Shown one piece after another: positions 1 to 64,000 of a stretch of DNA of 64,000 bases (the first letter of the stretch is position 1; every line of letters begins with the position of its first letter). The position numbers and the translations under genes are program-made. Origin of the DNA: Candidatus Latescibacterota bacterium (GTDB lineage: Bacteria; Latescibacterota; UBA2968; UBA8231); assembly GCA_965197905.1 (NCBI GenBank), contig CBDAOB010000005.1, positions 2,368,001-2,432,000 of the forward strand, written 5' to 3'. Under the pieces are notes generated by a model. That model was not told where the DNA came from. It ran no database searches and saw only the letters and a program-made list of their open reading frames with translations.

Positions 1-341
1 GTGGCCGCTGAAGAAATCGTGTCGACCGTCATGACGGCGTAGGTGCGACAGATCAACGGGCGCACAGGGTAGATCGTGCACTCATTTTCCGATCCGAGGA
101 AGGGGCATCGTCGTGGCCGCTCTTCGGTAAATGCCAGAAGGGCATCGGATCGCTCCTCAGGAAAATGCTCCACTATGTAGGCAGTGATGTTCAGGTACTC
201 GGCGGCGTACAGGGGAAACATCGTCGCATACTCTTCGTCGTACTCTGTATTGGTGAGCACGCAGCATTCCCCCGATTGCTCGCAGCGCGTTGCTGGCACC
301 TGATCGTACAGCGCCTGAAGTTTCTTTGAGAGATTTGACAT
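1..341 (-). CDS. YkgJ-family cysteine-cluster (Zn/Fe-chelating) protein, 3' end runs off window
   Basis: Read by hand, not in ORF track: MSNLSKKLQALYDQVPATRCEQSGECC...RRCPFLGSENECTIYPVRPLICRTY. Matches the CxxxGxCC / CPFL / CxIYxxRPxxCRxY pattern. Confidence 0.8.
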   Translation of the reverse strand, partial: MSNLSKKLQALYDQVPATRCEQSGECCVLTNTEYDEEYATMFPLYAAEYLNITAYIVEHFPEERSDALLAFTEERPRRCPFLGSENECTIYPVRPLICRTYAVMTVDTISSAA

Positions 342-414
342 CTGAATGGTCTGCGACGAACTCCTTCACAAACGGTCAAAAATGCACATTGCGCTTGGGA
401 CCCGCAAGGAGCGC

Positions 415-444
415 TTGACACTCGAGTTGGGAGCCCGCTATATT
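415..444 (+). promoter_or_regulatory. sigma70-type promoter for the small ORF at 464
   Basis: TTGACA (415-420), 18-nt spacer, TATATT (439-444), about 20 nt upstream of the ATG. Confidence 0.6.
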
Positions 445-463
445 CGGCGCAAACAGGTCTGAA

Positions 464-640
464 ATGGCTGAAAAACGGAAATTTTTAGGGGTCATGTTTC
501 AATGCTGCCGGGTCTATGCGAGGGTGTACATCAACAAGCAGAACACCGCGTACAGCGGCATGTGTCCTCGCTGCGGAAAGCGGGTCGAATTCAAGGTGGG
601 CCACGGCGGCACCGACAGCCGATTCTTCGACGCCTACTAA
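464..640 (+). CDS. small Cys-rich hypothetical protein (58 aa), probable Zn-binding
   Basis: MAEKRKFLGVMFQCCRVYARVYINKQNTAYSGMCPRCGKRVEFKVGHGGTDSRFFDAY. Below the ORF-track cutoff, fills the intergenic gap, has its own promoter, and carries CC and CPRC. Confidence 0.75.
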   Translation: MAEKRKFLGVMFQCCRVYARVYINKQNTAYSGMCPRCGKRVEFKVGHGGTDSRFFDAY

Positions 641-1947
641 TTCTCCACCTTGAGTGCCCCTAGAACCTGCCGGGCACCTGAGCGCACCGCCTGCTCGCTC
701 TCCGGCACGAACATCTGCACCTCTCCATACACCTTGTACGCTTTATCTATCTCGTAACCACCGCGCGGATACTCGTCGGAGGTTGGAAGATATCCCACAC
801 AACCGTTGGCGAGGCCACAAACAATCGTCGGTTGGAACGGAGACTCCCGTTCGATATCACGCTGATACCGGGCAAACATCTCCCCTTCGAATCCGAGAAA
901 CACCATATCTCCAAGGCGAATTCCTTGGATCTCGAATTCCCGACACCTGGGTTTGCCCCCCTCAGAGCGCCACCGTTTCGCTTCCCGAATCCACTCCAAA
1001 CCTGCTTGCGCGACTAGATAACTCGAGCGGCTCCGTCCACCGGGCGAACACCGCCGGTAGATTTCTTTTAACCACGACATTCGGTGGATCGATTCGCAGT
1101 AGAGCCGCCCCGGGGGCGGAAGCAACTCCAGCTGGACAATCTGCCTCACCACTCCGACCTGATCGGCAGACACGGGAACTGAGGCGGCCAGACTCCGCTC
1201 AACTGCCTGGCCAAGCAGCTCTCCCAATTCCGTAACATCGTCGAAGGTGCCGTTGGTTATACGCGGATTGACATCGCCGCAAGCCCCGTTCAGAAAGATC
1301 GCAGGAACTCCGGTTTGAGATTCGAGATAAGACACGGCCGCCCCGGGAAAATCGGCGCTGATCTCGCAGTTGTCCGCGCCCAGCACAACGGGGTGACAGG
1401 GGTGGCTGAGGATTGAGGCGATGGGGCCTGCGGCTCCTTCCATGCGAACGGCATGCAGGTGCCCCACCAGTAGTGCCTCGGATTCTTCGTGCGCGGCGCT
1501 TCTCCGGTTGTATCCCAGCTGAAACGGCACGGTGGCATACGAAAGCATTACGGGCTCCAGCTTGTCGCGCGCATTCTGCACGCATTCCGTAACGCGGTCT
1601 GCCAGGACGGCCATATAGTCGGCATCCATAGTGCCCATTCCACGGTACGGATAGGTGAGTGGCCCCGAGTGGGTGTGGGTACAGCAGATCAGGGTCGCCT
1701 GCGGGGGAATTCCCGAACTGTCGGCGATGCGGCGGCGCAGCTTTTCAACGTGCTCCCTGTGCAGCGCGACCAAATCCAGCACTACCATTGCGGCGCAATT
1801 GAGACCGTCGCTCCACACCGCGGCGCGAACATGCAGCCGATCGTGAACGCCCAGGGCCACGGATGGGCGCAACCAGTACCCGCCCATGGGAACACCGAGC
1901 TGCGGCGTTATATCGCCAACAGCCACACCGCACGAAAGGCTACTCAT
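637..1947 (-). CDS. neutral/alkaline ceramidase-like hydrolase
   Basis: Motifs DITP...MGGY, HDRLHVRA, CTHTHSGP, HPCHP, ISADFPG, GACGDVNP, GYLPT...GGYE. Confidence 0.75.
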   Translation of the reverse strand: MSSLSCGVAVGDITPQLGVPMGGYWLRPSVALGVHDRLHVRAAVWSDGLNCAAMVVLDLVALHREHVEKLRRRIADSSGIPPQATLICCTHTHSGPLTYPYRGMGTMDADYMAVLADRVTECVQNARDKLEPVMLSYATVPFQLGYNRRSAAHEESEALLVGHLHAVRMEGAAGPIASILSHPCHPVVLGADNCEISADFPGAAVSYLESQTGVPAIFLNGACGDVNPRITNGTFDDVTELGELLGQAVERSLAASVPVSADQVGVVRQIVQLELLPPPGRLYCESIHRMSWLKEIYRRCSPGGRSRSSYLVAQAGLEWIREAKRWRSEGGKPRCREFEIQGIRLGDMVFLGFEGEMFARYQRDIERESPFQPTIVCGLANGCVGYLPTSDEYPRGGYEIDKAYKVYGEVQMFVPESEQAVRSGARQVLGALKVEN

Positions 1948-2476
1948 CAGAGGCTGATCGAATCTGCTTCCAGTTTTGCGGGAGAATGATTAGCGGAGCA
2001 CCAGGCGCTACGGCATCGTACAGAGCGACGAGATCCCTCGCACCGACTCTGATCCACGGTCGCGTCGGCTTGCCCCACTCGGGATGCGCGAAAAGCAGCA
2101 AGCCGTGTTCGAAAAGAAGCGCGCACCTCTCATTGGCCATGGTCGCCAGGTTGTCTTCCCAATCGAAGGCAAAGGAGTGGATCGCTCCGGGAAAGAGCGT
2201 GGGCCGATAACGTCGCAGGTGGCTGTCCAATGCGGATGGGGATTCGGGCTGCTGTCCCAGGGACGACTCCAGAATCGGCATCGCGCGGAGCACTGCCTTG
2301 CGCCGCATCAGACGCACTTCGCCGATCTGTCTGTCGATCAGGACATACGGCCGATCCGCTTCGATGACGGCCAGCCACCGCCGAAGGTTCTTGTTGACGA
2401 ACCGGTAGTCCAGATCCTGGGCGGCAACGGGGAGTGCCAAAAGTGAGATGGCCACCCAGATTCGCAGACATCTCAC
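1940..2476 (-). CDS. secreted L,D-transpeptidase-like protein lacking the catalytic Cys
   Basis: Signal peptide from GTG 2476 (start uncertain). PYVLIDR...VLR N-terminal strand. C-terminus LGKSITHGCVRV of the neighbour corresponds to WGKPTRPWIRV here. Confidence 0.6.
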   Translation of the reverse strand: MRCLRIWVAISLLALPVAAQDLDYRFVNKNLRRWLAVIEADRPYVLIDRQIGEVRLMRRKAVLRAMPILESSLGQQPESPSALDSHLRRYRPTLFPGAIHSFAFDWEDNLATMANERCALLFEHGLLLFAHPEWGKPTRPWIRVGARDLVALYDAVAPGAPLIILPQNWKQIRSASDE

Positions 2477-2501
2477 GCGCGACGGATCGAGTGCCACGCA
2501 G

Positions 2502-3095
2502 TCAGTAGATGAACACGGGCCAGCCTGGCTCAACCGTGTCGTAGAAGAATTTAAGGTCGCTCTCGCCAACGCGAACGCAGCCGTGGGTAATGCTCTTACC
2601 GAGGTTGACCTCGTAGATCGTGCCGTGAATCATATACTCTTTGGCGAAGTACAGGGCGTAGGAACCTAGGGCGCCAAACTCGAATCTTCGTTTGTCCTCC
2701 GCGAAGATCGGGATCTCCTCGCCCGCCTCCAGAAACGCCCACTCCGGTTTGGCCCAGATCGGGTTTTCGACCTTTCGAAGCACCGAGAAACTCCCTCTTG
2801 GGGTTTCAAAGTGCCACTTGTGTTTCCAGCGCTTGGGTCCTTCAAGCCGGCGGCCGCTGCCCGTCGAACAGACGGCGTCTCGCAAGACGCGCTCACCATT
2901 TTTCAACAACAGCCGGTTCTCGCGGGTATTGACGACGAGATACGGCGTCGGGGGGTCCGTTTCCCGCAGCCGTGTCATGAGTTCCGCGTACTCGCGCAAC
3001 AACCGGCTAGCGTCGGGAGACCCTTGCTGCGCGCCCCAAGCTGCGGACCCGGTGAGCCACAACGCGAAAGTTATTATCGAGAGGCGGTTTTCCAT
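2502..3095 (-). CDS. L,D-transpeptidase (YkuD family)
   Basis: Signal peptide; CSTGS, FETPRG, PIWAKPEW, YMIHGT...SITHGCVRV (His/Cys catalytic motif). Confidence 0.9.
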   Translation of the reverse strand: MENRLSIITFALWLTGSAAWGAQQGSPDASRLLREYAELMTRLRETDPPTPYLVVNTRENRLLLKNGERVLRDAVCSTGSGRRLEGPKRWKHKWHFETPRGSFSVLRKVENPIWAKPEWAFLEAGEEIPIFAEDKRRFEFGALGSYALYFAKEYMIHGTIYEVNLGKSITHGCVRVGESDLKFFYDTVEPGWPVFIY

Positions 3096-3102
3096 ACCTG
3101 GC

Positions 3103-3137
3103 AAAAAAAAGCCGGGCGATTACTGCTGTCGCCCGGC
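3103..3137 (-). terminator. intrinsic terminator after the lipoprotein gene
   Basis: Minus strand reads GCCGGGCGA-cagcagtaa-TCGCCCGGC followed by T8. Confidence 0.8.
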
Positions 3138-3162
3138 CATATCTAGTTGGGAATCTTGTTGG

Positions 3163-3792
3163 TTAAATGCGCTCGTACCACGGCTTCATCTTTTCTACCA
3201 TTTCCGCATGCTTCTGCGCCGCCGCATCGACGCCACTGGAAACACCTTCAGCCGTCATTTTAGCGCTGGAGGCTTTGCTTTTCGCAGTATCGAAATCTTC
3301 ACGTGACGCTGCGGCGCGGGCGGCACTCAAATCGGCTTCGGCGCTACCCAATTCGGTCTGTAGCTGTTCGATGTCACCCTCCGTACCCTTACCTGATGGG
3401 GCGTTGGCAAGGCTCGATCGCGCACTTTCCAACGCGGCCTCTGCACTGCCAATGTTCGAATCAGCTCCCCGCTTTGCCTGCGCCTTCGTTGCGACGGCAG
3501 TCGATTTGGCTGCCTCCGCCTTTGCTTTGGCATCGGATATCATAGGAGTTACTTGATCAAAGTTCTTGAACAACTTCTGCTGTTCGGCCTCCATCGCACT
3601 CTTGGCTTTGTCATAGGCGCTTTGGGCGGAGGCTAGCTCGCTGGCGGCGAACCGATCGGCTCCGGCAGATTTTGCGTCCTGCACGGCTCGGTTTGCGGCT
3701 TCCAGTTCCGCGGTAGGAGGATTCCCGCCACAGCCGACCAACAACCCTACGGCCACAAACGGCAGTAGCAGTTTGGATACCCGATTTCTCAT
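3163..3792 (-). CDS. Ala/Lys-rich helical lipoprotein (DUF4398-like)
   Basis: MRNRVSKLLLPFVAVGLLVGC lipobox, then PPTAELEAANRAVQDAKSAGADRFAASEL, a typical DUF4398 start. ATG 3792 preferred to the ORF-track start 3873, which lies in the promoter. Confidence 0.8.
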   Translation of the reverse strand: MRNRVSKLLLPFVAVGLLVGCGGNPPTAELEAANRAVQDAKSAGADRFAASELASAQSAYDKAKSAMEAEQQKLFKNFDQVTPMISDAKAKAEAAKSTAVATKAQAKRGADSNIGSAEAALESARSSLANAPSGKGTEGDIEQLQTELGSAEADLSAARAAASREDFDTAKSKASSAKMTAEGVSSGVDAAAQKHAEMVEKMKPWYERI

Positions 3793-3844
3793 TGCCAGTC
3801 TCCTAATCTGGATCGCTTTGGAACTTTCATAGTTGAGATAAAGC

Positions 3845-3873
3845 AACTTAAAACAGGACCTTGGGCTTGTCAA
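3845..3873 (-). promoter_or_regulatory. sigma70-type promoter of the lipoprotein-LDT operon
   Basis: TTGACA-N17-TAAGTT on the minus strand. Confidence 0.55.
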
Positions 3874-3897
3874 GGCAAATCTCCCAAACCCCTCTGG

Positions 3898-4215
3898 TTA
3901 CTGTACTTGGAAGCCATCCGTGCCCCGTCCCCTGCCGCCGGGACGCTGCCGATCCCGCTCCAGCTGTATCTGCTGTTTTAGGTCAATATACTCGCGCTCG
4001 AGCCGGTCGATCTCCTCCCGTGCTGGACCCAATTGATCTCGCCGCGAGCCCAGTTCCAGTCGCAAGGCTTCAATTCGAGCGGACAGCTCTTCCTTGGTGG
4101 CTTCGAGGCGTTCGATGCGGGGGGTAATCAGCGACTTATACTTGACGTAATCCATGACCACTTGAAACGAAAAAAAGAGGCAGCCTATGGCAAAGATGGC
4201 TATTACCCATTCCAT
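3898..4215 (-). CDS. membrane-anchored coiled-coil hypothetical protein (family copy A)
   Basis: N-terminal TM helix then a heptad-rich region. Aligns without gaps to 62241..62549 and to the N-terminus of 59008..59949. Confidence 0.75.
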   Translation of the reverse strand: MEWVIAIFAIGCLFFSFQVVMDYVKYKSLITPRIERLEATKEELSARIEALRLELGSRRDQLGPAREEIDRLEREYIDLKQQIQLERDRQRPGGRGRGTDGFQVQ

Positions 4216-4221
4216 TGGGGT

Positions 4222-4419
4222 TTATCTCACGTCCTCTGTATCGCCGTAGTCGTCATCATCGTCGCCAGGCACCTCGAAGATCCACCCGCAATCGCTACAC
4301 AGCGGATGTTCCGGATCCCTTTTTGCATGGCACTGAGGACAACGAGGAGTACCGATGGGAAGGTATTTCAAGATTACCACGATAATAATGAGGGCAGTAA
4401 AAAAAAGCGACCAGATCAT
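4222..4419 (-). CDS. small membrane protein with zinc ribbon and acidic tail
   Basis: MIWSLFFTALIIIVVILKY (TM), CPQC...CSDC, DDDDDYGD tail; ATG at 4419. Confidence 0.7.
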   Translation of the reverse strand: MIWSLFFTALIIIVVILKYLPIGTPRCPQCHAKRDPEHPLCSDCGWIFEVPGDDDDDYGDTEDVR

Positions 4420-4453
4420 TGAGGCGGAAGAAAACTTCGATTGCGAAGACGCT

Positions 4454-4921
4454 TCAGGAAGAAGCGAACAGGGTAAGTTGGGCGTTGGTATCCCGCAGTC
4501 TCTGAGCGAGAACCCGGGCAATGTTACTCAGAACTGCGATGTGAGCCTGCGGTTCGCGCTTAAAGAGATGCTCCAGGTCGGTCAGCCGAATCGACAGCAG
4601 TACCGCTTCGGTCTCAGAGGTTACGGTGGCCGACCTGGGACCCGGATCGACGACGGCGATCTCGCCGAAAAACGCGCCCTTGTGGCGCAAGGTGGCCAGG
4701 TGGACTCGGCCTTTGTTGCCTTCCACGGAAACGGAAACCTCACCGCTGTAAAGGAGGAAGATGGCGTCGCCTTGCGTGCCTTCCTCGACGATCGAGGCCC
4801 CGGAAGTATGTTGGCGAACCTCGGTGATGTCGATCAGCTGATCGATGGATTCAGCAGGCAACCCGCGAAACAGTGGGGATTGTCGAAAAAACTCGAGGTC
4901 GGACTTCGGCTCACTTGCCAT
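4454..4921 (-). CDS. stand-alone cyclic-nucleotide-binding domain protein
   Basis: IVEEGTQGD...GAFFGEIAVVDPGPRSATV phosphate-binding cassette; no HTH. Confidence 0.85.
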   Translation of the reverse strand: MASEPKSDLEFFRQSPLFRGLPAESIDQLIDITEVRQHTSGASIVEEGTQGDAIFLLYSGEVSVSVEGNKGRVHLATLRHKGAFFGEIAVVDPGPRSATVTSETEAVLLSIRLTDLEHLFKREPQAHIAVLSNIARVLAQRLRDTNAQLTLFASS

Positions 4922-4924
4922 CGT

Positions 4925-5383
4925 TCACTGGTCGCGAGAGAGCTCGACGATGCGGTCGCCGGACGCCCGCAATCGCAATGACAGGTTGCGGGCGATATTC
5001 AGAATCATCGTCATTTGAGCACGAGGCAGCTTGGTGAAGAATGAGGCAAGCTCCTTCTTTGGAAAGGCGAGAATCTCCACATCCCTCTCGGCGCGGATGT
5101 TAGCCGATCGCGGCATAATGTCGATGAGAGACATTTCGCCGAAGAAATCCCCCATCTCGGAGAAGGTCGCCAGCGCGACTGGACTTCCGGCGTTCGCCTT
5201 CTCGATGACCACGGAGCCATCGCGCAGAATGAAAAGACAGTCACTTGGCGTACCCTCAGCGACGATTAGATTGGGGGCAGAATAGGTGCGTTGTTCGGAG
5301 ATGGCCAATAGCGCCGCGATCTCCTCCGAACTCAATCCCACGAGCAATGAGGAGGATTCGAGGGCTTCAAGAGGAGTGGCCAT
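4925..5383 (-). CDS. stand-alone cyclic-nucleotide-binding domain protein
   Basis: IVAEGTPSD...GDFFGEMSLIDIMPRSANI; tandem paralogue of the next gene. Confidence 0.85.
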   Translation of the reverse strand: MATPLEALESSSLLVGLSSEEIAALLAISEQRTYSAPNLIVAEGTPSDCLFILRDGSVVIEKANAGSPVALATFSEMGDFFGEMSLIDIMPRSANIRAERDVEILAFPKKELASFFTKLPRAQMTMILNIARNLSLRLRASGDRIVELSRDQ

Positions 5384-5422
5384 GATGTTACCTATCTTCT
5401 AATGTAGAAACAAGATACAGCC

Positions 5423-5452
5423 AATATAGGAGCCGTCGCGGAAGCAGGTCAA
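5423..5452 (-). promoter_or_regulatory. sigma70-type promoter for the cNMP-binding genes
   Basis: TTGACC-N18-TATATT on the minus strand. Confidence 0.5.
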
Positions 5453-5958
5453 GCGCTTTTTAGACCACCGCGTTCGAGGGCCGCTGCCAGAGAAATGCCG
5501 GTAAACATACCGGCCGCGCCTTGCATCGCGTTGCCCGGTAGACTGAGAAGCGCCGGCGGCAGGCTGTAGAAGATCCATTCCACCGCGAAATAACCGCATA
5601 CCATCGCCGCCGCCCCTAGGATCACCCCTGGAAACGCGAACAACACCCTGGGCACGCCCGACTGCCGGTACCAGACGCGGTGTGACAGCCAACCCACCAG
5701 GTAACCTTCGAGACCTTTTATTGCCAGCGTCGGCAAGGCCCAGTGGGAATATCCGCCGTAGACATCGGCAAGAGCCGAACCCACGCCCCCCGCGGCGGCA
5801 GCGGCCACGGGACCGAACAGAAGTGCTCCTGCGATGATGATTCCGTCGCCGAGGTTGAGATACCCTTCCGTGGCGGGCATCGGTATCCGCACCGCCAGCG
5901 TGACGGCTGCAACCAATGCCGTCAACAGCCCCAGGCGCGCGAGTTGGCCGGTCTTCAC
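5449..5958 (-). CDS. ECF transporter S component
   Basis: IPMPATEGYLNLGDGII...GGVGSALADVYGGYSHWALPTLAIKGLEG...SLPGNAMQ. The GTG start overlaps the upstream TGA (GTGA). Confidence 0.85.
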   Translation of the reverse strand: MKTGQLARLGLLTALVAAVTLAVRIPMPATEGYLNLGDGIIIAGALLFGPVAAAAAGGVGSALADVYGGYSHWALPTLAIKGLEGYLVGWLSHRVWYRQSGVPRVLFAFPGVILGAAAMVCGYFAVEWIFYSLPPALLSLPGNAMQGAAGMFTGISLAAALERGGLKSA

Positions 5959-6827
5959 GATTCGTTTTGGTCGGTTTTCTTCTTCTGCGGTTTGGCGTGT
6001 AATTTGCGCAACTGCCGGCGCCGTCCCCACCGACTGCGACGCACCCGCCGCCGGCCTAGGGGTAGCTGTATCCGGTTCTCCTGCTGGAGATCGTCGATCA
6101 CGTCGTTGAGGAGATTGGGGACGTTGGTAATTATGCCATTGGCACCCATCATGATCAGATCGCGCATGGCAATCTCTTCGTCGACGGTCCAGGTCCACAC
6201 GGCGATCGCCCGCTTGCGCATCTCTTCCAGCAATACCGGCGTGAGCGCGGCGTGCCAGATGGCCAACGCATTGGCCCCGGTTTGCAGCACCTGGCGAACG
6301 AGGCTCCGCGCGCGAACGCGAGACGGCGTCGCGGGCAGTTGTCCCACGAGCAGAGCCGCCGGAATGCTGGGATCCAACAGCTTTACCCGTTGAACCGTCT
6401 GACGGCTGAACGATTGGATGATGACCCGACCGCCGGCCGCCGCATCCTCCACACAGCGCAGTACCTGCTCGGCGACCCGGTCCGCCTTGATCTCGATGAG
6501 AACCAGGACCCTGTTGCGGGCGAGCTCCAGAGCCTCTTCCAGCAAAGGCACCTGTTGGTCGGAGAATTCCATGTCGAACCAGGAACCAGCATCCACCCGA
6601 CGTACACGATCCGCCGTCTGGTCGCGAATCGAACCCTTGGAGTCGGTGGTTCGATCGAGGGTGGCGTCGTGCACGACCACGAGTTTGCCGTCCGCTGTGA
6701 CCTGAACATCTATCTCGACCACGTCGACACCGATCTGAATCGCATGCTCGATGGCTGCCAGTGTATTCTCGGGAGCGAGGCCGGCGCCCGAGGCACCGCG
6801 GTGGGCGATTCGCACGGGGGGAATCAT
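5955..6827 (-). CDS. glycerophosphodiester phosphodiesterase (GDPD family)
   Basis: IAHRGASG..APENTLAA, VEIDV, VVVHDATLDRTT, IEIK, QSF, WTWTVD, GIITNVP. Confidence 0.9.
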   Translation of the reverse strand: MIPPVRIAHRGASGAGLAPENTLAAIEHAIQIGVDVVEIDVQVTADGKLVVVHDATLDRTTDSKGSIRDQTADRVRRVDAGSWFDMEFSDQQVPLLEEALELARNRVLVLIEIKADRVAEQVLRCVEDAAAGGRVIIQSFSRQTVQRVKLLDPSIPAALLVGQLPATPSRVRARSLVRQVLQTGANALAIWHAALTPVLLEEMRKRAIAVWTWTVDEEIAMRDLIMMGANGIITNVPNLLNDVIDDLQQENRIQLPLGRRRVRRSRWGRRRQLRKLHAKPQKKKTDQNES

Positions 6828-6845
6828 TGGAGCAGGGATTTCAAA

Positions 6846-8066
6846 TCAAGCCCCGAACTTGGCCAAGCGTCCAGCGTGAGCCAGCGCCAGGGCCATCAGG
6901 GAAGTGGAGGATAGATGGCCGAGACTGCCACCAGCGCAGCCGTGCTCGGTAAACGCGGCCGTTGGCACTGGCACAACTGCTTGACTGGAAATCACGCACG
7001 GGACCGGATGCCAACTGTGACTGCGCATGATCGAAGGTGTCGAGTGATCACCCGTAATCACCATTACGTCCGGAGACAGCTCCTCCAGTCGCGGCACGAT
7101 CGAATCCACTTCCTCCAGGAGCTTCACCTTGAGATCAAAATCTCCATCCTCTCCGGCGCTGTCCGTCGGTTTGAAATGAAGGTAGGTAAAATCGTATGCA
7201 GCGAAGCGTTCTTCCAGGGCGAGGCACCCGGACGCGAGATCATTTGCCGTGGCGACGGTATCCATGCCGACTGCGGCGGCTACCCCACGATACATCGGAT
7301 ATGCCGCGACGGCCAATGCTTTCAGTCCATAGACATCGAGAAACTGGGGTAGCTCCGGATAGCCACCGAAACCGCGCAAAAGCACCATATTGGCGGGATG
7401 CTCGTTTGCCAATAACAGCTTCGTTTGGCGTAAGAACTCGTTGGTCACCTCGACCGTGTTATTGGCCTCGTCGGCCAGCGCCCTCAATTCCAGCGAAGAC
7501 ACGCCGATCACTTGTGGATCCGAATCGGATACGCAGTCGCTGAGACCGGTGCCTCTGAGTTTGACCACGGCGCGGTAATCCAGCTCGGGAGTGATCTCAA
7601 CTTCCACCTTCGGAATCGAAACCTGCTTGAGAATTTCACACATCTCGCGGCAGGCTTCGGTCGAGATTCTGCCAGCGCGCCGATCCAGAACCAGACCGGT
7701 CGGATCCACGGTGCAGAAATTCAGGCGAATCGCCACATCCCCCTTCTTGAAATCGAGTCCCAGACCCAGCGCTGACAGTGCCCCTCGTCCGACCTTGAAA
7801 TGTAGCGGATCGTACCCGAAAAGACCCAGGTGAGCCGCACCACTTCCCGGAGTCAGCCCCGGCGCAATCGGTGTGTGCAGCCCGCAACTGCCCGCTGCTG
7901 CCAGACGGTCAAGGTTTGGTAGGGCTGCCGTATCGAGTTCACTCAACCCGGTATCCGGATGGGGAAGTCCTCCCAACCCGTCCACTACAAGCAAAAGGAT
8001 CTTGCTGTCGGCGGTTCCGGAGATCCGGCTCTTGCATAACTCCGAGCTGGGGTGTATTGCGCTCAA
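6846..8066 (-). CDS. apgM: 2,3-bisphosphoglycerate-independent phosphoglycerate mutase (ApgM type)
   Basis: LLVVDGLGG, PGSGAAHLGLFGYDP, GRGAL, DRRAGRI, HFKPTDSAGEDG, TGDHSTP, HSWHPVP. TTG 8066 overlaps the recJ stop. Confidence 0.9.
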   Translation of the reverse strand: MSAIHPSSELCKSRISGTADSKILLLVVDGLGGLPHPDTGLSELDTAALPNLDRLAAAGSCGLHTPIAPGLTPGSGAAHLGLFGYDPLHFKVGRGALSALGLGLDFKKGDVAIRLNFCTVDPTGLVLDRRAGRISTEACREMCEILKQVSIPKVEVEITPELDYRAVVKLRGTGLSDCVSDSDPQVIGVSSLELRALADEANNTVEVTNEFLRQTKLLLANEHPANMVLLRGFGGYPELPQFLDVYGLKALAVAAYPMYRGVAAAVGMDTVATANDLASGCLALEERFAAYDFTYLHFKPTDSAGEDGDFDLKVKLLEEVDSIVPRLEELSPDVMVITGDHSTPSIMRSHSWHPVPCVISSQAVVPVPTAAFTEHGCAGGSLGHLSSTSLMALALAHAGRLAKFGA

Positions 8067-9751
8067 TCTTCCTCGCACAAATCCTTGAGAACAAGCTGCA
8101 CCGCACCGTTGCCGGCAAAATTGTCCGCTTCCAGGGCGAAAGCGGCGCTCAACCGCCGCCCGGGTTCCAATTCCTTAGCCAGGTCGCCCCTGTTCCACCA
8201 CAAAGCGGTGTAGGATGCGCCTCCGGCTTCGAACTCCATCTTGAGATGGATCCCCTGCCGTCCGATCCGCTTGCGCGAGGTCAACTGCAGATCGCGGGCA
8301 GCGAAAATCGGGGCTTCGTGACCGTTGCCGAACGGCTCCAGTCGCTCCAACTCGCGCAGTGTGCCGGAGGTTATGTCCTCAGGACGCAGCACGAGATCGA
8401 CCTTCAAATGCCTTTCCAGGTCGGCAGCGTTGAGTTCTGAATTGACCCGGTCGAGAAGCTCGACGCGAAACGCTTCGAACTCGTCCGCCTGCATCGAAAA
8501 ACCTGCTGCCGCGGCGTGTCCTCCGTAGGTCAGCAGGTGGTGGGAGCAGCGGCTGATGGCAAGGCTGATGTCGTAGCCGGGAATACTGCGGGCCGACCCG
8601 GTGTACGTCCCATCGCCGCGCGCGTCGGTGCAGGCGATGGCCGGTCGTCCATGGCGATCGGCCAGCTTGCCAGCCAGCAATCCCACTATTCCCAGATGCC
8701 AGCTCTCACCGAGGAGAATGATGATATGGTCGGTCTCTAGGTCTGCGGCGGCGAGAAGATCTTCTGCTTCGCCCAGCCCCTCACGCTGCAGCTGCTGCCG
8801 CTGGGCATTCATCTCATTCAATTCCTCCGCCAGCAGCGCCGCCTCGCTGTCGCGATCGCATCGCAGGAGCTGCAACGCCTTGTCCGGAGAAGCCAGCCGG
8901 CCTGCCACGTTTATTCGGGGACCGAGATAGAAACCGATCGCCGTAGCGGTTATGGGACCTTCCCCGCAGCCTGCCGCTTCTCGAAGGTGGCGAAGACCTG
9001 GGCGCTGTGTGGTTTCCAGGATCTCGAATCCCCGCCGTATCAACGCCCGGTTTTCCCCCAACACCGGCATTACATCGGCGACGGTGCCCAGAGCAACCAG
9101 ATCCAGCAGTCCATTCAGGTACCGGCGCCGGTCCCCGGACGGCTCGACCCGCTCGGACAACGCCTGCACCAGCTTGAAGGTGACCCCGACGCCAGCAAGC
9201 CCCTTGAACGGATAAGGGCAGTCCACTCGATTCGGATTGATGACGCTGTGGGCGGCAGGCAGTGCGTCGAGCTGTTGGTGGTGGTCCACAACGATCACAT
9301 CCACGCCTGCGTTGGTCGCCTCGTCTATCGCCTCGAAGGCGGAGATTCCATTGTCTACGGTGACGATGACATGGGCCCCCTTTTCGAATGCCCTGCGGAC
9401 GCCGCCGGGCTTGAGACCGTACCCGTCCTGGTGCCGGTCCGGCAAGACGTAGTCGACAGAGGCGTCGACCTCTGTTAGGTAATCGAGGAGAAGCGCCGTG
9501 CTCGTCACTCCATCCACGTCGTAGTCACCAAACACGACGATCTTGTCGCGCTTCCTGATGGCCTTTTCAAGGCGATCAACAGCACGCTCGAGATCTGTCA
9601 ACAGTGATGGTGAATGCAGGGACTCCGGCCCCACAGCCAGGTCGTCCAACGTCAGTGAACGGCCGGCCAGAAGCGCTTCTACGACGGAATCGTAGTCACC
9701 TTCGTGTAGTACATCCCATACGGGAAAGGAACGAATCAACGTGGTCTTCAC
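8063..9751 (-). CDS. recJ: single-stranded DNA exonuclease RecJ
   Basis: GDYDVDGVTS, TVDNGI, VDHH, ALGTVADV, PRINVAGR, GSARS, GGHAAAAG, LEPFGNG. Confidence 0.95.
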   Translation of the reverse strand: MKTTLIRSFPVWDVLHEGDYDSVVEALLAGRSLTLDDLAVGPESLHSPSLLTDLERAVDRLEKAIRKRDKIVVFGDYDVDGVTSTALLLDYLTEVDASVDYVLPDRHQDGYGLKPGGVRRAFEKGAHVIVTVDNGISAFEAIDEATNAGVDVIVVDHHQQLDALPAAHSVINPNRVDCPYPFKGLAGVGVTFKLVQALSERVEPSGDRRRYLNGLLDLVALGTVADVMPVLGENRALIRRGFEILETTQRPGLRHLREAAGCGEGPITATAIGFYLGPRINVAGRLASPDKALQLLRCDRDSEAALLAEELNEMNAQRQQLQREGLGEAEDLLAAADLETDHIIILLGESWHLGIVGLLAGKLADRHGRPAIACTDARGDGTYTGSARSIPGYDISLAISRCSHHLLTYGGHAAAAGFSMQADEFEAFRVELLDRVNSELNAADLERHLKVDLVLRPEDITSGTLRELERLEPFGNGHEAPIFAARDLQLTSRKRIGRQGIHLKMEFEAGGASYTALWWNRGDLAKELEPGRRLSAAFALEADNFAGNGAVQLVLKDLCEED

Positions 9752-9789
9752 GATGCTGCGGAGGGATTTGCTTCGGCCTCGATCCGGGG

Positions 9790-9819
9790 AATATAGACCG
9801 CCATTCGGAGGGGCGTCAA
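9790..9819 (-). promoter_or_regulatory. sigma70-type promoter of the recJ operon
   Basis: TTGACG-N18-TATATT on the minus strand. Confidence 0.55.
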
Positions 9820-9916
9820 GAGGCGGAAGTCACAATTGCTCAATGGTTTGAGTTGCTTAGATTAAAAGGGCGGTGGCGGCGATCGATCGGCGCGAATTGA
9901 ACCCGCGAGACCTGTA

Positions 9917-11206
9917 TTGATGGCCGCGATTCTGGTAGTTCGGTTCGATGCGTTACCCCGGAGAGATCGATTGTCGAGATCCACATTCCGTTCCATCTTG
10001 CCCTTTCTGCTTTTTGCTCAACCTGCTTTCGCCGGCGCCAATGCCGGTGTAGAGATCGAGGTTTCGCCGTTGAGCCCGCCCTGCCAGCAGGAGGGGGGCG
10101 ATACCATCGAGTTTCTGGTCACGGCCCGCGGCATGCAGGACGTTCGCCAAATCAAGCTCGACCTCCGGTGGCAACCGCAAGGTGCGATAGACAGCGTTCG
10201 GGTCGAGCTGCCCGAATCAGCTCAGAGTGCGGGACTGATCGCGCCGTTCCCTGCCGAGGTGGAGCCGGGCGCCGCCGCTCTCGGACTGGCTACCTTTGGA
10301 GACGGTGTAAGTGGCGAAGCAGATCTGATTCGGTTCACGTTGCTCCTTGCCTCCCATGTTACCGCACAGACGAGGATGGATGTCTGGATTGATGAGGTTT
10401 CAATGGGGCCCTCCTCCACCGAGCGCGACAACCTGAATCCCCTGGGAACCGAGCTGCTTGCGAACTACTGCGACGATAGACACCAGATCCTCGAGCACGC
10501 CCTTCTGCTCGATCCCGATGCACAAAGCCTCCCCTACTCCTCACCTCAGCGCTCCCCGATTCTCGATCAGAGCGCAGGAGAGGCTGAGGTGCTCGTCCGC
10601 CTGCTTGACGGTGGCAGCTTGGTGCCAGGAACGATGATGCGGTGGGCCGTCGTCAATTCGGGTGTGAGTCAGGTGAACATCTTCGAAGGGATTGTTAACG
10701 CGCCCGTGCCACCAGGCTTCGGCCGCAGCTACACCACCACAGCGGACCACCGCGGCAGGAGCGCTCTGGTATTCGACGTGGGCGCGCCGACGAGCGGCGA
10801 ACCGACGACGGTGGAGATTTTTGTCTGCGCCGAATCGTCGGAGGGAGAGCGATGTGCCGTCGGCAGAATCGAGTGGACGACGAGGGTGACGGCCATCGCC
10901 GGCACCGATGCCGTTAACTCGAACATCCTCCTGCTTGAACCGAATTACCCCAACCCCTTTAATGGGCAGACCCAAATACGGTTCCATGTTCCCGAGAATG
11001 CGAACGACAAGATCACCCTTGGTATTTTTAACAGTGTGGGGCAGCGCGTGAGGCTGCTCGTGGACGGCCCGCTTTCTCCGGGTGTGACCGAGAAGTCGTG
11101 GAATGGCCGCGACCAGAGTGGAAAAGAGATGGCCAGTGGCGTCTACTTCGCGGTTCTCAGAGCGGGGCTCTCCGTTCGCAGCGCCTCGTTCACGCTGTTG
11201 CGTTAG
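9917..11206 (+). CDS. secreted protein with C-terminal FlgD-Ig / T9SS-type-A-like sorting domain
   Basis: Signal peptide (...AQPAFAG). C-terminal LEPNYPNPFN...IFNSVGQRVRLL...WNGRD..G..MASGVYF. Start uncertain. Confidence 0.7.
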   Translation: MMAAILVVRFDALPRRDRLSRSTFRSILPFLLFAQPAFAGANAGVEIEVSPLSPPCQQEGGDTIEFLVTARGMQDVRQIKLDLRWQPQGAIDSVRVELPESAQSAGLIAPFPAEVEPGAAALGLATFGDGVSGEADLIRFTLLLASHVTAQTRMDVWIDEVSMGPSSTERDNLNPLGTELLANYCDDRHQILEHALLLDPDAQSLPYSSPQRSPILDQSAGEAEVLVRLLDGGSLVPGTMMRWAVVNSGVSQVNIFEGIVNAPVPPGFGRSYTTTADHRGRSALVFDVGAPTSGEPTTVEIFVCAESSEGERCAVGRIEWTTRVTAIAGTDAVNSNILLLEPNYPNPFNGQTQIRFHVPENANDKITLGIFNSVGQRVRLLVDGPLSPGVTEKSWNGRDQSGKEMASGVYFAVLRAGLSVRSASFTLLR

Positions 11207-11213
11207 TCCCTGC

Positions 11214-12542
11214 ATGTTCTCCATCGATCCGGCCCGCGAGACCGCGGTACATTTCCTCTCCCAAGTGGACGGCGGCACCGCACGCCTGGACCAACTGTCG
11301 GCAGCAGCCGCACGTGAATCTTTGGAAACCAGAGACTGCAACTTCGTGCGCCAGCTGGTGTATGGCACGTTGCGCTTCCGCCACCGCCTCGATTGGATCG
11401 TGGATCAGTTTGCCCGCCGTCCCCTGTCCACCTGCTCCAACCTGCTGCAGCAGATTCTTCGCGTCGGCGCTTTTCAAATCTGCTTTCTCGATCGCACGCC
11501 GGCGCACGCCGCGGTGGACACAGCGGTATCCATGGCAAAGCGGCATGTGAGCCGCGGCAGTGGCGGAATGGTGAACGCGGTTCTCCGCCGGGTCGGGGAC
11601 AACCGGGACCGCTTCAACTATCCTCCCAAGGAAACTGACCTCCTCGGCTTCCTGGAAACCTTTCACTCGCATCCTCGGTGGCTGGTCGAGCGTTGGGTCC
11701 AACGTTGGGGTGCGGAAATAGCGGAAGCGACGATGGCGATCAACAACAGCCCCTCCGCCACTACGATTCGCCCCAACCGATTGCGCACAGACCGGGACGG
11801 TCTGCTCGAACGACTTCGCGATGGAGGGATCGAGGTGGAACCATGCGGCCCGTTGGATAGTTTTCTGCGCGTTCACTCGGGAGAAGAGCTTTTCAGGTCG
11901 AGCGCGTTTGCCGAGGGATTGTTCCAGGTACAGGACCCCAACGCGGCGATCCCCGTTGCGTTGCTGGATCCCCAACCGGGAGAGTCGGTGCTCGACGGCT
12001 GCAGCGCTCCAGGTGGCAAAGCGACTCAAATCGCGGAGGCGATGAACGATCGCGGGTTGGTAGTCGCGCTGGATTTCCATCCGGGGCGCTTGCGGAGAGT
12101 ACGTGAGAACATCGAACGCTTGGGTCTGACCTGCCTGCGGCCGGTGGCTCAGGATATCGCCCACCTTGAGGGCAGTTTCGATCGGGTGCTGGCAGATGTA
12201 CCCTGCACTGGAACCGGCGTGCTCGGCCGCCGGCCGGATATGCGGTGGCGACGGCGCCCGGATGATCTGGGCGCCATGGCTGCGACTCAGCTCTCTATTC
12301 TTTCCCACGCCTTTGCGAATCTCAAGCCGGGAGGTGTTCTGACCTACAGCACCTGCAGCCTCGAGCCGGAGGAGAACGATTTGCTCGTCGAGAGATTCCT
12401 GGCATCTGAGCCTCGGGGTCGGCTGGAATCCGCCTGTGCTGCCTTCCCTCAATCGGCCTGGGCAGGTAGATACGTAGAGACCATCCCGGGGCGCGATGGC
12501 GGCGACGGCTGTTTCGCGGCGCGCATCCGCCGCCTGGCATGA
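11214..12542 (+). CDS. rsmB: 16S rRNA m5C967 methyltransferase RsmB
   Basis: NusB-like N-terminus (LVYGTLR, VNAVLR), HSHPRW, QVQD, DGCSAPGGK, DVPCTGTG, YSTCSLEPEEN. Confidence 0.93.
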   Translation: MFSIDPARETAVHFLSQVDGGTARLDQLSAAAARESLETRDCNFVRQLVYGTLRFRHRLDWIVDQFARRPLSTCSNLLQQILRVGAFQICFLDRTPAHAAVDTAVSMAKRHVSRGSGGMVNAVLRRVGDNRDRFNYPPKETDLLGFLETFHSHPRWLVERWVQRWGAEIAEATMAINNSPSATTIRPNRLRTDRDGLLERLRDGGIEVEPCGPLDSFLRVHSGEELFRSSAFAEGLFQVQDPNAAIPVALLDPQPGESVLDGCSAPGGKATQIAEAMNDRGLVVALDFHPGRLRRVRENIERLGLTCLRPVAQDIAHLEGSFDRVLADVPCTGTGVLGRRPDMRWRRRPDDLGAMAATQLSILSHAFANLKPGGVLTYSTCSLEPEENDLLVERFLASEPRGRLESACAAFPQSAWAGRYVETIPGRDGGDGCFAARIRRLA

Positions 12543-13336
12543 TGCGCCGATTTCTTCGCAAGATCTTGTTTTTAGTCCTCGTGGCGACCTCCACTCTGGT
12601 TGCGATCGTGGCTTTTATAGACTTGGTGATCATGCCCTATCTGGTGGATGTGCCTCGGGTGAAGTCGCCCGACCTGCGGGGCCTGGCGTTAACGCGGGCA
12701 AAAGGACGCCTGCACGCGCTGGGACTTCGTCTAAGCATTCGCGACAGCAGCTATCACGAGAGCGTTGCCGCGGGGGCGGTCCTGTACCAATCCCCCGACG
12801 CTGGCGTCAGCGTGAAGAAGGGAAGGCGAATCTCGGTGGATGTGAGCATGGGACCGCGGTTTTATGCCGTCCCCGATGTGCGTAGCGTCAGCCTGCGAGA
12901 AGCCCAACTTCAACTGGAGCATGCACAGCTGCGGCTCGGCGAGGTGATCTTTGTCTCGTCCGAGTCGATACCCGGTGGGGCGGTCATAAAACAGGTCCCT
13001 CAACACGGGATCGAGCTGCCGCGGCACAGCGTGGTCGACCTGGAAATCAGCAGCGGATCCCCCGGCCAACCCAAGCGCGTTCCCAATCTGGGTGGTCTGT
13101 CCATCGAAGTTGTCGAAGACACCTTGCGCAAATATGAGATGCGCTTGGGAACCATAAGAAGCAGCATCGACAACGCCGTACCACCCGGACACATTCTAGA
13201 CCAGGATCCACGAGCCGGTGAGCGAGTTGCGCGACTGAGCGCAATAAACCTCGTCCTCAGCGTCGTTGGTAGCACCGCGTCCGGCAACGACACAACCATC
13301 GCCGATCCATTATTGGAGCCGGACCTTGACCTCTGA
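12539..13336 (+). CDS. membrane-anchored PASTA-domain protein (about 3 repeats)
   Basis: N-terminal TM; repeats PDLRG/VPDVRS/VPNLGG ... GxV/I-Q-x-P. Confidence 0.85.
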   Translation: MMRRFLRKILFLVLVATSTLVAIVAFIDLVIMPYLVDVPRVKSPDLRGLALTRAKGRLHALGLRLSIRDSSYHESVAAGAVLYQSPDAGVSVKKGRRISVDVSMGPRFYAVPDVRSVSLREAQLQLEHAQLRLGEVIFVSSESIPGGAVIKQVPQHGIELPRHSVVDLEISSGSPGQPKRVPNLGGLSIEVVEDTLRKYEMRLGTIRSSIDNAVPPGHILDQDPRAGERVARLSAINLVLSVVGSTASGNDTTIADPLLEPDLDL

Positions 13337-13979
13337 GATCCAGATCGCCCCATCGATTCTAGCTGCCGACTTTGGTCGCCTCACTGAGGAGATCAAGGAA
13401 GTTGAACGCGCCGGCGCCGATCTCCTCCACCTCGACATAATGGATGGCTGTTTCGTGCCGAACTTGAGCTTCGGTATCCCGGTTGTAGAGGCGATCCGCC
13501 GGGCGACATCCCTATTCCTGGACACCCATCTGATGTTGGCCGATCCGGGGAAGTACCTGGCGCCGTTCCGCGACGCCGGGGCTGACTCTCTGACCTTTCA
13601 CATCGAGGGCTGCCCCGATCCGCGCCACCTCGCCGACAAGGTTCACCGGTTGGGCGCAGAATGCGGGGTCGCCGTCAACCCGGGAACGGCGGTGGAATCG
13701 CTCTTTGAGGCTCTAGGAGATCTGGATCTCGCCCTGGTCATGTCGGTCGAGCCGGGATTCGGCGGGCAGAGTTTCATGGACAGCTCTCTTCCCAAGATTT
13801 CGGCTCTGCGGAGGCGGGCGGACGCGGAACGGCTAGCTCTCAAGGTAGAGGTAGACGGAGGCGTCACCTCCGCCAACGCCGCTTCCTGCCGCGCCGCTGG
13901 CGCCGACATCCTGGTCGCTGGTTCATCGGTCTTCGGCGCAGAGAATCGAACCGCGGCGATCGTGGAGCTCCGGGGCTGA
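13326..13979 (+). CDS. rpe: ribulose-phosphate 3-epimerase
   Basis: IAPSILAADF, HLDIMDG.FVPNLSFG, DTHLM, VMSVEPGFGGQ, EVDGGV, LVAGSSVF; TTG start. Confidence 0.95.
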   Translation: MTSEIQIAPSILAADFGRLTEEIKEVERAGADLLHLDIMDGCFVPNLSFGIPVVEAIRRATSLFLDTHLMLADPGKYLAPFRDAGADSLTFHIEGCPDPRHLADKVHRLGAECGVAVNPGTAVESLFEALGDLDLALVMSVEPGFGGQSFMDSSLPKISALRRRADAERLALKVEVDGGVTSANAASCRAAGADILVAGSSVFGAENRTAAIVELRG

Positions 13980-14010
13980 ATTTCAACCCGTTTCCCCACT
14001 CCCACCTCTG

Positions 14011-14039
14011 TTGCCCGATACCCTATATAAATCTATATT
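14011..14039 (+). promoter_or_regulatory. promoter of the ffh-rpsP-rimM-trmD-rplS operon
   Basis: TTGCCC-N17-TATATT. Confidence 0.5.
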
Positions 14040-14082
14040 AAGACGTTTCTTTCGAAATCTTTAGCGGCAAGAGAAGACAACG

Positions 14083-15408
14083 ATGTTTGAACGTCTGACA
14101 GAACGATTCGAATCCATATTCAAAACCCTCAGAGGTCAGGGTCGAATATCCGAGCGCAACGTCGAGGAAACCTTGCGCGAGATTCGCCGTTCTCTGCTGG
14201 AAGCGGACGTTAATTTTCAGGTCGCCAAGAGTTTCGTGCGCAGGGTTAAAGAGCGAGCCATGGGCCATGAGGTGCTACAGAGTCTTACGCCGGGTCAGCA
14301 GCTCATCAAGATCGTGCATGACGAGATGATTGCGCTCTTGGGGGGTGACAACCAACCGTTGAAGATGGCCGACAGACCACCCACCGTTATCATGCTTGTA
14401 GGTCTGCAGGGATGTGGCAAAACTACCGTAGCGGGAAAACTCGCTCGGCGGTTCAAGGAACAGGGCCGCATGCCGCAGCTGGTGGCGGCGGATGTCTACC
14501 GGCCTGCGGCCATCGACCAGTTGCAGAGCTTGGGACAGCAGCTCGAGGTTCCGGTGTATACCGACGATTCAGCCGATCCGACAAAGATCTGCCTGGCGGG
14601 ATTGCGAGAGGCGGTGGAATCCAACCGCAGTGTCCTGATCGTGGACACGGCCGGTCGACTCAGCATCGACGAGGAAATGATGGATGAGCTCGTCGCCCTC
14701 CGCGATTCGATCACCCCGCATGAAATCCTTTTCGTGGCGGACAGCATGCTGGGGCAAGATGCCGTGGAGACGGCGACCCGCTTTTACGAACGGCTTGCGT
14801 TTACCGGTTGTATCCTGACCAAGCTGGATGGGGATGCGCGCGGCGGTGCCGCCTTGTCCATACTGGAAGTCACTGGACAGCCGATCAAATTCATCGGTAC
14901 GGGAGAAAAGCTGGAGGCGCTCGAGACCTTTCATCCCGATCGCATGGCTTCTAGAATACTCGGGATGGGAGACATCGTGTCGTTTGTTGAGAAAGCCGAA
15001 CAGGCATTCGAGCATGACAGGGCGCAGGAAATGGACGAGCGCCTGAGAAGGGAGGCGTTTACCTTCGAAGATTTTCTCGAACAGATCGGGGTCATCAAAC
15101 AGATGGGGCCGCTGGATCAGCTGGTGGGCATGCTGCCCGGAGCAGGCAACGCCCTCAAGGGGGTGCAACTGGGGGACGACGCCTTCAACCAGGCCGAGGC
15201 GATCATCAATTCAATGACCCCACAGGAGCGGGGCATGCCACAGCTCCTCAACGGCAGCCGCCGGAAGCGAATCGCCCGCGGCAGTGGCACCGCCATTCAG
15301 GACGTCAATCGCCTGATCAAGCAGTTTCAAATGATGCAGAAGATGTTCAAGCAGATGCACCGCGCAAAACCGGGCAGAAATAAATTCAGTCTTCCGTTCA
15401 TGAATTGA
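14083..15408 (+). CDS. ffh: signal recognition particle protein Ffh
   Basis: LLEADV, GLQGCGKTT, DVYRPAA, DTAGR, TKLDGDARGGAALS, M domain SMTPQER...SRRKRIARGSG. Confidence 0.97.
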   Translation: MFERLTERFESIFKTLRGQGRISERNVEETLREIRRSLLEADVNFQVAKSFVRRVKERAMGHEVLQSLTPGQQLIKIVHDEMIALLGGDNQPLKMADRPPTVIMLVGLQGCGKTTVAGKLARRFKEQGRMPQLVAADVYRPAAIDQLQSLGQQLEVPVYTDDSADPTKICLAGLREAVESNRSVLIVDTAGRLSIDEEMMDELVALRDSITPHEILFVADSMLGQDAVETATRFYERLAFTGCILTKLDGDARGGAALSILEVTGQPIKFIGTGEKLEALETFHPDRMASRILGMGDIVSFVEKAEQAFEHDRAQEMDERLRREAFTFEDFLEQIGVIKQMGPLDQLVGMLPGAGNALKGVQLGDDAFNQAEAIINSMTPQERGMPQLLNGSRRKRIARGSGTAIQDVNRLIKQFQMMQKMFKQMHRAKPGRNKFSLPFMN

Positions 15409-15440
15409 TTTAACGACACCCAAAAGGAGGAGACCCACCT

Positions 15441-15950
15441 TTGGTAAAACTTCGATTGAGTAGAATGGGCAAGAAAAAGAGGCCCTTTTATCGCATTGTG
15501 GCTATGAATCTCAAGGCGCCACAACAAGGCCACGCGCTGGCACAAGTCGGCATTTACGATCCCATTAGCTCGCAAGTGCGGATCGACGAGGAAAAAGCAT
15601 TGCTGTGGTTGAAGCGGGGCGCGGTTATGACCAACACCGTAAGAGCCCTTTTCGACAGCCAGGGAGTCCTCGCGCGTTGGAAGGGGTTGGAACCGCGCAT
15701 CCGCGAGGACGCCCTTACCCAGGACAAGCCGAAACGACGTCGCAAGTTAGCCGCCGCCGCACAACAGGCAGATAGCAAGGCAACCGACGAGGGCGCTGAA
15801 GCCGCTGCGGTCGCGGAAACCGATGAGGGAGTCGTCGAAGAGGTTGCAGAAGAGACGCCAGAACCTGCGGCCGTTGATACCGAGGACCCGGCGGCGGAAT
15901 CTGCAGAAGAGCCTGCGGAAGCTCCGGCCGCAACCGAAGGCGACGAGTAA
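15441..15950 (+). CDS. rpsP: 30S ribosomal protein S16 with acidic C-terminal extension
   Basis: MVKLRLSRMGKKKRPFYRIVA...GIYDP...WLKRGA; conserved operon position. Confidence 0.95.
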   Translation: MVKLRLSRMGKKKRPFYRIVAMNLKAPQQGHALAQVGIYDPISSQVRIDEEKALLWLKRGAVMTNTVRALFDSQGVLARWKGLEPRIREDALTQDKPKRRRKLAAAAQQADSKATDEGAEAAAVAETDEGVVEEVAEETPEPAAVDTEDPAAESAEEPAEAPAATEGDE

Positions 15951-15964
15951 CGATCTCCTTTCCC

Positions 15965-16495
15965 ATGGCACCGGATGTGTCAGAGCGCATCGCCGTCGCC
16001 TTCGTTACGAGGGCGAAAGGGGTCCGTGGCGAAGTCTTCGCGGAAACGTTGAGCCATTGTGCGGAGCGGTTTGGGGCGCTGTCCCGGATCGTATTACAGT
16101 CCGATGGAGCGCCCGACCAAGTGATGCAGATCGAGCACTGGCGACCGGAGGGGCGAGGAATCATCCTCAAGTTCCGCGGCGTCGACAGCCCGGAACAGGC
16201 TCGCGAGGTCGCCACGAAACGGTACGTTACCGTAGCCCCGGACGAGGTGGCCGAGCTCCCGGAGGGAATGCATTACATATCCGAAGTGGTCGGTTGCCGG
16301 GTGGAGAACGAGGAGGGCGAATACCTGGGCCGCGTCGCCGACGTATTACAGGCGCCCTCCACCGACGCCTATCGGGTGCAGAACGGCGATCGCGAGTTTT
16401 TGATACCTGCGGTTGAGCATTTCATCGTCGAGATGGCAGTGGAAGAAGGTCGCATCGTCGTGCGCGGCATTGAGGAACTGCTGGAGCTGCAATGA
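15965..16495 (+). CDS. rimM: ribosome maturation factor RimM
   Basis: RAKGVRGEV, LKFRGVDS, ELPEG.HYISEVVG, LIPAV; synteny. Confidence 0.92.
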   Translation: MAPDVSERIAVAFVTRAKGVRGEVFAETLSHCAERFGALSRIVLQSDGAPDQVMQIEHWRPEGRGIILKFRGVDSPEQAREVATKRYVTVAPDEVAELPEGMHYISEVVGCRVENEEGEYLGRVADVLQAPSTDAYRVQNGDREFLIPAVEHFIVEMAVEEGRIVVRGIEELLELQ

Positions 16496-17238
16496 AAATC
16501 GACATACTCACGATTTTTCCTGACTTCTTCGAATCGCCGCTGCAATCCAGCATGCTGCACCGGGCCCAACAATCCGACCTGGTGTCGGTGGAGACCCACG
16601 ATCTGCGGCACTTCGCCGGGGACAAACACAAGACGGTCGACGACGCACCGTACGGCGGCGGCGGCGGCATGGTTTTCAAGGCCGAACCCGTCGCGTGCGC
16701 CTGGGACCGCTTGAGCCTGGCCGCCGGGCACGCGATCTATCTAACTGCTGACGGCGACCCGCTGACTCAGGATCTGGCCGTCGAGTTGTCGCTCGAGGAC
16801 CACCTTGTTTTGCTCTGCGGCCACTACAAAGGGATCGACGAGCGCATCAGGACCCATCTCATCGATCGCGAGGTTTCCATAGGAGATTACGTGCTCACCG
16901 GCGGAGAGCCAGCTGCAATGGTCGTGATCGACGCAGTCGTCAGGCTCATCCCCGGCGTGTTGGGGAACTTCAGCTCGGCGCTGGAAGATTCTTTTCACGA
17001 GGTCGTGTTGGATTGTCCGTGGTACACCCGTCCCGAGAGCTTTCGAGGAGAGAGGGTCCCGTCCGTCTTGCTCAGCGGCGACCACGGCGAGGTAGACCGT
17101 TGGCGCCGACGTCAAGCTCTATGGAGAACCTTTGAGCGGCGCCCCGATCTCCTCGACGGAGTTGATCTGGACGCCGACGAAAGAGATTTGATATCAGAGT
17201 GGTCGAAGCAAACGAAAGTAGGAGACAATGGACACTAG
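16492..17238 (+). CDS. trmD: tRNA (guanine37-N1)-methyltransferase TrmD
   Basis: [48 protein letters not shown]. Confidence 0.97.
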
Positions 17239-17575
17239 CATCCTGCGGGAATTGACAGCAGACCAGCTCAGATCCGACCTGCCCGAATTTGGGGCCGGCG
17301 ACACCCTTCGCGTTCACGTTCGCGTCGTCGAAGGAGAAAAGGAGAGAGTGCAGGTCTTCGAGGGGATCGTGATTCAGCGCAAGGGGAGCGGAGTACACGA
17401 ATCCGTCACCGTGCGCAAGGTGACCCAAGGCGTGGCGGTAGAGCGGATATTTCCCGTTCACTCACCGCGAATCGCCAACATAGAGAACCTGCGCCGTGGC
17501 AAGGTGCGACGGGCACGCCTTTTTTACATGCGCTCCCGTAAGGGTAAGGCCGCGCGCATCAAGGAAAAACGTTGA
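17228..17575 (+). CDS. rplS: 50S ribosomal protein L19
   Basis: [46 protein letters not shown]. Confidence 0.97.
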
Positions 17576-17577
17576 TC

Positions 17578-17796
17578 ATGGCGGCGGAGAGCGTACGGCA
17601 ACTGCCCTTTTCGCGCAGAAACTGGAGGCTGTTCTTCCTCGGCGTGGGGTCGATAGTCCTCGGGTACCTCGTGTTGAGTATCCCGCCGGCCACGGGGTTC
17701 TTGTCTTTGACGTTGGCTCCGGCGCTCCTTGTTGGTGGTTATTGCATCCTGATCCCACTCTCCATTCTTCTCAGAGATGCGGACTCGTCCGCCTGA
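17578..17796 (+). CDS. small two-TM membrane protein (DUF3098-like)
   Basis: LPFSRRNWRLFFLGVGSIVLGY...LTLAPALLVGGY..LIPLSIL. Confidence 0.65.
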   Translation: MAAESVRQLPFSRRNWRLFFLGVGSIVLGYLVLSIPPATGFLSLTLAPALLVGGYCILIPLSILLRDADSSA

Positions 17797-17813
17797 ATTG
17801 AAATCCGGACATC

Positions 17814-18463
17814 ATGAAGATCCTCATTGCGGAGGACGACGGCACCTCCCGCCTCCTTCTTGAGACAACGCTCAAGAAGTGGGGTCACGCGAAGTGGTGT
17901 CGACACGAGACGGCGACGAAGCGTGGGCGGCGATAAGGCAAGAAGACGCTCCCCAGTTGGCGATACTGGACTGGATGATGCCTGAGATAGACGGGCTGGA
18001 GCTTTGCCAGCGGATCCGGAATGATTCGGGTTTGAGGGGCACTTACGTAATCATGTTGACCGCCCGCGACAGCTCAGCCGACCTGGTAGAAGGGCTCGAA
18101 GCCGGTGCCGACGACTATGCCACCAAGCCGGTTGTCCGCAAGGAATTGCAAGCGCGGATCGAGGTTGGCAAACGCATCTTGCGGTTACAGTCGGAACTGG
18201 CGAATCGGGTGAAGGAGCTAGAGGAATCGATAGCTCGCGAAAAACACCTGCAGGGCCTGCTGCCGATCTGTTCATACTGCAAGAAGGTGCGAGACGACGG
18301 CAACTACTGGCAGCAGGTGGAGGCCTACATCGAAACCCGGGCGGACGTTGCGTTTAGCCACAGCATCTGCCCCGATTGCTACGAGAATGTCGTACGACCC
18401 GAGATCGCCGAGTTTGAGGCCCAATACCGTCCCCCGAGCTCAGGAGCCGACCGTTCCGACTGA
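17814..18463 (+). pseudogene. response regulator (REC + C-terminal CxxC..SHSIC module) with an apparent 2-nt insertion frameshift
   Basis: ATG 17814 gives MKILIAEDDGTSRLLLETTLKKWGH. After the extra GC at 17889-17890 another frame continues EVVSTRDGDEAW...LDWMMPEIDG...GADDYATKP...LLPICSYCKKVRDD...SHSICPDC. Confidence 0.7.
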
Positions 18464-18553
18464 GCCCGGCTGACAGGTTGATACTGCCCAACCTCTCGGT
18501 TTTTTGCTGGTGTCGGCCCGGATCATGCGATTGCCCCCGAAACTCCATCGCCT

Positions 18554-18880
18554 ATGACTATGCAGATCATCCCCACCCCGAATGTAGCCGTCATCGGCGC
18601 CGCGCTTCTCGGCCTAGCATGGTTGCTTTGCGCCTGGGTCACCTCCTCCCTCGCTCATCACAAGGGTGATCCTCGACTGAAGTGGTTTGCCCTCGGTCTC
18701 CTGCTGGGTCCCTTCAGTTGGGTTGCAGCTCATCATAGCGGCAAGCTGTGCGCTCATTGTCGAAAACGTATTCACCGCCAGGCGCTGATCTGCCCGTGGT
18801 GCCAACGACCACAGTCGTACAAGACGCGCGACGGCGGCGCTCGCCCACAGCCGGAATCCCTCATCGTCGACAGTCAGTAA
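18554..18880 (+). CDS. small membrane protein with zinc ribbon
   Basis: Two hydrophobic segments (A..KG...WFALGLLLGPF), CAHC...CPWC. Confidence 0.65.
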   Translation: MTMQIIPTPNVAVIGAALLGLAWLLCAWVTSSLAHHKGDPRLKWFALGLLLGPFSWVAAHHSGKLCAHCRKRIHRQALICPWCQRPQSYKTRDGGARPQPESLIVDSQ

Positions 18881-18904
18881 AGATCGAAACGAGAATCAGC
18901 CGCA

Positions 18905-19306
18905 ATGAGCGCGGAAGGCACACAGCGTTACCTCGCTACGAAAGTATTGATGATGCCGCGAGACACGAATCCTCAGGGAACGATCTTCGGGGGTGTTCTC
19001 CTCAGCTACATCGACCAGGCCGGAGCGGCAGGCGCGCGCTTTGAGATGACGCAGGCCGGGTGGCCTGAGTCATCGATCGTTACAGTCGCCGTCAATGGCG
19101 TTGAGTTTCTCAAGCCCGTTTTTGTTGGCGACCTCGTGAGTTTTTGGACCCAACTGGAGCGCGTCGGGCGCACGTCGATCACCATACGGGTTACCGTGGA
19201 AACGGATCGACGGGGTGAGGCCGTTCGATTGACTGAGGCTCAGGTCAAATACGTCGCCATCGAGGCAGAGGGTGACCAACGCGTCCCCATCCCCATTCGC
19301 GGCTGA
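18905..19306 (+). CDS. acyl-CoA thioesterase (hotdog fold, YciA-like)
   Basis: MMPRDTNPQGTIFGG.LLSYID.AG, VTVAV..VEFLKPVFVGD, GRTSI. Confidence 0.9.
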   Translation: MSAEGTQRYLATKVLMMPRDTNPQGTIFGGVLLSYIDQAGAAGARFEMTQAGWPESSIVTVAVNGVEFLKPVFVGDLVSFWTQLERVGRTSITIRVTVETDRRGEAVRLTEAQVKYVAIEAEGDQRVPIPIRG

Positions 19307-19319
19307 GGAATCGCAACTC

Positions 19320-19904
19320 ATGGCAGCCGAGTCGATCTTCGCCACATTCCCCTCACTCGAGACTGAAAATCTGGTGCTTCGCGAACTCAGGCCAGCGGAT
19401 GCGCCCAAGGTGTTGGAGCTTTTTTCGGATCCCGAGGTAGTCCGATATTATGATCTCGATCTGTTTTCTACCATTGAAGAGGCCTGTCGGCTGGTGAATC
19501 GCTTTGTTCAACGGTTCGAAAAACGAATCGGCATCCGTTGGGCGATTACCGAGAGAAGCAGTACCGGGGACCTCGTCGGCACTTGTGGCTACAATCTCTG
19601 GATCCAGCCCAGTCACCGCGGTCTGCTGGGGTACGATTTGGCGCAGACCCATTGGAATCGCGGTATAATGACCGAAGCTTTGACCGCGGTGCTGCAGTTG
19701 GGATTCGGAAAGATGGCTCTAAACCGAATCGAAGCTCTGGTCATGTCCGGCAACGAAGCTTCCTATCGCCTCCTGGATAAATTGGGATTTCAGAAGGAGG
19801 GTACCCTGCGCCAGTACGAGCGCGTAAAAGGGCGCTTTGTGGACATGGAGATGTTTTCGATTCTAGAGGAGGAGTGCCGCGCCGCGCCCCCCGCATCGGA
19901 ATGA
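19320..19904 (+). CDS. GNAT N-acetyltransferase (RimJ/RimL family)
   Basis: FPSLETENLVLR, VGTCGY, GYDL...WNRGIMTEAL, NEAS..LL.KLGF..EG.LR. Confidence 0.88.
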   Translation: MAAESIFATFPSLETENLVLRELRPADAPKVLELFSDPEVVRYYDLDLFSTIEEACRLVNRFVQRFEKRIGIRWAITERSSTGDLVGTCGYNLWIQPSHRGLLGYDLAQTHWNRGIMTEALTAVLQLGFGKMALNRIEALVMSGNEASYRLLDKLGFQKEGTLRQYERVKGRFVDMEMFSILEEECRAAPPASE

Positions 19905-19961
19905 TTCATCACACGGGGCACTGGCCGATTCGACTACCGCGACGTCGGCTGGAAGCGATTG

Positions 19962-21443
19962 TCAGCTTGCGTCTTTTAACAGATCCAACTGCGAAGTAAC
20001 TGCGAAATGATCGAGGGAGACGAACCCAGCGAATGGGTGCTCGCCTCCGATACAATAAGTGCACAGACCCTGGCGGGTCATGCCGGCGCGCTCGAACGCT
20101 TTGAACATCCCCTCGTAAGATAGATACACGACCGGCTGGTTCATCGCTTCCCCGATCTGTTCCACGGTTCGGCCACGGGCGATAAACTCATCGCCTGGTG
20201 GAGGATCCGGCGGCATGTCGACTCCAAACATACATCCCCGGGGGATACCATCCGTGCCCACGATGCCTATGGGGGGCGTGTAGCTCACCAGATAGGCGGT
20301 TTCCACGTTCGCCTCCTCGTACAGCAGATCCCGTGCGCGTCTCGAATTGTTGCCGCGTATGATGCTGTCATCGAGCAGCACAACCGTCTTGCCGCGAAGC
20401 GCATCTTCCATGCCGGGCAGAAGGTGGAGGTTTTCACCAATCGATTGCTTCCTGTCGCTGGCCGTGGTACCCTGGAAGGACCGCTCAGCGCGCATCTTGT
20501 AGAATACGGGGCGAAAGGGAAGCTGGGTCTTTTTGGCATAGGCGCGGGCAGCTACCTCGGGGCAACGAGGTAGATAGGTCACCAGGTCCGCGTCGTCCGG
20601 GTGAAACTCATCGGCCACCGCCTCACCCAGCGCTTCCCGCACCCGCCGCACGCTGACGCCGTTCAGGATCGAATCCACGTCGGCTATGTAGTTCCACTGA
20701 AAGAAGCAGTGGGAGCGGTGCGGCTCCACCAGGGACACCTTGGTGAACTCGCCTTCAGGCGACAGGTAATAGATCGATCCGGGATCGATGTCCTCGATGT
20801 ATTCGCCGCCGTTTTTCCGAAATGCGATGTCCTCGGAGGCGACCCCGTATTTGCCGTCCTTCCACCCCAACACCGCCGGCTTCATACCACTTCGGTCCCG
20901 AAGGACCATTACGTCTCTCTTCCGCTTGTCGGCGATCGCCAGGGTGTACGCCCCTGGAATTTCCTGCACGAAGTTGTACTCCCCATACTGTCTGTATACG
21001 TGAAGCAGTGCCTCGGTATCGCAGGTCGAATGCAGATCTTCCTGGGGAACCTCTTCAAAATAGCTGCGATCCACCTGGCCGTTGTGGACCGAAGCCATAT
21101 CACAATCCCAGATGATAATGTGATTTCCTCGATGCTCCACGTGACCGCCTATTACGTGCGGATGGGCATCTTCGAGGATCTGGTCCTTCCTGCCGCGGGT
21201 CGCATATCGCACGTGACCGAGGTAGGTGTGATATCTGGGACTGGGAAAGATCTTGTGCAAATCGGTAACATCGAACCGATCCACGCCGCCGGACCACTTG
21301 ACTACGTCTATGCGCCCATCTCCGACGGCGGCGAGGCCGGTCGCCTCGCGACCGCGATGTTGGAGAGAACGAATGAATCTGTAGGCGTCGTGGAGGGTAT
21401 GCGCGACGCAGAGTCCGCAATTGTGTCGAATCGTTTCAGTCAA
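19962..21443 (-). CDS. purF: amidophosphoribosyltransferase (PurF)-like, divergent, Fe-S type
   Basis: Propeptide + CG, LQHRG, GHVRYAT, HNGQ, PRT motif LLDDSIIRG, and four Fe-S Cys (HCFF, GCMFG, CTYC). Confidence 0.7.
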   Translation of the reverse strand: MTETIRHNCGLCVAHTLHDAYRFIRSLQHRGREATGLAAVGDGRIDVVKWSGGVDRFDVTDLHKIFPSPRYHTYLGHVRYATRGRKDQILEDAHPHVIGGHVEHRGNHIIIWDCDMASVHNGQVDRSYFEEVPQEDLHSTCDTEALLHVYRQYGEYNFVQEIPGAYTLAIADKRKRDVMVLRDRSGMKPAVLGWKDGKYGVASEDIAFRKNGGEYIEDIDPGSIYYLSPEGEFTKVSLVEPHRSHCFFQWNYIADVDSILNGVSVRRVREALGEAVADEFHPDDADLVTYLPRCPEVAARAYAKKTQLPFRPVFYKMRAERSFQGTTASDRKQSIGENLHLLPGMEDALRGKTVVLLDDSIIRGNNSRRARDLLYEEANVETAYLVSYTPPIGIVGTDGIPRGCMFGVDMPPDPPPGDEFIARGRTVEQIGEAMNQPVVYLSYEGMFKAFERAGMTRQGLCTYCIGGEHPFAGFVSLDHFAVTSQLDLLKDAS

Positions 21444-21468
21444 TGGGCGTCGCTATGGGTTAATCGGT

Positions 21469-21807
21469 CTATATGGCTGCTGCACCGGTCTCACCGGTAC
21501 GGATTCTGACCACATCTTCCACCGCAAGGATGAATATCTTTCCGTCGCCGATCCGGCCGCTTTGGGCGGCATCCCGCACGGCGTTCACCGCCTGTTCGGA
21601 CAACTCGTTTGCCACCACTACGTCGATCTCGATTTTGGGGGTGAAGTCGATGTTGTATTCGGCGCCGCGGTACACTTCCTTGTGCCCCTTCTGCCTGCCG
21701 AAACCCTTTACCTCGCTCACGGTCATCCCCATCACCCCAAGCTGGCTCAACGCTTCCTTGACTTCCTCCAAAGCGCTCGGACGCACGACGCATTTGAGCA
21801 ATTTCAT
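21469..21807 (-). CDS. glnK: P-II nitrogen regulator
   Basis: GMTVSEVKGFGRQKG...YRGAEY, GRIGDGKIF, RIRTGE; adjacent to amtB. Confidence 0.95.
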   Translation of the reverse strand: MKLLKCVVRPSALEEVKEALSQLGVMGMTVSEVKGFGRQKGHKEVYRGAEYNIDFTPKIEIDVVVANELSEQAVNAVRDAAQSGRIGDGKIFILAVEDVVRIRTGETGAAAI

Positions 21808-21832
21808 TGCAGTTCTCCTTGTTGACCTAGAT

Positions 21833-23206
21833 CTATAACTCCATGTTGTAGCCCTGCTCGTCGTGCAGCGCGATGTCGAGCCCCTGAATCTCTTCGTCTT
21901 CGTTCACGCGCAACCCGACCACAGCGTCGACGATCTTGAATATGATCGCCGAGAGGAGGGCACAGTAGATAATCGTCACGATTACGCCCACCAGTTGTAC
22001 TCCGAACTGTTGGCCGATACTGCTGACCCCTTCCGCGAAACCTTGGCCGCCGAGGCTTTCGGCGGCGAATATCCCAGTCAACAAAGCTCCCACAATGCCA
22101 CCGATTCCATGCACCCCGAAGGCGTCCAGGGAATCGTCATATCCCAATTTTCGTTTCAGGATTGTAGCCCCCCAGAAACACAGAATGCCCGCGGCAACTC
22201 CCACCGCAAGAGCACCCATGGGTCCTACGCTTCCGGAGGCCGGTGTGATAGCCACCAACCCGCCCACAGCACCCGTGACGATACCCAGGGCGCTGGGTTT
22301 TCCATGACTCAACCACTCGATCATCATCCAGCTTATCGCCGCGGTGCCGGTAGCGATTTGGGTGACCAGCATCGCCATTCCTGCCGATCCGTCTGCAGCC
22401 ACCGCGCTGCCGGCATTGAAGCCGAACCATCCTACCCAGAGCATGGAAGCGCCGACAACCGTGATCGTCATACTGTGGGGGGGCATGGGACTCCCGGGGA
22501 AACCCCGGCGTTTGCCGAGCATCAAAGCGGCCACCAGGCCGGCGATTCCCGCATTGATGTGCACCACCGTTCCGCCGGCAAAATCGAGGACACCCATGTC
22601 GCCGAAGAACGATCCATCGCCGCTCCAGGCCATATGACAGACCGGGGCGTAAACGAGGCTCGACCACAAAACGGTAAACAACATGACCGCCGAGAACTTC
22701 ATCCGTTCGGCATAAGCGCCCGCGATGAGTGCCGGCGTGATGATCGCAAAGGTGAGCTGGAAAGTTACGAACACCGTTTCCGGTATCGTACCGGCCAGGC
22801 TGTCCACACCAACCCCACTGAGGCCGGCCTTCGACAATCCACCCACGAACGAGCGGAGGTTGGTCACACCGGCTTCCATCCCGGTGGTATCGAATGCGAG
22901 GCTGTAACCCCACAAGATCCAGATGATGGTGACCAGCCCGGTGGTGGCGAAACATTGCATCAAAACGGACAGTACGTTCTTGGACCGAACCAGACCGCCG
23001 TAGAACAGCGCCAATCCTGGAATAGTCATGAAGAGCACCAGGGCCGTGCTCGTCAGCATCCATGCAGTGTCCCCCGAGTCCAATCCATCGGCAGCCGCCA
23101 TCCCTGGAAGTACGAAGATGAAAAAAGCTGCCAAGATCATCGACCCTTTGGTAAATCGACCGACCTTGTGGTGGCGCGTGGCCTCGTTCTGATCTGAAGT
23201 CAACAT
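21833..23206 (-). CDS. amtB: ammonium transporter
   Basis: GDTAWML, PGLALFYGG, FQLTFAIIT, DFAGGTVVH, LWVGWFGFNAGS, DDSLDAFGVHG. Confidence 0.97.
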   Translation of the reverse strand: MLTSDQNEATRHHKVGRFTKGSMILAAFFIFVLPGMAAADGLDSGDTAWMLTSTALVLFMTIPGLALFYGGLVRSKNVLSVLMQCFATTGLVTIIWILWGYSLAFDTTGMEAGVTNLRSFVGGLSKAGLSGVGVDSLAGTIPETVFVTFQLTFAIITPALIAGAYAERMKFSAVMLFTVLWSSLVYAPVCHMAWSGDGSFFGDMGVLDFAGGTVVHINAGIAGLVAALMLGKRRGFPGSPMPPHSMTITVVGASMLWVGWFGFNAGSAVAADGSAGMAMLVTQIATGTAAISWMMIEWLSHGKPSALGIVTGAVGGLVAITPASGSVGPMGALAVGVAAGILCFWGATILKRKLGYDDSLDAFGVHGIGGIVGALLTGIFAAESLGGQGFAEGVSSIGQQFGVQLVGVIVTIIYCALLSAIIFKIVDAVVGLRVNEDEEIQGLDIALHDEQGYNMEL

Positions 23207-23227
23207 GGTATTCCTCCAACGTGCGAA

Positions 23228-23297
23228 TCGATTGTCCGCAGTTCGGGCTAGCTCGCTATAGCGGAAGGCTCAAATACTACGAATTGACCGCAATCGA
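23228..23297. promoter_or_regulatory. two putative operator sites (ATTG-N4-CA(A/G)T) upstream of amtB
   Basis: ATTGTCCGCAGT at 23231-23242 and ATTGACCGCAAT at 23283-23294. Confidence 0.4.
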
Positions 23298-24206
23298 TCA
23301 AGACCTTTCTCGAGTTAGTTTTTTCACCCATTTGTAAGCAGCTTTGGAGTTGTCGCACAGAACCTTTTCCAATGCCGCGTCACCCTTCTGTTTGAAATAG
23401 GTGGAAACGATCTCCACTGCCAGGCCATACTCACCGGCAGGCCAGCAGACCGGCCAGTTGCTTCCGAAGATCAGGCGATCTTCACCGAAACTGTCCCACA
23501 GGGCGTCCAGGACGGGTCGATAATAGTCCACATCAGCCGGTGCCGGTTGATCAAAACATGATTCCATGAGACCGGACACCTTGCAGTAGACCTGGGCGTG
23601 TTCCGCGGATCGCTTCATCGCGTCTACCCATTGGCTGCTGGGCTCGGTTCCATCGATCGCAACCTGAGCCACGTGATTGATGACGATCCGCAGTTGAGGG
23701 AGTTCTTGAGCCACCTCGATGACACCCGTCAAGTGATCGTACCCGACCAGGGTGTCCAGCTCGAGATCCTTCTCGGCGAGGAACTCGAAATCTCGCAGCA
23801 ACGTTTTAGACGCCAGGTTGTCGAAGAAGTCCGCTCTGAGCTCTGAGCTCATCTCCTTCCCCGACTCGAACGCACCCACCCTGATTCCGCGGAAAAGGGG
23901 ATTCTGCGCGAAGCGTTCGATCTGCGCAGAAAACTCCTCCGTTCCCGGGTCGACGTGCCCCACAAGCCCAACGATCGAAGACTCGTTTTCGGCGAGATCG
24001 AGAATCCACTGGTTGTCTTCGATCAGTGGACTTGCTTCGACGACAACGGTTGCAGTCACGCCCGCCGGCTCCGCCAACGCGAGGAAATGCTCAGGCAGTA
24101 CCGGACGATAGAGGTTTGCATGGTGTTCAGGTGGCCAGGGCACTCCTTGCGGCCGGCTGGTGTCGTAGAAATGAGTATGGGTATCAACGATCATGTCTTG
24201 CCTCAT
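23298..24206 (-). CDS. amidohydrolase_2-family protein (sugar lactonase-like)
   Basis: IVDTHTHF, VVVEAS, RGIR, VINHV, CKVSGL, FGSNWPV. Confidence 0.8.
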   Translation of the reverse strand: MRQDMIVDTHTHFYDTSRPQGVPWPPEHHANLYRPVLPEHFLALAEPAGVTATVVVEASPLIEDNQWILDLAENESSIVGLVGHVDPGTEEFSAQIERFAQNPLFRGIRVGAFESGKEMSSELRADFFDNLASKTLLRDFEFLAEKDLELDTLVGYDHLTGVIEVAQELPQLRIVINHVAQVAIDGTEPSSQWVDAMKRSAEHAQVYCKVSGLMESCFDQPAPADVDYYRPVLDALWDSFGEDRLIFGSNWPVCWPAGEYGLAVEIVSTYFKQKGDAALEKVLCDNSKAAYKWVKKLTRERS

Positions 24207-25245
24207 CTGACTTATATTTTTTGGAACATTGAATGACCAGTTCGCTCAACTCTGTCACGTCCTCTATAGTGGTATCGAACCCCGACATCCAACGCACGCG
24301 AGCTTCCTCCTCATCTAGAGTATGGAAAAAGAACCGTTCGAGAAGGTCGGGCAGCCACTCCGGAGGCAGGGTCGCAAATACACCGTTGATCTCCACCGGG
24401 TACACCACTTCCACACCCTTCACGCGGCGAACTCGGTTGCTCAATTCCTCAGCCATGGCGTTTTCGTGAAGCGCGATCCGACGCCACAGATCGTCCGTCA
24501 GCAGCGCTTCGAACTGTGCGGAAATAAACCGCATCTTGGAGGCCAGCTGCAGCCCCTGCTTCCGCACATAGGGAAAGTCCTTACCCAGTCGTGGATTGAG
24601 AAAAACCACCGCTTCCCCAATCAGCAGCCCGTTCTTGGTGCCGCCGAACGACAGAATGTCGACGCCCACATCGGTAGTAATTTCCTTCAAGTCGCAGTCG
24701 AGAAAGGCTGCGGCGTTCGGCAGGCGCGATCCGTCCATGTGCACCACCATACCTGACCGATGGGCACGCTCTGCCACGGCGGCAATCTCATGGGGTCGGT
24801 ACACCGTTCCCACTTCGGTGGGCTGTGTCATCGAAACGAGGCGGGGTTGGGAAACATGCTGGTTGCCCAGTTGGTCAACGTAGAGGTCGACCGCATCGGG
24901 CGATATCTTGCCTGCGATCGCGGGAGCAGGAAGCAGCTTAGCATGTTTGTCCGGAGCGCCGCATTCGTCGATGTAGATGTGCGCGGTCTCGGCACATATC
25001 ACCCCGTCGGTCGAACGGGTCGTCTCCGCAATGCTCAACACATTCGCGGCGGAACCATTGAAAACGAAGTAGACCTGCGCGTCCGAAGAGAAATGCGCCT
25101 TGAATGCCGCTGACGCTCGCTCCGTGAACGGATCGTCTCCGTAAGACGGCACGTGCCCGGTATTGGCCGCAAGAATGGCCTCCATTACCTCGGGATGCAC
25201 CCCCGTCTGGTGGTCGCCGTAGAATCCCCTAGTGTGTTTATTCAA
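24184..25245 (-). CDS. ltaE: low-specificity L-threonine aldolase
   Basis: SYGDDP, NGSAAN, AHIYIDECGAP, TQPTEVGTVY, HMDGSR, SFGGTKNG, QLASKMRF. Confidence 0.88.
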   Translation of the reverse strand: MNKHTRGFYGDHQTGVHPEVMEAILAANTGHVPSYGDDPFTERASAAFKAHFSSDAQVYFVFNGSAANVLSIAETTRSTDGVICAETAHIYIDECGAPDKHAKLLPAPAIAGKISPDAVDLYVDQLGNQHVSQPRLVSMTQPTEVGTVYRPHEIAAVAERAHRSGMVVHMDGSRLPNAAAFLDCDLKEITTDVGVDILSFGGTKNGLLIGEAVVFLNPRLGKDFPYVRKQGLQLASKMRFISAQFEALLTDDLWRRIALHENAMAEELSNRVRRVKGVEVVYPVEINGVFATLPPEWLPDLLERFFFHTLDEEEARVRWMSGFDTTIEDVTELSELVIQCSKKYKSDEARHDR

Positions 25246-25431
25246 TGATTCCTTCTCACCCGGATGAAAGAAAGCTATTTATAGGACGACCGCCGGGCAA
25301 ATTGACGCTCGAAACCGACCAGCATATTTTTGCCCGTCGCTCCGGCCGTTCCTCCGCCAGGAGCGTTGCAGACAAGCGTTTGGCCGGTTTAGCCGGCTCA
25401 CACCGTGAGATTCTTTGAAAGGAGCGTTGCA

Positions 25432-26250
25432 ATGGGTGGGAGACTCGAGGGCAAAGTGGCGCTGGTGACCGGCGCCGGTTCGTGCGGCCCCGGTTGGGGA
25501 AATGGCAAAGCAACCGCTGTTCAGTTTGCCCGGGAAGGTGCAGCGGTATTCTGCGTGGATATCGATTTGAACGCCGCGAAGGAGACGACCCAGATCATCG
25601 AAGATGAAGGTGGTCGGACCACCAGCATCGAGTGTGACGTTGCCGACCGTACGGCGGTGGAAGGCATGATAGAGGCTTGTGTGAGCGAGTTCGGAAAGAT
25701 CGACGTGCTGCACAACAATGTTGGTATTATCGAACTCGGCGGAGCGGTGGACACCTCTGAAGAAAGCTGGGATCACGTTCTGGACGTGAATCTCAAAAGC
25801 ATGTTTCTAACCTGCAAGTTTGCGATTCCTCACATGCTGAACCATGGGGGTGGTGCGATCGTAAATATCGCCTCCTCCGTGGGCATCCGCTGGCACGGTG
25901 TAGCTTATATCTCATACTCCACCACCAAAGCGGCGATCATCCAGTTCACCAAGGTCGTCGCGCTCGAATACGCCGCCAGGAACATCCGTTGCAACTGCAT
26001 CCTTCCCGGATTCATCAATACCCCGCTGGTACGCGCCTCGTTAACCAAAGCGTATGCCGGCGCCGATTTCGACCAGATCGTAGCGGCCCGGGATGCACAG
26101 ATACCGTTAGGAAAAATGGGCGAGGCCTGGGACGTGGCCCACGCCGCCGTTTATCTCGCTTCCGACGAGGCTAAATTCGTTACCGGAGCCGAGCTGGTAG
26201 TCGACGGCGGCATGACCTGTCAGACGGTTGCCCCGGCCAAATCCGGGTGA
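25432..26250 (+). CDS. short-chain dehydrogenase/reductase
   Basis: ALVTGAGS...GNG, NNVG, YSTTKAA, NCILPG, VDGG; AGGAG RBS. Confidence 0.92.
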   Translation: MGGRLEGKVALVTGAGSCGPGWGNGKATAVQFAREGAAVFCVDIDLNAAKETTQIIEDEGGRTTSIECDVADRTAVEGMIEACVSEFGKIDVLHNNVGIIELGGAVDTSEESWDHVLDVNLKSMFLTCKFAIPHMLNHGGGAIVNIASSVGIRWHGVAYISYSTTKAAIIQFTKVVALEYAARNIRCNCILPGFINTPLVRASLTKAYAGADFDQIVAARDAQIPLGKMGEAWDVAHAAVYLASDEAKFVTGAELVVDGGMTCQTVAPAKSG

Positions 26251-27267
26251 CTAGTCCTTCCACTGAAAAATCACGCCGAGCATCGTCTTGTCGCGGTTGA
26301 AGGCCATTTCGTACGCCTTCTGCATTTCGCTGTAGTGCAGTCGATGGGTAATCAGGCGCTTGGGTTCCAAACCACCGTCCTCCATGAGCGACAAAGTGTG
26401 GGCGGAGTTTCTCAATCTCGTAAAACGTTCCCCCTCCGCGGCCGGATAGAGATTACCACCATTCCCAGAGACCGCGATGAGCGAGATCCCTTTGTCGTAA
26501 AACCATTTCATGTGAAGGGGGTTGAAGTCCAGCGGTTTCTCTCCCCTTTCGGGCAAGCTGACGATAGAAACCCGTCCGCCGCGTCGCACGATCTCCACTG
26601 AGGTCTGGTAGGCAGGCCACGGGTTGGCGGTCAAAATCACCAGGTCGATGCCGGCGCCATCGGTGAACTCGTCCAACTTCGCATGTAGATCCGGATCACT
26701 GGACAGGAAACATGCGTGGGTGCCCATCTTGGCAGCCATCTCCATGCGCAGTTCGCTGTTGCCTATGCCGACGACTCGAGCGCCAAACAGCCTGCCCACG
26801 CCGATCGCCCCCATGCCCAGGGTTCCCAAACCCACGATCGCGACGTTCTCGCCCGGTCTGAACATCGCCTTGTGATAACAGTGGGCGCTTAGGGTATACA
26901 GATAGGTGTAGACCGCATCCTCTGAATCCACCCCTTCCGGCACCTTGACCATGGCGAGCTCCCGCTCGTCCGCCACGTATTCCGAACAGTGCCAGGTCTG
27001 CCCGGCAACGCGATCCCCTTCTTTCAGCCTTGTCACCGCACTGCCCACGCCGCGAACGATGCCCAGGTTGCTGTCCCCGACCGGGCGCGGATAAGTGGGT
27101 GCCCCCGGTACATCCTCCGCCCCTTCGTAGTTTCCCCTGTCGGTGCCGATCTTGAAGGCGGAAATCTGGGTCTCCACCCACACCTCGTGCGGTTTCAGAT
27201 TGCCGGTATCCAGCTCCTGATCCTCAACGCGCAAGTCTCTTGGTCCGTGCAGAATGGGAATCTTCAT
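26251..27267 (-). CDS. medium-chain (zinc-binding family) dehydrogenase
   Basis: GPRDLRVE, GVGSAV...GDRV, IVGLGTLG, RLITHR. The usual Zn ligands are not evident (KIGTD, GDS). Confidence 0.75.
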   Translation of the reverse strand: MKIPILHGPRDLRVEDQELDTGNLKPHEVWVETQISAFKIGTDRGNYEGAEDVPGAPTYPRPVGDSNLGIVRGVGSAVTRLKEGDRVAGQTWHCSEYVADERELAMVKVPEGVDSEDAVYTYLYTLSAHCYHKAMFRPGENVAIVGLGTLGMGAIGVGRLFGARVVGIGNSELRMEMAAKMGTHACFLSSDPDLHAKLDEFTDGAGIDLVILTANPWPAYQTSVEIVRRGGRVSIVSLPERGEKPLDFNPLHMKWFYDKGISLIAVSGNGGNLYPAAEGERFTRLRNSAHTLSLMEDGGLEPKRLITHRLHYSEMQKAYEMAFNRDKTMLGVIFQWKD

Positions 27268-27296
27268 TGTAGCCTCCTATGTATGGTTGAGATGTA

Positions 27297-28256
27297 TCAC
27301 GAATTCCACAGATCGGTGGTGAGATATTTGAGACCGGAGTCGTTGATGAGAATCGCCACCACTCCGCCTTTTAACTCTCCTCGTAGCAGCTGCTGGGCGG
27401 CGGCAACGTTCGCCCCAGAAGAGAAACCGGCAAATATGCCTTCGTCACAAGCAAGCTGATGGCATGCGTCGATCGACTCCTGTGAGGTGACCTGCATGTA
27501 GCCATCCACATGCTCCGCATTGATCAGCTCGAGTTCGGGTCTGGAATAGCCACCGCCCTGGATGGGGTGACTGGGGCTGGTTACCGCCTGTCCGGACAGC
27601 ACCGCCGCCCCTTCTGGCTCCACAATGAAACACTTCACCTTGGAATCGTTCTCTTTGAAGGCGGCGGCGCACCCGGCGAAACTGCCACCGGAGCCGACGA
27701 AATCGCAAAAGCCGTCGATTCGACCGCCTGACCCAGCCAGGATCTCGGGCCCCGTGTGCAGATAATGAGACCGAAAGTTCCCCCGGTGAACGAACTGATC
27801 CGGGCGAAACGCTGCACGCTCTCGCGCCAGTCTCTCCGCCTCCACTTCCACCAGCTCTAGATCGGTCCCCGAAACCGAGTCGCTTCTCGACCCCGTGGCC
27901 TGGTCCACCAAGGCAACCTCCGCTCCGTATGCGCGCATCTGGCGCACCCGTTCTGTGCTGTTACCTTTGGACATCACGGCGACAAAGGGATACCCTTTGA
28001 TCGCACTGACGATGGCAAGACCGGTTCCGGTATTTCCGCTGGTCACCTCCACGATCGTCTGGCCCGGCTCGAGGTCACCCGCCGCCTCGGCGTCTTCAAC
28101 GATCTGCAATGCGATCCGATCCTTCTTCGAATACCCCGGGTTGAGATACTCCAGTTTCGCCAGGATTTCTCCCTCCATGTCCCTGGTCAACCGCGAAAGC
28201 CGCACCAGAGGAGTGTCCCCGATCGCCGCAAGCACCGATTCGAACGGCTTACTCAT
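27297..28256 (-). CDS. PLP-dependent cysteine synthase-family protein
   Basis: IGDTPLV, KLEYLNPGYSKKDR, TSGNTGTG, GIFAGFSSGAN, DSGLKY. Confidence 0.88.
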   Translation of the reverse strand: MSKPFESVLAAIGDTPLVRLSRLTRDMEGEILAKLEYLNPGYSKKDRIALQIVEDAEAAGDLEPGQTIVEVTSGNTGTGLAIVSAIKGYPFVAVMSKGNSTERVRQMRAYGAEVALVDQATGSRSDSVSGTDLELVEVEAERLARERAAFRPDQFVHRGNFRSHYLHTGPEILAGSGGRIDGFCDFVGSGGSFAGCAAAFKENDSKVKCFIVEPEGAAVLSGQAVTSPSHPIQGGGYSRPELELINAEHVDGYMQVTSQESIDACHQLACDEGIFAGFSSGANVAAAQQLLRGELKGGVVAILINDSGLKYLTTDLWNS

Positions 28257-28337
28257 AACGATGATGCCCTGCCATCACCAGGCGATCGCAGGAACATTCG
28301 CACCCATACGCACGTCGCGCTGTTTCGGGCATCCGGA

Positions 28338-29210
28338 TTACTGGGGATAGATCAAATAACCCACGTGGTTGGTTCGGGCTCGAAAGAGACAGGCGCTGGC
28401 GGTGACGTAGAGCGTACTGAGATCTTTGTCACCGAAGGTGCAGTTGGTCGGCTTGTCCGCCGGCACAGGGTGAGTCGAGAGAACCCTCCCGTCGGGGGCG
28501 AACACGTAAATCATCGGACCCGGACCGCTATCCGACCACCCGGCCGTAGCGACTATATTTCCCTCGGTGTCAAGACACATGCCATCGATGCCCCGGTGTG
28601 GATAGAAGTTGTGCAGGACTTCGTACGGTCCGACCGATCCGTCTTGATCAATGCCGTACCGTCGGAGCTCCCTGCGATTGTCGACGCCGTAATGGCTTTG
28701 GGCGACGTAGAGCCACCTCAGATCCTGTGAAACCAGGAGGCCGTTCGGTTTGGTCGTGTCAAAGGTGACCCGTTCGTTATCCCAGGTTCCGTTTGCAGCA
28801 GGCGCGGCTCGGTAGATGGACTGATGCATCAGCTGCAGATCGGAAACCTCGGCAGTGTAGCGCGGATCGGTGAACCAGAGTCGGCCCTCCCCGTCGAAGG
28901 CGAGATCGTTGGGACTGTTCAGCCGCCGGCCTTCGAAGCTGTCCAAGACAACGGTCGTTTCACCGTTCACTTCGTAGCGACAGACCCGGCGGCCGCCACC
29001 TTCGCAACAGAACAGGGCTCCGTGTCGATCGAACATGAGGCCATTGCCCTCGTTGGTGCCCGTGCGGTCTTCGGTGCAATTTCCGGTCTCCGGATCGTAC
29101 CGCATGATCCGATTGTTCGGAATGTCGGTGAACAACAGACACACCCCATCCCAGGCGGGGCCCTCGGTGAACCCGAATGGCCCGGCCACCTTTTCGAACG
29201 TCCAGCTCAT
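28338..29210 (-). CDS. SMP-30/gluconolactonase family protein
   Basis: FTEGPAWD, FTDIP, LNSPND, FTDP, PNGL, DGMCLD, PTNCTFG. Confidence 0.9.
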   Translation of the reverse strand: MSWTFEKVAGPFGFTEGPAWDGVCLLFTDIPNNRIMRYDPETGNCTEDRTGTNEGNGLMFDRHGALFCCEGGGRRVCRYEVNGETTVVLDSFEGRRLNSPNDLAFDGEGRLWFTDPRYTAEVSDLQLMHQSIYRAAPAANGTWDNERVTFDTTKPNGLLVSQDLRWLYVAQSHYGVDNRRELRRYGIDQDGSVGPYEVLHNFYPHRGIDGMCLDTEGNIVATAGWSDSGPGPMIYVFAPDGRVLSTHPVPADKPTNCTFGDKDLSTLYVTASACLFRARTNHVGYLIYPQ

Positions 29211-29264
29211 ACAGCCTCCGATACCACCATTGAGCTTGAGTAGCCTTCACGCAGCCGAACGCTG

Positions 29265-29293
29265 AATATATCCAGCGCCAGGTCCTGCCTCAA
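29265..29293 (-). promoter_or_regulatory. promoter for the SMP-30 gene cluster
   Basis: TTGAGG-N17-TATATT on the minus strand. Confidence 0.4.
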
Positions 29294-29378
29294 GACGGGC
29301 AAGCGGGATTGCTCGGCCCAAGATAGGTGAATATCTTTGCAGCCCCGTCGGGACACTGTTCATAATCCGGAGAAAGCT

Positions 29379-30554
29379 ATGGCCGGCACTGCAGGACTGG
29401 AATTCAGGAAAGGACCAGAGCGGCCGTTTCAGGCCCTTAGAGCGCTCTCGGTCCAATTCGTCTCGTTCATGATCGAGAAGGGGCTGGAAGGGCAAAAACT
29501 CGACAAGATCGTCAATGGATTTACCCGCCACCAGACCAAGATCGTGGGTGGAGTATTGGGCAGTGCCGGCCTTGCTGGCGGGGCCTGGGCAGCGGCCTCC
29601 GTTTGGGCCAGTTCCCTCGGCCTTTGGGGCAGCCTTGGGTACGCGTTGGGTTTTGTGTCCATGCCGTTCTGGGTCCCCTTCGCCGGAGGGGTTGCGGGTT
29701 TGACGGCTGCCGGTGGAGCCGTCTACGGGGCTCTGAGTCTGGCACGAAGCAGGGGTAAAGTCCACAAACTCCAGAGCATCATTGGGTTCAGCAAGCTCCT
29801 CATCAACCAGGACGAGTTTCGCGCTCAGGATCTGCGGCTGATGCAGAGGTTTCTCAGGGCCCAGAATGTCAAGGAGAAACAGATAGAAACCCTGCTGCAG
29901 ACCTCTCCAGAACTAGCACAGCAGCTGGCGCTCAAACATCTTTCCGTTACCGAAAGAACGGACGTTGCACGCTATATCTTTCCGCTGGTCTATGTGAACG
30001 ACGGCGTAATCTCGAACGCTGGTCGTCGCAGATTTAACCGGGTCTGCGAAGCGCTACAGCTGAAAAACGGATCGGCATCCGACCTTTCGAGTCGATACCG
30101 ACAAAGACTGGATGCGCAGTGGGCTTATATGAAGAATCTCGTCGCCCAACTCAATCAGTTTGCCGACAAACTCTCCTTTGACCACCGGGAAATGGAGATA
30201 CTCCGTGAGCAGCTGGAACAGCTGGTGCAGTTCGATCCTCGTAGACCGGCGGCGGAGAAAAAGAAACTGCTGGTTGCGCGGTTGGGCGCCAAGGGCAAGA
30301 ATGCGCGGCTCAATAGGGACGATTCGATGGTGGAAGCGGCGGTGATGGGTGCCTACGCGCTCGCCCACACGGCGGTTCAGAGTGAGCGATCCAGGATCGT
30401 GCTCGCAAACGAGTTCGACTTGCTGATCAGCGACCAGGAGCTGGCGGAAGAATACAAAAAAAGCCTCAGGAACAGTCGCCAGAAAGTAGACAAGCTCTAC
30501 GACACGACCAGAGAGCAAATCGCCATGGCGGCGAAGAAGAACAAGAATAACTGA
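29379..30554 (+). CDS. hypothetical protein with Gly/Ala-rich hydrophobic segment and TerB-like helical region
   Basis: Long ORF; GGVLGSAGLAGGAW...GLWGSLG...AAGGAVYG, then LVYVNDGVISNAG...VCEALQL. Confidence 0.65.
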   Translation: MAGTAGLEFRKGPERPFQALRALSVQFVSFMIEKGLEGQKLDKIVNGFTRHQTKIVGGVLGSAGLAGGAWAAASVWASSLGLWGSLGYALGFVSMPFWVPFAGGVAGLTAAGGAVYGALSLARSRGKVHKLQSIIGFSKLLINQDEFRAQDLRLMQRFLRAQNVKEKQIETLLQTSPELAQQLALKHLSVTERTDVARYIFPLVYVNDGVISNAGRRRFNRVCEALQLKNGSASDLSSRYRQRLDAQWAYMKNLVAQLNQFADKLSFDHREMEILREQLEQLVQFDPRRPAAEKKKLLVARLGAKGKNARLNRDDSMVEAAVMGAYALAHTAVQSERSRIVLANEFDLLISDQELAEEYKKSLRNSRQKVDKLYDTTREQIAMAAKKNKNN

Positions 30555-30557
30555 GCA

Positions 30558-33723
<3,166 letters not shown>

Positions 33724-33729
33724 TTCGGC

Positions 33730-36489
33730 CTACCGGTTCTCAATCATAATTCGGCTTTTTAGATAGTGCCCGGTGCGTGAGCTGGTTGCCGCGACCACCT
33801 CCTCCGGTGTGCCCTTGGCAACAACGAGGCCTCCTTCTTCCCCCGCGCCCGGACCAAGGTCGATCAGATAATCAGAGCAGGCGATGAACTCGATGTGATG
33901 TTCGACCACAACGACACTATTACCCTGATCGACGAGTCGTTGGAGAAGATCGAGTAGATAGCGGATGTCCTCCATATGCAACCCGGTCGTTGGTTCGTCG
34001 AGCACGTAGATGGTTCGATCGTTTCGGGGCCGGCTGAGTTCGCTAGCCAGCTTTACTCGCTGAGCTTCCCCGCCCGAGAGACTTCGTGCAGTCTGTCCCA
34101 AGTGGATGTAGCCTAGTCCAACATCACTCAGAACCGCAAGGATCCTCACGACCTCCGGAATCGATTCGAACAGCTCCAATGCACCATCCACGTCGAGGTC
34201 CAGCACGTCGGCTATGTTGTGGTCGCGAAATCGGATATCCAGAACCTCCCGTTTGAATCGCCGGCCACTGCAAGTCCCACATTCAGCTTCAATTCCGTCG
34301 AGGAGATCGTCCCGACTGCCGGGGGTGCCCGAGCCGCCGCAGTCCAAACACATACCCTCGGGGGCGTTGAAACTGAAATGACCGGGGCGGTAAGCCCTCA
34401 TGCGCGCCTCGGGCATCTTGGCAAAAATGCGGCGGATGGGCAGCAACAATCCCGTGTAGGTCACGACCGTCGACCTCGGATTGAGACCGATCGGCTTTTG
34501 ATCGACACAGACGATCCGCTCCAGCTGTTCCCATCCAGTGCACGATTCGAACGCCAGGGGGTGCCGTTCCGATCCCTGCAGCTGCACTGCGAGGAGGGGA
34601 AATAACGTGCCGTGCACCAGAGAGCTTTTCCCCGACCCGGAGATCCCGGTGACACAGACCAAACAGTTGAGAGGGATCTCCACGTCCACGCTTTTCAGGT
34701 TGTGTCCACGCAGGCCCTGCAACCCGAGCCACCCTCCTGAGCCGGGTACGCGCCGAGCATTGCGACCGAGAGCAAGCCGGCCGCTCAGGTAGCGACCCGT
34801 CAGCGAATCGGATTCGCCAACCTGTCGCGGAGAGCCCTGGGCGACGACGTTCCCGCCTGCCTTGCCAGCACCGGGGCCCATATCGATAAGCAAGTCCGCT
34901 TTGGACAAGATTTCGGGGTCGTGTTCAACCACCAACACTGTGTTTCCCAAGTCCCCCAATCGCCGCAGCGCTTCGAATAGTTTCTCCACGTCGCTCGCGT
35001 GCAATCCCATAGTTGGCTCGTCGAGGATATAGAGTACCTGGGTCATTTCGGAGCCCAACGCGGAGGCCAGGCGCAGACGTTGCAGTTCGCCGCTGGACAG
35101 CGTATCGCTGCGTCGATCGAGCGTTAGATAACCCAAACCCAAACCATCGATGGTTTCCAGCGATCTCCCCAGCGCCGACCCGATTACCTGGCCGATCAGA
35201 GCGTTGGCCCCATGCGGATTCCACTCTCGGAAAAAGGCAAGTGCGGCGACGACCGATTTTTGGCAGATCGTGGCAAGGCTCTCCCCGCCGATCTTTATCG
35301 ACTTTACCTCAGGGCGATACCGGGTGCCTCCGCAGACCTCACAGGGACTATCACCCAACCGATCTTCGAGCCAGTCAAGCTCCCCGCCGGACGCCTTTGC
35401 GCGCAGCTGGTCCACAAGCTTTGCCAGCCCGGGGAACCCGCTCCGCCCTTTCTTCCCCTTCCACAAAACCTCGCGGGAAGAATCGGGAAATTCGGCTATG
35501 GCCAGCTCCAGGCTCAGGTCGTTCTTCTTGCAGAACCGGTCGACGTGGGTGAACAGATTCTCGTGACCGTACTCGCGCCAAAGGGGACCTAGCGCCTCGA
35601 TCAGGCTTGACCTGCCCCCATCGAACAACTGCTCGAACTGCACGCCACTCTGGGTCCCCATGCCTAGACAGCTTTGGCATGCTCCTTGAGGGCTATTGAA
35701 AGAAAACAGACTTTCCGTTATGTCGATGAACGGTTCACCGCACTCGATGCAACATGGCCGAATGGCAAAAGACAACTCCTCCTCTCTCCCCTCCACAACT
35801 ACCTGCGCCTGTCCATCACCCAAATCCAGTGCCGCGTGCAACGAACCCCGAAGGCGGCGGCGGGAATTCTGATTGACCGTCAGCCGATCGACCGCTACTT
35901 CCAAAGAGGAGATGCCAGAAAGACTCAAATCGTCGACGATATGCAGCTGACCCTCAATTCGCAGCCGGCGGTACCCACTGCGTTCCACCCAGTCGGCCAG
36001 TTCCTCGTCGGACTCCCCCTTTTGACGACGACGTGGGGCGAGAACCAGCAACTTCGTCTCGGCCTGCATTCCCGCCAGGATCTCATACGCCTCTTCGAAG
36101 CGCTGCGACGTCACTTCCCCTCCGCAACGCAGGCAGAATGGGGTTCCAACGCGCTCGAAGAGCAGCCGCATCTGATTGTGGACCCCGGCCAGCGTCGCCA
36201 CCGTAGAGCGAGGATGGTGATGCAGACGATCCTGTGACAGCGCGATGGCGGGCAACAATCCCTCGATACTCCGTACCTTGGGTGCACGTCCCATGCGGTT
36301 GACGCCGCGTTTCGCCATCGTCCATAGATACCTGCGGCGAGCTTCCGCGTACAGCGTGTCGAAGACGAGCGACGTCTTTCCGGAACCCGAAAGTCCGCTC
36401 ACCGCGCTGAGCTGACCATGGGGAATATCGACGCTTACGGACTGCAAGTTATGTTCTTCGGCACCTCGGATCGATATGGCGGTTCTCAA
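33730..36489 (-). CDS. uvrA: UvrA-family excinuclease ABC subunit A (divergent)
   Basis: GAEEHNL, GLSGSGKTSL, FSFNSPQGAC, LSSGE/LDEPT, second GISGSGKSSL/LSGGEAQR/LDEPTTGLH. TTG 36489 with AGGAG preferred to the ORF-track start. Confidence 0.85.
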   Translation of the reverse strand: MRTAISIRGAEEHNLQSVSVDIPHGQLSAVSGLSGSGKTSLVFDTLYAEARRRYLWTMAKRGVNRMGRAPKVRSIEGLLPAIALSQDRLHHHPRSTVATLAGVHNQMRLLFERVGTPFCLRCGGEVTSQRFEEAYEILAGMQAETKLLVLAPRRRQKGESDEELADWVERSGYRRLRIEGQLHIVDDLSLSGISSLEVAVDRLTVNQNSRRRLRGSLHAALDLGDGQAQVVVEGREEELSFAIRPCCIECGEPFIDITESLFSFNSPQGACQSCLGMGTQSGVQFEQLFDGGRSSLIEALGPLWREYGHENLFTHVDRFCKKNDLSLELAIAEFPDSSREVLWKGKKGRSGFPGLAKLVDQLRAKASGGELDWLEDRLGDSPCEVCGGTRYRPEVKSIKIGGESLATICQKSVVAALAFFREWNPHGANALIGQVIGSALGRSLETIDGLGLGYLTLDRRSDTLSSGELQRLRLASALGSEMTQVLYILDEPTMGLHASDVEKLFEALRRLGDLGNTVLVVEHDPEILSKADLLIDMGPGAGKAGGNVVAQGSPRQVGESDSLTGRYLSGRLALGRNARRVPGSGGWLGLQGLRGHNLKSVDVEIPLNCLVCVTGISGSGKSSLVHGTLFPLLAVQLQGSERHPLAFESCTGWEQLERIVCVDQKPIGLNPRSTVVTYTGLLLPIRRIFAKMPEARMRAYRPGHFSFNAPEGMCLDCGGSGTPGSRDDLLDGIEAECGTCSGRRFKREVLDIRFRDHNIADVLDLDVDGALELFESIPEVVRILAVLSDVGLGYIHLGQTARSLSGGEAQRVKLASELSRPRNDRTIYVLDEPTTGLHMEDIRYLLDLLQRLVDQGNSVVVVEHHIEFIACSDYLIDLGPGAGEEGGLVVAKGTPEEVVAATSSRTGHYLKSRIMIENR

Positions 36490-36603
36490 CGTGACGCTCC
36501 TAAACGGTTTGACCAGGAACCCGCCGAGGCTGCTTGACAGAGCGGGCCGTACTCGATTATCAATTAGGAACCCAATCGGTGCGATAACTGCGAAAGGTTT
36601 GGC

Positions 36604-37344
36604 ATGCGGAAGCTGGTTCCTGCGTTGTTCTGCTCGTTGTTCTTGGCCGGGTCGGCAGACGCTCAATTTCAGATCAGTTCGAGCCAAGGCCGCAAGCTCT
36701 TCAACTCTCCCGCGACAAGCACGAACGGTCTGTCGTGTGCCAACTGCCATGCCCACTTCGACGAATCCAAACTGAATGACGGCTTGATTCGTGCCGGACA
36801 CAGTCTTTACAATGCCGCCAAGCGGACGACGTTCTGGGGAAAGGATCCCGAGCTTCCCGGGGCGTTTCCGGATATCTCCTCGGCCGCCGCTATCTGTGTG
36901 AAACAGTTTATGCTCAACGATCATGGGCTGACTGCTGAGCAGATTCAGGTCTTGCAGCTCTACCTCGATTCCATAACCCGGCGGGCTTTGCCCGCTCCGC
37001 TCCCGATCGCTCCCGCTGCTGACAAAACCGGTCGATACGACGGGTTCGAAGACGGAAACAAGCTTCTCGGACGCGACCTGTTTTATGCCGCCTGCAATGT
37101 CTGTCATCCCAACGCCAACGCGGGTATCGCCCCCAACCCGATCCCGCGAAATCGTCCGGCGTCGTACTACGCCAAGATCATTCGCGAAGGGGATGGGCTT
37201 GGTGCGGTGCTGTCGGGCGTAGATCCGAATGCCTACCTGGACGGGTCGGGTAAGTTCATGCCCTTCTTTGGCGCGGATCGCCTCTCCAAGGAGCAGATAC
37301 GGCATATCGTCGCCTTCGTAAAGAGCTTGCCGCCCTCTCAGTAA
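36604..37344 (+). CDS. periplasmic dihaem cytochrome c
   Basis: Signal peptide; two CxxCH (CANCH, CNVCH); extra Cys in AAICVKQFM; distal KFMP. Confidence 0.85.
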   Translation: MRKLVPALFCSLFLAGSADAQFQISSSQGRKLFNSPATSTNGLSCANCHAHFDESKLNDGLIRAGHSLYNAAKRTTFWGKDPELPGAFPDISSAAAICVKQFMLNDHGLTAEQIQVLQLYLDSITRRALPAPLPIAPAADKTGRYDGFEDGNKLLGRDLFYAACNVCHPNANAGIAPNPIPRNRPASYYAKIIREGDGLGAVLSGVDPNAYLDGSGKFMPFFGADRLSKEQIRHIVAFVKSLPPSQ

Positions 37345-37357
37345 GCTCGAGTCGCGG

Positions 37358-38665
37358 CTACCGCTGCGTTCGATATACCTTCCTGGTTCCCACCTGGAGA
37401 AGTCGAACGAAGTGGTAACCGAACGTAAACACCATCCAAATGACCGCCATCTGAAACCCCAAACCCGGATAGCCCACGAGGGCACCGAGGGTGAAGATCA
37501 ACAAGGTGATATTTCTGCGGGCAGCGATCAGGTGGAAGCTGGCGTCCACGGGGCTGAAATCGAAAATCTCTTTCCCAACCAGGCGTTTGAAGCTGCCGCT
37601 GACGACCTTGTCGAGCGCGAAGACGGCTATGCCGGTGACTGTCCATAACAGTTCAGCACCAGACGCCGCGGATCCAACCGAGCCCAGATACCAACCGAAG
37701 GCGGCGTACCACAACGCCAAGCCGGGCGCTGCCACAATGTGTTCGATAGCGCCCATCCTGTCGCTTAATTGAAGCCGGAGCCGGGCGAGCTTGCCGTCTA
37801 TGGAGTCCAGCAGGACACCCATCCACGCCGAAGAGATTCCGGCAGCCAGATGACCGGTAGCAATACATGGAATAGCCCCCCAGATACCGAGGATGGACAT
37901 CGACGTCAGAAGATTGGGCGCAATGGAGGTAAAGCTCAACGGATAGGTGATGCACCGCACAAGGTGGTAATAGCCATATCGCGCAACCGCGTCGATGACC
38001 CCTTTGAAGGTGCGTCGGTACATTAGCCGACCCAGCGGAGCGAGATCCGCGGGTGAGAGGACGCGTTTCATCATCGGTTCCATGGTCAGCCTCAACGCCG
38101 GCACGTAGTGTCCGATGTCACGAGAGGCGATGGTCTCCAGTTCCTTCCCGGGCAGGATAAGTGGCACTCCAGTTGTTGCCGACGAATCATCGTTGACCTC
38201 GTCGATATCTCTGACGATCTGCTTTACCTGTCCGGCAGTCAGATAGGCTGCAGCCTCGGCGTTGCGGCCAATCACTCTGCACCCGGGACCGGACTGCAGC
38301 AGGTGAACCAGTACTCGATCGTCGTAGACCACGTCCCCCTCCAGCAGAACCACATCGTCCTCCATGTGACCAAGCTCCCGAGCCAACGCGGAAAGCGTCT
38401 CGACATCAACGACGATCAGATCGAGGCGGTAGAGATGGTGCAGGTCGCGACGCCACCTGCTCACCTCATGGGCGCTAAACTGGGAAACCCAAATGTGGAA
38501 CCGTTCAACGCCAAGGAGCGCCATTTCGCGAATCTGACGCTCCACGATGTTCATGCCCCAGAGTTGATACCCCGATGCCTTGCGCCTGGCGTCGATGCAG
38601 ACTATTAGCGGACGCTTTTTTTTCATCAAATCGGGAGAGAATTCTGGAGATTCTGATCCATTCAT
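37358..38665 (-). CDS. CDP-alcohol phosphotransferase-family protein with N-terminal degenerate nucleotidyltransferase-like domain
   Basis: IVERQIRE, LLEGDVVYD, APNLLT, LDSIDGKLAR. The second half of the CDP-AP motif is altered. Confidence 0.75.
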   Translation of the reverse strand: MNGSESPEFSPDLMKKKRPLIVCIDARRKASGYQLWGMNIVERQIREMALLGVERFHIWVSQFSAHEVSRWRRDLHHLYRLDLIVVDVETLSALARELGHMEDDVVLLEGDVVYDDRVLVHLLQSGPGCRVIGRNAEAAAYLTAGQVKQIVRDIDEVNDDSSATTGVPLILPGKELETIASRDIGHYVPALRLTMEPMMKRVLSPADLAPLGRLMYRRTFKGVIDAVARYGYYHLVRCITYPLSFTSIAPNLLTSMSILGIWGAIPCIATGHLAAGISSAWMGVLLDSIDGKLARLRLQLSDRMGAIEHIVAAPGLALWYAAFGWYLGSVGSAASGAELLWTVTGIAVFALDKVVSGSFKRLVGKEIFDFSPVDASFHLIAARRNITLLIFTLGALVGYPGLGFQMAVIWMVFTFGYHFVRLLQVGTRKVYRTQR

Positions 38666-38684
38666 ACGGCGGGTTGCAAACGAC

Positions 38685-39395
38685 TCATCGCAACAGAGGC
38701 AGCACCGTCCCCAGGGCCCGCTTGTAGTCGTCCAGAGAATCTATTTCGGTCCAGGGAAGATCCCCCGCTTCCACCGCGTGAAGACAGCTTGCTTCAATCA
38801 GCTTGCCGTACGCAGATGTGGGAAAGGCGTTTTCGTGACCGCTCTCGATCAACAACTCCACCTCCGACCGCAGCGAAGCAGCGCCCTGGGCATCGAATTT
38901 GGCCAGTTGCATACTCTGAGCCATCGCAACCGCTGGATCTAGTGATTTGCTGATCCTCGTAATGCGTTGTTTCGCGTCGGTAGTGACGTTCATCTCGTTC
39001 GCCGTCAGTTGCCTTCGCGAATCTACGGCTACGGCGTTGGCAAACGGGGCATCGAGCAAACGCCTGAGCACCGAATCGTGGAAGAGAATGTCGCAATTGA
39101 AAAGAAACAGGTCCGTGTTCAGCTCCTCGCGGGCTAGATACAGAGAATATATGCTATTGGTCGTCCTGAACTGGTCGTTTTCGACGTACCGCACGCAGGT
39201 CCCCAGGTGCTCCCTGACCTGAGGTGCTTGATACCCGATCACCAGCACGATGTCCTCGACGCCACAGCTGTGCAACGCGTCGATCTGGTGCTGAATGAGA
39301 GGTTTCTCCCCGGCGTTGACCAGGCATTTGGGAAGGTTGTTGGTAAGCGGATGAAGTCGTGAGCCGATTCCGGCGGCCAGAATAAGTGCCCGCAT
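38685..39395 (-). CDS. NTP transferase, phosphocholine/phosphonate cytidylyltransferase (LicC-like)
   Basis: ALILAAGIGSRL..LT..LPKCL, TNSIYSL, FNCDILF, WTEIDSLDD. Confidence 0.85.
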   Translation of the reverse strand: MRALILAAGIGSRLHPLTNNLPKCLVNAGEKPLIQHQIDALHSCGVEDIVLVIGYQAPQVREHLGTCVRYVENDQFRTTNSIYSLYLAREELNTDLFLFNCDILFHDSVLRRLLDAPFANAVAVDSRRQLTANEMNVTTDAKQRITRISKSLDPAVAMAQSMQLAKFDAQGAASLRSEVELLIESGHENAFPTSAYGKLIEASCLHAVEAGDLPWTEIDSLDDYKRALGTVLPLLR

Positions 39396-39441
39396 TACTC
39401 AGACCTCGAGATTCTTACCGCGTCCCTTGGGCGAGGCGCAG

Positions 39442-39609
39442 CTAGTGCCCTGTATCGGAAGTAGGCTTGTGAAATGAGGACACCGAGTCGCCCGGTCTGC
39501 AAGGCACGCGATCGAGGCGTATTGGTGAAATACGCCGAGTGAGCGTAACACGGCAGAGCGGGATGAATCGGCGAATTAATACAGGCATATTTTCGATACA
39601 GGGCACTAG
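39442..39609. repeat. 168-bp self-complementary element (MITE-like, or structured ncRNA)
   Basis: Terminal inverted repeats CTAGTGCCCTGTATCG / CGATACAGGGCACTAG (16 bp perfect, extending to 25 of 29), CTAG at both ends, further internal stems. Confidence 0.6.
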
Positions 39610-39631
39610 GTTCCGATATGCCAATAGTCTG

Positions 39632-39910
39632 CTAGGCGGAATATTCGGATAGAGAGCGTTCCAGCTCGGAAGGATCAACTTGCTCACCGCTGTTCAGACG
39701 TTCAATGACCGATTCGATCACTTCCTTTGCTGCGTCGGCAGTTTTGTCGCTGCGAATAAAACCATCGAAATAATGGTCACCCGTCATCGCCGCATCTATC
39801 TCTTGATCCTTGTTGTGGTCGTCGAGCTCGGTGAAATAGACCACATTGTAGCGCTGGTTGTAGGAGGACTCGCGGTACACCTCGAACATGATTTTGTCTA
39901 TTGCCGGCAT
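39632..39910 (-). CDS. small acidic hypothetical protein
   Basis: MPAIDKIMFEVYRE...VVYFTELDDHN...DGFI; fills the gap downstream of the activase gene. Confidence 0.7.
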   Translation of the reverse strand: MPAIDKIMFEVYRESSYNQRYNVVYFTELDDHNKDQEIDAAMTGDHYFDGFIRSDKTADAAKEVIESVIERLNSGEQVDPSELERSLSEYSA

Positions 39911-39990
39911 CAGAATATTCTCGCCCCGTTGGTTTTTTCGAACATAAGAAAGCTTGAGTCGATGGTCCAGTGAGAGAATGCCCCGCGTAC

Positions 39991-40028
39991 ATAGGAACGG
40001 CGTGCTCGCTTCGCACGCCGTTTCCTAT
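39991..40028. terminator. stem-loop downstream of the PlsA-like gene (putative terminator or stabiliser)
   Basis: ATAGGAACGGCGTGC-tcgcttc-GCACGCCGTTTCCTAT. Confidence 0.5.
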
Positions 40029-40051
40029 TAACAAGATGCAGCTTGGAATTC

Positions 40052-43000
40052 TTACGCGACGAGTTCGGGTTCTGCGTTGGATACTCCGACGCTCTCCATC
40101 ACGCCAGACTCGTACTCTTGGCGCAGCTCTCGCTCGAAGTCCGCCAACTGCTCCTCGACCTGGCTCCGGGTGTCGAGCTTGCGCACCAGGTCTTCCCGGT
40201 AACGGCGCAAGAAATAGTCGATCGTCTCAACCCTGATCCTGATCGACCCCGTCGGTCTGTTCTCGTCTACATCCTTGAAACAGAAATAAGGTGTCCCGGA
40301 ATTCTGCACGGTTTCTTCCACCACCGTGTAGATGGGAGCATCGTGACCGCATTTGAAGCTGGAAAGCTCCAGAGCGACCAAGTTCGGGTGTCGGGCAGTA
40401 AACTTCGCTGCCCACACCTTGCGGTTCGTATTCTCGCTGTAGGAGTTCTTCCACGCGTCGGCGATATCCAGCGGATGGTTGATCACCCCTTCCTCAACGT
40501 CCTCTCCGAACAGGCGCTGGAGGATGTCATCGTCGATGGGAAGGCTGTCCTGGGTCAACACCGGATAACCCAGCTTCTGGAACTCTGCCAGGATTTCGTG
40601 GCATGCCCCCGGGTCGTTGTGGTACGGGCGGGCCAGCAGCACGATGCCGATTCGTTTCTCCGATTCCAGTTGTTCGAGAATCTCGCGACCTTGACGGCGC
40701 TGGTCGGCGTTGTAGCGATCCAACGCTGCGTAACCTTCCTCTATGGCGCGCTCGTTTTCCTTCCTGGACACACCGAGAACGTGTTCAAATTGCTCGAACA
40801 TCTGACGTTCCAGCAATTGCGGCTCGCTCGGATTCACGAACGTGTCTATGAACTGGATACCCATCTCGGCGAAAAGGTCACCCTCTTTCGTGAAGGCCGC
40901 CTTCACTGCTGCCGGCGTCGTGGCAACGGTGGGACAGGCGCGACAATCCTGCGTACCTTTCAGATCAGTCGGCAGGCAGTCAATCATGGGGAAGAAGATG
41001 GCATCCAACGCCGATTTCTTGTGATGGGTGTGTATCAGATTGTGGACGTGCGGGATGCAGAGCTTCGACGGAAAACACGGATCCACCGAACCCCGCTTGG
41101 CTCCTTCCTTGTACATCTCCTCGGAGGTGAAGTCCGAATAGACGAGGTTCCTTCCCTTGACCCCGAGGCTCTCGAAATACGCGCTGAACAGCGGGTTTAA
41201 CGAATACATGTTGAGCACTTTGGGGATCCCGATGCGGATGCTCTCCCGATTTTTCATCTGTTCCACGCGCCGCTTTTGCGTTTTGTTGAGACTAAGCCGT
41301 GGCAATGGGTCGGCCACCTCCGCCGGTTTCATCGACCGAAAGACATCGGTGGCAGCCACCTCCTGAAGGTTCGGGTAGGAGCCCCGATTCTCGTCCATGC
41401 CTTTCTTGATCACCTTCATCGCTTCCACATCCTCCACCAGGCCCCGTTCGCATGAATTGCCGACAATGAGCCGCTTCGTCCCGTCTTCGATCGGAATCTT
41501 GGATTTTCGCGGCGGCTCGACGGCCTCGCTCGCGGATTTTACCTTCACGTCGATGAAGGAGCGCAGACATTTATTCTTGCAGAAGAAACATCTCGTATCC
41601 TCGCTGCGATGCGTCGTGTAGCCGATCTTGCTGACCTCATCCAGGCCGATGAAGGTTGACTCCCGCCCGTTCTCCCAGAGACGGACCGCCTCGATAGCGG
41701 CGCCAATCGCGCCGGATTCGCCGCAGTGTTCGTGAACGATGATCTTCGGTTCCACGTCCTTGGAGTTGAAGCGCGACTCAATGAAATCGACCTGTGACTT
41801 CACGGCGGCCATGTTCTTCTGGGTGCCACCTTGAAGCACGAAATTGGTGCCCAACGCCGCCAGGTTGGGGATCTGCGCCACGTAGAGCCAGATGTTTTTG
41901 GGCAATACGGCGGCGAGCCCCGCCATAATCTCTTCCGCTTTCCAACCCTGTCGCTGGAAATCGACGATATCCGACTGCATGAATACGGCGCAACCATAAC
42001 CGAAGATCGGCATCGTTTCGGCGGTAAACGCGGTATCGGCGTACTCTTCAACCGGAATACCGAATCCGCTCGCCGTCGATTGGAGGAAATAGCCGTTGCC
42101 GGCGGAACATTGGGTGTTGAGCTTGAAATCTTTAACCTGGCGATTCTTCAGGACGATGATTTTGATGTCCTGTCCTCCCACATCGCAAATAACATCGACG
42201 TCTTCGTAGAATTGCAGTGCCGATTCGGTGTGAGCCACCGTTTCCACCAGCGCAACGTCCGCGCTGAGCACGTCCCCAAGGATGTCCTTGGCGTAACCCG
42301 TAGTCCCGACGCCCGCCACTTCTAGCACGGCACCTGGTCCTTCCACCTGCTGTCGCAGTAGGTCGAGGACTTCCATCGTGTCTTCGATCGGATTGCCCTT
42401 GGAAAGCTGATATGTCTTCACAAGGACGTTCCGGTTTTCGTCGAGTAGCACCGCTTTCGTAGAGGTGGATCCACCGTCAAGACCGATAAAACCTTTTACC
42501 ACCTGACCCGGTTCAAAGGTGGCGGGGATGAACTTCTTCTCCTTGAACCGCTCTTTGAATTCCTCGAGCTCATCGGTCGACTTACTAAGGCCACTGCCTC
42601 CGGCCTTGGCCTTGTCCTCCAGGCGGCCGAACTCGATGTAATGTTCCAGTGCTTCGGTACCCTGGTACACGCCGACGTCGGCGTCTTCCTGCTTGCCGAA
42701 CTCGACGGCTCCGATCGCAGCAAAGTACTGAGCGTTGTCGGGCACCTTTATGAGTTCCTTGGGATCGACGCCCGCAGGCAGCGGATATTCTCGTTCCTCC
42801 CAAATCTTTGGAATGTTGTGCTTCCACGCTTCGACCATACCACGGATGTAGGTGTTGGGACCACCAAGTAGCAAGACATGCGGGCGCAGTGTATTACCCC
42901 GTGTCAGCACAGAAAGGTTTTGGCCGACGATAGCCTCGAAGAGAGAGGCCATTAGCTGGTCTGTAGGCACACCCATTTTTTGAAGCGAATTGACGTCCGT

Positions 43001-43546
43001 CTCGGCGAAAACACCGCACTTTCCTGCCACGGGATGCAGCTTTACGTCGTAGTACCCCTGGTCGCACAGCTCTTCGGCAGGAATACGTAGTTTAGCGTTG
43101 ATCTTGTCGATGACGGCACCGGTGCCGCCGGCACATTTGTCGTTCATCGAAGGGATTTTTTGTTTCTTGCCTGTCTCGGGGTCCTCCTTGAAGATGATGA
43201 TCTTGGCGTCCTGCCCTCCGAGCTCGATCACCGACCCCGCCTCTGGATACAGCTTTTCCACGGCGAGCGAAACGGCATTCACCTCCTGGACGAACTTTGC
43301 GCCCAGATGGGGCACGAGATTGTTGCCGCCACTGCCGGTTATGAAAATCCGGTAGTTACCCGCCGGCGCGCCGAGGGTTGCTTCGATCTCCTTCAGCAGC
43401 TCCAGCGTCTTTTCTGGTTGTCTGGTGTCGTGGCGCTGGTAGTCTCTCCAGACGATTTCGTCGGTTGCCGCATCCACCACGACGGCTTTTACTGTCGTGG
43501 AGCCGACGTCCATACCAATTTCCAGCTGCCTGGCTTTGCCGTTCAT
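40052..43546 (-). CDS. ATP-dependent [4Fe-4S] activase-reductase fusion (2x BadF/BadG/BcrA/BcrD ATPase + DUF2229-like), PlsA/Ger-like
   Basis: GMDVGSTTVK / ELGGQDAK / NDKCAGGTG / KCGVFAE; GLDGGSTSTK / DVGGQDIK / TQCSAGNG / GCAVFM; CFFCKNKC..GNSCERG; DPCFPSK, CRACP, SFKCGHDA. Confidence 0.85.
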   Translation of the reverse strand: MNGKARQLEIGMDVGSTTVKAVVVDAATDEIVWRDYQRHDTRQPEKTLELLKEIEATLGAPAGNYRIFITGSGGNNLVPHLGAKFVQEVNAVSLAVEKLYPEAGSVIELGGQDAKIIIFKEDPETGKKQKIPSMNDKCAGGTGAVIDKINAKLRIPAEELCDQGYYDVKLHPVAGKCGVFAETDVNSLQKMGVPTDQLMASLFEAIVGQNLSVLTRGNTLRPHVLLLGGPNTYIRGMVEAWKHNIPKIWEEREYPLPAGVDPKELIKVPDNAQYFAAIGAVEFGKQEDADVGVYQGTEALEHYIEFGRLEDKAKAGGSGLSKSTDELEEFKERFKEKKFIPATFEPGQVVKGFIGLDGGSTSTKAVLLDENRNVLVKTYQLSKGNPIEDTMEVLDLLRQQVEGPGAVLEVAGVGTTGYAKDILGDVLSADVALVETVAHTESALQFYEDVDVICDVGGQDIKIIVLKNRQVKDFKLNTQCSAGNGYFLQSTASGFGIPVEEYADTAFTAETMPIFGYGCAVFMQSDIVDFQRQGWKAEEIMAGLAAVLPKNIWLYVAQIPNLAALGTNFVLQGGTQKNMAAVKSQVDFIESRFNSKDVEPKIIVHEHCGESGAIGAAIEAVRLWENGRESTFIGLDEVSKIGYTTHRSEDTRCFFCKNKCLRSFIDVKVKSASEAVEPPRKSKIPIEDGTKRLIVGNSCERGLVEDVEAMKVIKKGMDENRGSYPNLQEVAATDVFRSMKPAEVADPLPRLSLNKTQKRRVEQMKNRESIRIGIPKVLNMYSLNPLFSAYFESLGVKGRNLVYSDFTSEEMYKEGAKRGSVDPCFPSKLCIPHVHNLIHTHHKKSALDAIFFPMIDCLPTDLKGTQDCRACPTVATTPAAVKAAFTKEGDLFAEMGIQFIDTFVNPSEPQLLERQMFEQFEHVLGVSRKENERAIEEGYAALDRYNADQRRQGREILEQLESEKRIGIVLLARPYHNDPGACHEILAEFQKLGYPVLTQDSLPIDDDILQRLFGEDVEEGVINHPLDIADAWKNSYSENTNRKVWAAKFTARHPNLVALELSSFKCGHDAPIYTVVEETVQNSGTPYFCFKDVDENRPTGSIRIRVETIDYFLRRYREDLVRKLDTRSQVEEQLADFERELRQEYESGVMESVGVSNAEPELVA

Positions 43547-43568
43547 CGCTCGCTCCGGATCGGTTGCT

Positions 43569-45416
43569 TCAATTCTGATTGATTACGACAAGCTCTTTGT
43601 TGAGATCGTCAATCTTGGTCGTCGCCGAAGAGGTTGCATCCGCTTCGGCCGCCGAGCTCCGCTCGCGACCCATTAGTTGTGCGATATGCGCCGCGAAGTT
43701 GGCTGCCGTCCCTATGTGTCCCTTGGTGTGAGGCACGACGTACAACCCCTCTTTGAGCTCGGGATGTTCCTCGACATACGCTTCGATTTCAGAGGTCGAT
43801 ATCCCCCACTCATCCAAGGTCCGGGCAAACTCCCCTTTGCACTTGGTCTTGGCTTCGCCAAGAGCCATCTGAACGCGACTGTGGGCATTGATTTCGCCCT
43901 CACCCGAGGTCTCGATTGGCAGGTAGATGATATCCTTAAAATTGTTGATCACCGCTGACTGCGCCCCGTCAGATTGGGTGCTGGGCATGCAACCAAATGG
44001 TTTGAGCCCCAGGACCATATGGGCGAGATCCTTATTGTGGTAGTAGATATTCTTCGCCACCTCCATGTATCCCTCTCCCCCGCCGGCCTTGGTGCTGTAA
44101 AAGGGATCCCCAAGGCGCTGCAGCTCGTACTGATTGCACAAATCGTGGGGGACGTCGGACAGCGCCGTCCGCAGCCGTCGCCACTCGCGGCTGAAAAGCT
44201 TCTCTACCACGGTAAGGAGGACGAGAGGGCGGTAGTCTTTATAGAGACGTTTTGCCTTAGCCCCGAACTGCCACCAGTCCAATTTCTCCCGTAGTTCGTC
44301 GAGCCCGGCTCTATCCTCCATCTTGCGTTTCGACTGGCGAATGACATAGGTCAACCAGGTTCCGATCGGTTCGACCATCACCTGAGCTCCCTCGCGCTGA
44401 AGGAACTCGAACATGTTGAAGTTGCCGTCCCCTTCGGTGGTCTGGGCCCAGAACTCTCCGGTGATCTTAACTATCGGCTTCGGGCGCGTCCGATCGACCT
44501 CCACCTCGTTAAAGCGCGCGCCTGCACGCTGCAGAGCCTGCACGTAGTCCTCACCGAGCAACTGGCGATAAAACTGACCAGCTAGCTTGGCTTTACCCTG
44601 GATGCTTGGAAACTTGGCCAGAAACCTGGCCAATCTGCCGTCGGGAGCGTAAACCGCCCCCTTCTTGAGAACCTCGCGCATCTCTTCTACGCAATCTTTC
44701 AAAACGCGATCGGTATCCCCTTCGTTCACCTCGTAGGGGCGCAACTGGTAGGCAACGTCATTGAGTTGGTCACCGATACAAAAAGCGTTCAACAAACCCA
44801 GGAAGAATTCGGGATTCAGCTCGAGCCCGGCTTCCAACTCGGATTGAGAAAGTCCACCCGTTTGCGAGAACAGCAGGACCCTGAATCCATCGAAACCCGA
44901 ATTGCGCAAAGCCAAGCGGTACTCAGCCTCGTACATACCGAAGCGACAGGGCCCGCAGGCGCCAGCGGTCAGGAACACGTAGTTGTCGATTATCTGCTCG
45001 CGGCTTTCACCATTTCTTTCCAACCCCTGGAGGTATTGAACAAGATTTCCGACGGTGAAATAGGTCGGATTGCACTGGCCGTTGTTGCCATATTCCTTCC
45101 CCAACTGGAAAGCCTCCACGTCGGCCGTAGGAATATTCATGGCCTTGTACCCTAACCCTTCGAGCACTCCGTGGATGAGGCGCTCGTGTTTCCAGGTCAA
45201 ACCACCGTAGAGAATGGTGGTGTGATGCCGCTGGTCTTTGGTGAAAAACCGTTCCTCAGGTTTGGCAAAGTGTTTCCGCTCTTCCTCTTCCAAACCTAGT
45301 TCGGCTTCCAACGAAGCGCGTTTTTCCGCCAGCTTTTCTTGGATCTGCTTTTCCACGCTGCCTGGGTTCGCTGTCGCCGGATTTGCGACATCCAATTTTT
45401 GTTCCATCAAGCTCAC
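43569..45416 (-). CDS. 2-hydroxyacyl-CoA dehydratase-like Fe-S subunit, PlsR-like
   Basis: GKEYGNNGQCNP, GACGPCRFGMY, ITGEFW, GGEG, KPFGCMP. GTG 45416 follows AGGAGGT. Confidence 0.8.
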   Translation of the reverse strand: MSLMEQKLDVANPATANPGSVEKQIQEKLAEKRASLEAELGLEEEERKHFAKPEERFFTKDQRHHTTILYGGLTWKHERLIHGVLEGLGYKAMNIPTADVEAFQLGKEYGNNGQCNPTYFTVGNLVQYLQGLERNGESREQIIDNYVFLTAGACGPCRFGMYEAEYRLALRNSGFDGFRVLLFSQTGGLSQSELEAGLELNPEFFLGLLNAFCIGDQLNDVAYQLRPYEVNEGDTDRVLKDCVEEMREVLKKGAVYAPDGRLARFLAKFPSIQGKAKLAGQFYRQLLGEDYVQALQRAGARFNEVEVDRTRPKPIVKITGEFWAQTTEGDGNFNMFEFLQREGAQVMVEPIGTWLTYVIRQSKRKMEDRAGLDELREKLDWWQFGAKAKRLYKDYRPLVLLTVVEKLFSREWRRLRTALSDVPHDLCNQYELQRLGDPFYSTKAGGGEGYMEVAKNIYYHNKDLAHMVLGLKPFGCMPSTQSDGAQSAVINNFKDIIYLPIETSGEGEINAHSRVQMALGEAKTKCKGEFARTLDEWGISTSEIEAYVEEHPELKEGLYVVPHTKGHIGTAANFAAHIAQLMGRERSSAAEADATSSATTKIDDLNKELVVINQN

Positions 45417-45479
45417 GAGATTACCTCCTAGAGGGTAGTACAAGGTGTGGTGCGATCGTTTTAGGCTCTCAAGACTTCA

Positions 45480-45499
45480 TAGACTGACATGTCAGTCTA
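45480..45499. promoter_or_regulatory. perfect 20-bp palindrome, probable TetR operator
   Basis: TAGACTGACATGTCAGTCTA between the TetR gene and the PlsR-like start. Confidence 0.7.
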
Positions 45500-45603
45500 A
45501 CAAGGTTTCGGTCAAAAAGCAATCGCTAACTTTCGCTAGCGTCAAGCAGATGTTTGAAATGAATTAGTGGAGCAGAAGGCCTGCCCGGATCAACCGGCAC
45601 GCC

Positions 45604-46242
45604 TTAGAAGATTCTCAGAGTAAGCAGGCCCTGCATTCCGAATTTGAATAATTCATCCAAAATTGCATCAATCCCGATCGAGCCGTCCTCATCCGTGGAA
45701 ATCAAGTATATGATCTCCTTGACTGAGCCGAGCACGCAGCGAGCCGCAATCTGCGGCTCGCAGTCCCGTACCAAACCTAGGCTCGTACCATGTTTGATAG
45801 CGGCTTCGATCCGCTCCAAGAGTATGTCGTAGAATTCGTCCAACTTCTGGTCAAAATCGGTGTCCAGGCCGCCGGCTCGATTGAGCAATATTTGAGTCTG
45901 GCCCTTGTCCTCGAGAGCCAGCTCGATCAGCGCACGAAGTATTCGCTTGAGCTGCTCGAGGGGTGGTGGTTCGCCCTCCTGCAGACTGATCGGCTGGATA
46001 ATCTGCTCTAGCCGTGCCAGAAGGTGATCTAGAATACTCTCGAAGACGTCGCGTTTGTTCTCGAAATACAGATAAAACGTACCCCTGGCGATGCCTGCCC
46101 TTTGAATGATGTCGGAAATCTTCGCCCGATGATACCCTTTCTCCGAAAACACCTCCTTGGCATGACGGAGCACGATCTCTTTGCGTTCTTCCTTTGTTAA
46201 CACCAACTCAATCCCCTGGAGAGCAGTCTCGCGTGTAGGCAC
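45604..46242 (-). CDS. TetR/AcrR family transcriptional regulator
   Basis: AKEVFSEKGYHRAKISDIIQRAGIARGTFYLYFENK. The true start may be GTG 46203. Confidence 0.92.
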   Translation of the reverse strand: MPTRETALQGIELVLTKEERKEIVLRHAKEVFSEKGYHRAKISDIIQRAGIARGTFYLYFENKRDVFESILDHLLARLEQIIQPISLQEGEPPPLEQLKRILRALIELALEDKGQTQILLNRAGGLDTDFDQKLDEFYDILLERIEAAIKHGTSLGLVRDCEPQIAARCVLGSVKEIIYLISTDEDGSIGIDAILDELFKFGMQGLLTLRIF

Positions 46243-46445
46243 CGGAGCCGAACGTAGAGTCAGCTCTACATCGGCTCGGGTTAGTCGAATTCAACTGATT
46301 CGATACTAATAAAGTAGGTACTAATATAACCATGAATCGCTGGAGCGTCGGCCAAATTGGACGCTAGCTCCGAAAACGGCCGCCCCACGATTCGAGAGCA
46401 GCGTCTCGCGGGGCCTCCGCGAACCATCAAATCGTACCTATATCG

Positions 46446-46474
46446 TTGCCCCAAATACACTTCCTCGCTATATT
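46446..46474 (+). promoter_or_regulatory. promoter of the head-group/export operon
   Basis: TTGCCC-N17-TATATT, the same hexamers as the ffh promoter. Confidence 0.5.
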
Positions 46475-46624
46475 TTCTACGCGAAAATTGACATCTCGGC
46501 GAAATTCCGCAGTTCGCTAATGGTGAACCATCCACTCCCGTCCAGAGATTTGGCAACAGCGTCGGGCGTCTCGTTGAGCCCCCGACGGCGCAGCAGTGTG
46601 CGCACACCCAACCGGGCTAGATAA

Positions 46625-47395
46625 TTGTTGAGACTTGCTGCTAAAGCAGTGATTCTGGTTGCAGGCAGAGGTCGTCGACTCCTGCCGCGTACGCAGTCGT
46701 GCCCGAAGTGCCTTCTTCCCATCGGCGAAAGTACGATTCTCGAGCATCAGTTACTGAACCTCTACAACGTGGGCTTCGAAGAGGTGGTCCTCGTGTGTGG
46801 GTTCGGAGCCGACAAGATCCGCCGGGCTGCCGCCGAGTTCGGCGGGGCCATGAATATCGAGATCGTCGTGAATGAACATTTTGCCGTCGGCGACAATCTG
46901 ATATCTCTGTGGGCTGCGCGTCACACCTTGGATGGCAGTTTCGTGTTGCTTAACGGCGACAACCTGTTCCACCCGAGTATCCTGGAAGGCCTGACCAGGT
47001 CGCAGGATCCCTGCTGTCTGATGATCAGTCGGAAAGACTGTTACGACGATGACGACATGAAAGTCCACATGGAGGGAAGTCGGATCGTGAGGATAGGCAA
47101 GGAACTCGATCCTCACACTACCGACGCCGAATCCATCGGAATAATGCGGTTTGCGTCCGACGCAGTTGATGAACTCAAGGAACGACTGGAAGGGATCATC
47201 TCAGGCGACCACGAAACCGACTGCTGCTATCTCACCGCGGTGCAAGCAATGATAAACACCGGTTACCCGGTCAACTTTCGCGATGCAGAAGACCTGCCCT
47301 GGGCAGATGTCGATACCTTTGAAGACTTGAGTTTTGCCAGGACGCACATGCCCATGTTTTCCCAGTCGACAAGGAACCGGCTCGAACCGGTATAG
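46625..47395 (+). CDS. NTP transferase, phosphocholine/inositol-phosphate cytidylyltransferase-like
   Basis: AVILVAGRGRRL..PKCL, DNLISLW, LLNGDNLF, YDDDDMKV, AESIG, WADVDTFEDL. Confidence 0.85.
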   Translation: MLRLAAKAVILVAGRGRRLLPRTQSCPKCLLPIGESTILEHQLLNLYNVGFEEVVLVCGFGADKIRRAAAEFGGAMNIEIVVNEHFAVGDNLISLWAARHTLDGSFVLLNGDNLFHPSILEGLTRSQDPCCLMISRKDCYDDDDMKVHMEGSRIVRIGKELDPHTTDAESIGIMRFASDAVDELKERLEGIISGDHETDCCYLTAVQAMINTGYPVNFRDAEDLPWADVDTFEDLSFARTHMPMFSQSTRNRLEPV

Positions 47396-47403
47396 GCTCG
47401 CCT

Positions 47404-48813
47404 ATGGTGAAGAAAGGCGTTCTCGTTTTCGAGAACACGGGAGCCGGGTTGAGAGCCATGAAACAGCGAGTCGCCGGCTTGACGCTTCTGGAGCGCGGCA
47501 TTCGGACGATGGCCAGGGCTGGCCTCCGATCGATCGTCGTGCTTTGTCCGTCAGGGGGACAGACCAAGCTCAGTCCGGTGACCCGAAAGTTGGAGATCGA
47601 GATCGATTTCGTTGCCTGGGAATCCCCTGAGGACGCCATGGATTCTTCGGAAGGTCATCTTCTCCTTTGGGGGGACCACGTGCACCATCACTCCTCGCTG
47701 TGCGAATTGATGGAAACGGAACTCGGTCCGCACGAGTTGATCGTCCATGCCGGACAAACGCACCAAGCTGTAAACCTGCCGGTCGGTTTGGACCAACTCC
47801 AGAGAGGGGCTGATACAGCTGCTGAAGACGGTTTGGCGAGCACCGGCGCTTTTCTTTGTGCAGCCGGGGTTCTCACTCCCGGCGCCATCTCATCCAGATG
47901 CTGCGACTTGGAAGCCCTCATTAGGCAGGGTATCGACGGGTTGCGATTCGAACTGCGCCGGTCGGAGCAGGAACTCTGGCGCCGGGTGGTCGATCGGTCG
48001 AGCAGTCGCAGCGCCAAGAACATGCTGTTCAGCCAAGTGACCAAATCTACGAGCGGGTTCGTATCGCGCAATATCAATGCCCGCATCTCTATCCCTACTA
48101 GCAAACTGCTGGTCGAGACCGGACTCTCTCCCCATGCAGTGACCGTCCTGTTCGTGCTCACGACCGGTTTGGCGGCAGCGTATTTTGTCACCTTGGCGGA
48201 AGATTACAAGATGCTGCTTCTTTCCGGTGTGTTGTGGCAGTTCGCCGCCATCTTCGATCGTTGCGACGGCGAGATTGCCAGAGTTCGCCTCTGCGAATCC
48301 AAATTTGGCGCCTGGTTCGATACCGTGACGGACAACATTGCTTATATCGCAGCCTATGTAGGACTACTGATCGGCGTACAGCGCCTCTACCCCGACCATC
48401 ACTACTACATGGGGCTGGGAGTTTCTGCCGTGATCGCCCTGTTCCTCTATCTTGGCGTGGCTTACAGGTACGCGCTAAAAACGGGCTCCGGGAGTTTGCA
48501 ACATTACTTGAGGGACTCTATCCAGAACGTGCCGGCGGACGAGAAGATTTTCGTTTACAAGATCATGGAGAGGTACGGATTTATCGCCAAGCGCGACTTC
48601 TTCTCATTCTTCTTTTTTATCACCGCCGCAACGAATATGATTCAAGCAACCTACTGGTTCGTGATCATTGGCCAACATCTCCTGGTGGTGGCGGTTCTCG
48701 TTTCGCAGCGGAAGGTCCATGAGACCTACCAGCGCAATCGCATTGCCAAAGACGACGGCGTTCCGGCTCTCGAGCCGGTGCCGATCACGCCCGGATCTGA
48801 GAAGGCGCGATGA
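47404..48813 (+). CDS. CDP-alcohol phosphotransferase with N-terminal degenerate nucleotidyltransferase-like domain
   Basis: VAGLTLLERGIR, GFVSRNINARIS, SPHAVT, intact DRCDGEIAR....SKFGAWFDTVTD. Confidence 0.88.
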   Translation: MVKKGVLVFENTGAGLRAMKQRVAGLTLLERGIRTMARAGLRSIVVLCPSGGQTKLSPVTRKLEIEIDFVAWESPEDAMDSSEGHLLLWGDHVHHHSSLCELMETELGPHELIVHAGQTHQAVNLPVGLDQLQRGADTAAEDGLASTGAFLCAAGVLTPGAISSRCCDLEALIRQGIDGLRFELRRSEQELWRRVVDRSSSRSAKNMLFSQVTKSTSGFVSRNINARISIPTSKLLVETGLSPHAVTVLFVLTTGLAAAYFVTLAEDYKMLLLSGVLWQFAAIFDRCDGEIARVRLCESKFGAWFDTVTDNIAYIAAYVGLLIGVQRLYPDHHYYMGLGVSAVIALFLYLGVAYRYALKTGSGSLQHYLRDSIQNVPADEKIFVYKIMERYGFIAKRDFFSFFFFITAATNMIQATYWFVIIGQHLLVVAVLVSQRKVHETYQRNRIAKDDGVPALEPVPITPGSEKAR

Positions 48814-49871
48814 AGTTTTTCAAGCTGGTCATGCCGGGCTTGGGGCTATTGTTCCTGGGGTATCTGATCGGCAAGCTCGGACCGGACGAAATTCTGCGCA
48901 ACTTCGTTCTCATGAAGTGGTCGTTTCCACTCGTCCTCCTTCTCGCCGGTTCCTGGCACGTAACCAATTCGTTGGCGTGGAGCTTCGCCTTTCCGCCAGG
49001 TGCGTTTCGTCCGCGCTTTCGGATGCTGATCATGGCAAAACTCGCCGGGGACGCGGTCAACCAGCTGACGCCGCTTGCCAACATCGGCGGCGAACCGCTC
49101 AAGGCGTACCTGCTCAAACACGAGTCTCCAACCTCCCGGGGGCTTGCATCCGTGGTGATCAACAAGACCGCCCAGATAATGACCGGGCTTCTATTCACCA
49201 CGGTTGGGCTCGGATTGGTCGTAATCCACAATCTTCAGGCGCCCTACGCAATTCCCCTTCCATTGCGTGTGGGCTTCGCGTTACTGCTGATGCTAGGCGC
49301 GGGCCTTATGTGGCTGTTCTTCATGAAACAGCAACACATGTTTTCTTCTTTGCTCAACCTCCTTCGACGGGTCGGAGTAAACACGCGACTTCTGGAAAGC
49401 AGAATGGCCAAAGCCGCTAATATTGACGACAACATCAAACGTTTCTACCGCGACTACAAAGGACGCTTCTTTCTGGTCCTGTTGTTCCACGCCATGGGTT
49501 GGCTGCTCGGCGCCTGCGAGACATTCGTCATCCTGAAAACCCTCGTTCCCAGCACCGGTTTTCAGGTCGCCTTTCTCATCACCGCTCTCACCGTCGTGAT
49601 CAACAGCCTGTTCTTCTTTATGCCGTCGAATATCGGCGTCCTCGAAGGTGGCCAGGTCTTCCTGTTCCTGACGCTCGGGCTTAGCCCGACGATGGGCCTT
49701 TCCCTGGGCATCGTGAAACGCATGCGCAAGATATTTTGGATTTTCCTCGGCTGGCTTTTCCTAACGCGCATGAGCCGGGGCGTGTTGGAGGCGAACATTC
49801 TGGAAAAAAGTCGCGCCTCGGCGGCATTTGATTCTGCTATGGAACAGAGCAATCGCTTGAATTATCCCTGA
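48810..49871 (+). CDS. lysylphosphatidylglycerol-synthase-TM / flippase-like membrane protein
   Basis: AGDAVNQLTPLANIGGEPLK, FMPSNIGVLEGG, KRMRKIFW; multiple TM helices. Confidence 0.82.
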   Translation: MKFFKLVMPGLGLLFLGYLIGKLGPDEILRNFVLMKWSFPLVLLLAGSWHVTNSLAWSFAFPPGAFRPRFRMLIMAKLAGDAVNQLTPLANIGGEPLKAYLLKHESPTSRGLASVVINKTAQIMTGLLFTTVGLGLVVIHNLQAPYAIPLPLRVGFALLLMLGAGLMWLFFMKQQHMFSSLLNLLRRVGVNTRLLESRMAKAANIDDNIKRFYRDYKGRFFLVLLFHAMGWLLGACETFVILKTLVPSTGFQVAFLITALTVVINSLFFFMPSNIGVLEGGQVFLFLTLGLSPTMGLSLGIVKRMRKIFWIFLGWLFLTRMSRGVLEANILEKSRASAAFDSAMEQSNRLNYP

Positions 49872-49873
49872 CG

Positions 49874-51220
49874 ATGCACAAAGTCACGATTGTTCTCTAT
49901 TGTGCTGCCGCAGGCGTACTCTGCGCAAGCCCATCCCAATCCCAATCATCAATCCACAGGTATAGCCTTTCGGAACTCATCGAAAGAGCGACGAGTCACA
50001 ATTCCGAGATCGGGGAAGCGAAGTGGCGGCTCCGCAAGGCCGAAGCCCGGCAAAGACAGGCGTCGGCAAGCCGGATTTTGCCTCGGCTGCGGCTGTCCAG
50101 CGAAACGGGACTCGTACCGGAAGCGGAAGGTGACATCTTTAATCCACCATCCGATACGACCGGGGTCAGACCCCTTGGCCCTTTCGTGCGAGCAGAGCTC
50201 GAATTCGCCCAACCGATCTATGCATTTGGCAAGTTTGGCAACCTCATACGAGCCGTAGAAGCAGGGGTGGCGGTGGAGGAGGCCGCATTTGATGAGACTT
50301 CGCTGGCTGTAGCGTTCGAAACCAAAGAGTTGTACTACAGCCTTTTGTTGGCGCTCGATTTGCAAGATCTGGTCGATGGTCTGATCGACCAGCTCGAGGA
50401 AAGACGGCTGGAGTTCGAGGACAATCCAGATGTCACCCTCGCCAATGAGTACAAGCTGCGCCTGGCCCTCGTCGAGCTCAAACATCAGGCCGCAGAAGCC
50501 GGAGCCAACGCGGATCTCGCCCGCGCCGCTCTGGCGTGGAAGGTGGGTGTGGCAAAGGCCGATTCGCTGCAACTGGCGGATGAGTGGCTTGAACCGGAGG
50601 TTCCTATTGTGCCGTCTTTGAATGACCTGGTGTCTCAAGCGTTGGCCACGCGTCCCGATTGGCGCAGATTACAGGCCGGCATGAACGCCAAGAGAGCCCT
50701 GCGCAACGCCGCACAAAATGCCTATTTCCCCGAGATCTTTGTGGGGGGCGGCATTCGTTATGCCGTCGCTCCGCATCGAACCGACCAGCACAGCCCATTC
50801 GTCGTGGACAATTTCAATTACTTCAATGGGGGGGTTTTCCTGGGGCTCCGGCAGTCTTTCGAATGGGCGATGTTGCGCGGCGAGTTGGACCAAGCGCGGG
50901 CGGAGTATCGCGAATTGGTGGAAAAGGAAAGAGGAGCCAGCCAAGGCGTCAGGGTCGACGTCAAACGCGCCTACTCCCGATACACGATAGCCGAGACCGG
51001 ATTCGAGGTCGCCCGGGAGCGACGCAAGCTCACCCGCGAGTGGTTGCGACTCGCAAAGGAGGAGCAGGAATTCGACCCCGGGCAGGTGAAGGAACTGGTA
51101 ACCGCTTACGAGGCGTGGGCTCAGCAGGAACGGGATTACCTGGAGGCGATTTACGCCTTCAACATAAACCTGGCAAAACTCGAGAAAACGGTGGGCGGCA
51201 CCAGCCTGGTCAAACGATGA
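49874..51220 (+). CDS. TolC-family outer membrane protein
   Basis: Signal peptide; ILPRL, QPIYAFGK, ALATRPDW, YFPEI, YAFNINLAKLEKTVG. Confidence 0.85.
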   Translation: MHKVTIVLYCAAAGVLCASPSQSQSSIHRYSLSELIERATSHNSEIGEAKWRLRKAEARQRQASASRILPRLRLSSETGLVPEAEGDIFNPPSDTTGVRPLGPFVRAELEFAQPIYAFGKFGNLIRAVEAGVAVEEAAFDETSLAVAFETKELYYSLLLALDLQDLVDGLIDQLEERRLEFEDNPDVTLANEYKLRLALVELKHQAAEAGANADLARAALAWKVGVAKADSLQLADEWLEPEVPIVPSLNDLVSQALATRPDWRRLQAGMNAKRALRNAAQNAYFPEIFVGGGIRYAVAPHRTDQHSPFVVDNFNYFNGGVFLGLRQSFEWAMLRGELDQARAEYRELVEKERGASQGVRVDVKRAYSRYTIAETGFEVARERRKLTREWLRLAKEEQEFDPGQVKELVTAYEAWAQQERDYLEAIYAFNINLAKLEKTVGGTSLVKR

Positions 51221-52560
51221 GTGTGGCGATTGCGATTCTGACCATCATCCTCGCGCTGATGGGGACGGCGGAGATCCGGGGACAGCAGCAGCTAGCGGTC
51301 GAGGGAGAGAGTTTTCTCCTCCGGGAAGTCCGCCTGCTAAATGGGCACCTCGAAGCTCCAAAGGAGAATCTGCGCCAGGATCTGGTCGCCATGGCTGACG
51401 GTCTGATCGACTATCAGCACCTTACCGATGCAAGCTTCGACGGGTACTGCGAGTCGAGCCTGAGCAGCTATCGCAACACCAAAGGCGAGAGCGAGCTGGA
51501 GATCCTGATCGGCAACTGCCAAAAAGAGCTGTCAGCGGCATATCGCAACCGCCTCCTCGCTGATTTCGCCCGATTCGTTCGTTACAATCTGGGAGGCGCG
51601 ATCCAGATACTGGCGTGCGACTTGCGTAGCGATTCGGGGATCGTGCAGGCCAAGCTCAGCTCCTCCCACGGCGAGTTCGATTTGGAGATCGCGCTCCGCC
51701 GCAGCGGTGATCTGTGGACCATCGGCGATCTGTCCATAGACAAAACCCTGCTCAGCAAACATTATCGAAAGCTCGGAAAATCCGTAGAGAAGAAGAACTA
51801 TTCGCTGCCGGTCATGCTGGCCAGACTGGAAGACCGGAACCACATCGTCCTGGAGGATTTTTCGTCCAGCTCGGTTGGCGAGCTGCCAACAGGATGGGGA
51901 TGGCGAGATCGGGATGACAACAAACCGAAGCCTTACAAGGTGGGCGCCTCCAAGGACCGTCATTTCCTCGCCGCAAAAGACTCCGGTGGATCGGTCATCC
52001 TGCTGAAATTTGCGCACTGGAATCCTCGTGAGTTCCCCATACTGACCTGGTGCTGGAGGGTCAATGCCTTGCCCCCGGGTGGAGATGAGCGCTACGACAA
52101 CACCAACGACAGCGCGGCGGGTCTATACGTCAACTTCTCCACAAACTGGATCGGTTTACCGAAGTACATCAAGTACGTCTGGAGCAGCACGCTGCCCGTC
52201 GGTACGGTAAACCGTCGCAACCGGATCGCGCGCCCGTGGTTCTTCGTCGTCGAGAGCGGGGAAGACAACCTCGGCCAATGGATCTTCGAAAAAACCGACC
52301 TCTCAAGGGACTACCAGCGGATCTATTCAGAGCACCCCCCGAAGCGCACGATCGGCCTTGGCATTCTTACAGACGCGAACTCTACGGCGTCGGTGGCCCA
52401 CGCAGATTACGCCGATTTCCGCGCCTGGACGCGCGAAGCCGATGTCGATGGCTCCATCTACGATCACTGCAAGTGTGATTCTGGAGGAAGGTCAACCTTG
52501 GAACACCGCGATTACCGCGACGACGTATCCCTAGTAACAAAGGAGGAGAGGGAATGGTAA
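51217..52560 (+). CDS. secreted MlaC-like + DUF3047-like fusion protein
   Basis: ATGA overlap with the TolC stop. N-half GLIDYQHL...WTIGDLSIDKTLLSKHYR is MlaC-like. C-half LEDFS..PTGW, FPILTWCWRV, DSAAGLYV, KYVWSSTLPVG, VVESG, ILTDANST is DUF3047-like. Confidence 0.7.
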   Translation: MSVAIAILTIILALMGTAEIRGQQQLAVEGESFLLREVRLLNGHLEAPKENLRQDLVAMADGLIDYQHLTDASFDGYCESSLSSYRNTKGESELEILIGNCQKELSAAYRNRLLADFARFVRYNLGGAIQILACDLRSDSGIVQAKLSSSHGEFDLEIALRRSGDLWTIGDLSIDKTLLSKHYRKLGKSVEKKNYSLPVMLARLEDRNHIVLEDFSSSSVGELPTGWGWRDRDDNKPKPYKVGASKDRHFLAAKDSGGSVILLKFAHWNPREFPILTWCWRVNALPPGGDERYDNTNDSAAGLYVNFSTNWIGLPKYIKYVWSSTLPVGTVNRRNRIARPWFFVVESGEDNLGQWIFEKTDLSRDYQRIYSEHPPKRTIGLGILTDANSTASVAHADYADFRAWTREADVDGSIYDHCKCDSGGRSTLEHRDYRDDVSLVTKEEREW

Positions 52561-53174
52561 CACCCCTCTGGATCGCCTCCGCGCTTTGTCTTTGTTACAT
52601 GTCTCCCATCGAGACTCGGGCCGAGGAACCGATCGTGAATTCGCCCATACACGTCCTCAAAGAACACGATCGGGCGGTGCAGGCTATCCTCGACAGCACC
52701 GGTGGAGACTCGTTGAATTTAGCGGTGCGCCAAAGAATCAAGAATCACATCAATGCCACCTTCGATTTTAAGGAGCTGAGCAAACTGTCACTGGGCCCAC
52801 ACTGGATGGAACGCAGTTCGGCGGAACAGCAGCACTTCGTGTCCGTTTTTAGCGGGATCATTCAAGAGCAGAACTTTGAAAGTTTCCTGCGCTACTATCG
52901 CGAGAGCGAGATCTCCTATCACGACGAACGGATTGACAGCACTTTCGCCACCGTAAACGCTCTCGTGCCGCTGAAAGCCGAGCAGGTCGAAATCACCTAC
53001 CATCTTCATCGCGTCGACGGAGAGTGGAGGGTATACGACCTGTTGATCGATGGTTCCAGCACCGCTGCTGGACACCGGCGAAGACACATTCGCTACATTG
53101 CCAAGTACTCCTATGAACGACTCGTCGAACAGCTGGAGAAACAGTTGGCAAGACAAACGGGCGGCAACAGCTGA
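52554..53174 (+). CDS. MlaC/Ttg2D-family lipid-binding periplasmic protein
   Basis: FDFKELSKLSLGPHW...QQHFVSVF...EITY.LH...WRVYDLLIDG. Confidence 0.85.
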   Translation: MVTPLWIASALCLCYMSPIETRAEEPIVNSPIHVLKEHDRAVQAILDSTGGDSLNLAVRQRIKNHINATFDFKELSKLSLGPHWMERSSAEQQHFVSVFSGIIQEQNFESFLRYYRESEISYHDERIDSTFATVNALVPLKAEQVEITYHLHRVDGEWRVYDLLIDGSSTAAGHRRRHIRYIAKYSYERLVEQLEKQLARQTGGNS

Positions 53175-53182
53175 ATCCATCG

Positions 53183-55567
53183 ATGCGATTTAGTTATCAA
53201 CGGCTGGTTCACTACATATACCACCACTATCTCAGCATAATTGGAGTCGCAACCTTGCTGACCTTGGTTGCAGTCTATTTTGCCGGACAGCTCCGCGTCA
53301 AAAGCAACATCGTAAACTTGCTGCCCGCCGACCACGTAAGCGTCAGCGAGCTGACCAAAATACAGGAACGCGTCGGAGGCATCGGACCGTTGATGATCGT
53401 TATCACCGGAGACGATATCGACAAGTCGTTGGACTTCATGCTTGCCCTTGCGGACTCGTTGGAACACAACGCCTACATCAGCTCCGTCAGCCGTGGCAAG
53501 GATACGCAATTTTGGAGCAAGAACCGGCTGCTATATATGGACATGGAGGACCTGGAGACCATTCACTCTAGGGTTGCATATTTCATAGAGGAAGAAAAGG
53601 TCCGCCGCTCACCCCTGTACTTTGCCTTCGAAGACGAAGAAGAGAACGTGCTGGATTTTTCCGACCTGGAAGAGAAGTACCAGGGAACGGGCACCTCAAA
53701 GCGGCAGGACAACTATTATCTCACGAAAGAGGGAAACGGGGTCATTCTTAGACTTTACCCCGGCGGAATCATCACCGACGTCTCGTTTAATCAGCTGCTT
53801 TTCGAAAGCCTCGACCGGACCATCGCAGCCATCGAGCCGAAAAGCTATCACCCCAGCATCGAATACCGCTACAAGGGAAGCTTCAAGAACAGTTCGTACG
53901 AATACAAGCTGGTTATTGACGATCTGAAGTCGACGGCGGTTTACGGATTGCTGGGGGTTCTGGTTCTCATATCGGTCTACTTTCGCCAGGTTTTTGCTTC
54001 CCTCTTCATCGTCTTTCCGTTGCTGATGGGCGTTGCGTGGACCTTCGGCCTCACCTACCTGGTCATCGAAAATCTGAATCTCGTTACGGTCGGATTGTTC
54101 GCCATACTATTCGGGTTGGGCATCGACTTCGGGATTCACATCTTCGCCCGCTACCGCGAGGCACGCCGCCGGGGCGTCGACATTGAAGCAGCGCTGAGCT
54201 TGACGGTTGTCCACACCGGAAGCACGCTTACCACAACGGCCATAACGACTTCGGGCGCTTTTTTCTCGCTAATGGTAACCGAGTTCAAAGGATTCTCCGA
54301 ATTCGGTTTCATCGTGGGTTGCGGGATACTCTTTTCTCTCGCGGCCATGTTGGTCGTATGTCCCGCCTTCATCATACTCGCCGAGCGTCTCCGAGTCATC
54401 AAATTGAGCCAGAGCAACGTTCCGGCACACCTGTTCAGGCGCGGCAAATATCCGTTCGCACAACTGACCGTATTGTTGGCCGCAATCGCCACCGGCTATT
54501 CGATATACCACGTGTCCAGCCTCGAGTTCGAGTACGATTTCAGCAAGCTGAAACCTGCCAAACCCGTGCAAGAGCCAGGAAGTCTGCCGGAATCGTTGAA
54601 GGAAACTCGGTCGCCGGCTATCGTGCTGACGGAGAGTTTTGAGGAAGCTTCGGAAGTGGTTGCAACCGTGAAGAAAATCAAGGCCATCAACGGAGATTCT
54701 TCGACGGTCAGCTCGGTGAGGAGCGTCTATTCCGCGCTGCCCAGACGCCAGCCGGAGAAACTCGATCTCATCGATCGGATAGAGACGCTAATCGACGAAT
54801 CCCAGAAGTATCTGGATCAAGTCCAGAAGGACAAGGTCGACTCGCTGAGCCCGTACCTGGAGGTAACACAGCTCGAGCTCAGCGACCTCCCGGAGGACAT
54901 TACCAAACAGTTCTCCAGCAAAAATGGCGAACTTCTTGATATCGTCATGATCAACTCCGCCGTGCCTCTGAAAGACGGCCGCCAGGCTATACGTTTTGCC
55001 GAGGAGGTGAAGAAGATCAACACCCCCTCCGGCAGGGTGTATCACGCATCGAGCGCCCACATAATCTTCGCCGAGATGCTGGAGATCATGCTCGATGACA
55101 GCGCTGTAGCGATCGTGCTCACGTTATTGGTCGTTTCGCTGGTATTGTTCATAGATCTGAGAAACCTTACGCAAACCCTTCTCGTTCTTACGCCGCTGCT
55201 CACAGCCTTGGTGCTGATTACCGGATTCATGTATCTGTTCGACATAAAGTTGAATCTGTACAACATGGTAGCCTTTCCGACAGTCATCGGCATGGGTATC
55301 GACAACGGGGTCCATATTTTTCACAGATACCGGGAAGAAGGAGCGGGTTCGTTGCGTCTCGTCCTTAGAACCACGGGTGTGGCCTTGCTGGCCACAACCA
55401 TGACGACGATGGTCGGATTCTCCGGTCTGATTCCCGCAAATCACCCTGCTCTGCCTTCGATCGGTATACTCTCGCTCATCGGCCTTGGATGCTGTTTCGT
55501 AACGGCCGTTACGCTGCTGCCTGCACTGTTGCAACTACGCGAGAACCGCAACCGTCCACGCGAATAA
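53183..55567 (+). CDS. MMPL/RND-family lipid transporter (HpnN-like)
   Basis: 1+5 / 1+5 TM layout; ILFGLGIDFGIH..RYRE, FKGFSEFG, IGMGIDNGVH..HRYRE. Confidence 0.9.
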   Translation: MRFSYQRLVHYIYHHYLSIIGVATLLTLVAVYFAGQLRVKSNIVNLLPADHVSVSELTKIQERVGGIGPLMIVITGDDIDKSLDFMLALADSLEHNAYISSVSRGKDTQFWSKNRLLYMDMEDLETIHSRVAYFIEEEKVRRSPLYFAFEDEEENVLDFSDLEEKYQGTGTSKRQDNYYLTKEGNGVILRLYPGGIITDVSFNQLLFESLDRTIAAIEPKSYHPSIEYRYKGSFKNSSYEYKLVIDDLKSTAVYGLLGVLVLISVYFRQVFASLFIVFPLLMGVAWTFGLTYLVIENLNLVTVGLFAILFGLGIDFGIHIFARYREARRRGVDIEAALSLTVVHTGSTLTTTAITTSGAFFSLMVTEFKGFSEFGFIVGCGILFSLAAMLVVCPAFIILAERLRVIKLSQSNVPAHLFRRGKYPFAQLTVLLAAIATGYSIYHVSSLEFEYDFSKLKPAKPVQEPGSLPESLKETRSPAIVLTESFEEASEVVATVKKIKAINGDSSTVSSVRSVYSALPRRQPEKLDLIDRIETLIDESQKYLDQVQKDKVDSLSPYLEVTQLELSDLPEDITKQFSSKNGELLDIVMINSAVPLKDGRQAIRFAEEVKKINTPSGRVYHASSAHIIFAEMLEIMLDDSAVAIVLTLLVVSLVLFIDLRNLTQTLLVLTPLLTALVLITGFMYLFDIKLNLYNMVAFPTVIGMGIDNGVHIFHRYREEGAGSLRLVLRTTGVALLATTMTTMVGFSGLIPANHPALPSIGILSLIGLGCCFVTAVTLLPALLQLRENRNRPRE

Positions 55568-55595
55568 ACCGAACTTTCCAGGCATCTCACCGGGC

Positions 55596-55626
55596 AAAAA
55601 AAAACCGGTTGAATGATTCAACCAGG
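55596..55626 (-). terminator. intrinsic terminator downstream of tRNA-Gly (between convergent units)
   Basis: Minus strand CC(T)GGTTGAAT-C-ATTCAACCGG followed by T9. Confidence 0.6.
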
Positions 55627-55664
55627 CTGCTCGCTTGCCACTACCTGAAGGCTAATTGTAATAG

Positions 55665-55740
55665 TGGAGCGGGAGACGGGACTCGAACCCGCGACAGCTT
55701 CGTTGGCAACGAAGGGCTCTACCAACTGAGCTACTCCCGC
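55665..55740 (-). tRNA. tRNA-Gly (GCC)
   Basis: GCGGGAGTAGCTCAGTTGGTAGAGC-CTTCG-TTGCCAA-CGAAG...GGTTCGAGTCCC-GTCTCCCGC-TCCA; 76 nt with encoded CCA. Confidence 0.97.
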
Positions 55741-55766
55741 CCCGCATTTCCGAAAACAAGGGTGGA

Positions 55767-55795
55767 AATATACCCATGGCTGCGAACTTCGTCAA
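55767..55795 (-). promoter_or_regulatory. promoter of tRNA-Gly
   Basis: TTGACG-N17-TATATT on the minus strand, 26 nt upstream of the tRNA. Confidence 0.6.
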
Positions 55796-58700
55796 GATAA
55801 TCACCTCCTATGCGGCGGCCCTGTCGATGTTGTTCATCGGTTGTTCCAACGATGGCCCCACGCAGGCTCAACGCGATGCCCGGTGGCACAACAATCAAGG
55901 TGTGGTTCAGATGGACCAACACCAATACGCCCGAGCCGTCGAGGAGTTCAAAGCGGCTGTTGTATTGGACGAGGGTTATGCGATCGGCCTGGCCAATCTG
56001 GGTATCGCTTACTTCAGCTTGGGGAAATATGACAGCGCCGCAGTTTCGGTCGAGCGGGCATTGCAGTCGGATTCCGCAAACCGGCACGCAAACTATACAC
56101 TGGGATTGATCTACAGTGCCCAAGGAACGCAATACGATTCCGCTCTATCAGCTTTTGAGCGCGTCGCCGTCGCAGACGACGAGGATCCTTTGGTCTATTA
56201 CTATCGCGGACAGGTCAAGGCTAAGATGGGACGATCCGAGAGCGCGATTGAGGACTTCAAGGCATCTATACACCTGGATTCGTTGAATGTGTCTGCCTTC
56301 TATGCGTTGGCGAATCAGTATCGCAGAATCGGCCAAAAAGAGAAATGGCTGGAGACCTTGAATCGGTTCAACCAGCTGAGCCAGAATGGGCACGGCGGAG
56401 TGAGTTCATCCTACCAGGGCCAGGGTAAATACGCGGAAGTGGTTGCGGATGCAAGCCTTGCCAGGCCCGATGAAGAGGATAGAGGCGGTCCCTTCCGATT
56501 TACAACAGAAAACGTTTCGGTTTCGGGTCGGTTTGCGAGCATCGGTGACCTGGATCAAGACGGCGACCCCGATCTCTTGGTCGGCGACGGAAGGATTCTG
56601 TTGTTGGAGAATCACGGTGGGGAGTTGTCCGGCGGGGCCGATCTGGGAGACTCCGCATGGACCGCCCAAGGTTCCGCAATCGGTGATCTGGATAACGATG
56701 GCCGGCAGGATCTCGTATTTTTCGGGGCTGGCTACCGGCTTCTGCGTCAAAACCCTGAGGGTTTCTGGAGTCATTACCAGGAGATACCCGGGGACGACGA
56801 CGAAGGGGTCCTGGCTGATCCGGATCACGACGGCGACCTGGATCTTCTCGCTCTGCGATCGCGCGGGTTGCGCTACTTCTACAACGATGGGACCGGCGCC
56901 TTCGTCGCCGAGTCGGACTCTAGCGGGCTATTCGCGAATGGCACCATCGACAAGGTGGAATGCTCCGACCTGGACAACGATCGCGACCTGGACTGCATCG
57001 CACTGTCGTCGGGTGTGCTACTCCACTTTTCGAACAATCGAGATGGCACGTTTTCCAGATTCCAAATCGAGCTCCAGCCGGAACACTCCTCGGTGCTGGA
57101 TTTCGTCATTGAAGACTTTACCCAGGACGGCTCCATGGACCTGGCGGTGCTTCTGCCGCTCGGCGAGATCGGCTTGTATGAGAGCGCGGCGGGGAACGCC
57201 TTCGAATCGATTGGCAGCGTGAGAAGCACAGATGATTCCAAGCGGACCGTTGTTGCGGCCGATCTTGACAACGATGGCGACCTGGATCTGGTTGCCGCCG
57301 GCGCGGAGGGAATGCATGCGGCCGCGTATTATCGGAATCAACTAGATCTACACAGTGATGCCATAATCGACCAACCGGCAACCCATGTTCTGGCAGCCGA
57401 CTTCAATCTCGACGGAGCTGTCGATCTCTGGGCAGATGGGGTGATGTTGCGAAACGAGTTGGTTACCCAGAATTGGCTCTCGGTTTCGCTGGAGGGCTTG
57501 AACAGCAATCGGGATGGCGTTGGCGCCAAGATTGAGGTCAAGTCGGCGAACCGGCTGCAAAAACGGGAGGTCAAGGGCAATGGCGATAGCTACGTCGTCG
57601 CGAATTTCGGCCTCGCCGGTGCCGACTCCGTTGAGTTCGTCCGGATTCTTTGGCCCAGCGGGGTGCGGCAAACGGAATCGGCTATGGCAGCCAACCGATC
57701 CTTGCGGTTGACGGAACTCAATCGCAAGGGAACCTCATGCCCCATCGTCTACGCGTGGGATGGTGAGCGCTTCAAGTTCGTTTCTGACATCATGGGAGGG
57801 GCGATCATCGGCTACCTTCTTGGACCCGGCGAATACAACCGGCCCGACACGGACGAGTATCTCCCCCTTGGCGAGATCGCCACGAAGGATGGCTGCTACA
57901 TCATTCAACTGGCCAATCAGCTGGAGGAGATCATCTATGCAGACGCTTTGCACCTCATAGCTGTGGATCATCGAACGGGCACGATGGTTTTCCCCAACGA
58001 GAGATTGCTGTCGGAACCACCCTATCCCCAATCCGACATCTTTGCGCTAGAGGGGTTGCGTTCTCCTGTGCGGGCTGAAGATCATCTCGGGACCGACGTC
58101 CTCGCGAAGATTCTCGCTGTCGACGGCGATTGGATCGAAAGTTTCGAAACCACCGGGATCCATGGCTACGTGAGCGATCACCACGTGACCCTGGACCTGG
58201 GAGATCTTAACGATGCAGCTCGCCCCGTACTCGTGGCGCACGGATGGGTGGACTACGCCCATTCTACCTCCAACTGGGCGGCAGCTCAGCGGGGATTGGC
58301 TCTCTATCCGCCCACTCTCGAGGTGATCGACGAAACCGGAAAATGGGTACAGGTAACATCTGACATGGGGGTTCCAGCCGGATTGCCCAAATACATGGTC
58401 TTCGATCTGACAGACCTTTTCCCAAGCGACGACTACAGGATTCGAGTGGCGACCAACGCTGCCGTATACTGGGATCAGTTTTTGATAGGTTCGGCTGTGG
58501 ATGACGTCGCTGCTATCCATCGGCTCGCGCCCACGCGCAGTGACTTGCATTGGCGCGGCTATCCAGAGCACACTTCGATCAACGGAACCTTTGCTTTTAC
58601 GTATGAGTACGGAAACCTGAAGCAAACAGCCCCATGGGGCAGCCATTCCGGGAGCTACACGCGCTTCGGCGACGTCACGCCGCTCATGCGGGAGGTGGAC

Positions 58701-58985
58701 GATCGTTTCGCGATCCTATTCCACGGTGACGAGTTGACCGTCGAGTTTCGAGATACCCTGCCTGAGCTTTCCGCAGGCAACAGCCGCACGTTCCTACTGT
58801 ACGCCGACGGATTTGGCAAGGATATGGACTATCACTCCGCCTATTCCCTGTCGGTCGAACCTCTCCCCTTTCACGGCATGTCCGGATATCCGTATGCGTC
58901 CAACGAGGAGTATCCTCGGAGTCGGGAAAACCAGGCATACAGGCAGGAGTACAACACGCGTCGTATCAGGGGATACTTCGAGTGA
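55776..58985 (+). CDS. TPR + FG-GAP/VCBS repeat + ASPIC/UnbV (CRTAC1-like) lipoprotein
   Basis: FIGC lipobox, TPR helices, repeated DLDNDGDLD, NRDGVGAKIEV..FGL..IL.WPSG, GTSCP.VYAWDG. Confidence 0.85.
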   Translation: MAANFVKIITSYAAALSMLFIGCSNDGPTQAQRDARWHNNQGVVQMDQHQYARAVEEFKAAVVLDEGYAIGLANLGIAYFSLGKYDSAAVSVERALQSDSANRHANYTLGLIYSAQGTQYDSALSAFERVAVADDEDPLVYYYRGQVKAKMGRSESAIEDFKASIHLDSLNVSAFYALANQYRRIGQKEKWLETLNRFNQLSQNGHGGVSSSYQGQGKYAEVVADASLARPDEEDRGGPFRFTTENVSVSGRFASIGDLDQDGDPDLLVGDGRILLLENHGGELSGGADLGDSAWTAQGSAIGDLDNDGRQDLVFFGAGYRLLRQNPEGFWSHYQEIPGDDDEGVLADPDHDGDLDLLALRSRGLRYFYNDGTGAFVAESDSSGLFANGTIDKVECSDLDNDRDLDCIALSSGVLLHFSNNRDGTFSRFQIELQPEHSSVLDFVIEDFTQDGSMDLAVLLPLGEIGLYESAAGNAFESIGSVRSTDDSKRTVVAADLDNDGDLDLVAAGAEGMHAAAYYRNQLDLHSDAIIDQPATHVLAADFNLDGAVDLWADGVMLRNELVTQNWLSVSLEGLNSNRDGVGAKIEVKSANRLQKREVKGNGDSYVVANFGLAGADSVEFVRILWPSGVRQTESAMAANRSLRLTELNRKGTSCPIVYAWDGERFKFVSDIMGGAIIGYLLGPGEYNRPDTDEYLPLGEIATKDGCYIIQLANQLEEIIYADALHLIAVDHRTGTMVFPNERLLSEPPYPQSDIFALEGLRSPVRAEDHLGTDVLAKILAVDGDWIESFETTGIHGYVSDHHVTLDLGDLNDAARPVLVAHGWVDYAHSTSNWAAAQRGLALYPPTLEVIDETGKWVQVTSDMGVPAGLPKYMVFDLTDLFPSDDYRIRVATNAAVYWDQFLIGSAVDDVAAIHRLAPTRSDLHWRGYPEHTSINGTFAFTYEYGNLKQTAPWGSHSGSYTRFGDVTPLMREVDDRFAILFHGDELTVEFRDTLPELSAGNSRTFLLYADGFGKDMDYHSAYSLSVEPLPFHGMSGYPYASNEEYPRSRENQAYRQEYNTRRIRGYFE

Positions 58986-59007
58986 AGGGATTGAGACGGT
59001 TTCGTAT

Positions 59008-59949
59008 CTATTCGACGTCGTAATCCATGGCGCAGCGAAAACCGATGTACTCCTGTGAGGTGGCCGACATGGCGAAATGGCGCGCAACAGATCTGATATC
59101 CATCCTGTTGCCCTGGAATCCGCCACCGCGATACACCTTGCGGTTGCCGCTCGGAGGGCCTTGCGGATCGAGATCTGTGCTTGACTGGTAATACTGATCG
59201 TCATACCAGTCGTTTACCCACTCTCCGACGTTGCCGCACATGTCCCACGCCCCTGACGCGGCCTGGCCGCGAGGGAATTTGTCGATGTCTGTAGTCTTGC
59301 CGTCTGGATTGTCATAGTTCGCACAATCGGGATTACAGGTTCGCCCCCAGGGGTAGTCGAATGTTTGGTCGCCTCGCGCCGCCCACTCCCATTCAGCTTC
59401 TGTCGGCAGACGTTTGCCGATCCAATCGGCGTACGCTTTGGCGTCTTCCCAGGAGACGTTTACCACCGGATGGCTAGCGCGGCGCGCCTCGGGAAAGGTA
59501 CGATTCCTCCAGTGAACCGGTACGCGATGATCCGTCGCGTCGACAAAATCCTTGTACTGTAGATTGGTGACCTCGAACCGGTCGAGGTAGAATTGGGTGA
59601 TGGTAACCTTGTGTTCCGGCTGCTCATCGATGTGACCAGAGGTGGCTGAGCCCATCTCGAAGGTACCACCCGCTACGAGGATCATCTCTTTCGTATTGAG
59701 CTCCTCCTGCAGCCCGACGCGCTTCTCCTCAAGTTCCTCGATTTCCTTGCTCATCGAGGCGATGGATTGTTGGATATCCTGAGTATTCGTCTCCGATTGG
59801 CTGATCTTGTCGGAGTAGCCCTCCTTGCGGGAGCTCACCGAGTCTATCCCTGGCGCCATCCGGGCGAGTTTCTTGCGGTAGTCGATGAGCTGATGAATCC
59901 AGATGAAGGTGCAGATAATTATGATGAACGCATATGTCCAGTCACCCAT
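59008..59949 (-). CDS. FGE-sulfatase (SUMF1) domain protein with N-terminal TM-coiled coil (family copy C)
   Basis: GGTFEMGS, EQPEH, FEVTN, PVVNVSW, RLPTEAEWE.AARG, DMCGNVGEW, RGGGF, IGFRC; ATG 59949. Confidence 0.88.
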   Translation of the reverse strand: MGDWTYAFIIIICTFIWIHQLIDYRKKLARMAPGIDSVSSRKEGYSDKISQSETNTQDIQQSIASMSKEIEELEEKRVGLQEELNTKEMILVAGGTFEMGSATSGHIDEQPEHKVTITQFYLDRFEVTNLQYKDFVDATDHRVPVHWRNRTFPEARRASHPVVNVSWEDAKAYADWIGKRLPTEAEWEWAARGDQTFDYPWGRTCNPDCANYDNPDGKTTDIDKFPRGQAASGAWDMCGNVGEWVNDWYDDQYYQSSTDLDPQGPPSGNRKVYRGGGFQGNRMDIRSVARHFAMSATSQEYIGFRCAMDYDVE

Positions 59950-60050
59950 GATTGGCGTTTCCCTGCTTGACGGTTGTTCTACCCAGGCGGATATTTCGTG
60001 TGATCCCGTTCCGCCGTTCCTAGCCAGCCCAAGATAACCGAAACCCGACA

Positions 60051-62153
60051 ATGCTGAAGAGACTTGCTGTTCTCATCGCCGTCCTCGGAGCAACCTATTT
60101 GTTGCTCTTCCTGGGGACCTATCTGGCTTTCAACGACAATCTACCCGACATCGACGATTGGAGTTTTCAGCCGAAGCGGATCACCAAGGTGTATTCGGCA
60201 GACGGCCAGCACCTCAAGGATTTTCTCGAGGAGAACCGGGAAATCCTGACTTACGACGAGATTCCGAAGTCGATGCGCAGCGCCCTCATCGCCACGGAGG
60301 ACCAGCGATTCTTTTCCCACTGGGGAATCGACATTCGAAGAATCTTCGGAGCCACATTCGCCAACGTCAAATCGCTTAATATGACAGCTCAAGGAGCCAG
60401 TACGATTACCCAACAACTGGCTCGCAACTTGTTTACGAAGGTTGGTCGCCAGAGAGGAAGCGAGTCGCTGGATGCTGTGCGAGCCGGCTACGCCCGCAAG
60501 ATGCGTGAGCAGATTACGGCGGTTAACATCGAGCGCCGGTACACGAAACGCGAAATCCTGACGATGTACCTCAACACCGTGTACTTCGGCCACGGGTGTT
60601 ACGGCTTGAAATCTGCCGCCCGATATTATTTTGACAAAAATGTGAAGAATCTGCAAGTCGAAGAATCCGCCCTTTTGGTCGGCCTCCTGAAGGCGCCAGC
60701 AACCTACAGTCCTATACGCAATCCGCATCGAGCCACTAAGCGCCGCAATCAGGTCCTGCTCAATATGACGAAGATTGGCAGGTTGTCGCGCACAACTTAT
60801 ACACGGCTCAAAGGAAGGGAGATTCGGCTGCGGAGAAGACGTCTTGCCGAGACCTACGGTCTGGCTCCCTACTTTGTCGAACACATTCGCCAACGGCTGA
60901 ACCGGCAATTCGGCTCCTCCCTCTATCGAGACGGATTCACGGTACACACAACCTTGAACTCGCAGCTGCAGAGAATCGCGGAAAGATATTTTGAAATCGA
61001 GATCGGAAAAGTGCAGGCGCGGGTCGACCAATACCTGGCAGAGCAGGATTCGACCTCCGCCGCGGTCGACTCCAACGCCATCGTACAGGCGGCGTTCGTG
61101 GCGATGGACCCTGGTACGGGGCGGGTTTTGGCGATGATCGGCGGCCGCAATTTCGAGGAAAGCAAGTTCAACCGCGCCACGCAGGCTAAACGGTTGCCCG
61201 GTTCATCGTTCAAACCCTTCGTGTTTACCGCTGCCATCGACAACGGTCGGTTTCCCATCGATATATTGGACGACAACGCCGTCACTATATGGGAAAGGGA
61301 TGGCGAGCTTTGGGACCCGGAGAATTACGATCGGAAATTCAAAGGCCCCATGACGTTAAGGGAAGCGTTCAAGCAATCCCGCAACCTCATCGCCATCAAG
61401 CTGGCGCAAGAGATCGGACCCGGCCTCATCAAGAACTACGCCCGACATATGGGAATAACCACTAGAATTAGCGCCGTTCCTACCATTGGAATCGGTACCA
61501 GCGCTGTCCACCTATTGGATCTCGTCGCGGCGTACTGCGTTTTTCCCAACAAAGGTGTCTATGTCGAGCCGGTCGTGACCGCCCGTGTGGAGGACTGGGA
61601 GGGAAACAGGGTTTTCGAGCGCGCCGCGGGACGAAAACGCGAGGTTCTGCGACCTGCGGCTGCCATCGTCATGACGGACATGTTGCGTTCCGTCATCGAC
61701 GAACGGGGCGGCACCGGCCACCGGATTCGATCGGGCTACCGCTTCAAACCGGCCGCCGCAGGCAAAACCGGGACCACCAACGACTATGCAGACGCCTGGT
61801 TTATCGGATTCACCCCACACATAGTAGCGGGGGTGTGGGTGGGAATGGACGATCAGAGTCTGGCGTTGTGGCCGAAACAGGCCGGATCCGTGGCAGCGTT
61901 GCCGCTCTGGGTGCAATTCATGAAAGAGGTTTACTCGGAGGTAGATTACTACAAGGAGCGCGCCGACGAAACGTTCGACTATCCGGAGGAGTTAGTCGTT
62001 CGCCTGGCGGTCTGCAACGTTACCCACAAAATCGCCACGAGGTACTGTCCCGATCAGGCCGAAGATCTGTTCATCAAGAACGAACCGGTACCAAGCGGTT
62101 GCGTATTGCACAGTTCCGCCCGCAGCCACAACGGTCGGATCCAGCGCTTTTGA
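60051..62153 (+). CDS. mrcA: class A penicillin-binding protein PBP1A
   Basis: EDQRFFSHWG, QGASTITQQL, YLNTVYFG, PGSSFKP (SxxK), SRN, GKTGT. Confidence 0.92.
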   Translation: MLKRLAVLIAVLGATYLLLFLGTYLAFNDNLPDIDDWSFQPKRITKVYSADGQHLKDFLEENREILTYDEIPKSMRSALIATEDQRFFSHWGIDIRRIFGATFANVKSLNMTAQGASTITQQLARNLFTKVGRQRGSESLDAVRAGYARKMREQITAVNIERRYTKREILTMYLNTVYFGHGCYGLKSAARYYFDKNVKNLQVEESALLVGLLKAPATYSPIRNPHRATKRRNQVLLNMTKIGRLSRTTYTRLKGREIRLRRRRLAETYGLAPYFVEHIRQRLNRQFGSSLYRDGFTVHTTLNSQLQRIAERYFEIEIGKVQARVDQYLAEQDSTSAAVDSNAIVQAAFVAMDPGTGRVLAMIGGRNFEESKFNRATQAKRLPGSSFKPFVFTAAIDNGRFPIDILDDNAVTIWERDGELWDPENYDRKFKGPMTLREAFKQSRNLIAIKLAQEIGPGLIKNYARHMGITTRISAVPTIGIGTSAVHLLDLVAAYCVFPNKGVYVEPVVTARVEDWEGNRVFERAAGRKREVLRPAAAIVMTDMLRSVIDERGGTGHRIRSGYRFKPAAAGKTGTTNDYADAWFIGFTPHIVAGVWVGMDDQSLALWPKQAGSVAALPLWVQFMKEVYSEVDYYKERADETFDYPEELVVRLAVCNVTHKIATRYCPDQAEDLFIKNEPVPSGCVLHSSARSHNGRIQRF

Positions 62154-62240
62154 CGTTTCGATTCATCGTTTGGGAGGCAGCGACAGGAAATCGTCGCCGG
62201 TGGCGGGCTAAAATCCGCGGCGCCGAGGTGTGGTAGGGCC

Positions 62241-62549
62241 CTACTCTTCCAGCTTGAATTTAGTGGGCTTTCGGCGGCGCTCGCGCTGCCGGTATTCCTC
62301 TACCTTCTTGCCGGTCTCGGCGAGTTCCTTCTCCATCTCGCTGATCTCTTTCTGCAACGCCTCGACCGTTTCTTTGGTCGTGTTGGCGGCAGTTTCTTCG
62401 GTCTCGATTTTCATCTCGCATTGCCGGATTTCCTGCCGCGCGAGATCCGCCTTCGGTTTCAAGGCGGACGAGGAATTGAGGTAATCCACGATTATCCACA
62501 CCAGGAAACCACCCGCGCCCAGCGCTATTGTAACATACACCCAGGCCAT
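62241..62549 (-). CDS. membrane-anchored coiled-coil hypothetical protein (family copy B)
   Basis: TM + coiled coil; gapless match to 3898..4215. Confidence 0.75.
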   Translation of the reverse strand: MAWVYVTIALGAGGFLVWIIVDYLNSSSALKPKADLARQEIRQCEMKIETEETAANTTKETVEALQKEISEMEKELAETGKKVEEYRQRERRRKPTKFKLEE

Positions 62550-62560
62550 TCTTCACCCGT

Positions 62561-63139
62561 TCATGGAGAGAGATCCCGCAGGATCTTCGTAATGCGCGCC
62601 GCGTATTCGGCGTTCATAAACCCCATTATCTTTGCCATCTTCGCTGGTTGCAAATTTCTCAAAAGCATGGCGACGGTGGTATCCGGAAGCTCCGCTTCCT
62701 GCTGCAATATTTCAGCCGCCGCCGCCGGTTTGAGCTGATTGTAAAACTTCGCCAGCTCCTTTATGCTCTCGGCCTGCCGGGCCTGCATCGTGCTATCTTC
62801 GATGAGTCCCAACTCTTGCTGCAACTGGAGGAGGCTATCCTCCTTGGAGCTGATCTTGGCTTTCTCGATTGCAAGGCTGTCTTTGACGGTTTCCGTTTCC
62901 ACCGTCTGCGCCTCATAGTACTCGCGATATTCGTCCGCCAACGCGAATACGTCCTGCAATCTGTCTTCCTTCAGACGAAATTCTTGGGCGAGTCGGGTCG
63001 AATCCCTGGTCCCCAGCAGCATATCGCGCAAATCGGCTGGTTTGCGAACCGTTTCGGTAAAAAAGAGCATCGCAACCAGCGCTGCCGTGAATGAAACGAA
63101 CATCCCGACTATGAGCAGAGGCACCAGGAGAAACTTCAC
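62561..63139 (-). CDS. MotE/FlbB-like membrane protein (MgtE N-terminal-like domain)
   Basis: TM, coiled coil, LAKFYNQLKPAAAAEIL...LLRNL...AKIMGFM..EYAARIT. Confidence 0.7.
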   Translation of the reverse strand: MKFLLVPLLIVGMFVSFTAALVAMLFFTETVRKPADLRDMLLGTRDSTRLAQEFRLKEDRLQDVFALADEYREYYEAQTVETETVKDSLAIEKAKISSKEDSLLQLQQELGLIEDSTMQARQAESIKELAKFYNQLKPAAAAEILQQEAELPDTTVAMLLRNLQPAKMAKIMGFMNAEYAARITKILRDLSP

Positions 63140-63178
63140 TCGTTCATCTCACAACAGAGTCGGGCGTCGAAAAACTCC

Positions 63179-63913
63179 TCAAAGTATGAAGAAAATGTAA
63201 AACAACCCGCTGACCAGTGCGGTGGACAATCCGAACTCCACGATCCTATTATCAACCGGAACAGACGTCTGGTCAACAAGAGCACTGCTTGCCAGCTCTG
63301 CAGATCCCTCTCCGAATGGCCCGGCTTCCATTCGTAGATCCCTGCTACGAGCCCAGCCAATGCTTCCGTTCTGACTCTCCAGACGCAGAAAAATGGCACC
63401 TCGAGCGACGCGGCGCACGCCGCGACCAAAGACAAGCCATTTCGGCTTTTGAGGTTCATATACCACCTGTGGATCGACCATGCGGTAGTACAACCTCCAC
63501 ACCCCCTCATTTCGCTCAGGTCGCTTCAATACAACCGGGATGTGGCGACGCAGGGCCTCCCGTGCAAGTGCATCTTCGGCAATCCAATTCCGAGCCTGGC
63601 GCTCGTCCGGCAATAGCACGATCCCCTTCCCCGCCTGGTCCGGAAGCTCGTCTAATAGCTCGCTCACAACCCCATGGACAGCACGGCTGAAGAGCTGCAA
63701 GTCGGTGAGGCCACTCCCGGTACGCGCGTCAACCTCGGCGGATTTCGAGTTCGCCCAAGCGCCGCCGGCTACTCCGGATATTGCCAGCCAAAGGCCAAGA
63801 ACGATACCTGTCAGTTTCGCCAACTTCAGGTCCAAAAAACATTGTTTTTCAGCTTCGATAATCTGCCGAAACTGTATAAGCCACTTACACTTGCAACAGT
63901 CGAACCTTAACAC
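63179..63913 (-). CDS. hypothetical exported protein with C-terminal hydrophobic anchor
   Basis: Signal-like segment LTGIVLGLWLAISGVAGGAWA and C-terminal IVEFGLSTALVSGLFYIFFIL. The true start is probably near 63830. Confidence 0.6.
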   Translation of the reverse strand: MLRFDCCKCKWLIQFRQIIEAEKQCFLDLKLAKLTGIVLGLWLAISGVAGGAWANSKSAEVDARTGSGLTDLQLFSRAVHGVVSELLDELPDQAGKGIVLLPDERQARNWIAEDALAREALRRHIPVVLKRPERNEGVWRLYYRMVDPQVVYEPQKPKWLVFGRGVRRVARGAIFLRLESQNGSIGWARSRDLRMEAGPFGEGSAELASSALVDQTSVPVDNRIVEFGLSTALVSGLFYIFFIL

Positions 63914-63932
63914 AAATCCCCCTAGCTGTCAA
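63904..63932 (-). promoter_or_regulatory. sigma70-type promoter
   Basis: TTGACA-N17-TAAGGT on the minus strand. Confidence 0.45.
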
Positions 63933-64000
63933 GGCATTTCTGGCCTTGATTGCCCCCGTTTTGTCGGTGTTGCAAGGACCTGTCTTGACTTGGCTTTAGA

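Follow-up and report, generated by a model that had tools for sequence, protein, structure and literature searches.

A Latescibacterota lipid locus as a probable composite of an ancestral head-group and export operon and an accessory PlsAR-like cassette

A region of about 18 kb in a Latescibacterota genome (37358..55567 of the window, the whole stretch of 64,000 nucleotides analysed) is probably a composite of two units with separate histories, an ancestral head-group/export operon and an accessory PlsAR-like cassette. It is similarly probable that the operon is old and family-wide, and that the cassette was acquired recently and is dispensable.

Gene content of the locus

Open reading frame translation and Pfam/NCBIfam profile scans recovered every gene named in the first-pass annotation, each in its given place and with its domain call re-found (Table 1). 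The right-hand genes form one tightly packed operon, as had been described, with intergenic gaps of −7 to +8 bases. Misassembly does not account for this arrangement, because the gene order is identical in a second genome (G002) and contigs from two public runs, either of which is possibly the source sample, span plsR-tetR into the side of the right NTP-transferase. Three features had been missed: the conserved 92-aa ORF, the perfect 20-bp palindrome, and the fact that the left CDP-alcohol phosphotransferase (CDP-AP) has lost its last catalytic aspartate. The 168-bp element has nine more full-length copies in the window genome (75-97% identity), and one contig from run X3 passes through its site without it.

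Table 1. Coordinates of the features of the locus within the window.
Feature	Position	Strand	Basis or remark
Left CDP-AP-like protein, degenerate second motif half	37358..38665	-	PF01066 weak; ancestral host gene
Left NTP-transferase, LicC-like cytidylyltransferase	38685..39395	-	PF12804/PF00483; ancestral host gene
168-bp multicopy non-coding element, polymorphic insertion	39442..39609		Outside the system
92-aa conserved ORF, family-less, last cassette gene	39632..39910	-	Conservation at PlsA loci
PlsA/Ger-like ATP-dependent activase-reductase, 1164 aa, BBD architecture	40052..43546	-	2x PF01869 (BcrAD_BadFG) + PF09989 (DUF2229)
PlsR-like reductase/dehydratase subunit	43569..~45416	-	Predicted fold, invariant Cys, position upstream of plsA
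Perfect 20-bp palindrome, putative TetR operator	45480..45499		Upstream of plsR; symmetry and conservation
TetR-family regulator of cassette	45604..46242	-	PF00440
Right NTP-transferase, LicC/IPCT/CpgD-type cytidylyltransferase fold	46625..47395	+	First gene of conserved operon
Right CDP-AP with degenerate N-terminal cytidylyltransferase-like domain	47404..48813	+	Complete motif
LPG_synthase_TM flippase-like/HpnL-like membrane protein	48810..49871	+	PF03706
TolC-family outer-membrane protein	49874..51220	+	PF02321, two stretches
Periplasmic MlaC-fold + DUF3047 fusion	51217..52560	+	hhalign, structure model, Foldseek
MlaC/HpnM-like periplasmic lipid shuttle	52554..53174	+	PF05494
MMPL/HAE3-type RND transporter	53183..55567	+	PF03176

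For both NTP-transferases, LicC is a better match than IPCT; it is the top PDB match of the left one (1jyk, E 2e-22), and homologues of the right one carry the name phosphocholine cytidylyltransferase family. The right CDP-AP, with top PDB matches to AF2299 and IPCT/DIPPS, has a complete motif (D285, D288, G289, R293, G302, D306, D310) present in all family rows; in other families of the class, the CDP-AP carries an intact IPCT-like domain as a fusion. In the left CDP-AP, D3 is replaced by E and D4 is absent, both in the window and in 7 of 7 orthologues; it is probably a partner protein or a non-canonical enzyme. MIPS is encoded in the window genome outside the window and in 74 of the 76 family genomes, unlinked to the head-group operon, and a separate PIP-synthase-like gene is a possible user of its product; given these facts and the better LicC matches, inositol as the head group is not specifically supported.

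In the export genes, the LPG_synthase_TM protein exceeded the TIGR00374 cut-off. An MlaC domain at the N terminus of the DUF3047 fusion was confirmed by hhalign (probability 97.6) and by Foldseek (E 6e-8 to MlaC/Ttg2D), and the DUF3047 part is modelled as a CBM/galactose-binding-like beta sandwich. The MMPL protein retains both GxGxD proton-relay motifs, at about 317 and 709, and scored below the cut-off of the HAE3 model.

In the cassette, the PlsA-like protein exceeded the TIGR00241 cut-off, matched HadI/HgdC/BCR activators in the PDB and has cysteines (138/177/480/519, 653/656/660/699 and 824/871/1066) conserved at 97-100% in an alignment of 69 rows. The PlsR-like protein, whose gene probably starts at a GTG at 45416 preceded by an AGGAGG site, had no Pfam match and no PDB sequence match; its structure model (pLDDT 80) resembles the HadBC dehydratase/benzoyl-CoA reductase fold (best E 6e-4, TM 0.3-0.5), and Cys114/153/156/475 are invariant across 62 rows. 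At the 74 other PlsA loci compared, plsR lies upstream of plsA in 65 and a counterpart of the 92-aa ORF is found in 33; this ORF had no Pfam match, and its Atlas matches were hypothetical clusters only (scores 0.79-0.81). The palindrome, the probable TetR operator, is a single site in the whole window genome, and is kept in G002, in a relic cassette in G001 and in three Poribacteria cassettes.

Linkage and history of the two units

A synteny survey revealed that the blocks are unlinked in most relatives. The right CDP-AP was found in 75 of the 76 family genomes and plsA in 4; likewise, MMPL was present in 38 of 41 relatives, as against 4 of 41 for plsA. Linkage of plsA to the operon was confined to two genomes, both of the genus of the window genome, of which three genomes were sampled; in the third (G001), the operon is retained but plsR and plsA are deleted, leaving behind a tetR with a frameshift, the palindrome and the 3′ portion of the small ORF. 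In G021, the plsA block and the operon lie on different contigs. Among 13 further genomes that showed the two NTP-transferases together, none had an intact plsR-plsA between them; the slot was empty in seven, contained a Wzx-type flippase, alone or accompanied by GT4 genes, in five and held the cassette relic in one. The seven-gene operon was complete in 14 of 19 fetched family loci, none with plsR/plsA, a co-occurrence of core genes counted inside one family that is not independent evidence. Conversely, matches to the NTP-transferase, CDP-AP, TolC, DUF3047 and MlaC were absent from all 74 other PlsA loci.

In a quick maximum-likelihood tree with long branches, three Poribacteria proteins form the sister group of the window PlsA (81-82% identity, SH-aLRT 95); a placement with G021 instead was rejected by the AU test at a borderline level (p 0.036). 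The Poribacteria cassettes have tetR, the operator and the small ORF in common with the window cassette, their TetR being 52-60% identical to that of the window. No MMPL match was found in five genomes, the Poribacteria with the cassette and two other Latescibacterota with PlsA (control 5/5). Most likely, the cassette was exchanged horizontally with Poribacteria, entered the variable slot in the genus ancestor and was lost in one of the three sampled species.

Two hints of coupling between cassette and operon were also seen: the cassette lies upstream of the left NTP/CDP-AP pair on the same strand, and on an unrelated contig (L273, 1 of 80 metagenome CDP-AP loci) plsR-plsA lies 2.7 kb behind an NTP/flippase/CDP-AP operon. 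The first-pass annotation had read the locus as one integrated supercluster that makes a specialised (ether) phospholipid with an unusual head group and exports it to the outer membrane; its part-by-part identifications stood, whereas the integrated supercluster did not. In such a supercluster, PlsAR would join the exporter and the two head-group modules in one regulated pathway of the genus, dedicated to an ether phospholipid. Besides these hints, the order kept in the window genome and G002, an LPG_synthase_TM gene that follows the cassette in all three Poribacteria and a fusion of left-type and right-type CDP-APs in G030, which implies that the two modules belong together, speak for such a pathway. 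Nevertheless, it is quite improbable: plsA is missing from 72 family genomes, nearly all of which have the CDP-AP, the operator lies upstream of plsR only, and transcription of the right operon points away from the cassette. The low frequency of plsA, the 13 slots, the unlinked G021 genes and the loss in G001 thus argue against an integrated, co-evolved supercluster.

Alternative functions and a proposed route

Rather than a lipid ether synthase, the PlsAR-like pair could be a soluble BCR/HAD-family enzyme that reduces or dehydrates acyl-CoA and is controlled by a FadR-like regulator. Its solved homologues are all CoA-ester enzymes, no transmembrane segment was predicted, the top NCBIfam model of the regulator is Bacillus-type FadR (below cut-off), and the occurrence of Ger homologues does not always match that of ether lipids, according to the section on Ger in PMC13159169. 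We consider this unlikely, as the same paper reports the BBD architecture to be conserved across all alkyl-ether producers examined, and cross-phylum neighbours of the pair are lipid genes; the 74 other PlsA loci included Tes-like genes (12), squalene-synthase-type genes (15) and LPG_synthase_TM genes (3). It is rather improbable that the NTP/CDP-AP modules instead make a phospho-substituent on a surface glycan or a DIP-type compatible solute while MMPL-MlaC-TolC moves an unrelated lipid. The nearest solved relatives do include the solute synthase IPCT/DIPPS, Wzx-type flippases and GT4 genes adjoin the modules at 5 of 13 junctions and in G028, and all three genomes examined from the largest genus, which counts 31 genomes, have their head-group genes apart from TolC-MMPL (G014, G061, G063); against this, all seven genes are translationally coupled, the CDP-AP stays between TolC and MlaC-MMPL at 9 of 12 fetched loci of other families of the class, and the NTP, flippase-like and CDP-AP triad adjoins an outer-membrane barrel and a LolA-like protein at about 23 of the 80 metagenome loci, pointing to an envelope lipid. 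The operon itself is thus modular, its head-group genes being separable from TolC-MMPL; TolC, MlaC and MMPL were together present at only three of those 80 loci.

HpnL, HpnM, HpnN and BstA are the top NCBIfam models of the export block, and Caulobacter ceramide head groups use an NTP-transferase and CDP-AP pair (PMC11324152, PMC13228409), yet an exporter of hopanoids, sterols or sphingolipids is very improbable. All four scores fell below cut-off (HpnL 139 bits against 196, HpnM 56 against 160). SHC and CFB-type SPT were over cut-off in none of the 76 family genomes, with one broken sub-cut-off SHC match, so that the operon has no tie to synthases of either hopanoids or sphingolipids, and the two alpha-oxoamine synthases of the window genome are Kbl and BioF by scores and neighbours. 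The earlier statement that SHC, SPT, MIPS and PEP mutase are missing from the window agreed with a scan of its 57 ORFs, and SHC, SPT and PEP mutase were not over cut-off elsewhere in the genome. Export of self-made hopanoids or ceramides is thereby largely refuted; uptake of host sterols may be compatible with these tests. Of the three Hpn proteins to which hopanoid movement had been attributed, it is established for HpnN, while the functions of HpnL and HpnM are listed as unknown (PMC12324291).

Returning to the two-unit composite, unit 1 would comprise the divergent cytidylyltransferase and CDP-AP modules and the export genes, and probably equips a membrane lipid with an unusual head group and delivers it to the outer membrane. 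Most likely, a cytidylyltransferase would use CTP to activate a phosphorylated alcohol (a polyol or cyclitol such as inositol-1-phosphate, or a choline/glycerate-type compound), and the right CDP-AP would move the activated group onto diradylglycerol in Kennedy style, as in Rhodothermus IPCT/BEPIS with dialkyl ethers. Passage of the product through the inner membrane would be the task of the flippase-like protein and the proton-driven MMPL. MlaC and the MlaC-CBM-like fusion would act as periplasmic carriers, the CBM-like domain reading a head that is polar or glycosylated, and the outer-membrane end of the route would be formed by the TolC-like protein. Unit 2, presumably self-regulated, would most likely use ATP-driven electron transfer between [4Fe-4S] clusters to reduce, at low oxygen, the sn-1 acyl esters of already completed phospholipids to ethers; it would draw on the general lipid pool rather than serve unit 1 as a dedicated step.

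Related systems and meaning for the family

By architecture, the cassette resembles PlsA/PlsR of Clostridium perfringens (CPE1194-1195) and Ger of Thermotoga maritima (Tmari_0479) and Desulfatibacillum alkenivorans in its BBD arrangement (described in PMC13159169), conserved cysteines and separate HAD/BCR-fold partner; it differs in that the partner gene lies upstream and has no Pfam HGD-D match, both proteins are longer, and TetR, the operator and the 92-aa ORF are added. PlsA and Ger are indistinguishable by sequence (PMC13274423), and our literature search found no experimentally tested member of the window PlsA clade. The same kind of pair has been proposed to make the ether bond in brGDGT synthesis in Solibacter usitatus (PMC10087280, section 4.4); Acidobacteriota proteins share 67-82% identity with the window PlsA, and many of them are encoded beside a Tes-like gene, whereas the window genome has no such gene at E 1e-20. 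BBD-type Ger matches, elbD and agps were already reported in sponge Latescibacterota MAGs (bioRxiv 10.64898/2026.06.23.733905), and the available parts of these last two sources contain no mention of the window neighbourhood.

The head-group enzymes belong to the same structural family as Rhodothermus marinus IPCT/BEPIS, which joins CDP-inositol and dialkylether glycerol (as described in PMC4587543 and PMC9246714), and A. fulgidus IPCT/DIPPS and AF2299; an LPG-synthase-like gene adjoins the alternative inositol-lipid cluster of Bacteroides vulgatus (PMC9246714), as in the window. In contrast to these systems, the window operon has no MIPS, its NTP-transferases are nearer LicC, and it adds a second, degenerate CDP-AP and a linked TolC-MlaC-MMPL exporter. 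HpnN/HpnM/HpnL and BstA share the RND/MMPL pump, MlaC-like shuttle and LPG-synthase-like protein (PMC12324291), although in the window a TolC-like protein and the MlaC-DUF3047 fusion replace MlaA-like HpnS or lipocalin HpnT. Caulobacter ceramide-phosphoglycerate synthesis (CpgD and CDP-AP) likewise combines a LicC-like cytidylyltransferase and a CDP-AP for an outer-membrane lipid, but its transport uses Lpt paralogues.

As in Myxococcus, with ElbD and the AGPS MXAN_1676 (PMC9131029), the family has AGPS and FAR/ElbD-like genes, each in 72 of the 76 genomes; these genes are unlinked to the locus, and the FAR-AMP-binding-acyltransferase proteins (~1400 aa) are represented in the window genome by a FAR-only form without the AMP-binding and acyltransferase domains of ElbD. 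Because the family carries these unlinked genes, which might supply an ether lipid core to unit 1, an exported ether phospholipid with an unusual head group is plausible independently of the cassette, and the conserved head-group/export operon is the more interesting part of the locus.

Layout of the locus

Profile searches of the window recovered every gene listed in the first-pass annotation, at the place and with the family assigned to it there. The seven genes of the right-hand operon, encoding an NTP-transferase, a CDP-alcohol phosphotransferase (CDP-AP), an LPG_synthase_TM flippase-like protein, TolC, an MlaC-DUF3047 fusion, MlaC and MMPL, are spaced at −7 to +8 bases; the gene order is identical in G002, a genome of the same genus as the source genome (G000), and the junction between the operon and the tetR-plsR-plsA cassette is bridged by contigs of public sequencing runs. 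Two cassette elements were absent from that annotation: a conserved ORF of 92 aa and a perfect 20-bp palindrome, the predicted operator. The adjacent MITE-like element is missing from one contig of run X3. A promoter and terminator scan gave counts at chance level (5 versus 8.6; 23 versus 21.1), and an RNA run (X1; word share 0.06) yielded five short, near-identical contigs inside plsA/plsR, while the right operon was essentially uncovered.

Features of the locus and of related loci (window positions unless a contig or locus is named)
Feature	Position	Strand	Remark
Di-haem cytochrome c gene, conserved	36604-37344	+	Between uvrA-like gene and left module; part of family backbone
Left module: NTP-transferase, degenerate CDP-AP	37358-39395	−	
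Non-coding element, 168 bp	39442-39609		MITE-like; 9 further full-length copies in G000
Cassette: tetR, palindrome, plsR, plsA, small ORF	39632-46242	−	
Small ORF, 92 aa	39632-39910	−	
Palindrome, 20 bp	45480-45499		
Right operon, seven genes	46625-55567	+	
tRNA-Gly(GCC)	55665-55740	−	Directly after MMPL gene
FAR (fatty acyl reductase), stand-alone domain	G000 C5:2028896-2030560 (L275)		Near-universal in family
AGPS, very close to mammalian enzyme	G000 C5:2298563-2300389 (L280)		Near-universal in family
Wzx-type gene	G000 C3:1112677-1114269		Slot filler in relatives, here on another contig
934-aa fusion: IPCT-like domain, right-type CDP-AP, degenerate NTP domain, left-type CDP-AP	L310:106-2910	−	G030
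GINT1_N-domain protein	L113:4171-5868	−	G017; in slot with Wzx and GT4 genes
Barrel, LolA-like, NTP-transferase, flippase-like::CDP-AP fusion, endonuclease/exonuclease/phosphatase	L273:4335-11672		Example of the operon at metagenome loci L220-L274

Distribution of the cassette and the operon

The first-pass annotation had read this stretch as one integrated supercluster for ether-lipid synthesis, head-group attachment and export, and had proposed a synteny survey across related genomes. In that survey, co-occurrence of PlsA/R with the CDP-AP-TolC-MlaC-MMPL block was not seen in most relatives, and the integrated cluster is not supported; the locus consists of two units, not one. PlsA-like genes turned up in 4 of 41 relatives, against 38 of 41 for MMPL, and in 4 of 76 family genomes (G000, G002, G021 and G023) versus 75 of 76 for the right CDP-AP, the sole miss being a genome 58% complete. 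The G021 protein is 65% identical to the window PlsA, and the G023 match (33% over about 320 residues) is of a distant type. The surroundings of MMPL were fetched for all 21 family genomes with a match and tallied over 19 of these; the complete seven-gene operon was present at 14 loci, while one lacked CDP-AP at the locus, one retained TolC to MMPL only, and three were truncated or had MMPL alone. G008 has a distant MMPL and no operon.

The slot between the two NTP-transferases was compared in 13 genomes showing both: it contained no gene in seven, a Wzx-type flippase, sometimes accompanied by GT4 glycosyltransferases, in five, a relic of the cassette in one, and an intact plsR-plsA pair in none. 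The relic, in G001 of the source genus, comprises a tetR with frameshifts and a stop and the retained palindrome, with the 3′ part of the small ORF immediately behind it. About 5.5 kb including plsR and plsA is thus gone, yet both head-group modules and the operon are intact. The two units are on different contigs in G021 (plsR-plsA on C20, the operon on C101). From the cassette side, a scan of the genome collection gave 479 stretches related to PlsA. The analysis covers the 75 top-scoring loci, minus one (L033) with a PlsA 98% identical; at the remaining 74, of which 32 have at least 8 kb on either side, neighbours were called with profiles built here. NTP-transferase, CDP-AP, TolC, DUF3047 and MlaC matches were found at none of the 74, and MMPL gave a weak match (24 bits) at one. 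At E 1e-20 MMPL was matched in none of five PlsA-bearing genomes (three Poribacteria and two other Latescibacterota), all five of which returned the PlsA control.

A residual coupling can be pictured in the source genus. PlsAR-type enzymes work on finished lipids, and part of the exported lipid could thus be etherified in G000 and G002, where the cassette is co-oriented with and upstream of the left module, at the place that Wzx genes occupy in relatives. Genes of the PlsA clade often adjoin lipid genes, and a second juxtaposition of plsR-plsA with head-group genes occurs at L273, one of the best 80 of 527 metagenome CDP-AP loci, where the pair lies 2.7 kb downstream; a distant PlsA-like gene is present at another one of the 80. 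Such etherification would be an accessory effect, because G001 and 72 other genomes manage without the cassette, and the reading as two separate units is retained here.

The PlsAR cassette

In the window PlsA a pair of activase domains is combined with DUF2229; the core of this BBD architecture is kept in all alkyl-ether producers examined in PMC13159169. Eleven cysteines are 97-100% conserved over 69 rows, as for activase and reductase [4Fe-4S] clusters, and those of the activase align with the cysteines of HadI. PlsR had no match in the PDB by sequence, nor at the sequence level in the profile search; its model weakly resembles subunits of 2-hydroxyisocaproyl-CoA dehydratase and benzoyl-CoA reductase (best E 6e-4, TM 0.3-0.5), and by predicted fold only it may supply a second HAD/BCR reduction/dehydration module. 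By analogy with PlsA/PlsR and Ger, the systems on which the ester-to-ether reading is modelled (PMC12838417 and PMC8788747), the window pair would act as a low-oxygen reductase turning lipid esters into ethers. PMC13274423 holds that PlsA and Ger cannot be told apart from sequence, and PMC13159169 notes that strains lacking ether lipids can carry Ger homologues. PF09989 matches were obtained in our control genomes, T. maritima and L. lactis. PlsAR homologues have been proposed for the ether bonds of Solibacter (PMC10087280, section 4.4). The pair itself is not new, since a preprint already reports BBD-type Ger matches, elbD and agps in sponge Latescibacterota MAGs (bioRxiv 10.64898/2026.06.23.733905).

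Among the 74 top-ranking PlsA loci, plsR is present at 65, a Tes-like radical SAM gene at 12 and squalene-synthase-type genes at 15. These 15 (L068-L092, Ignavibacteria/Bacteroidota) carry plsR-plsA immediately after a pair of squalene/phytoene-synthase genes plus one gene of the amine-oxidase family, a set that we take to be hpnCDE-like. The 92-aa protein belongs to no known family, and an Atlas search with it returned hypothetical clusters only, with scores below 0.9; its gene follows plsA at 33 of the 74 loci, in several phyla, making it a candidate accessory subunit or regulator of the PlsAR clade. At three loci, all from Poribacteria, an LPG_synthase_TM gene comes after the small ORF, and in two Poribacteria (L034, L039) a set of SUF genes for Fe-S assembly lies after the cassette, which fits an Fe-S enzyme.

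The closest PlsA proteins outside the genus, among the best 75 of 479 loci, are those of three Poribacteria (81-82% identity), which also carry TetR (52-60%) and a version of the palindrome altered at one or two positions. Quick maximum-likelihood trees placed the window PlsA as sister to the Poribacteria proteins (SH-aLRT 95); a clade of the six tested Latescibacterota proteins was rejected by the AU test (p 0.0003), and a clade with the G021 protein was rejected narrowly (p 0.036), with long branches in play. GC and GC3 of the cassette and its flanks show no clear difference, and composition therefore gives no support for a recent transfer. The palindrome is a single site in G000, even allowing up to three mismatches; there is therefore no evident TetR site at either head-group module.

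The probable head-group and export operon and its candidate lipid

The CDP-AP motif is complete in the right enzyme, with AF2299 and IPCT/DIPPS as closest structures. At its N terminus this protein carries a degenerate cytidylyltransferase domain, whereas in other families of the class the corresponding domain is intact and IPCT-like; at 9 of 12 loci fetched from those families its homologue lies between TolC and MlaC-MMPL. In the left CDP-AP the motif's final aspartate is missing, in the window and in all seven orthologues alike (L111 excluded). Since both types are fused in one protein in G030, the left and right modules belong to one pathway. Relative to IPCT/BEPIS or IPCT/DIPPS, the right enzyme shares the complete CDP-AP motif and the left does not; the window proteins score 66-87 bits and the fused class relatives 255-259 with the IPCT model NF041135, all below its cut-off of 580, and the MIPS gene is not in the operon but on another G000 contig, and beside CDP-AP at one of the best 80 of 527 metagenome loci. 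Both window NTP-transferases have LicC as best match, and the right one, we presume, resembles Caulobacter CpgD. LicC-like enzymes of the CpgD system are able to use unexpected alcohols, according to PMC11324152 and PMC13228409.

The MlaC fold of MlaC/Ttg2D shuttles was found in the MlaC gene by PF05494 and in the fusion protein by profile and model comparison, in which the rest of the DUF3047 gene is a beta sandwich matching CBM16, CBM28, gingipain adhesin and CFAP20-type domains. The two proton-relay motifs are present in MMPL. The HpnL, HpnM and HpnN family models scored 139, 56 and 305 bits, all below their cut-offs of 196, 160 and 752; PMC12324291 lists HpnL and HpnM as of unknown function. 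Of 527 metagenome CDP-AP stretches the best 80 loci were compared: an NTP-transferase is present at 47, TolC with MlaC and MMPL at three, and an outer-membrane barrel with a LolA-like gene at about 23 (L220-L274), often with the flippase-like domain fused to CDP-AP; this last operon resembles an alternative export pathway for a lipid of this type. These varied neighbours indicate a stable core of NTP-transferase, flippase-like protein and CDP-AP, joined to lineage-specific envelope transport genes. In one family of the class (L129, L134 and L137, from G030, G028 and G026) a VTT/DedA-domain gene precedes the MMPL orthologue instead of the operon. We found no description of the NTP/CDP-AP-flippase-TolC-MlaC-MMPL operon in the literature searched, which excluded most subscription journals; DUF3047 came up there in a single paper.

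A tie of this operon to hopanoid or sphingolipid genes, which the annotation would have counted against its own reading, did not emerge: squalene-hopene cyclase was over cut-off in none of the 76 family genomes (nor in any genome of the control set), and the CFB-type serine palmitoyltransferase model in none of the 76. The exported lipid is very unlikely to be a self-made hopanoid or ceramide, and the locus differs from the Caulobacter-type phosphosphingolipid cluster in the serine palmitoyltransferase, not found in G000 or, with the CFB-type model, in the family. Two candidates for that enzyme in G000 proved to be Kbl and BioF. PEP mutase was over cut-off in none of the three genus genomes, and the phosphonolipid reading was accordingly dropped.

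Unlinked AGPS and FAR genes are each present in 72 of 76 family genomes, the AGPS matching its mammalian counterpart at E 3e-152; MIPS is present in 74. In many of these genomes FAR lies within a 1400-aa FAR-AMP-binding-acyltransferase protein, comparable to ElbD (PMC9131029); G000 has FAR only. Together AGPS, FAR and MIPS allow a Rhodothermus-type route of CDP-inositol plus alkylglycerol (cited second-hand in PMC4587543 and PMC9246714). As support for an inositol head group the co-occurrence of MIPS is weakened, since G000 has, with PgsA and PssA, a separate PIP-synthase-like gene that can account for MIPS, and because core genes of one family co-occur through descent; a co-loss comparison (MIPS 5/5, fused NTP-CDP-AP 4/5) did not discriminate. 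The G017 slot protein, with the N-terminal domain of plant inositolphosphoceramide glycosyltransferase, is a weak hint of glycosylated inositol lipids. We judge the chances of another phospho-alcohol as head group to be about even, hold an inositol-type head group as a tentative option, and consider a non-lipid product improbable. In a joint reading, doubtful as a whole, the family would build an outer-membrane phospho-polyol lipid with ether linkages, perhaps a glycosylated phosphoinositol, on AGPS/ElbD-made alkylglycerols and export it by an undescribed MMPL - MlaC - MlaC::CBM-like - TolC route with DUF3047 as head-group reader, one genus having put the PlsAR cassette inside the locus as a low-oxygen ether-core supply for the same route.

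The proposed supercluster is thus not worth pursuing as a single unit, and two smaller leads are left. The compact cassette, with its own regulator and conserved palindrome, would make a clean construct for testing the widespread PlsAR clade, a proposed source of brGDGT ether bonds, and is relevant to the question of which sponge-associated bacteria make ether lipids. The conserved head-group/export operon is worth a moderate look: it gives DUF3047 a testable role, and its MMPL-MlaC-TolC block with head-group enzymes, in genomes where no synthase for hopanoids or sphingolipids was detected, suggests an outer-membrane lipid of another kind and a candidate route carrying lipid from the inner to the outer membrane.
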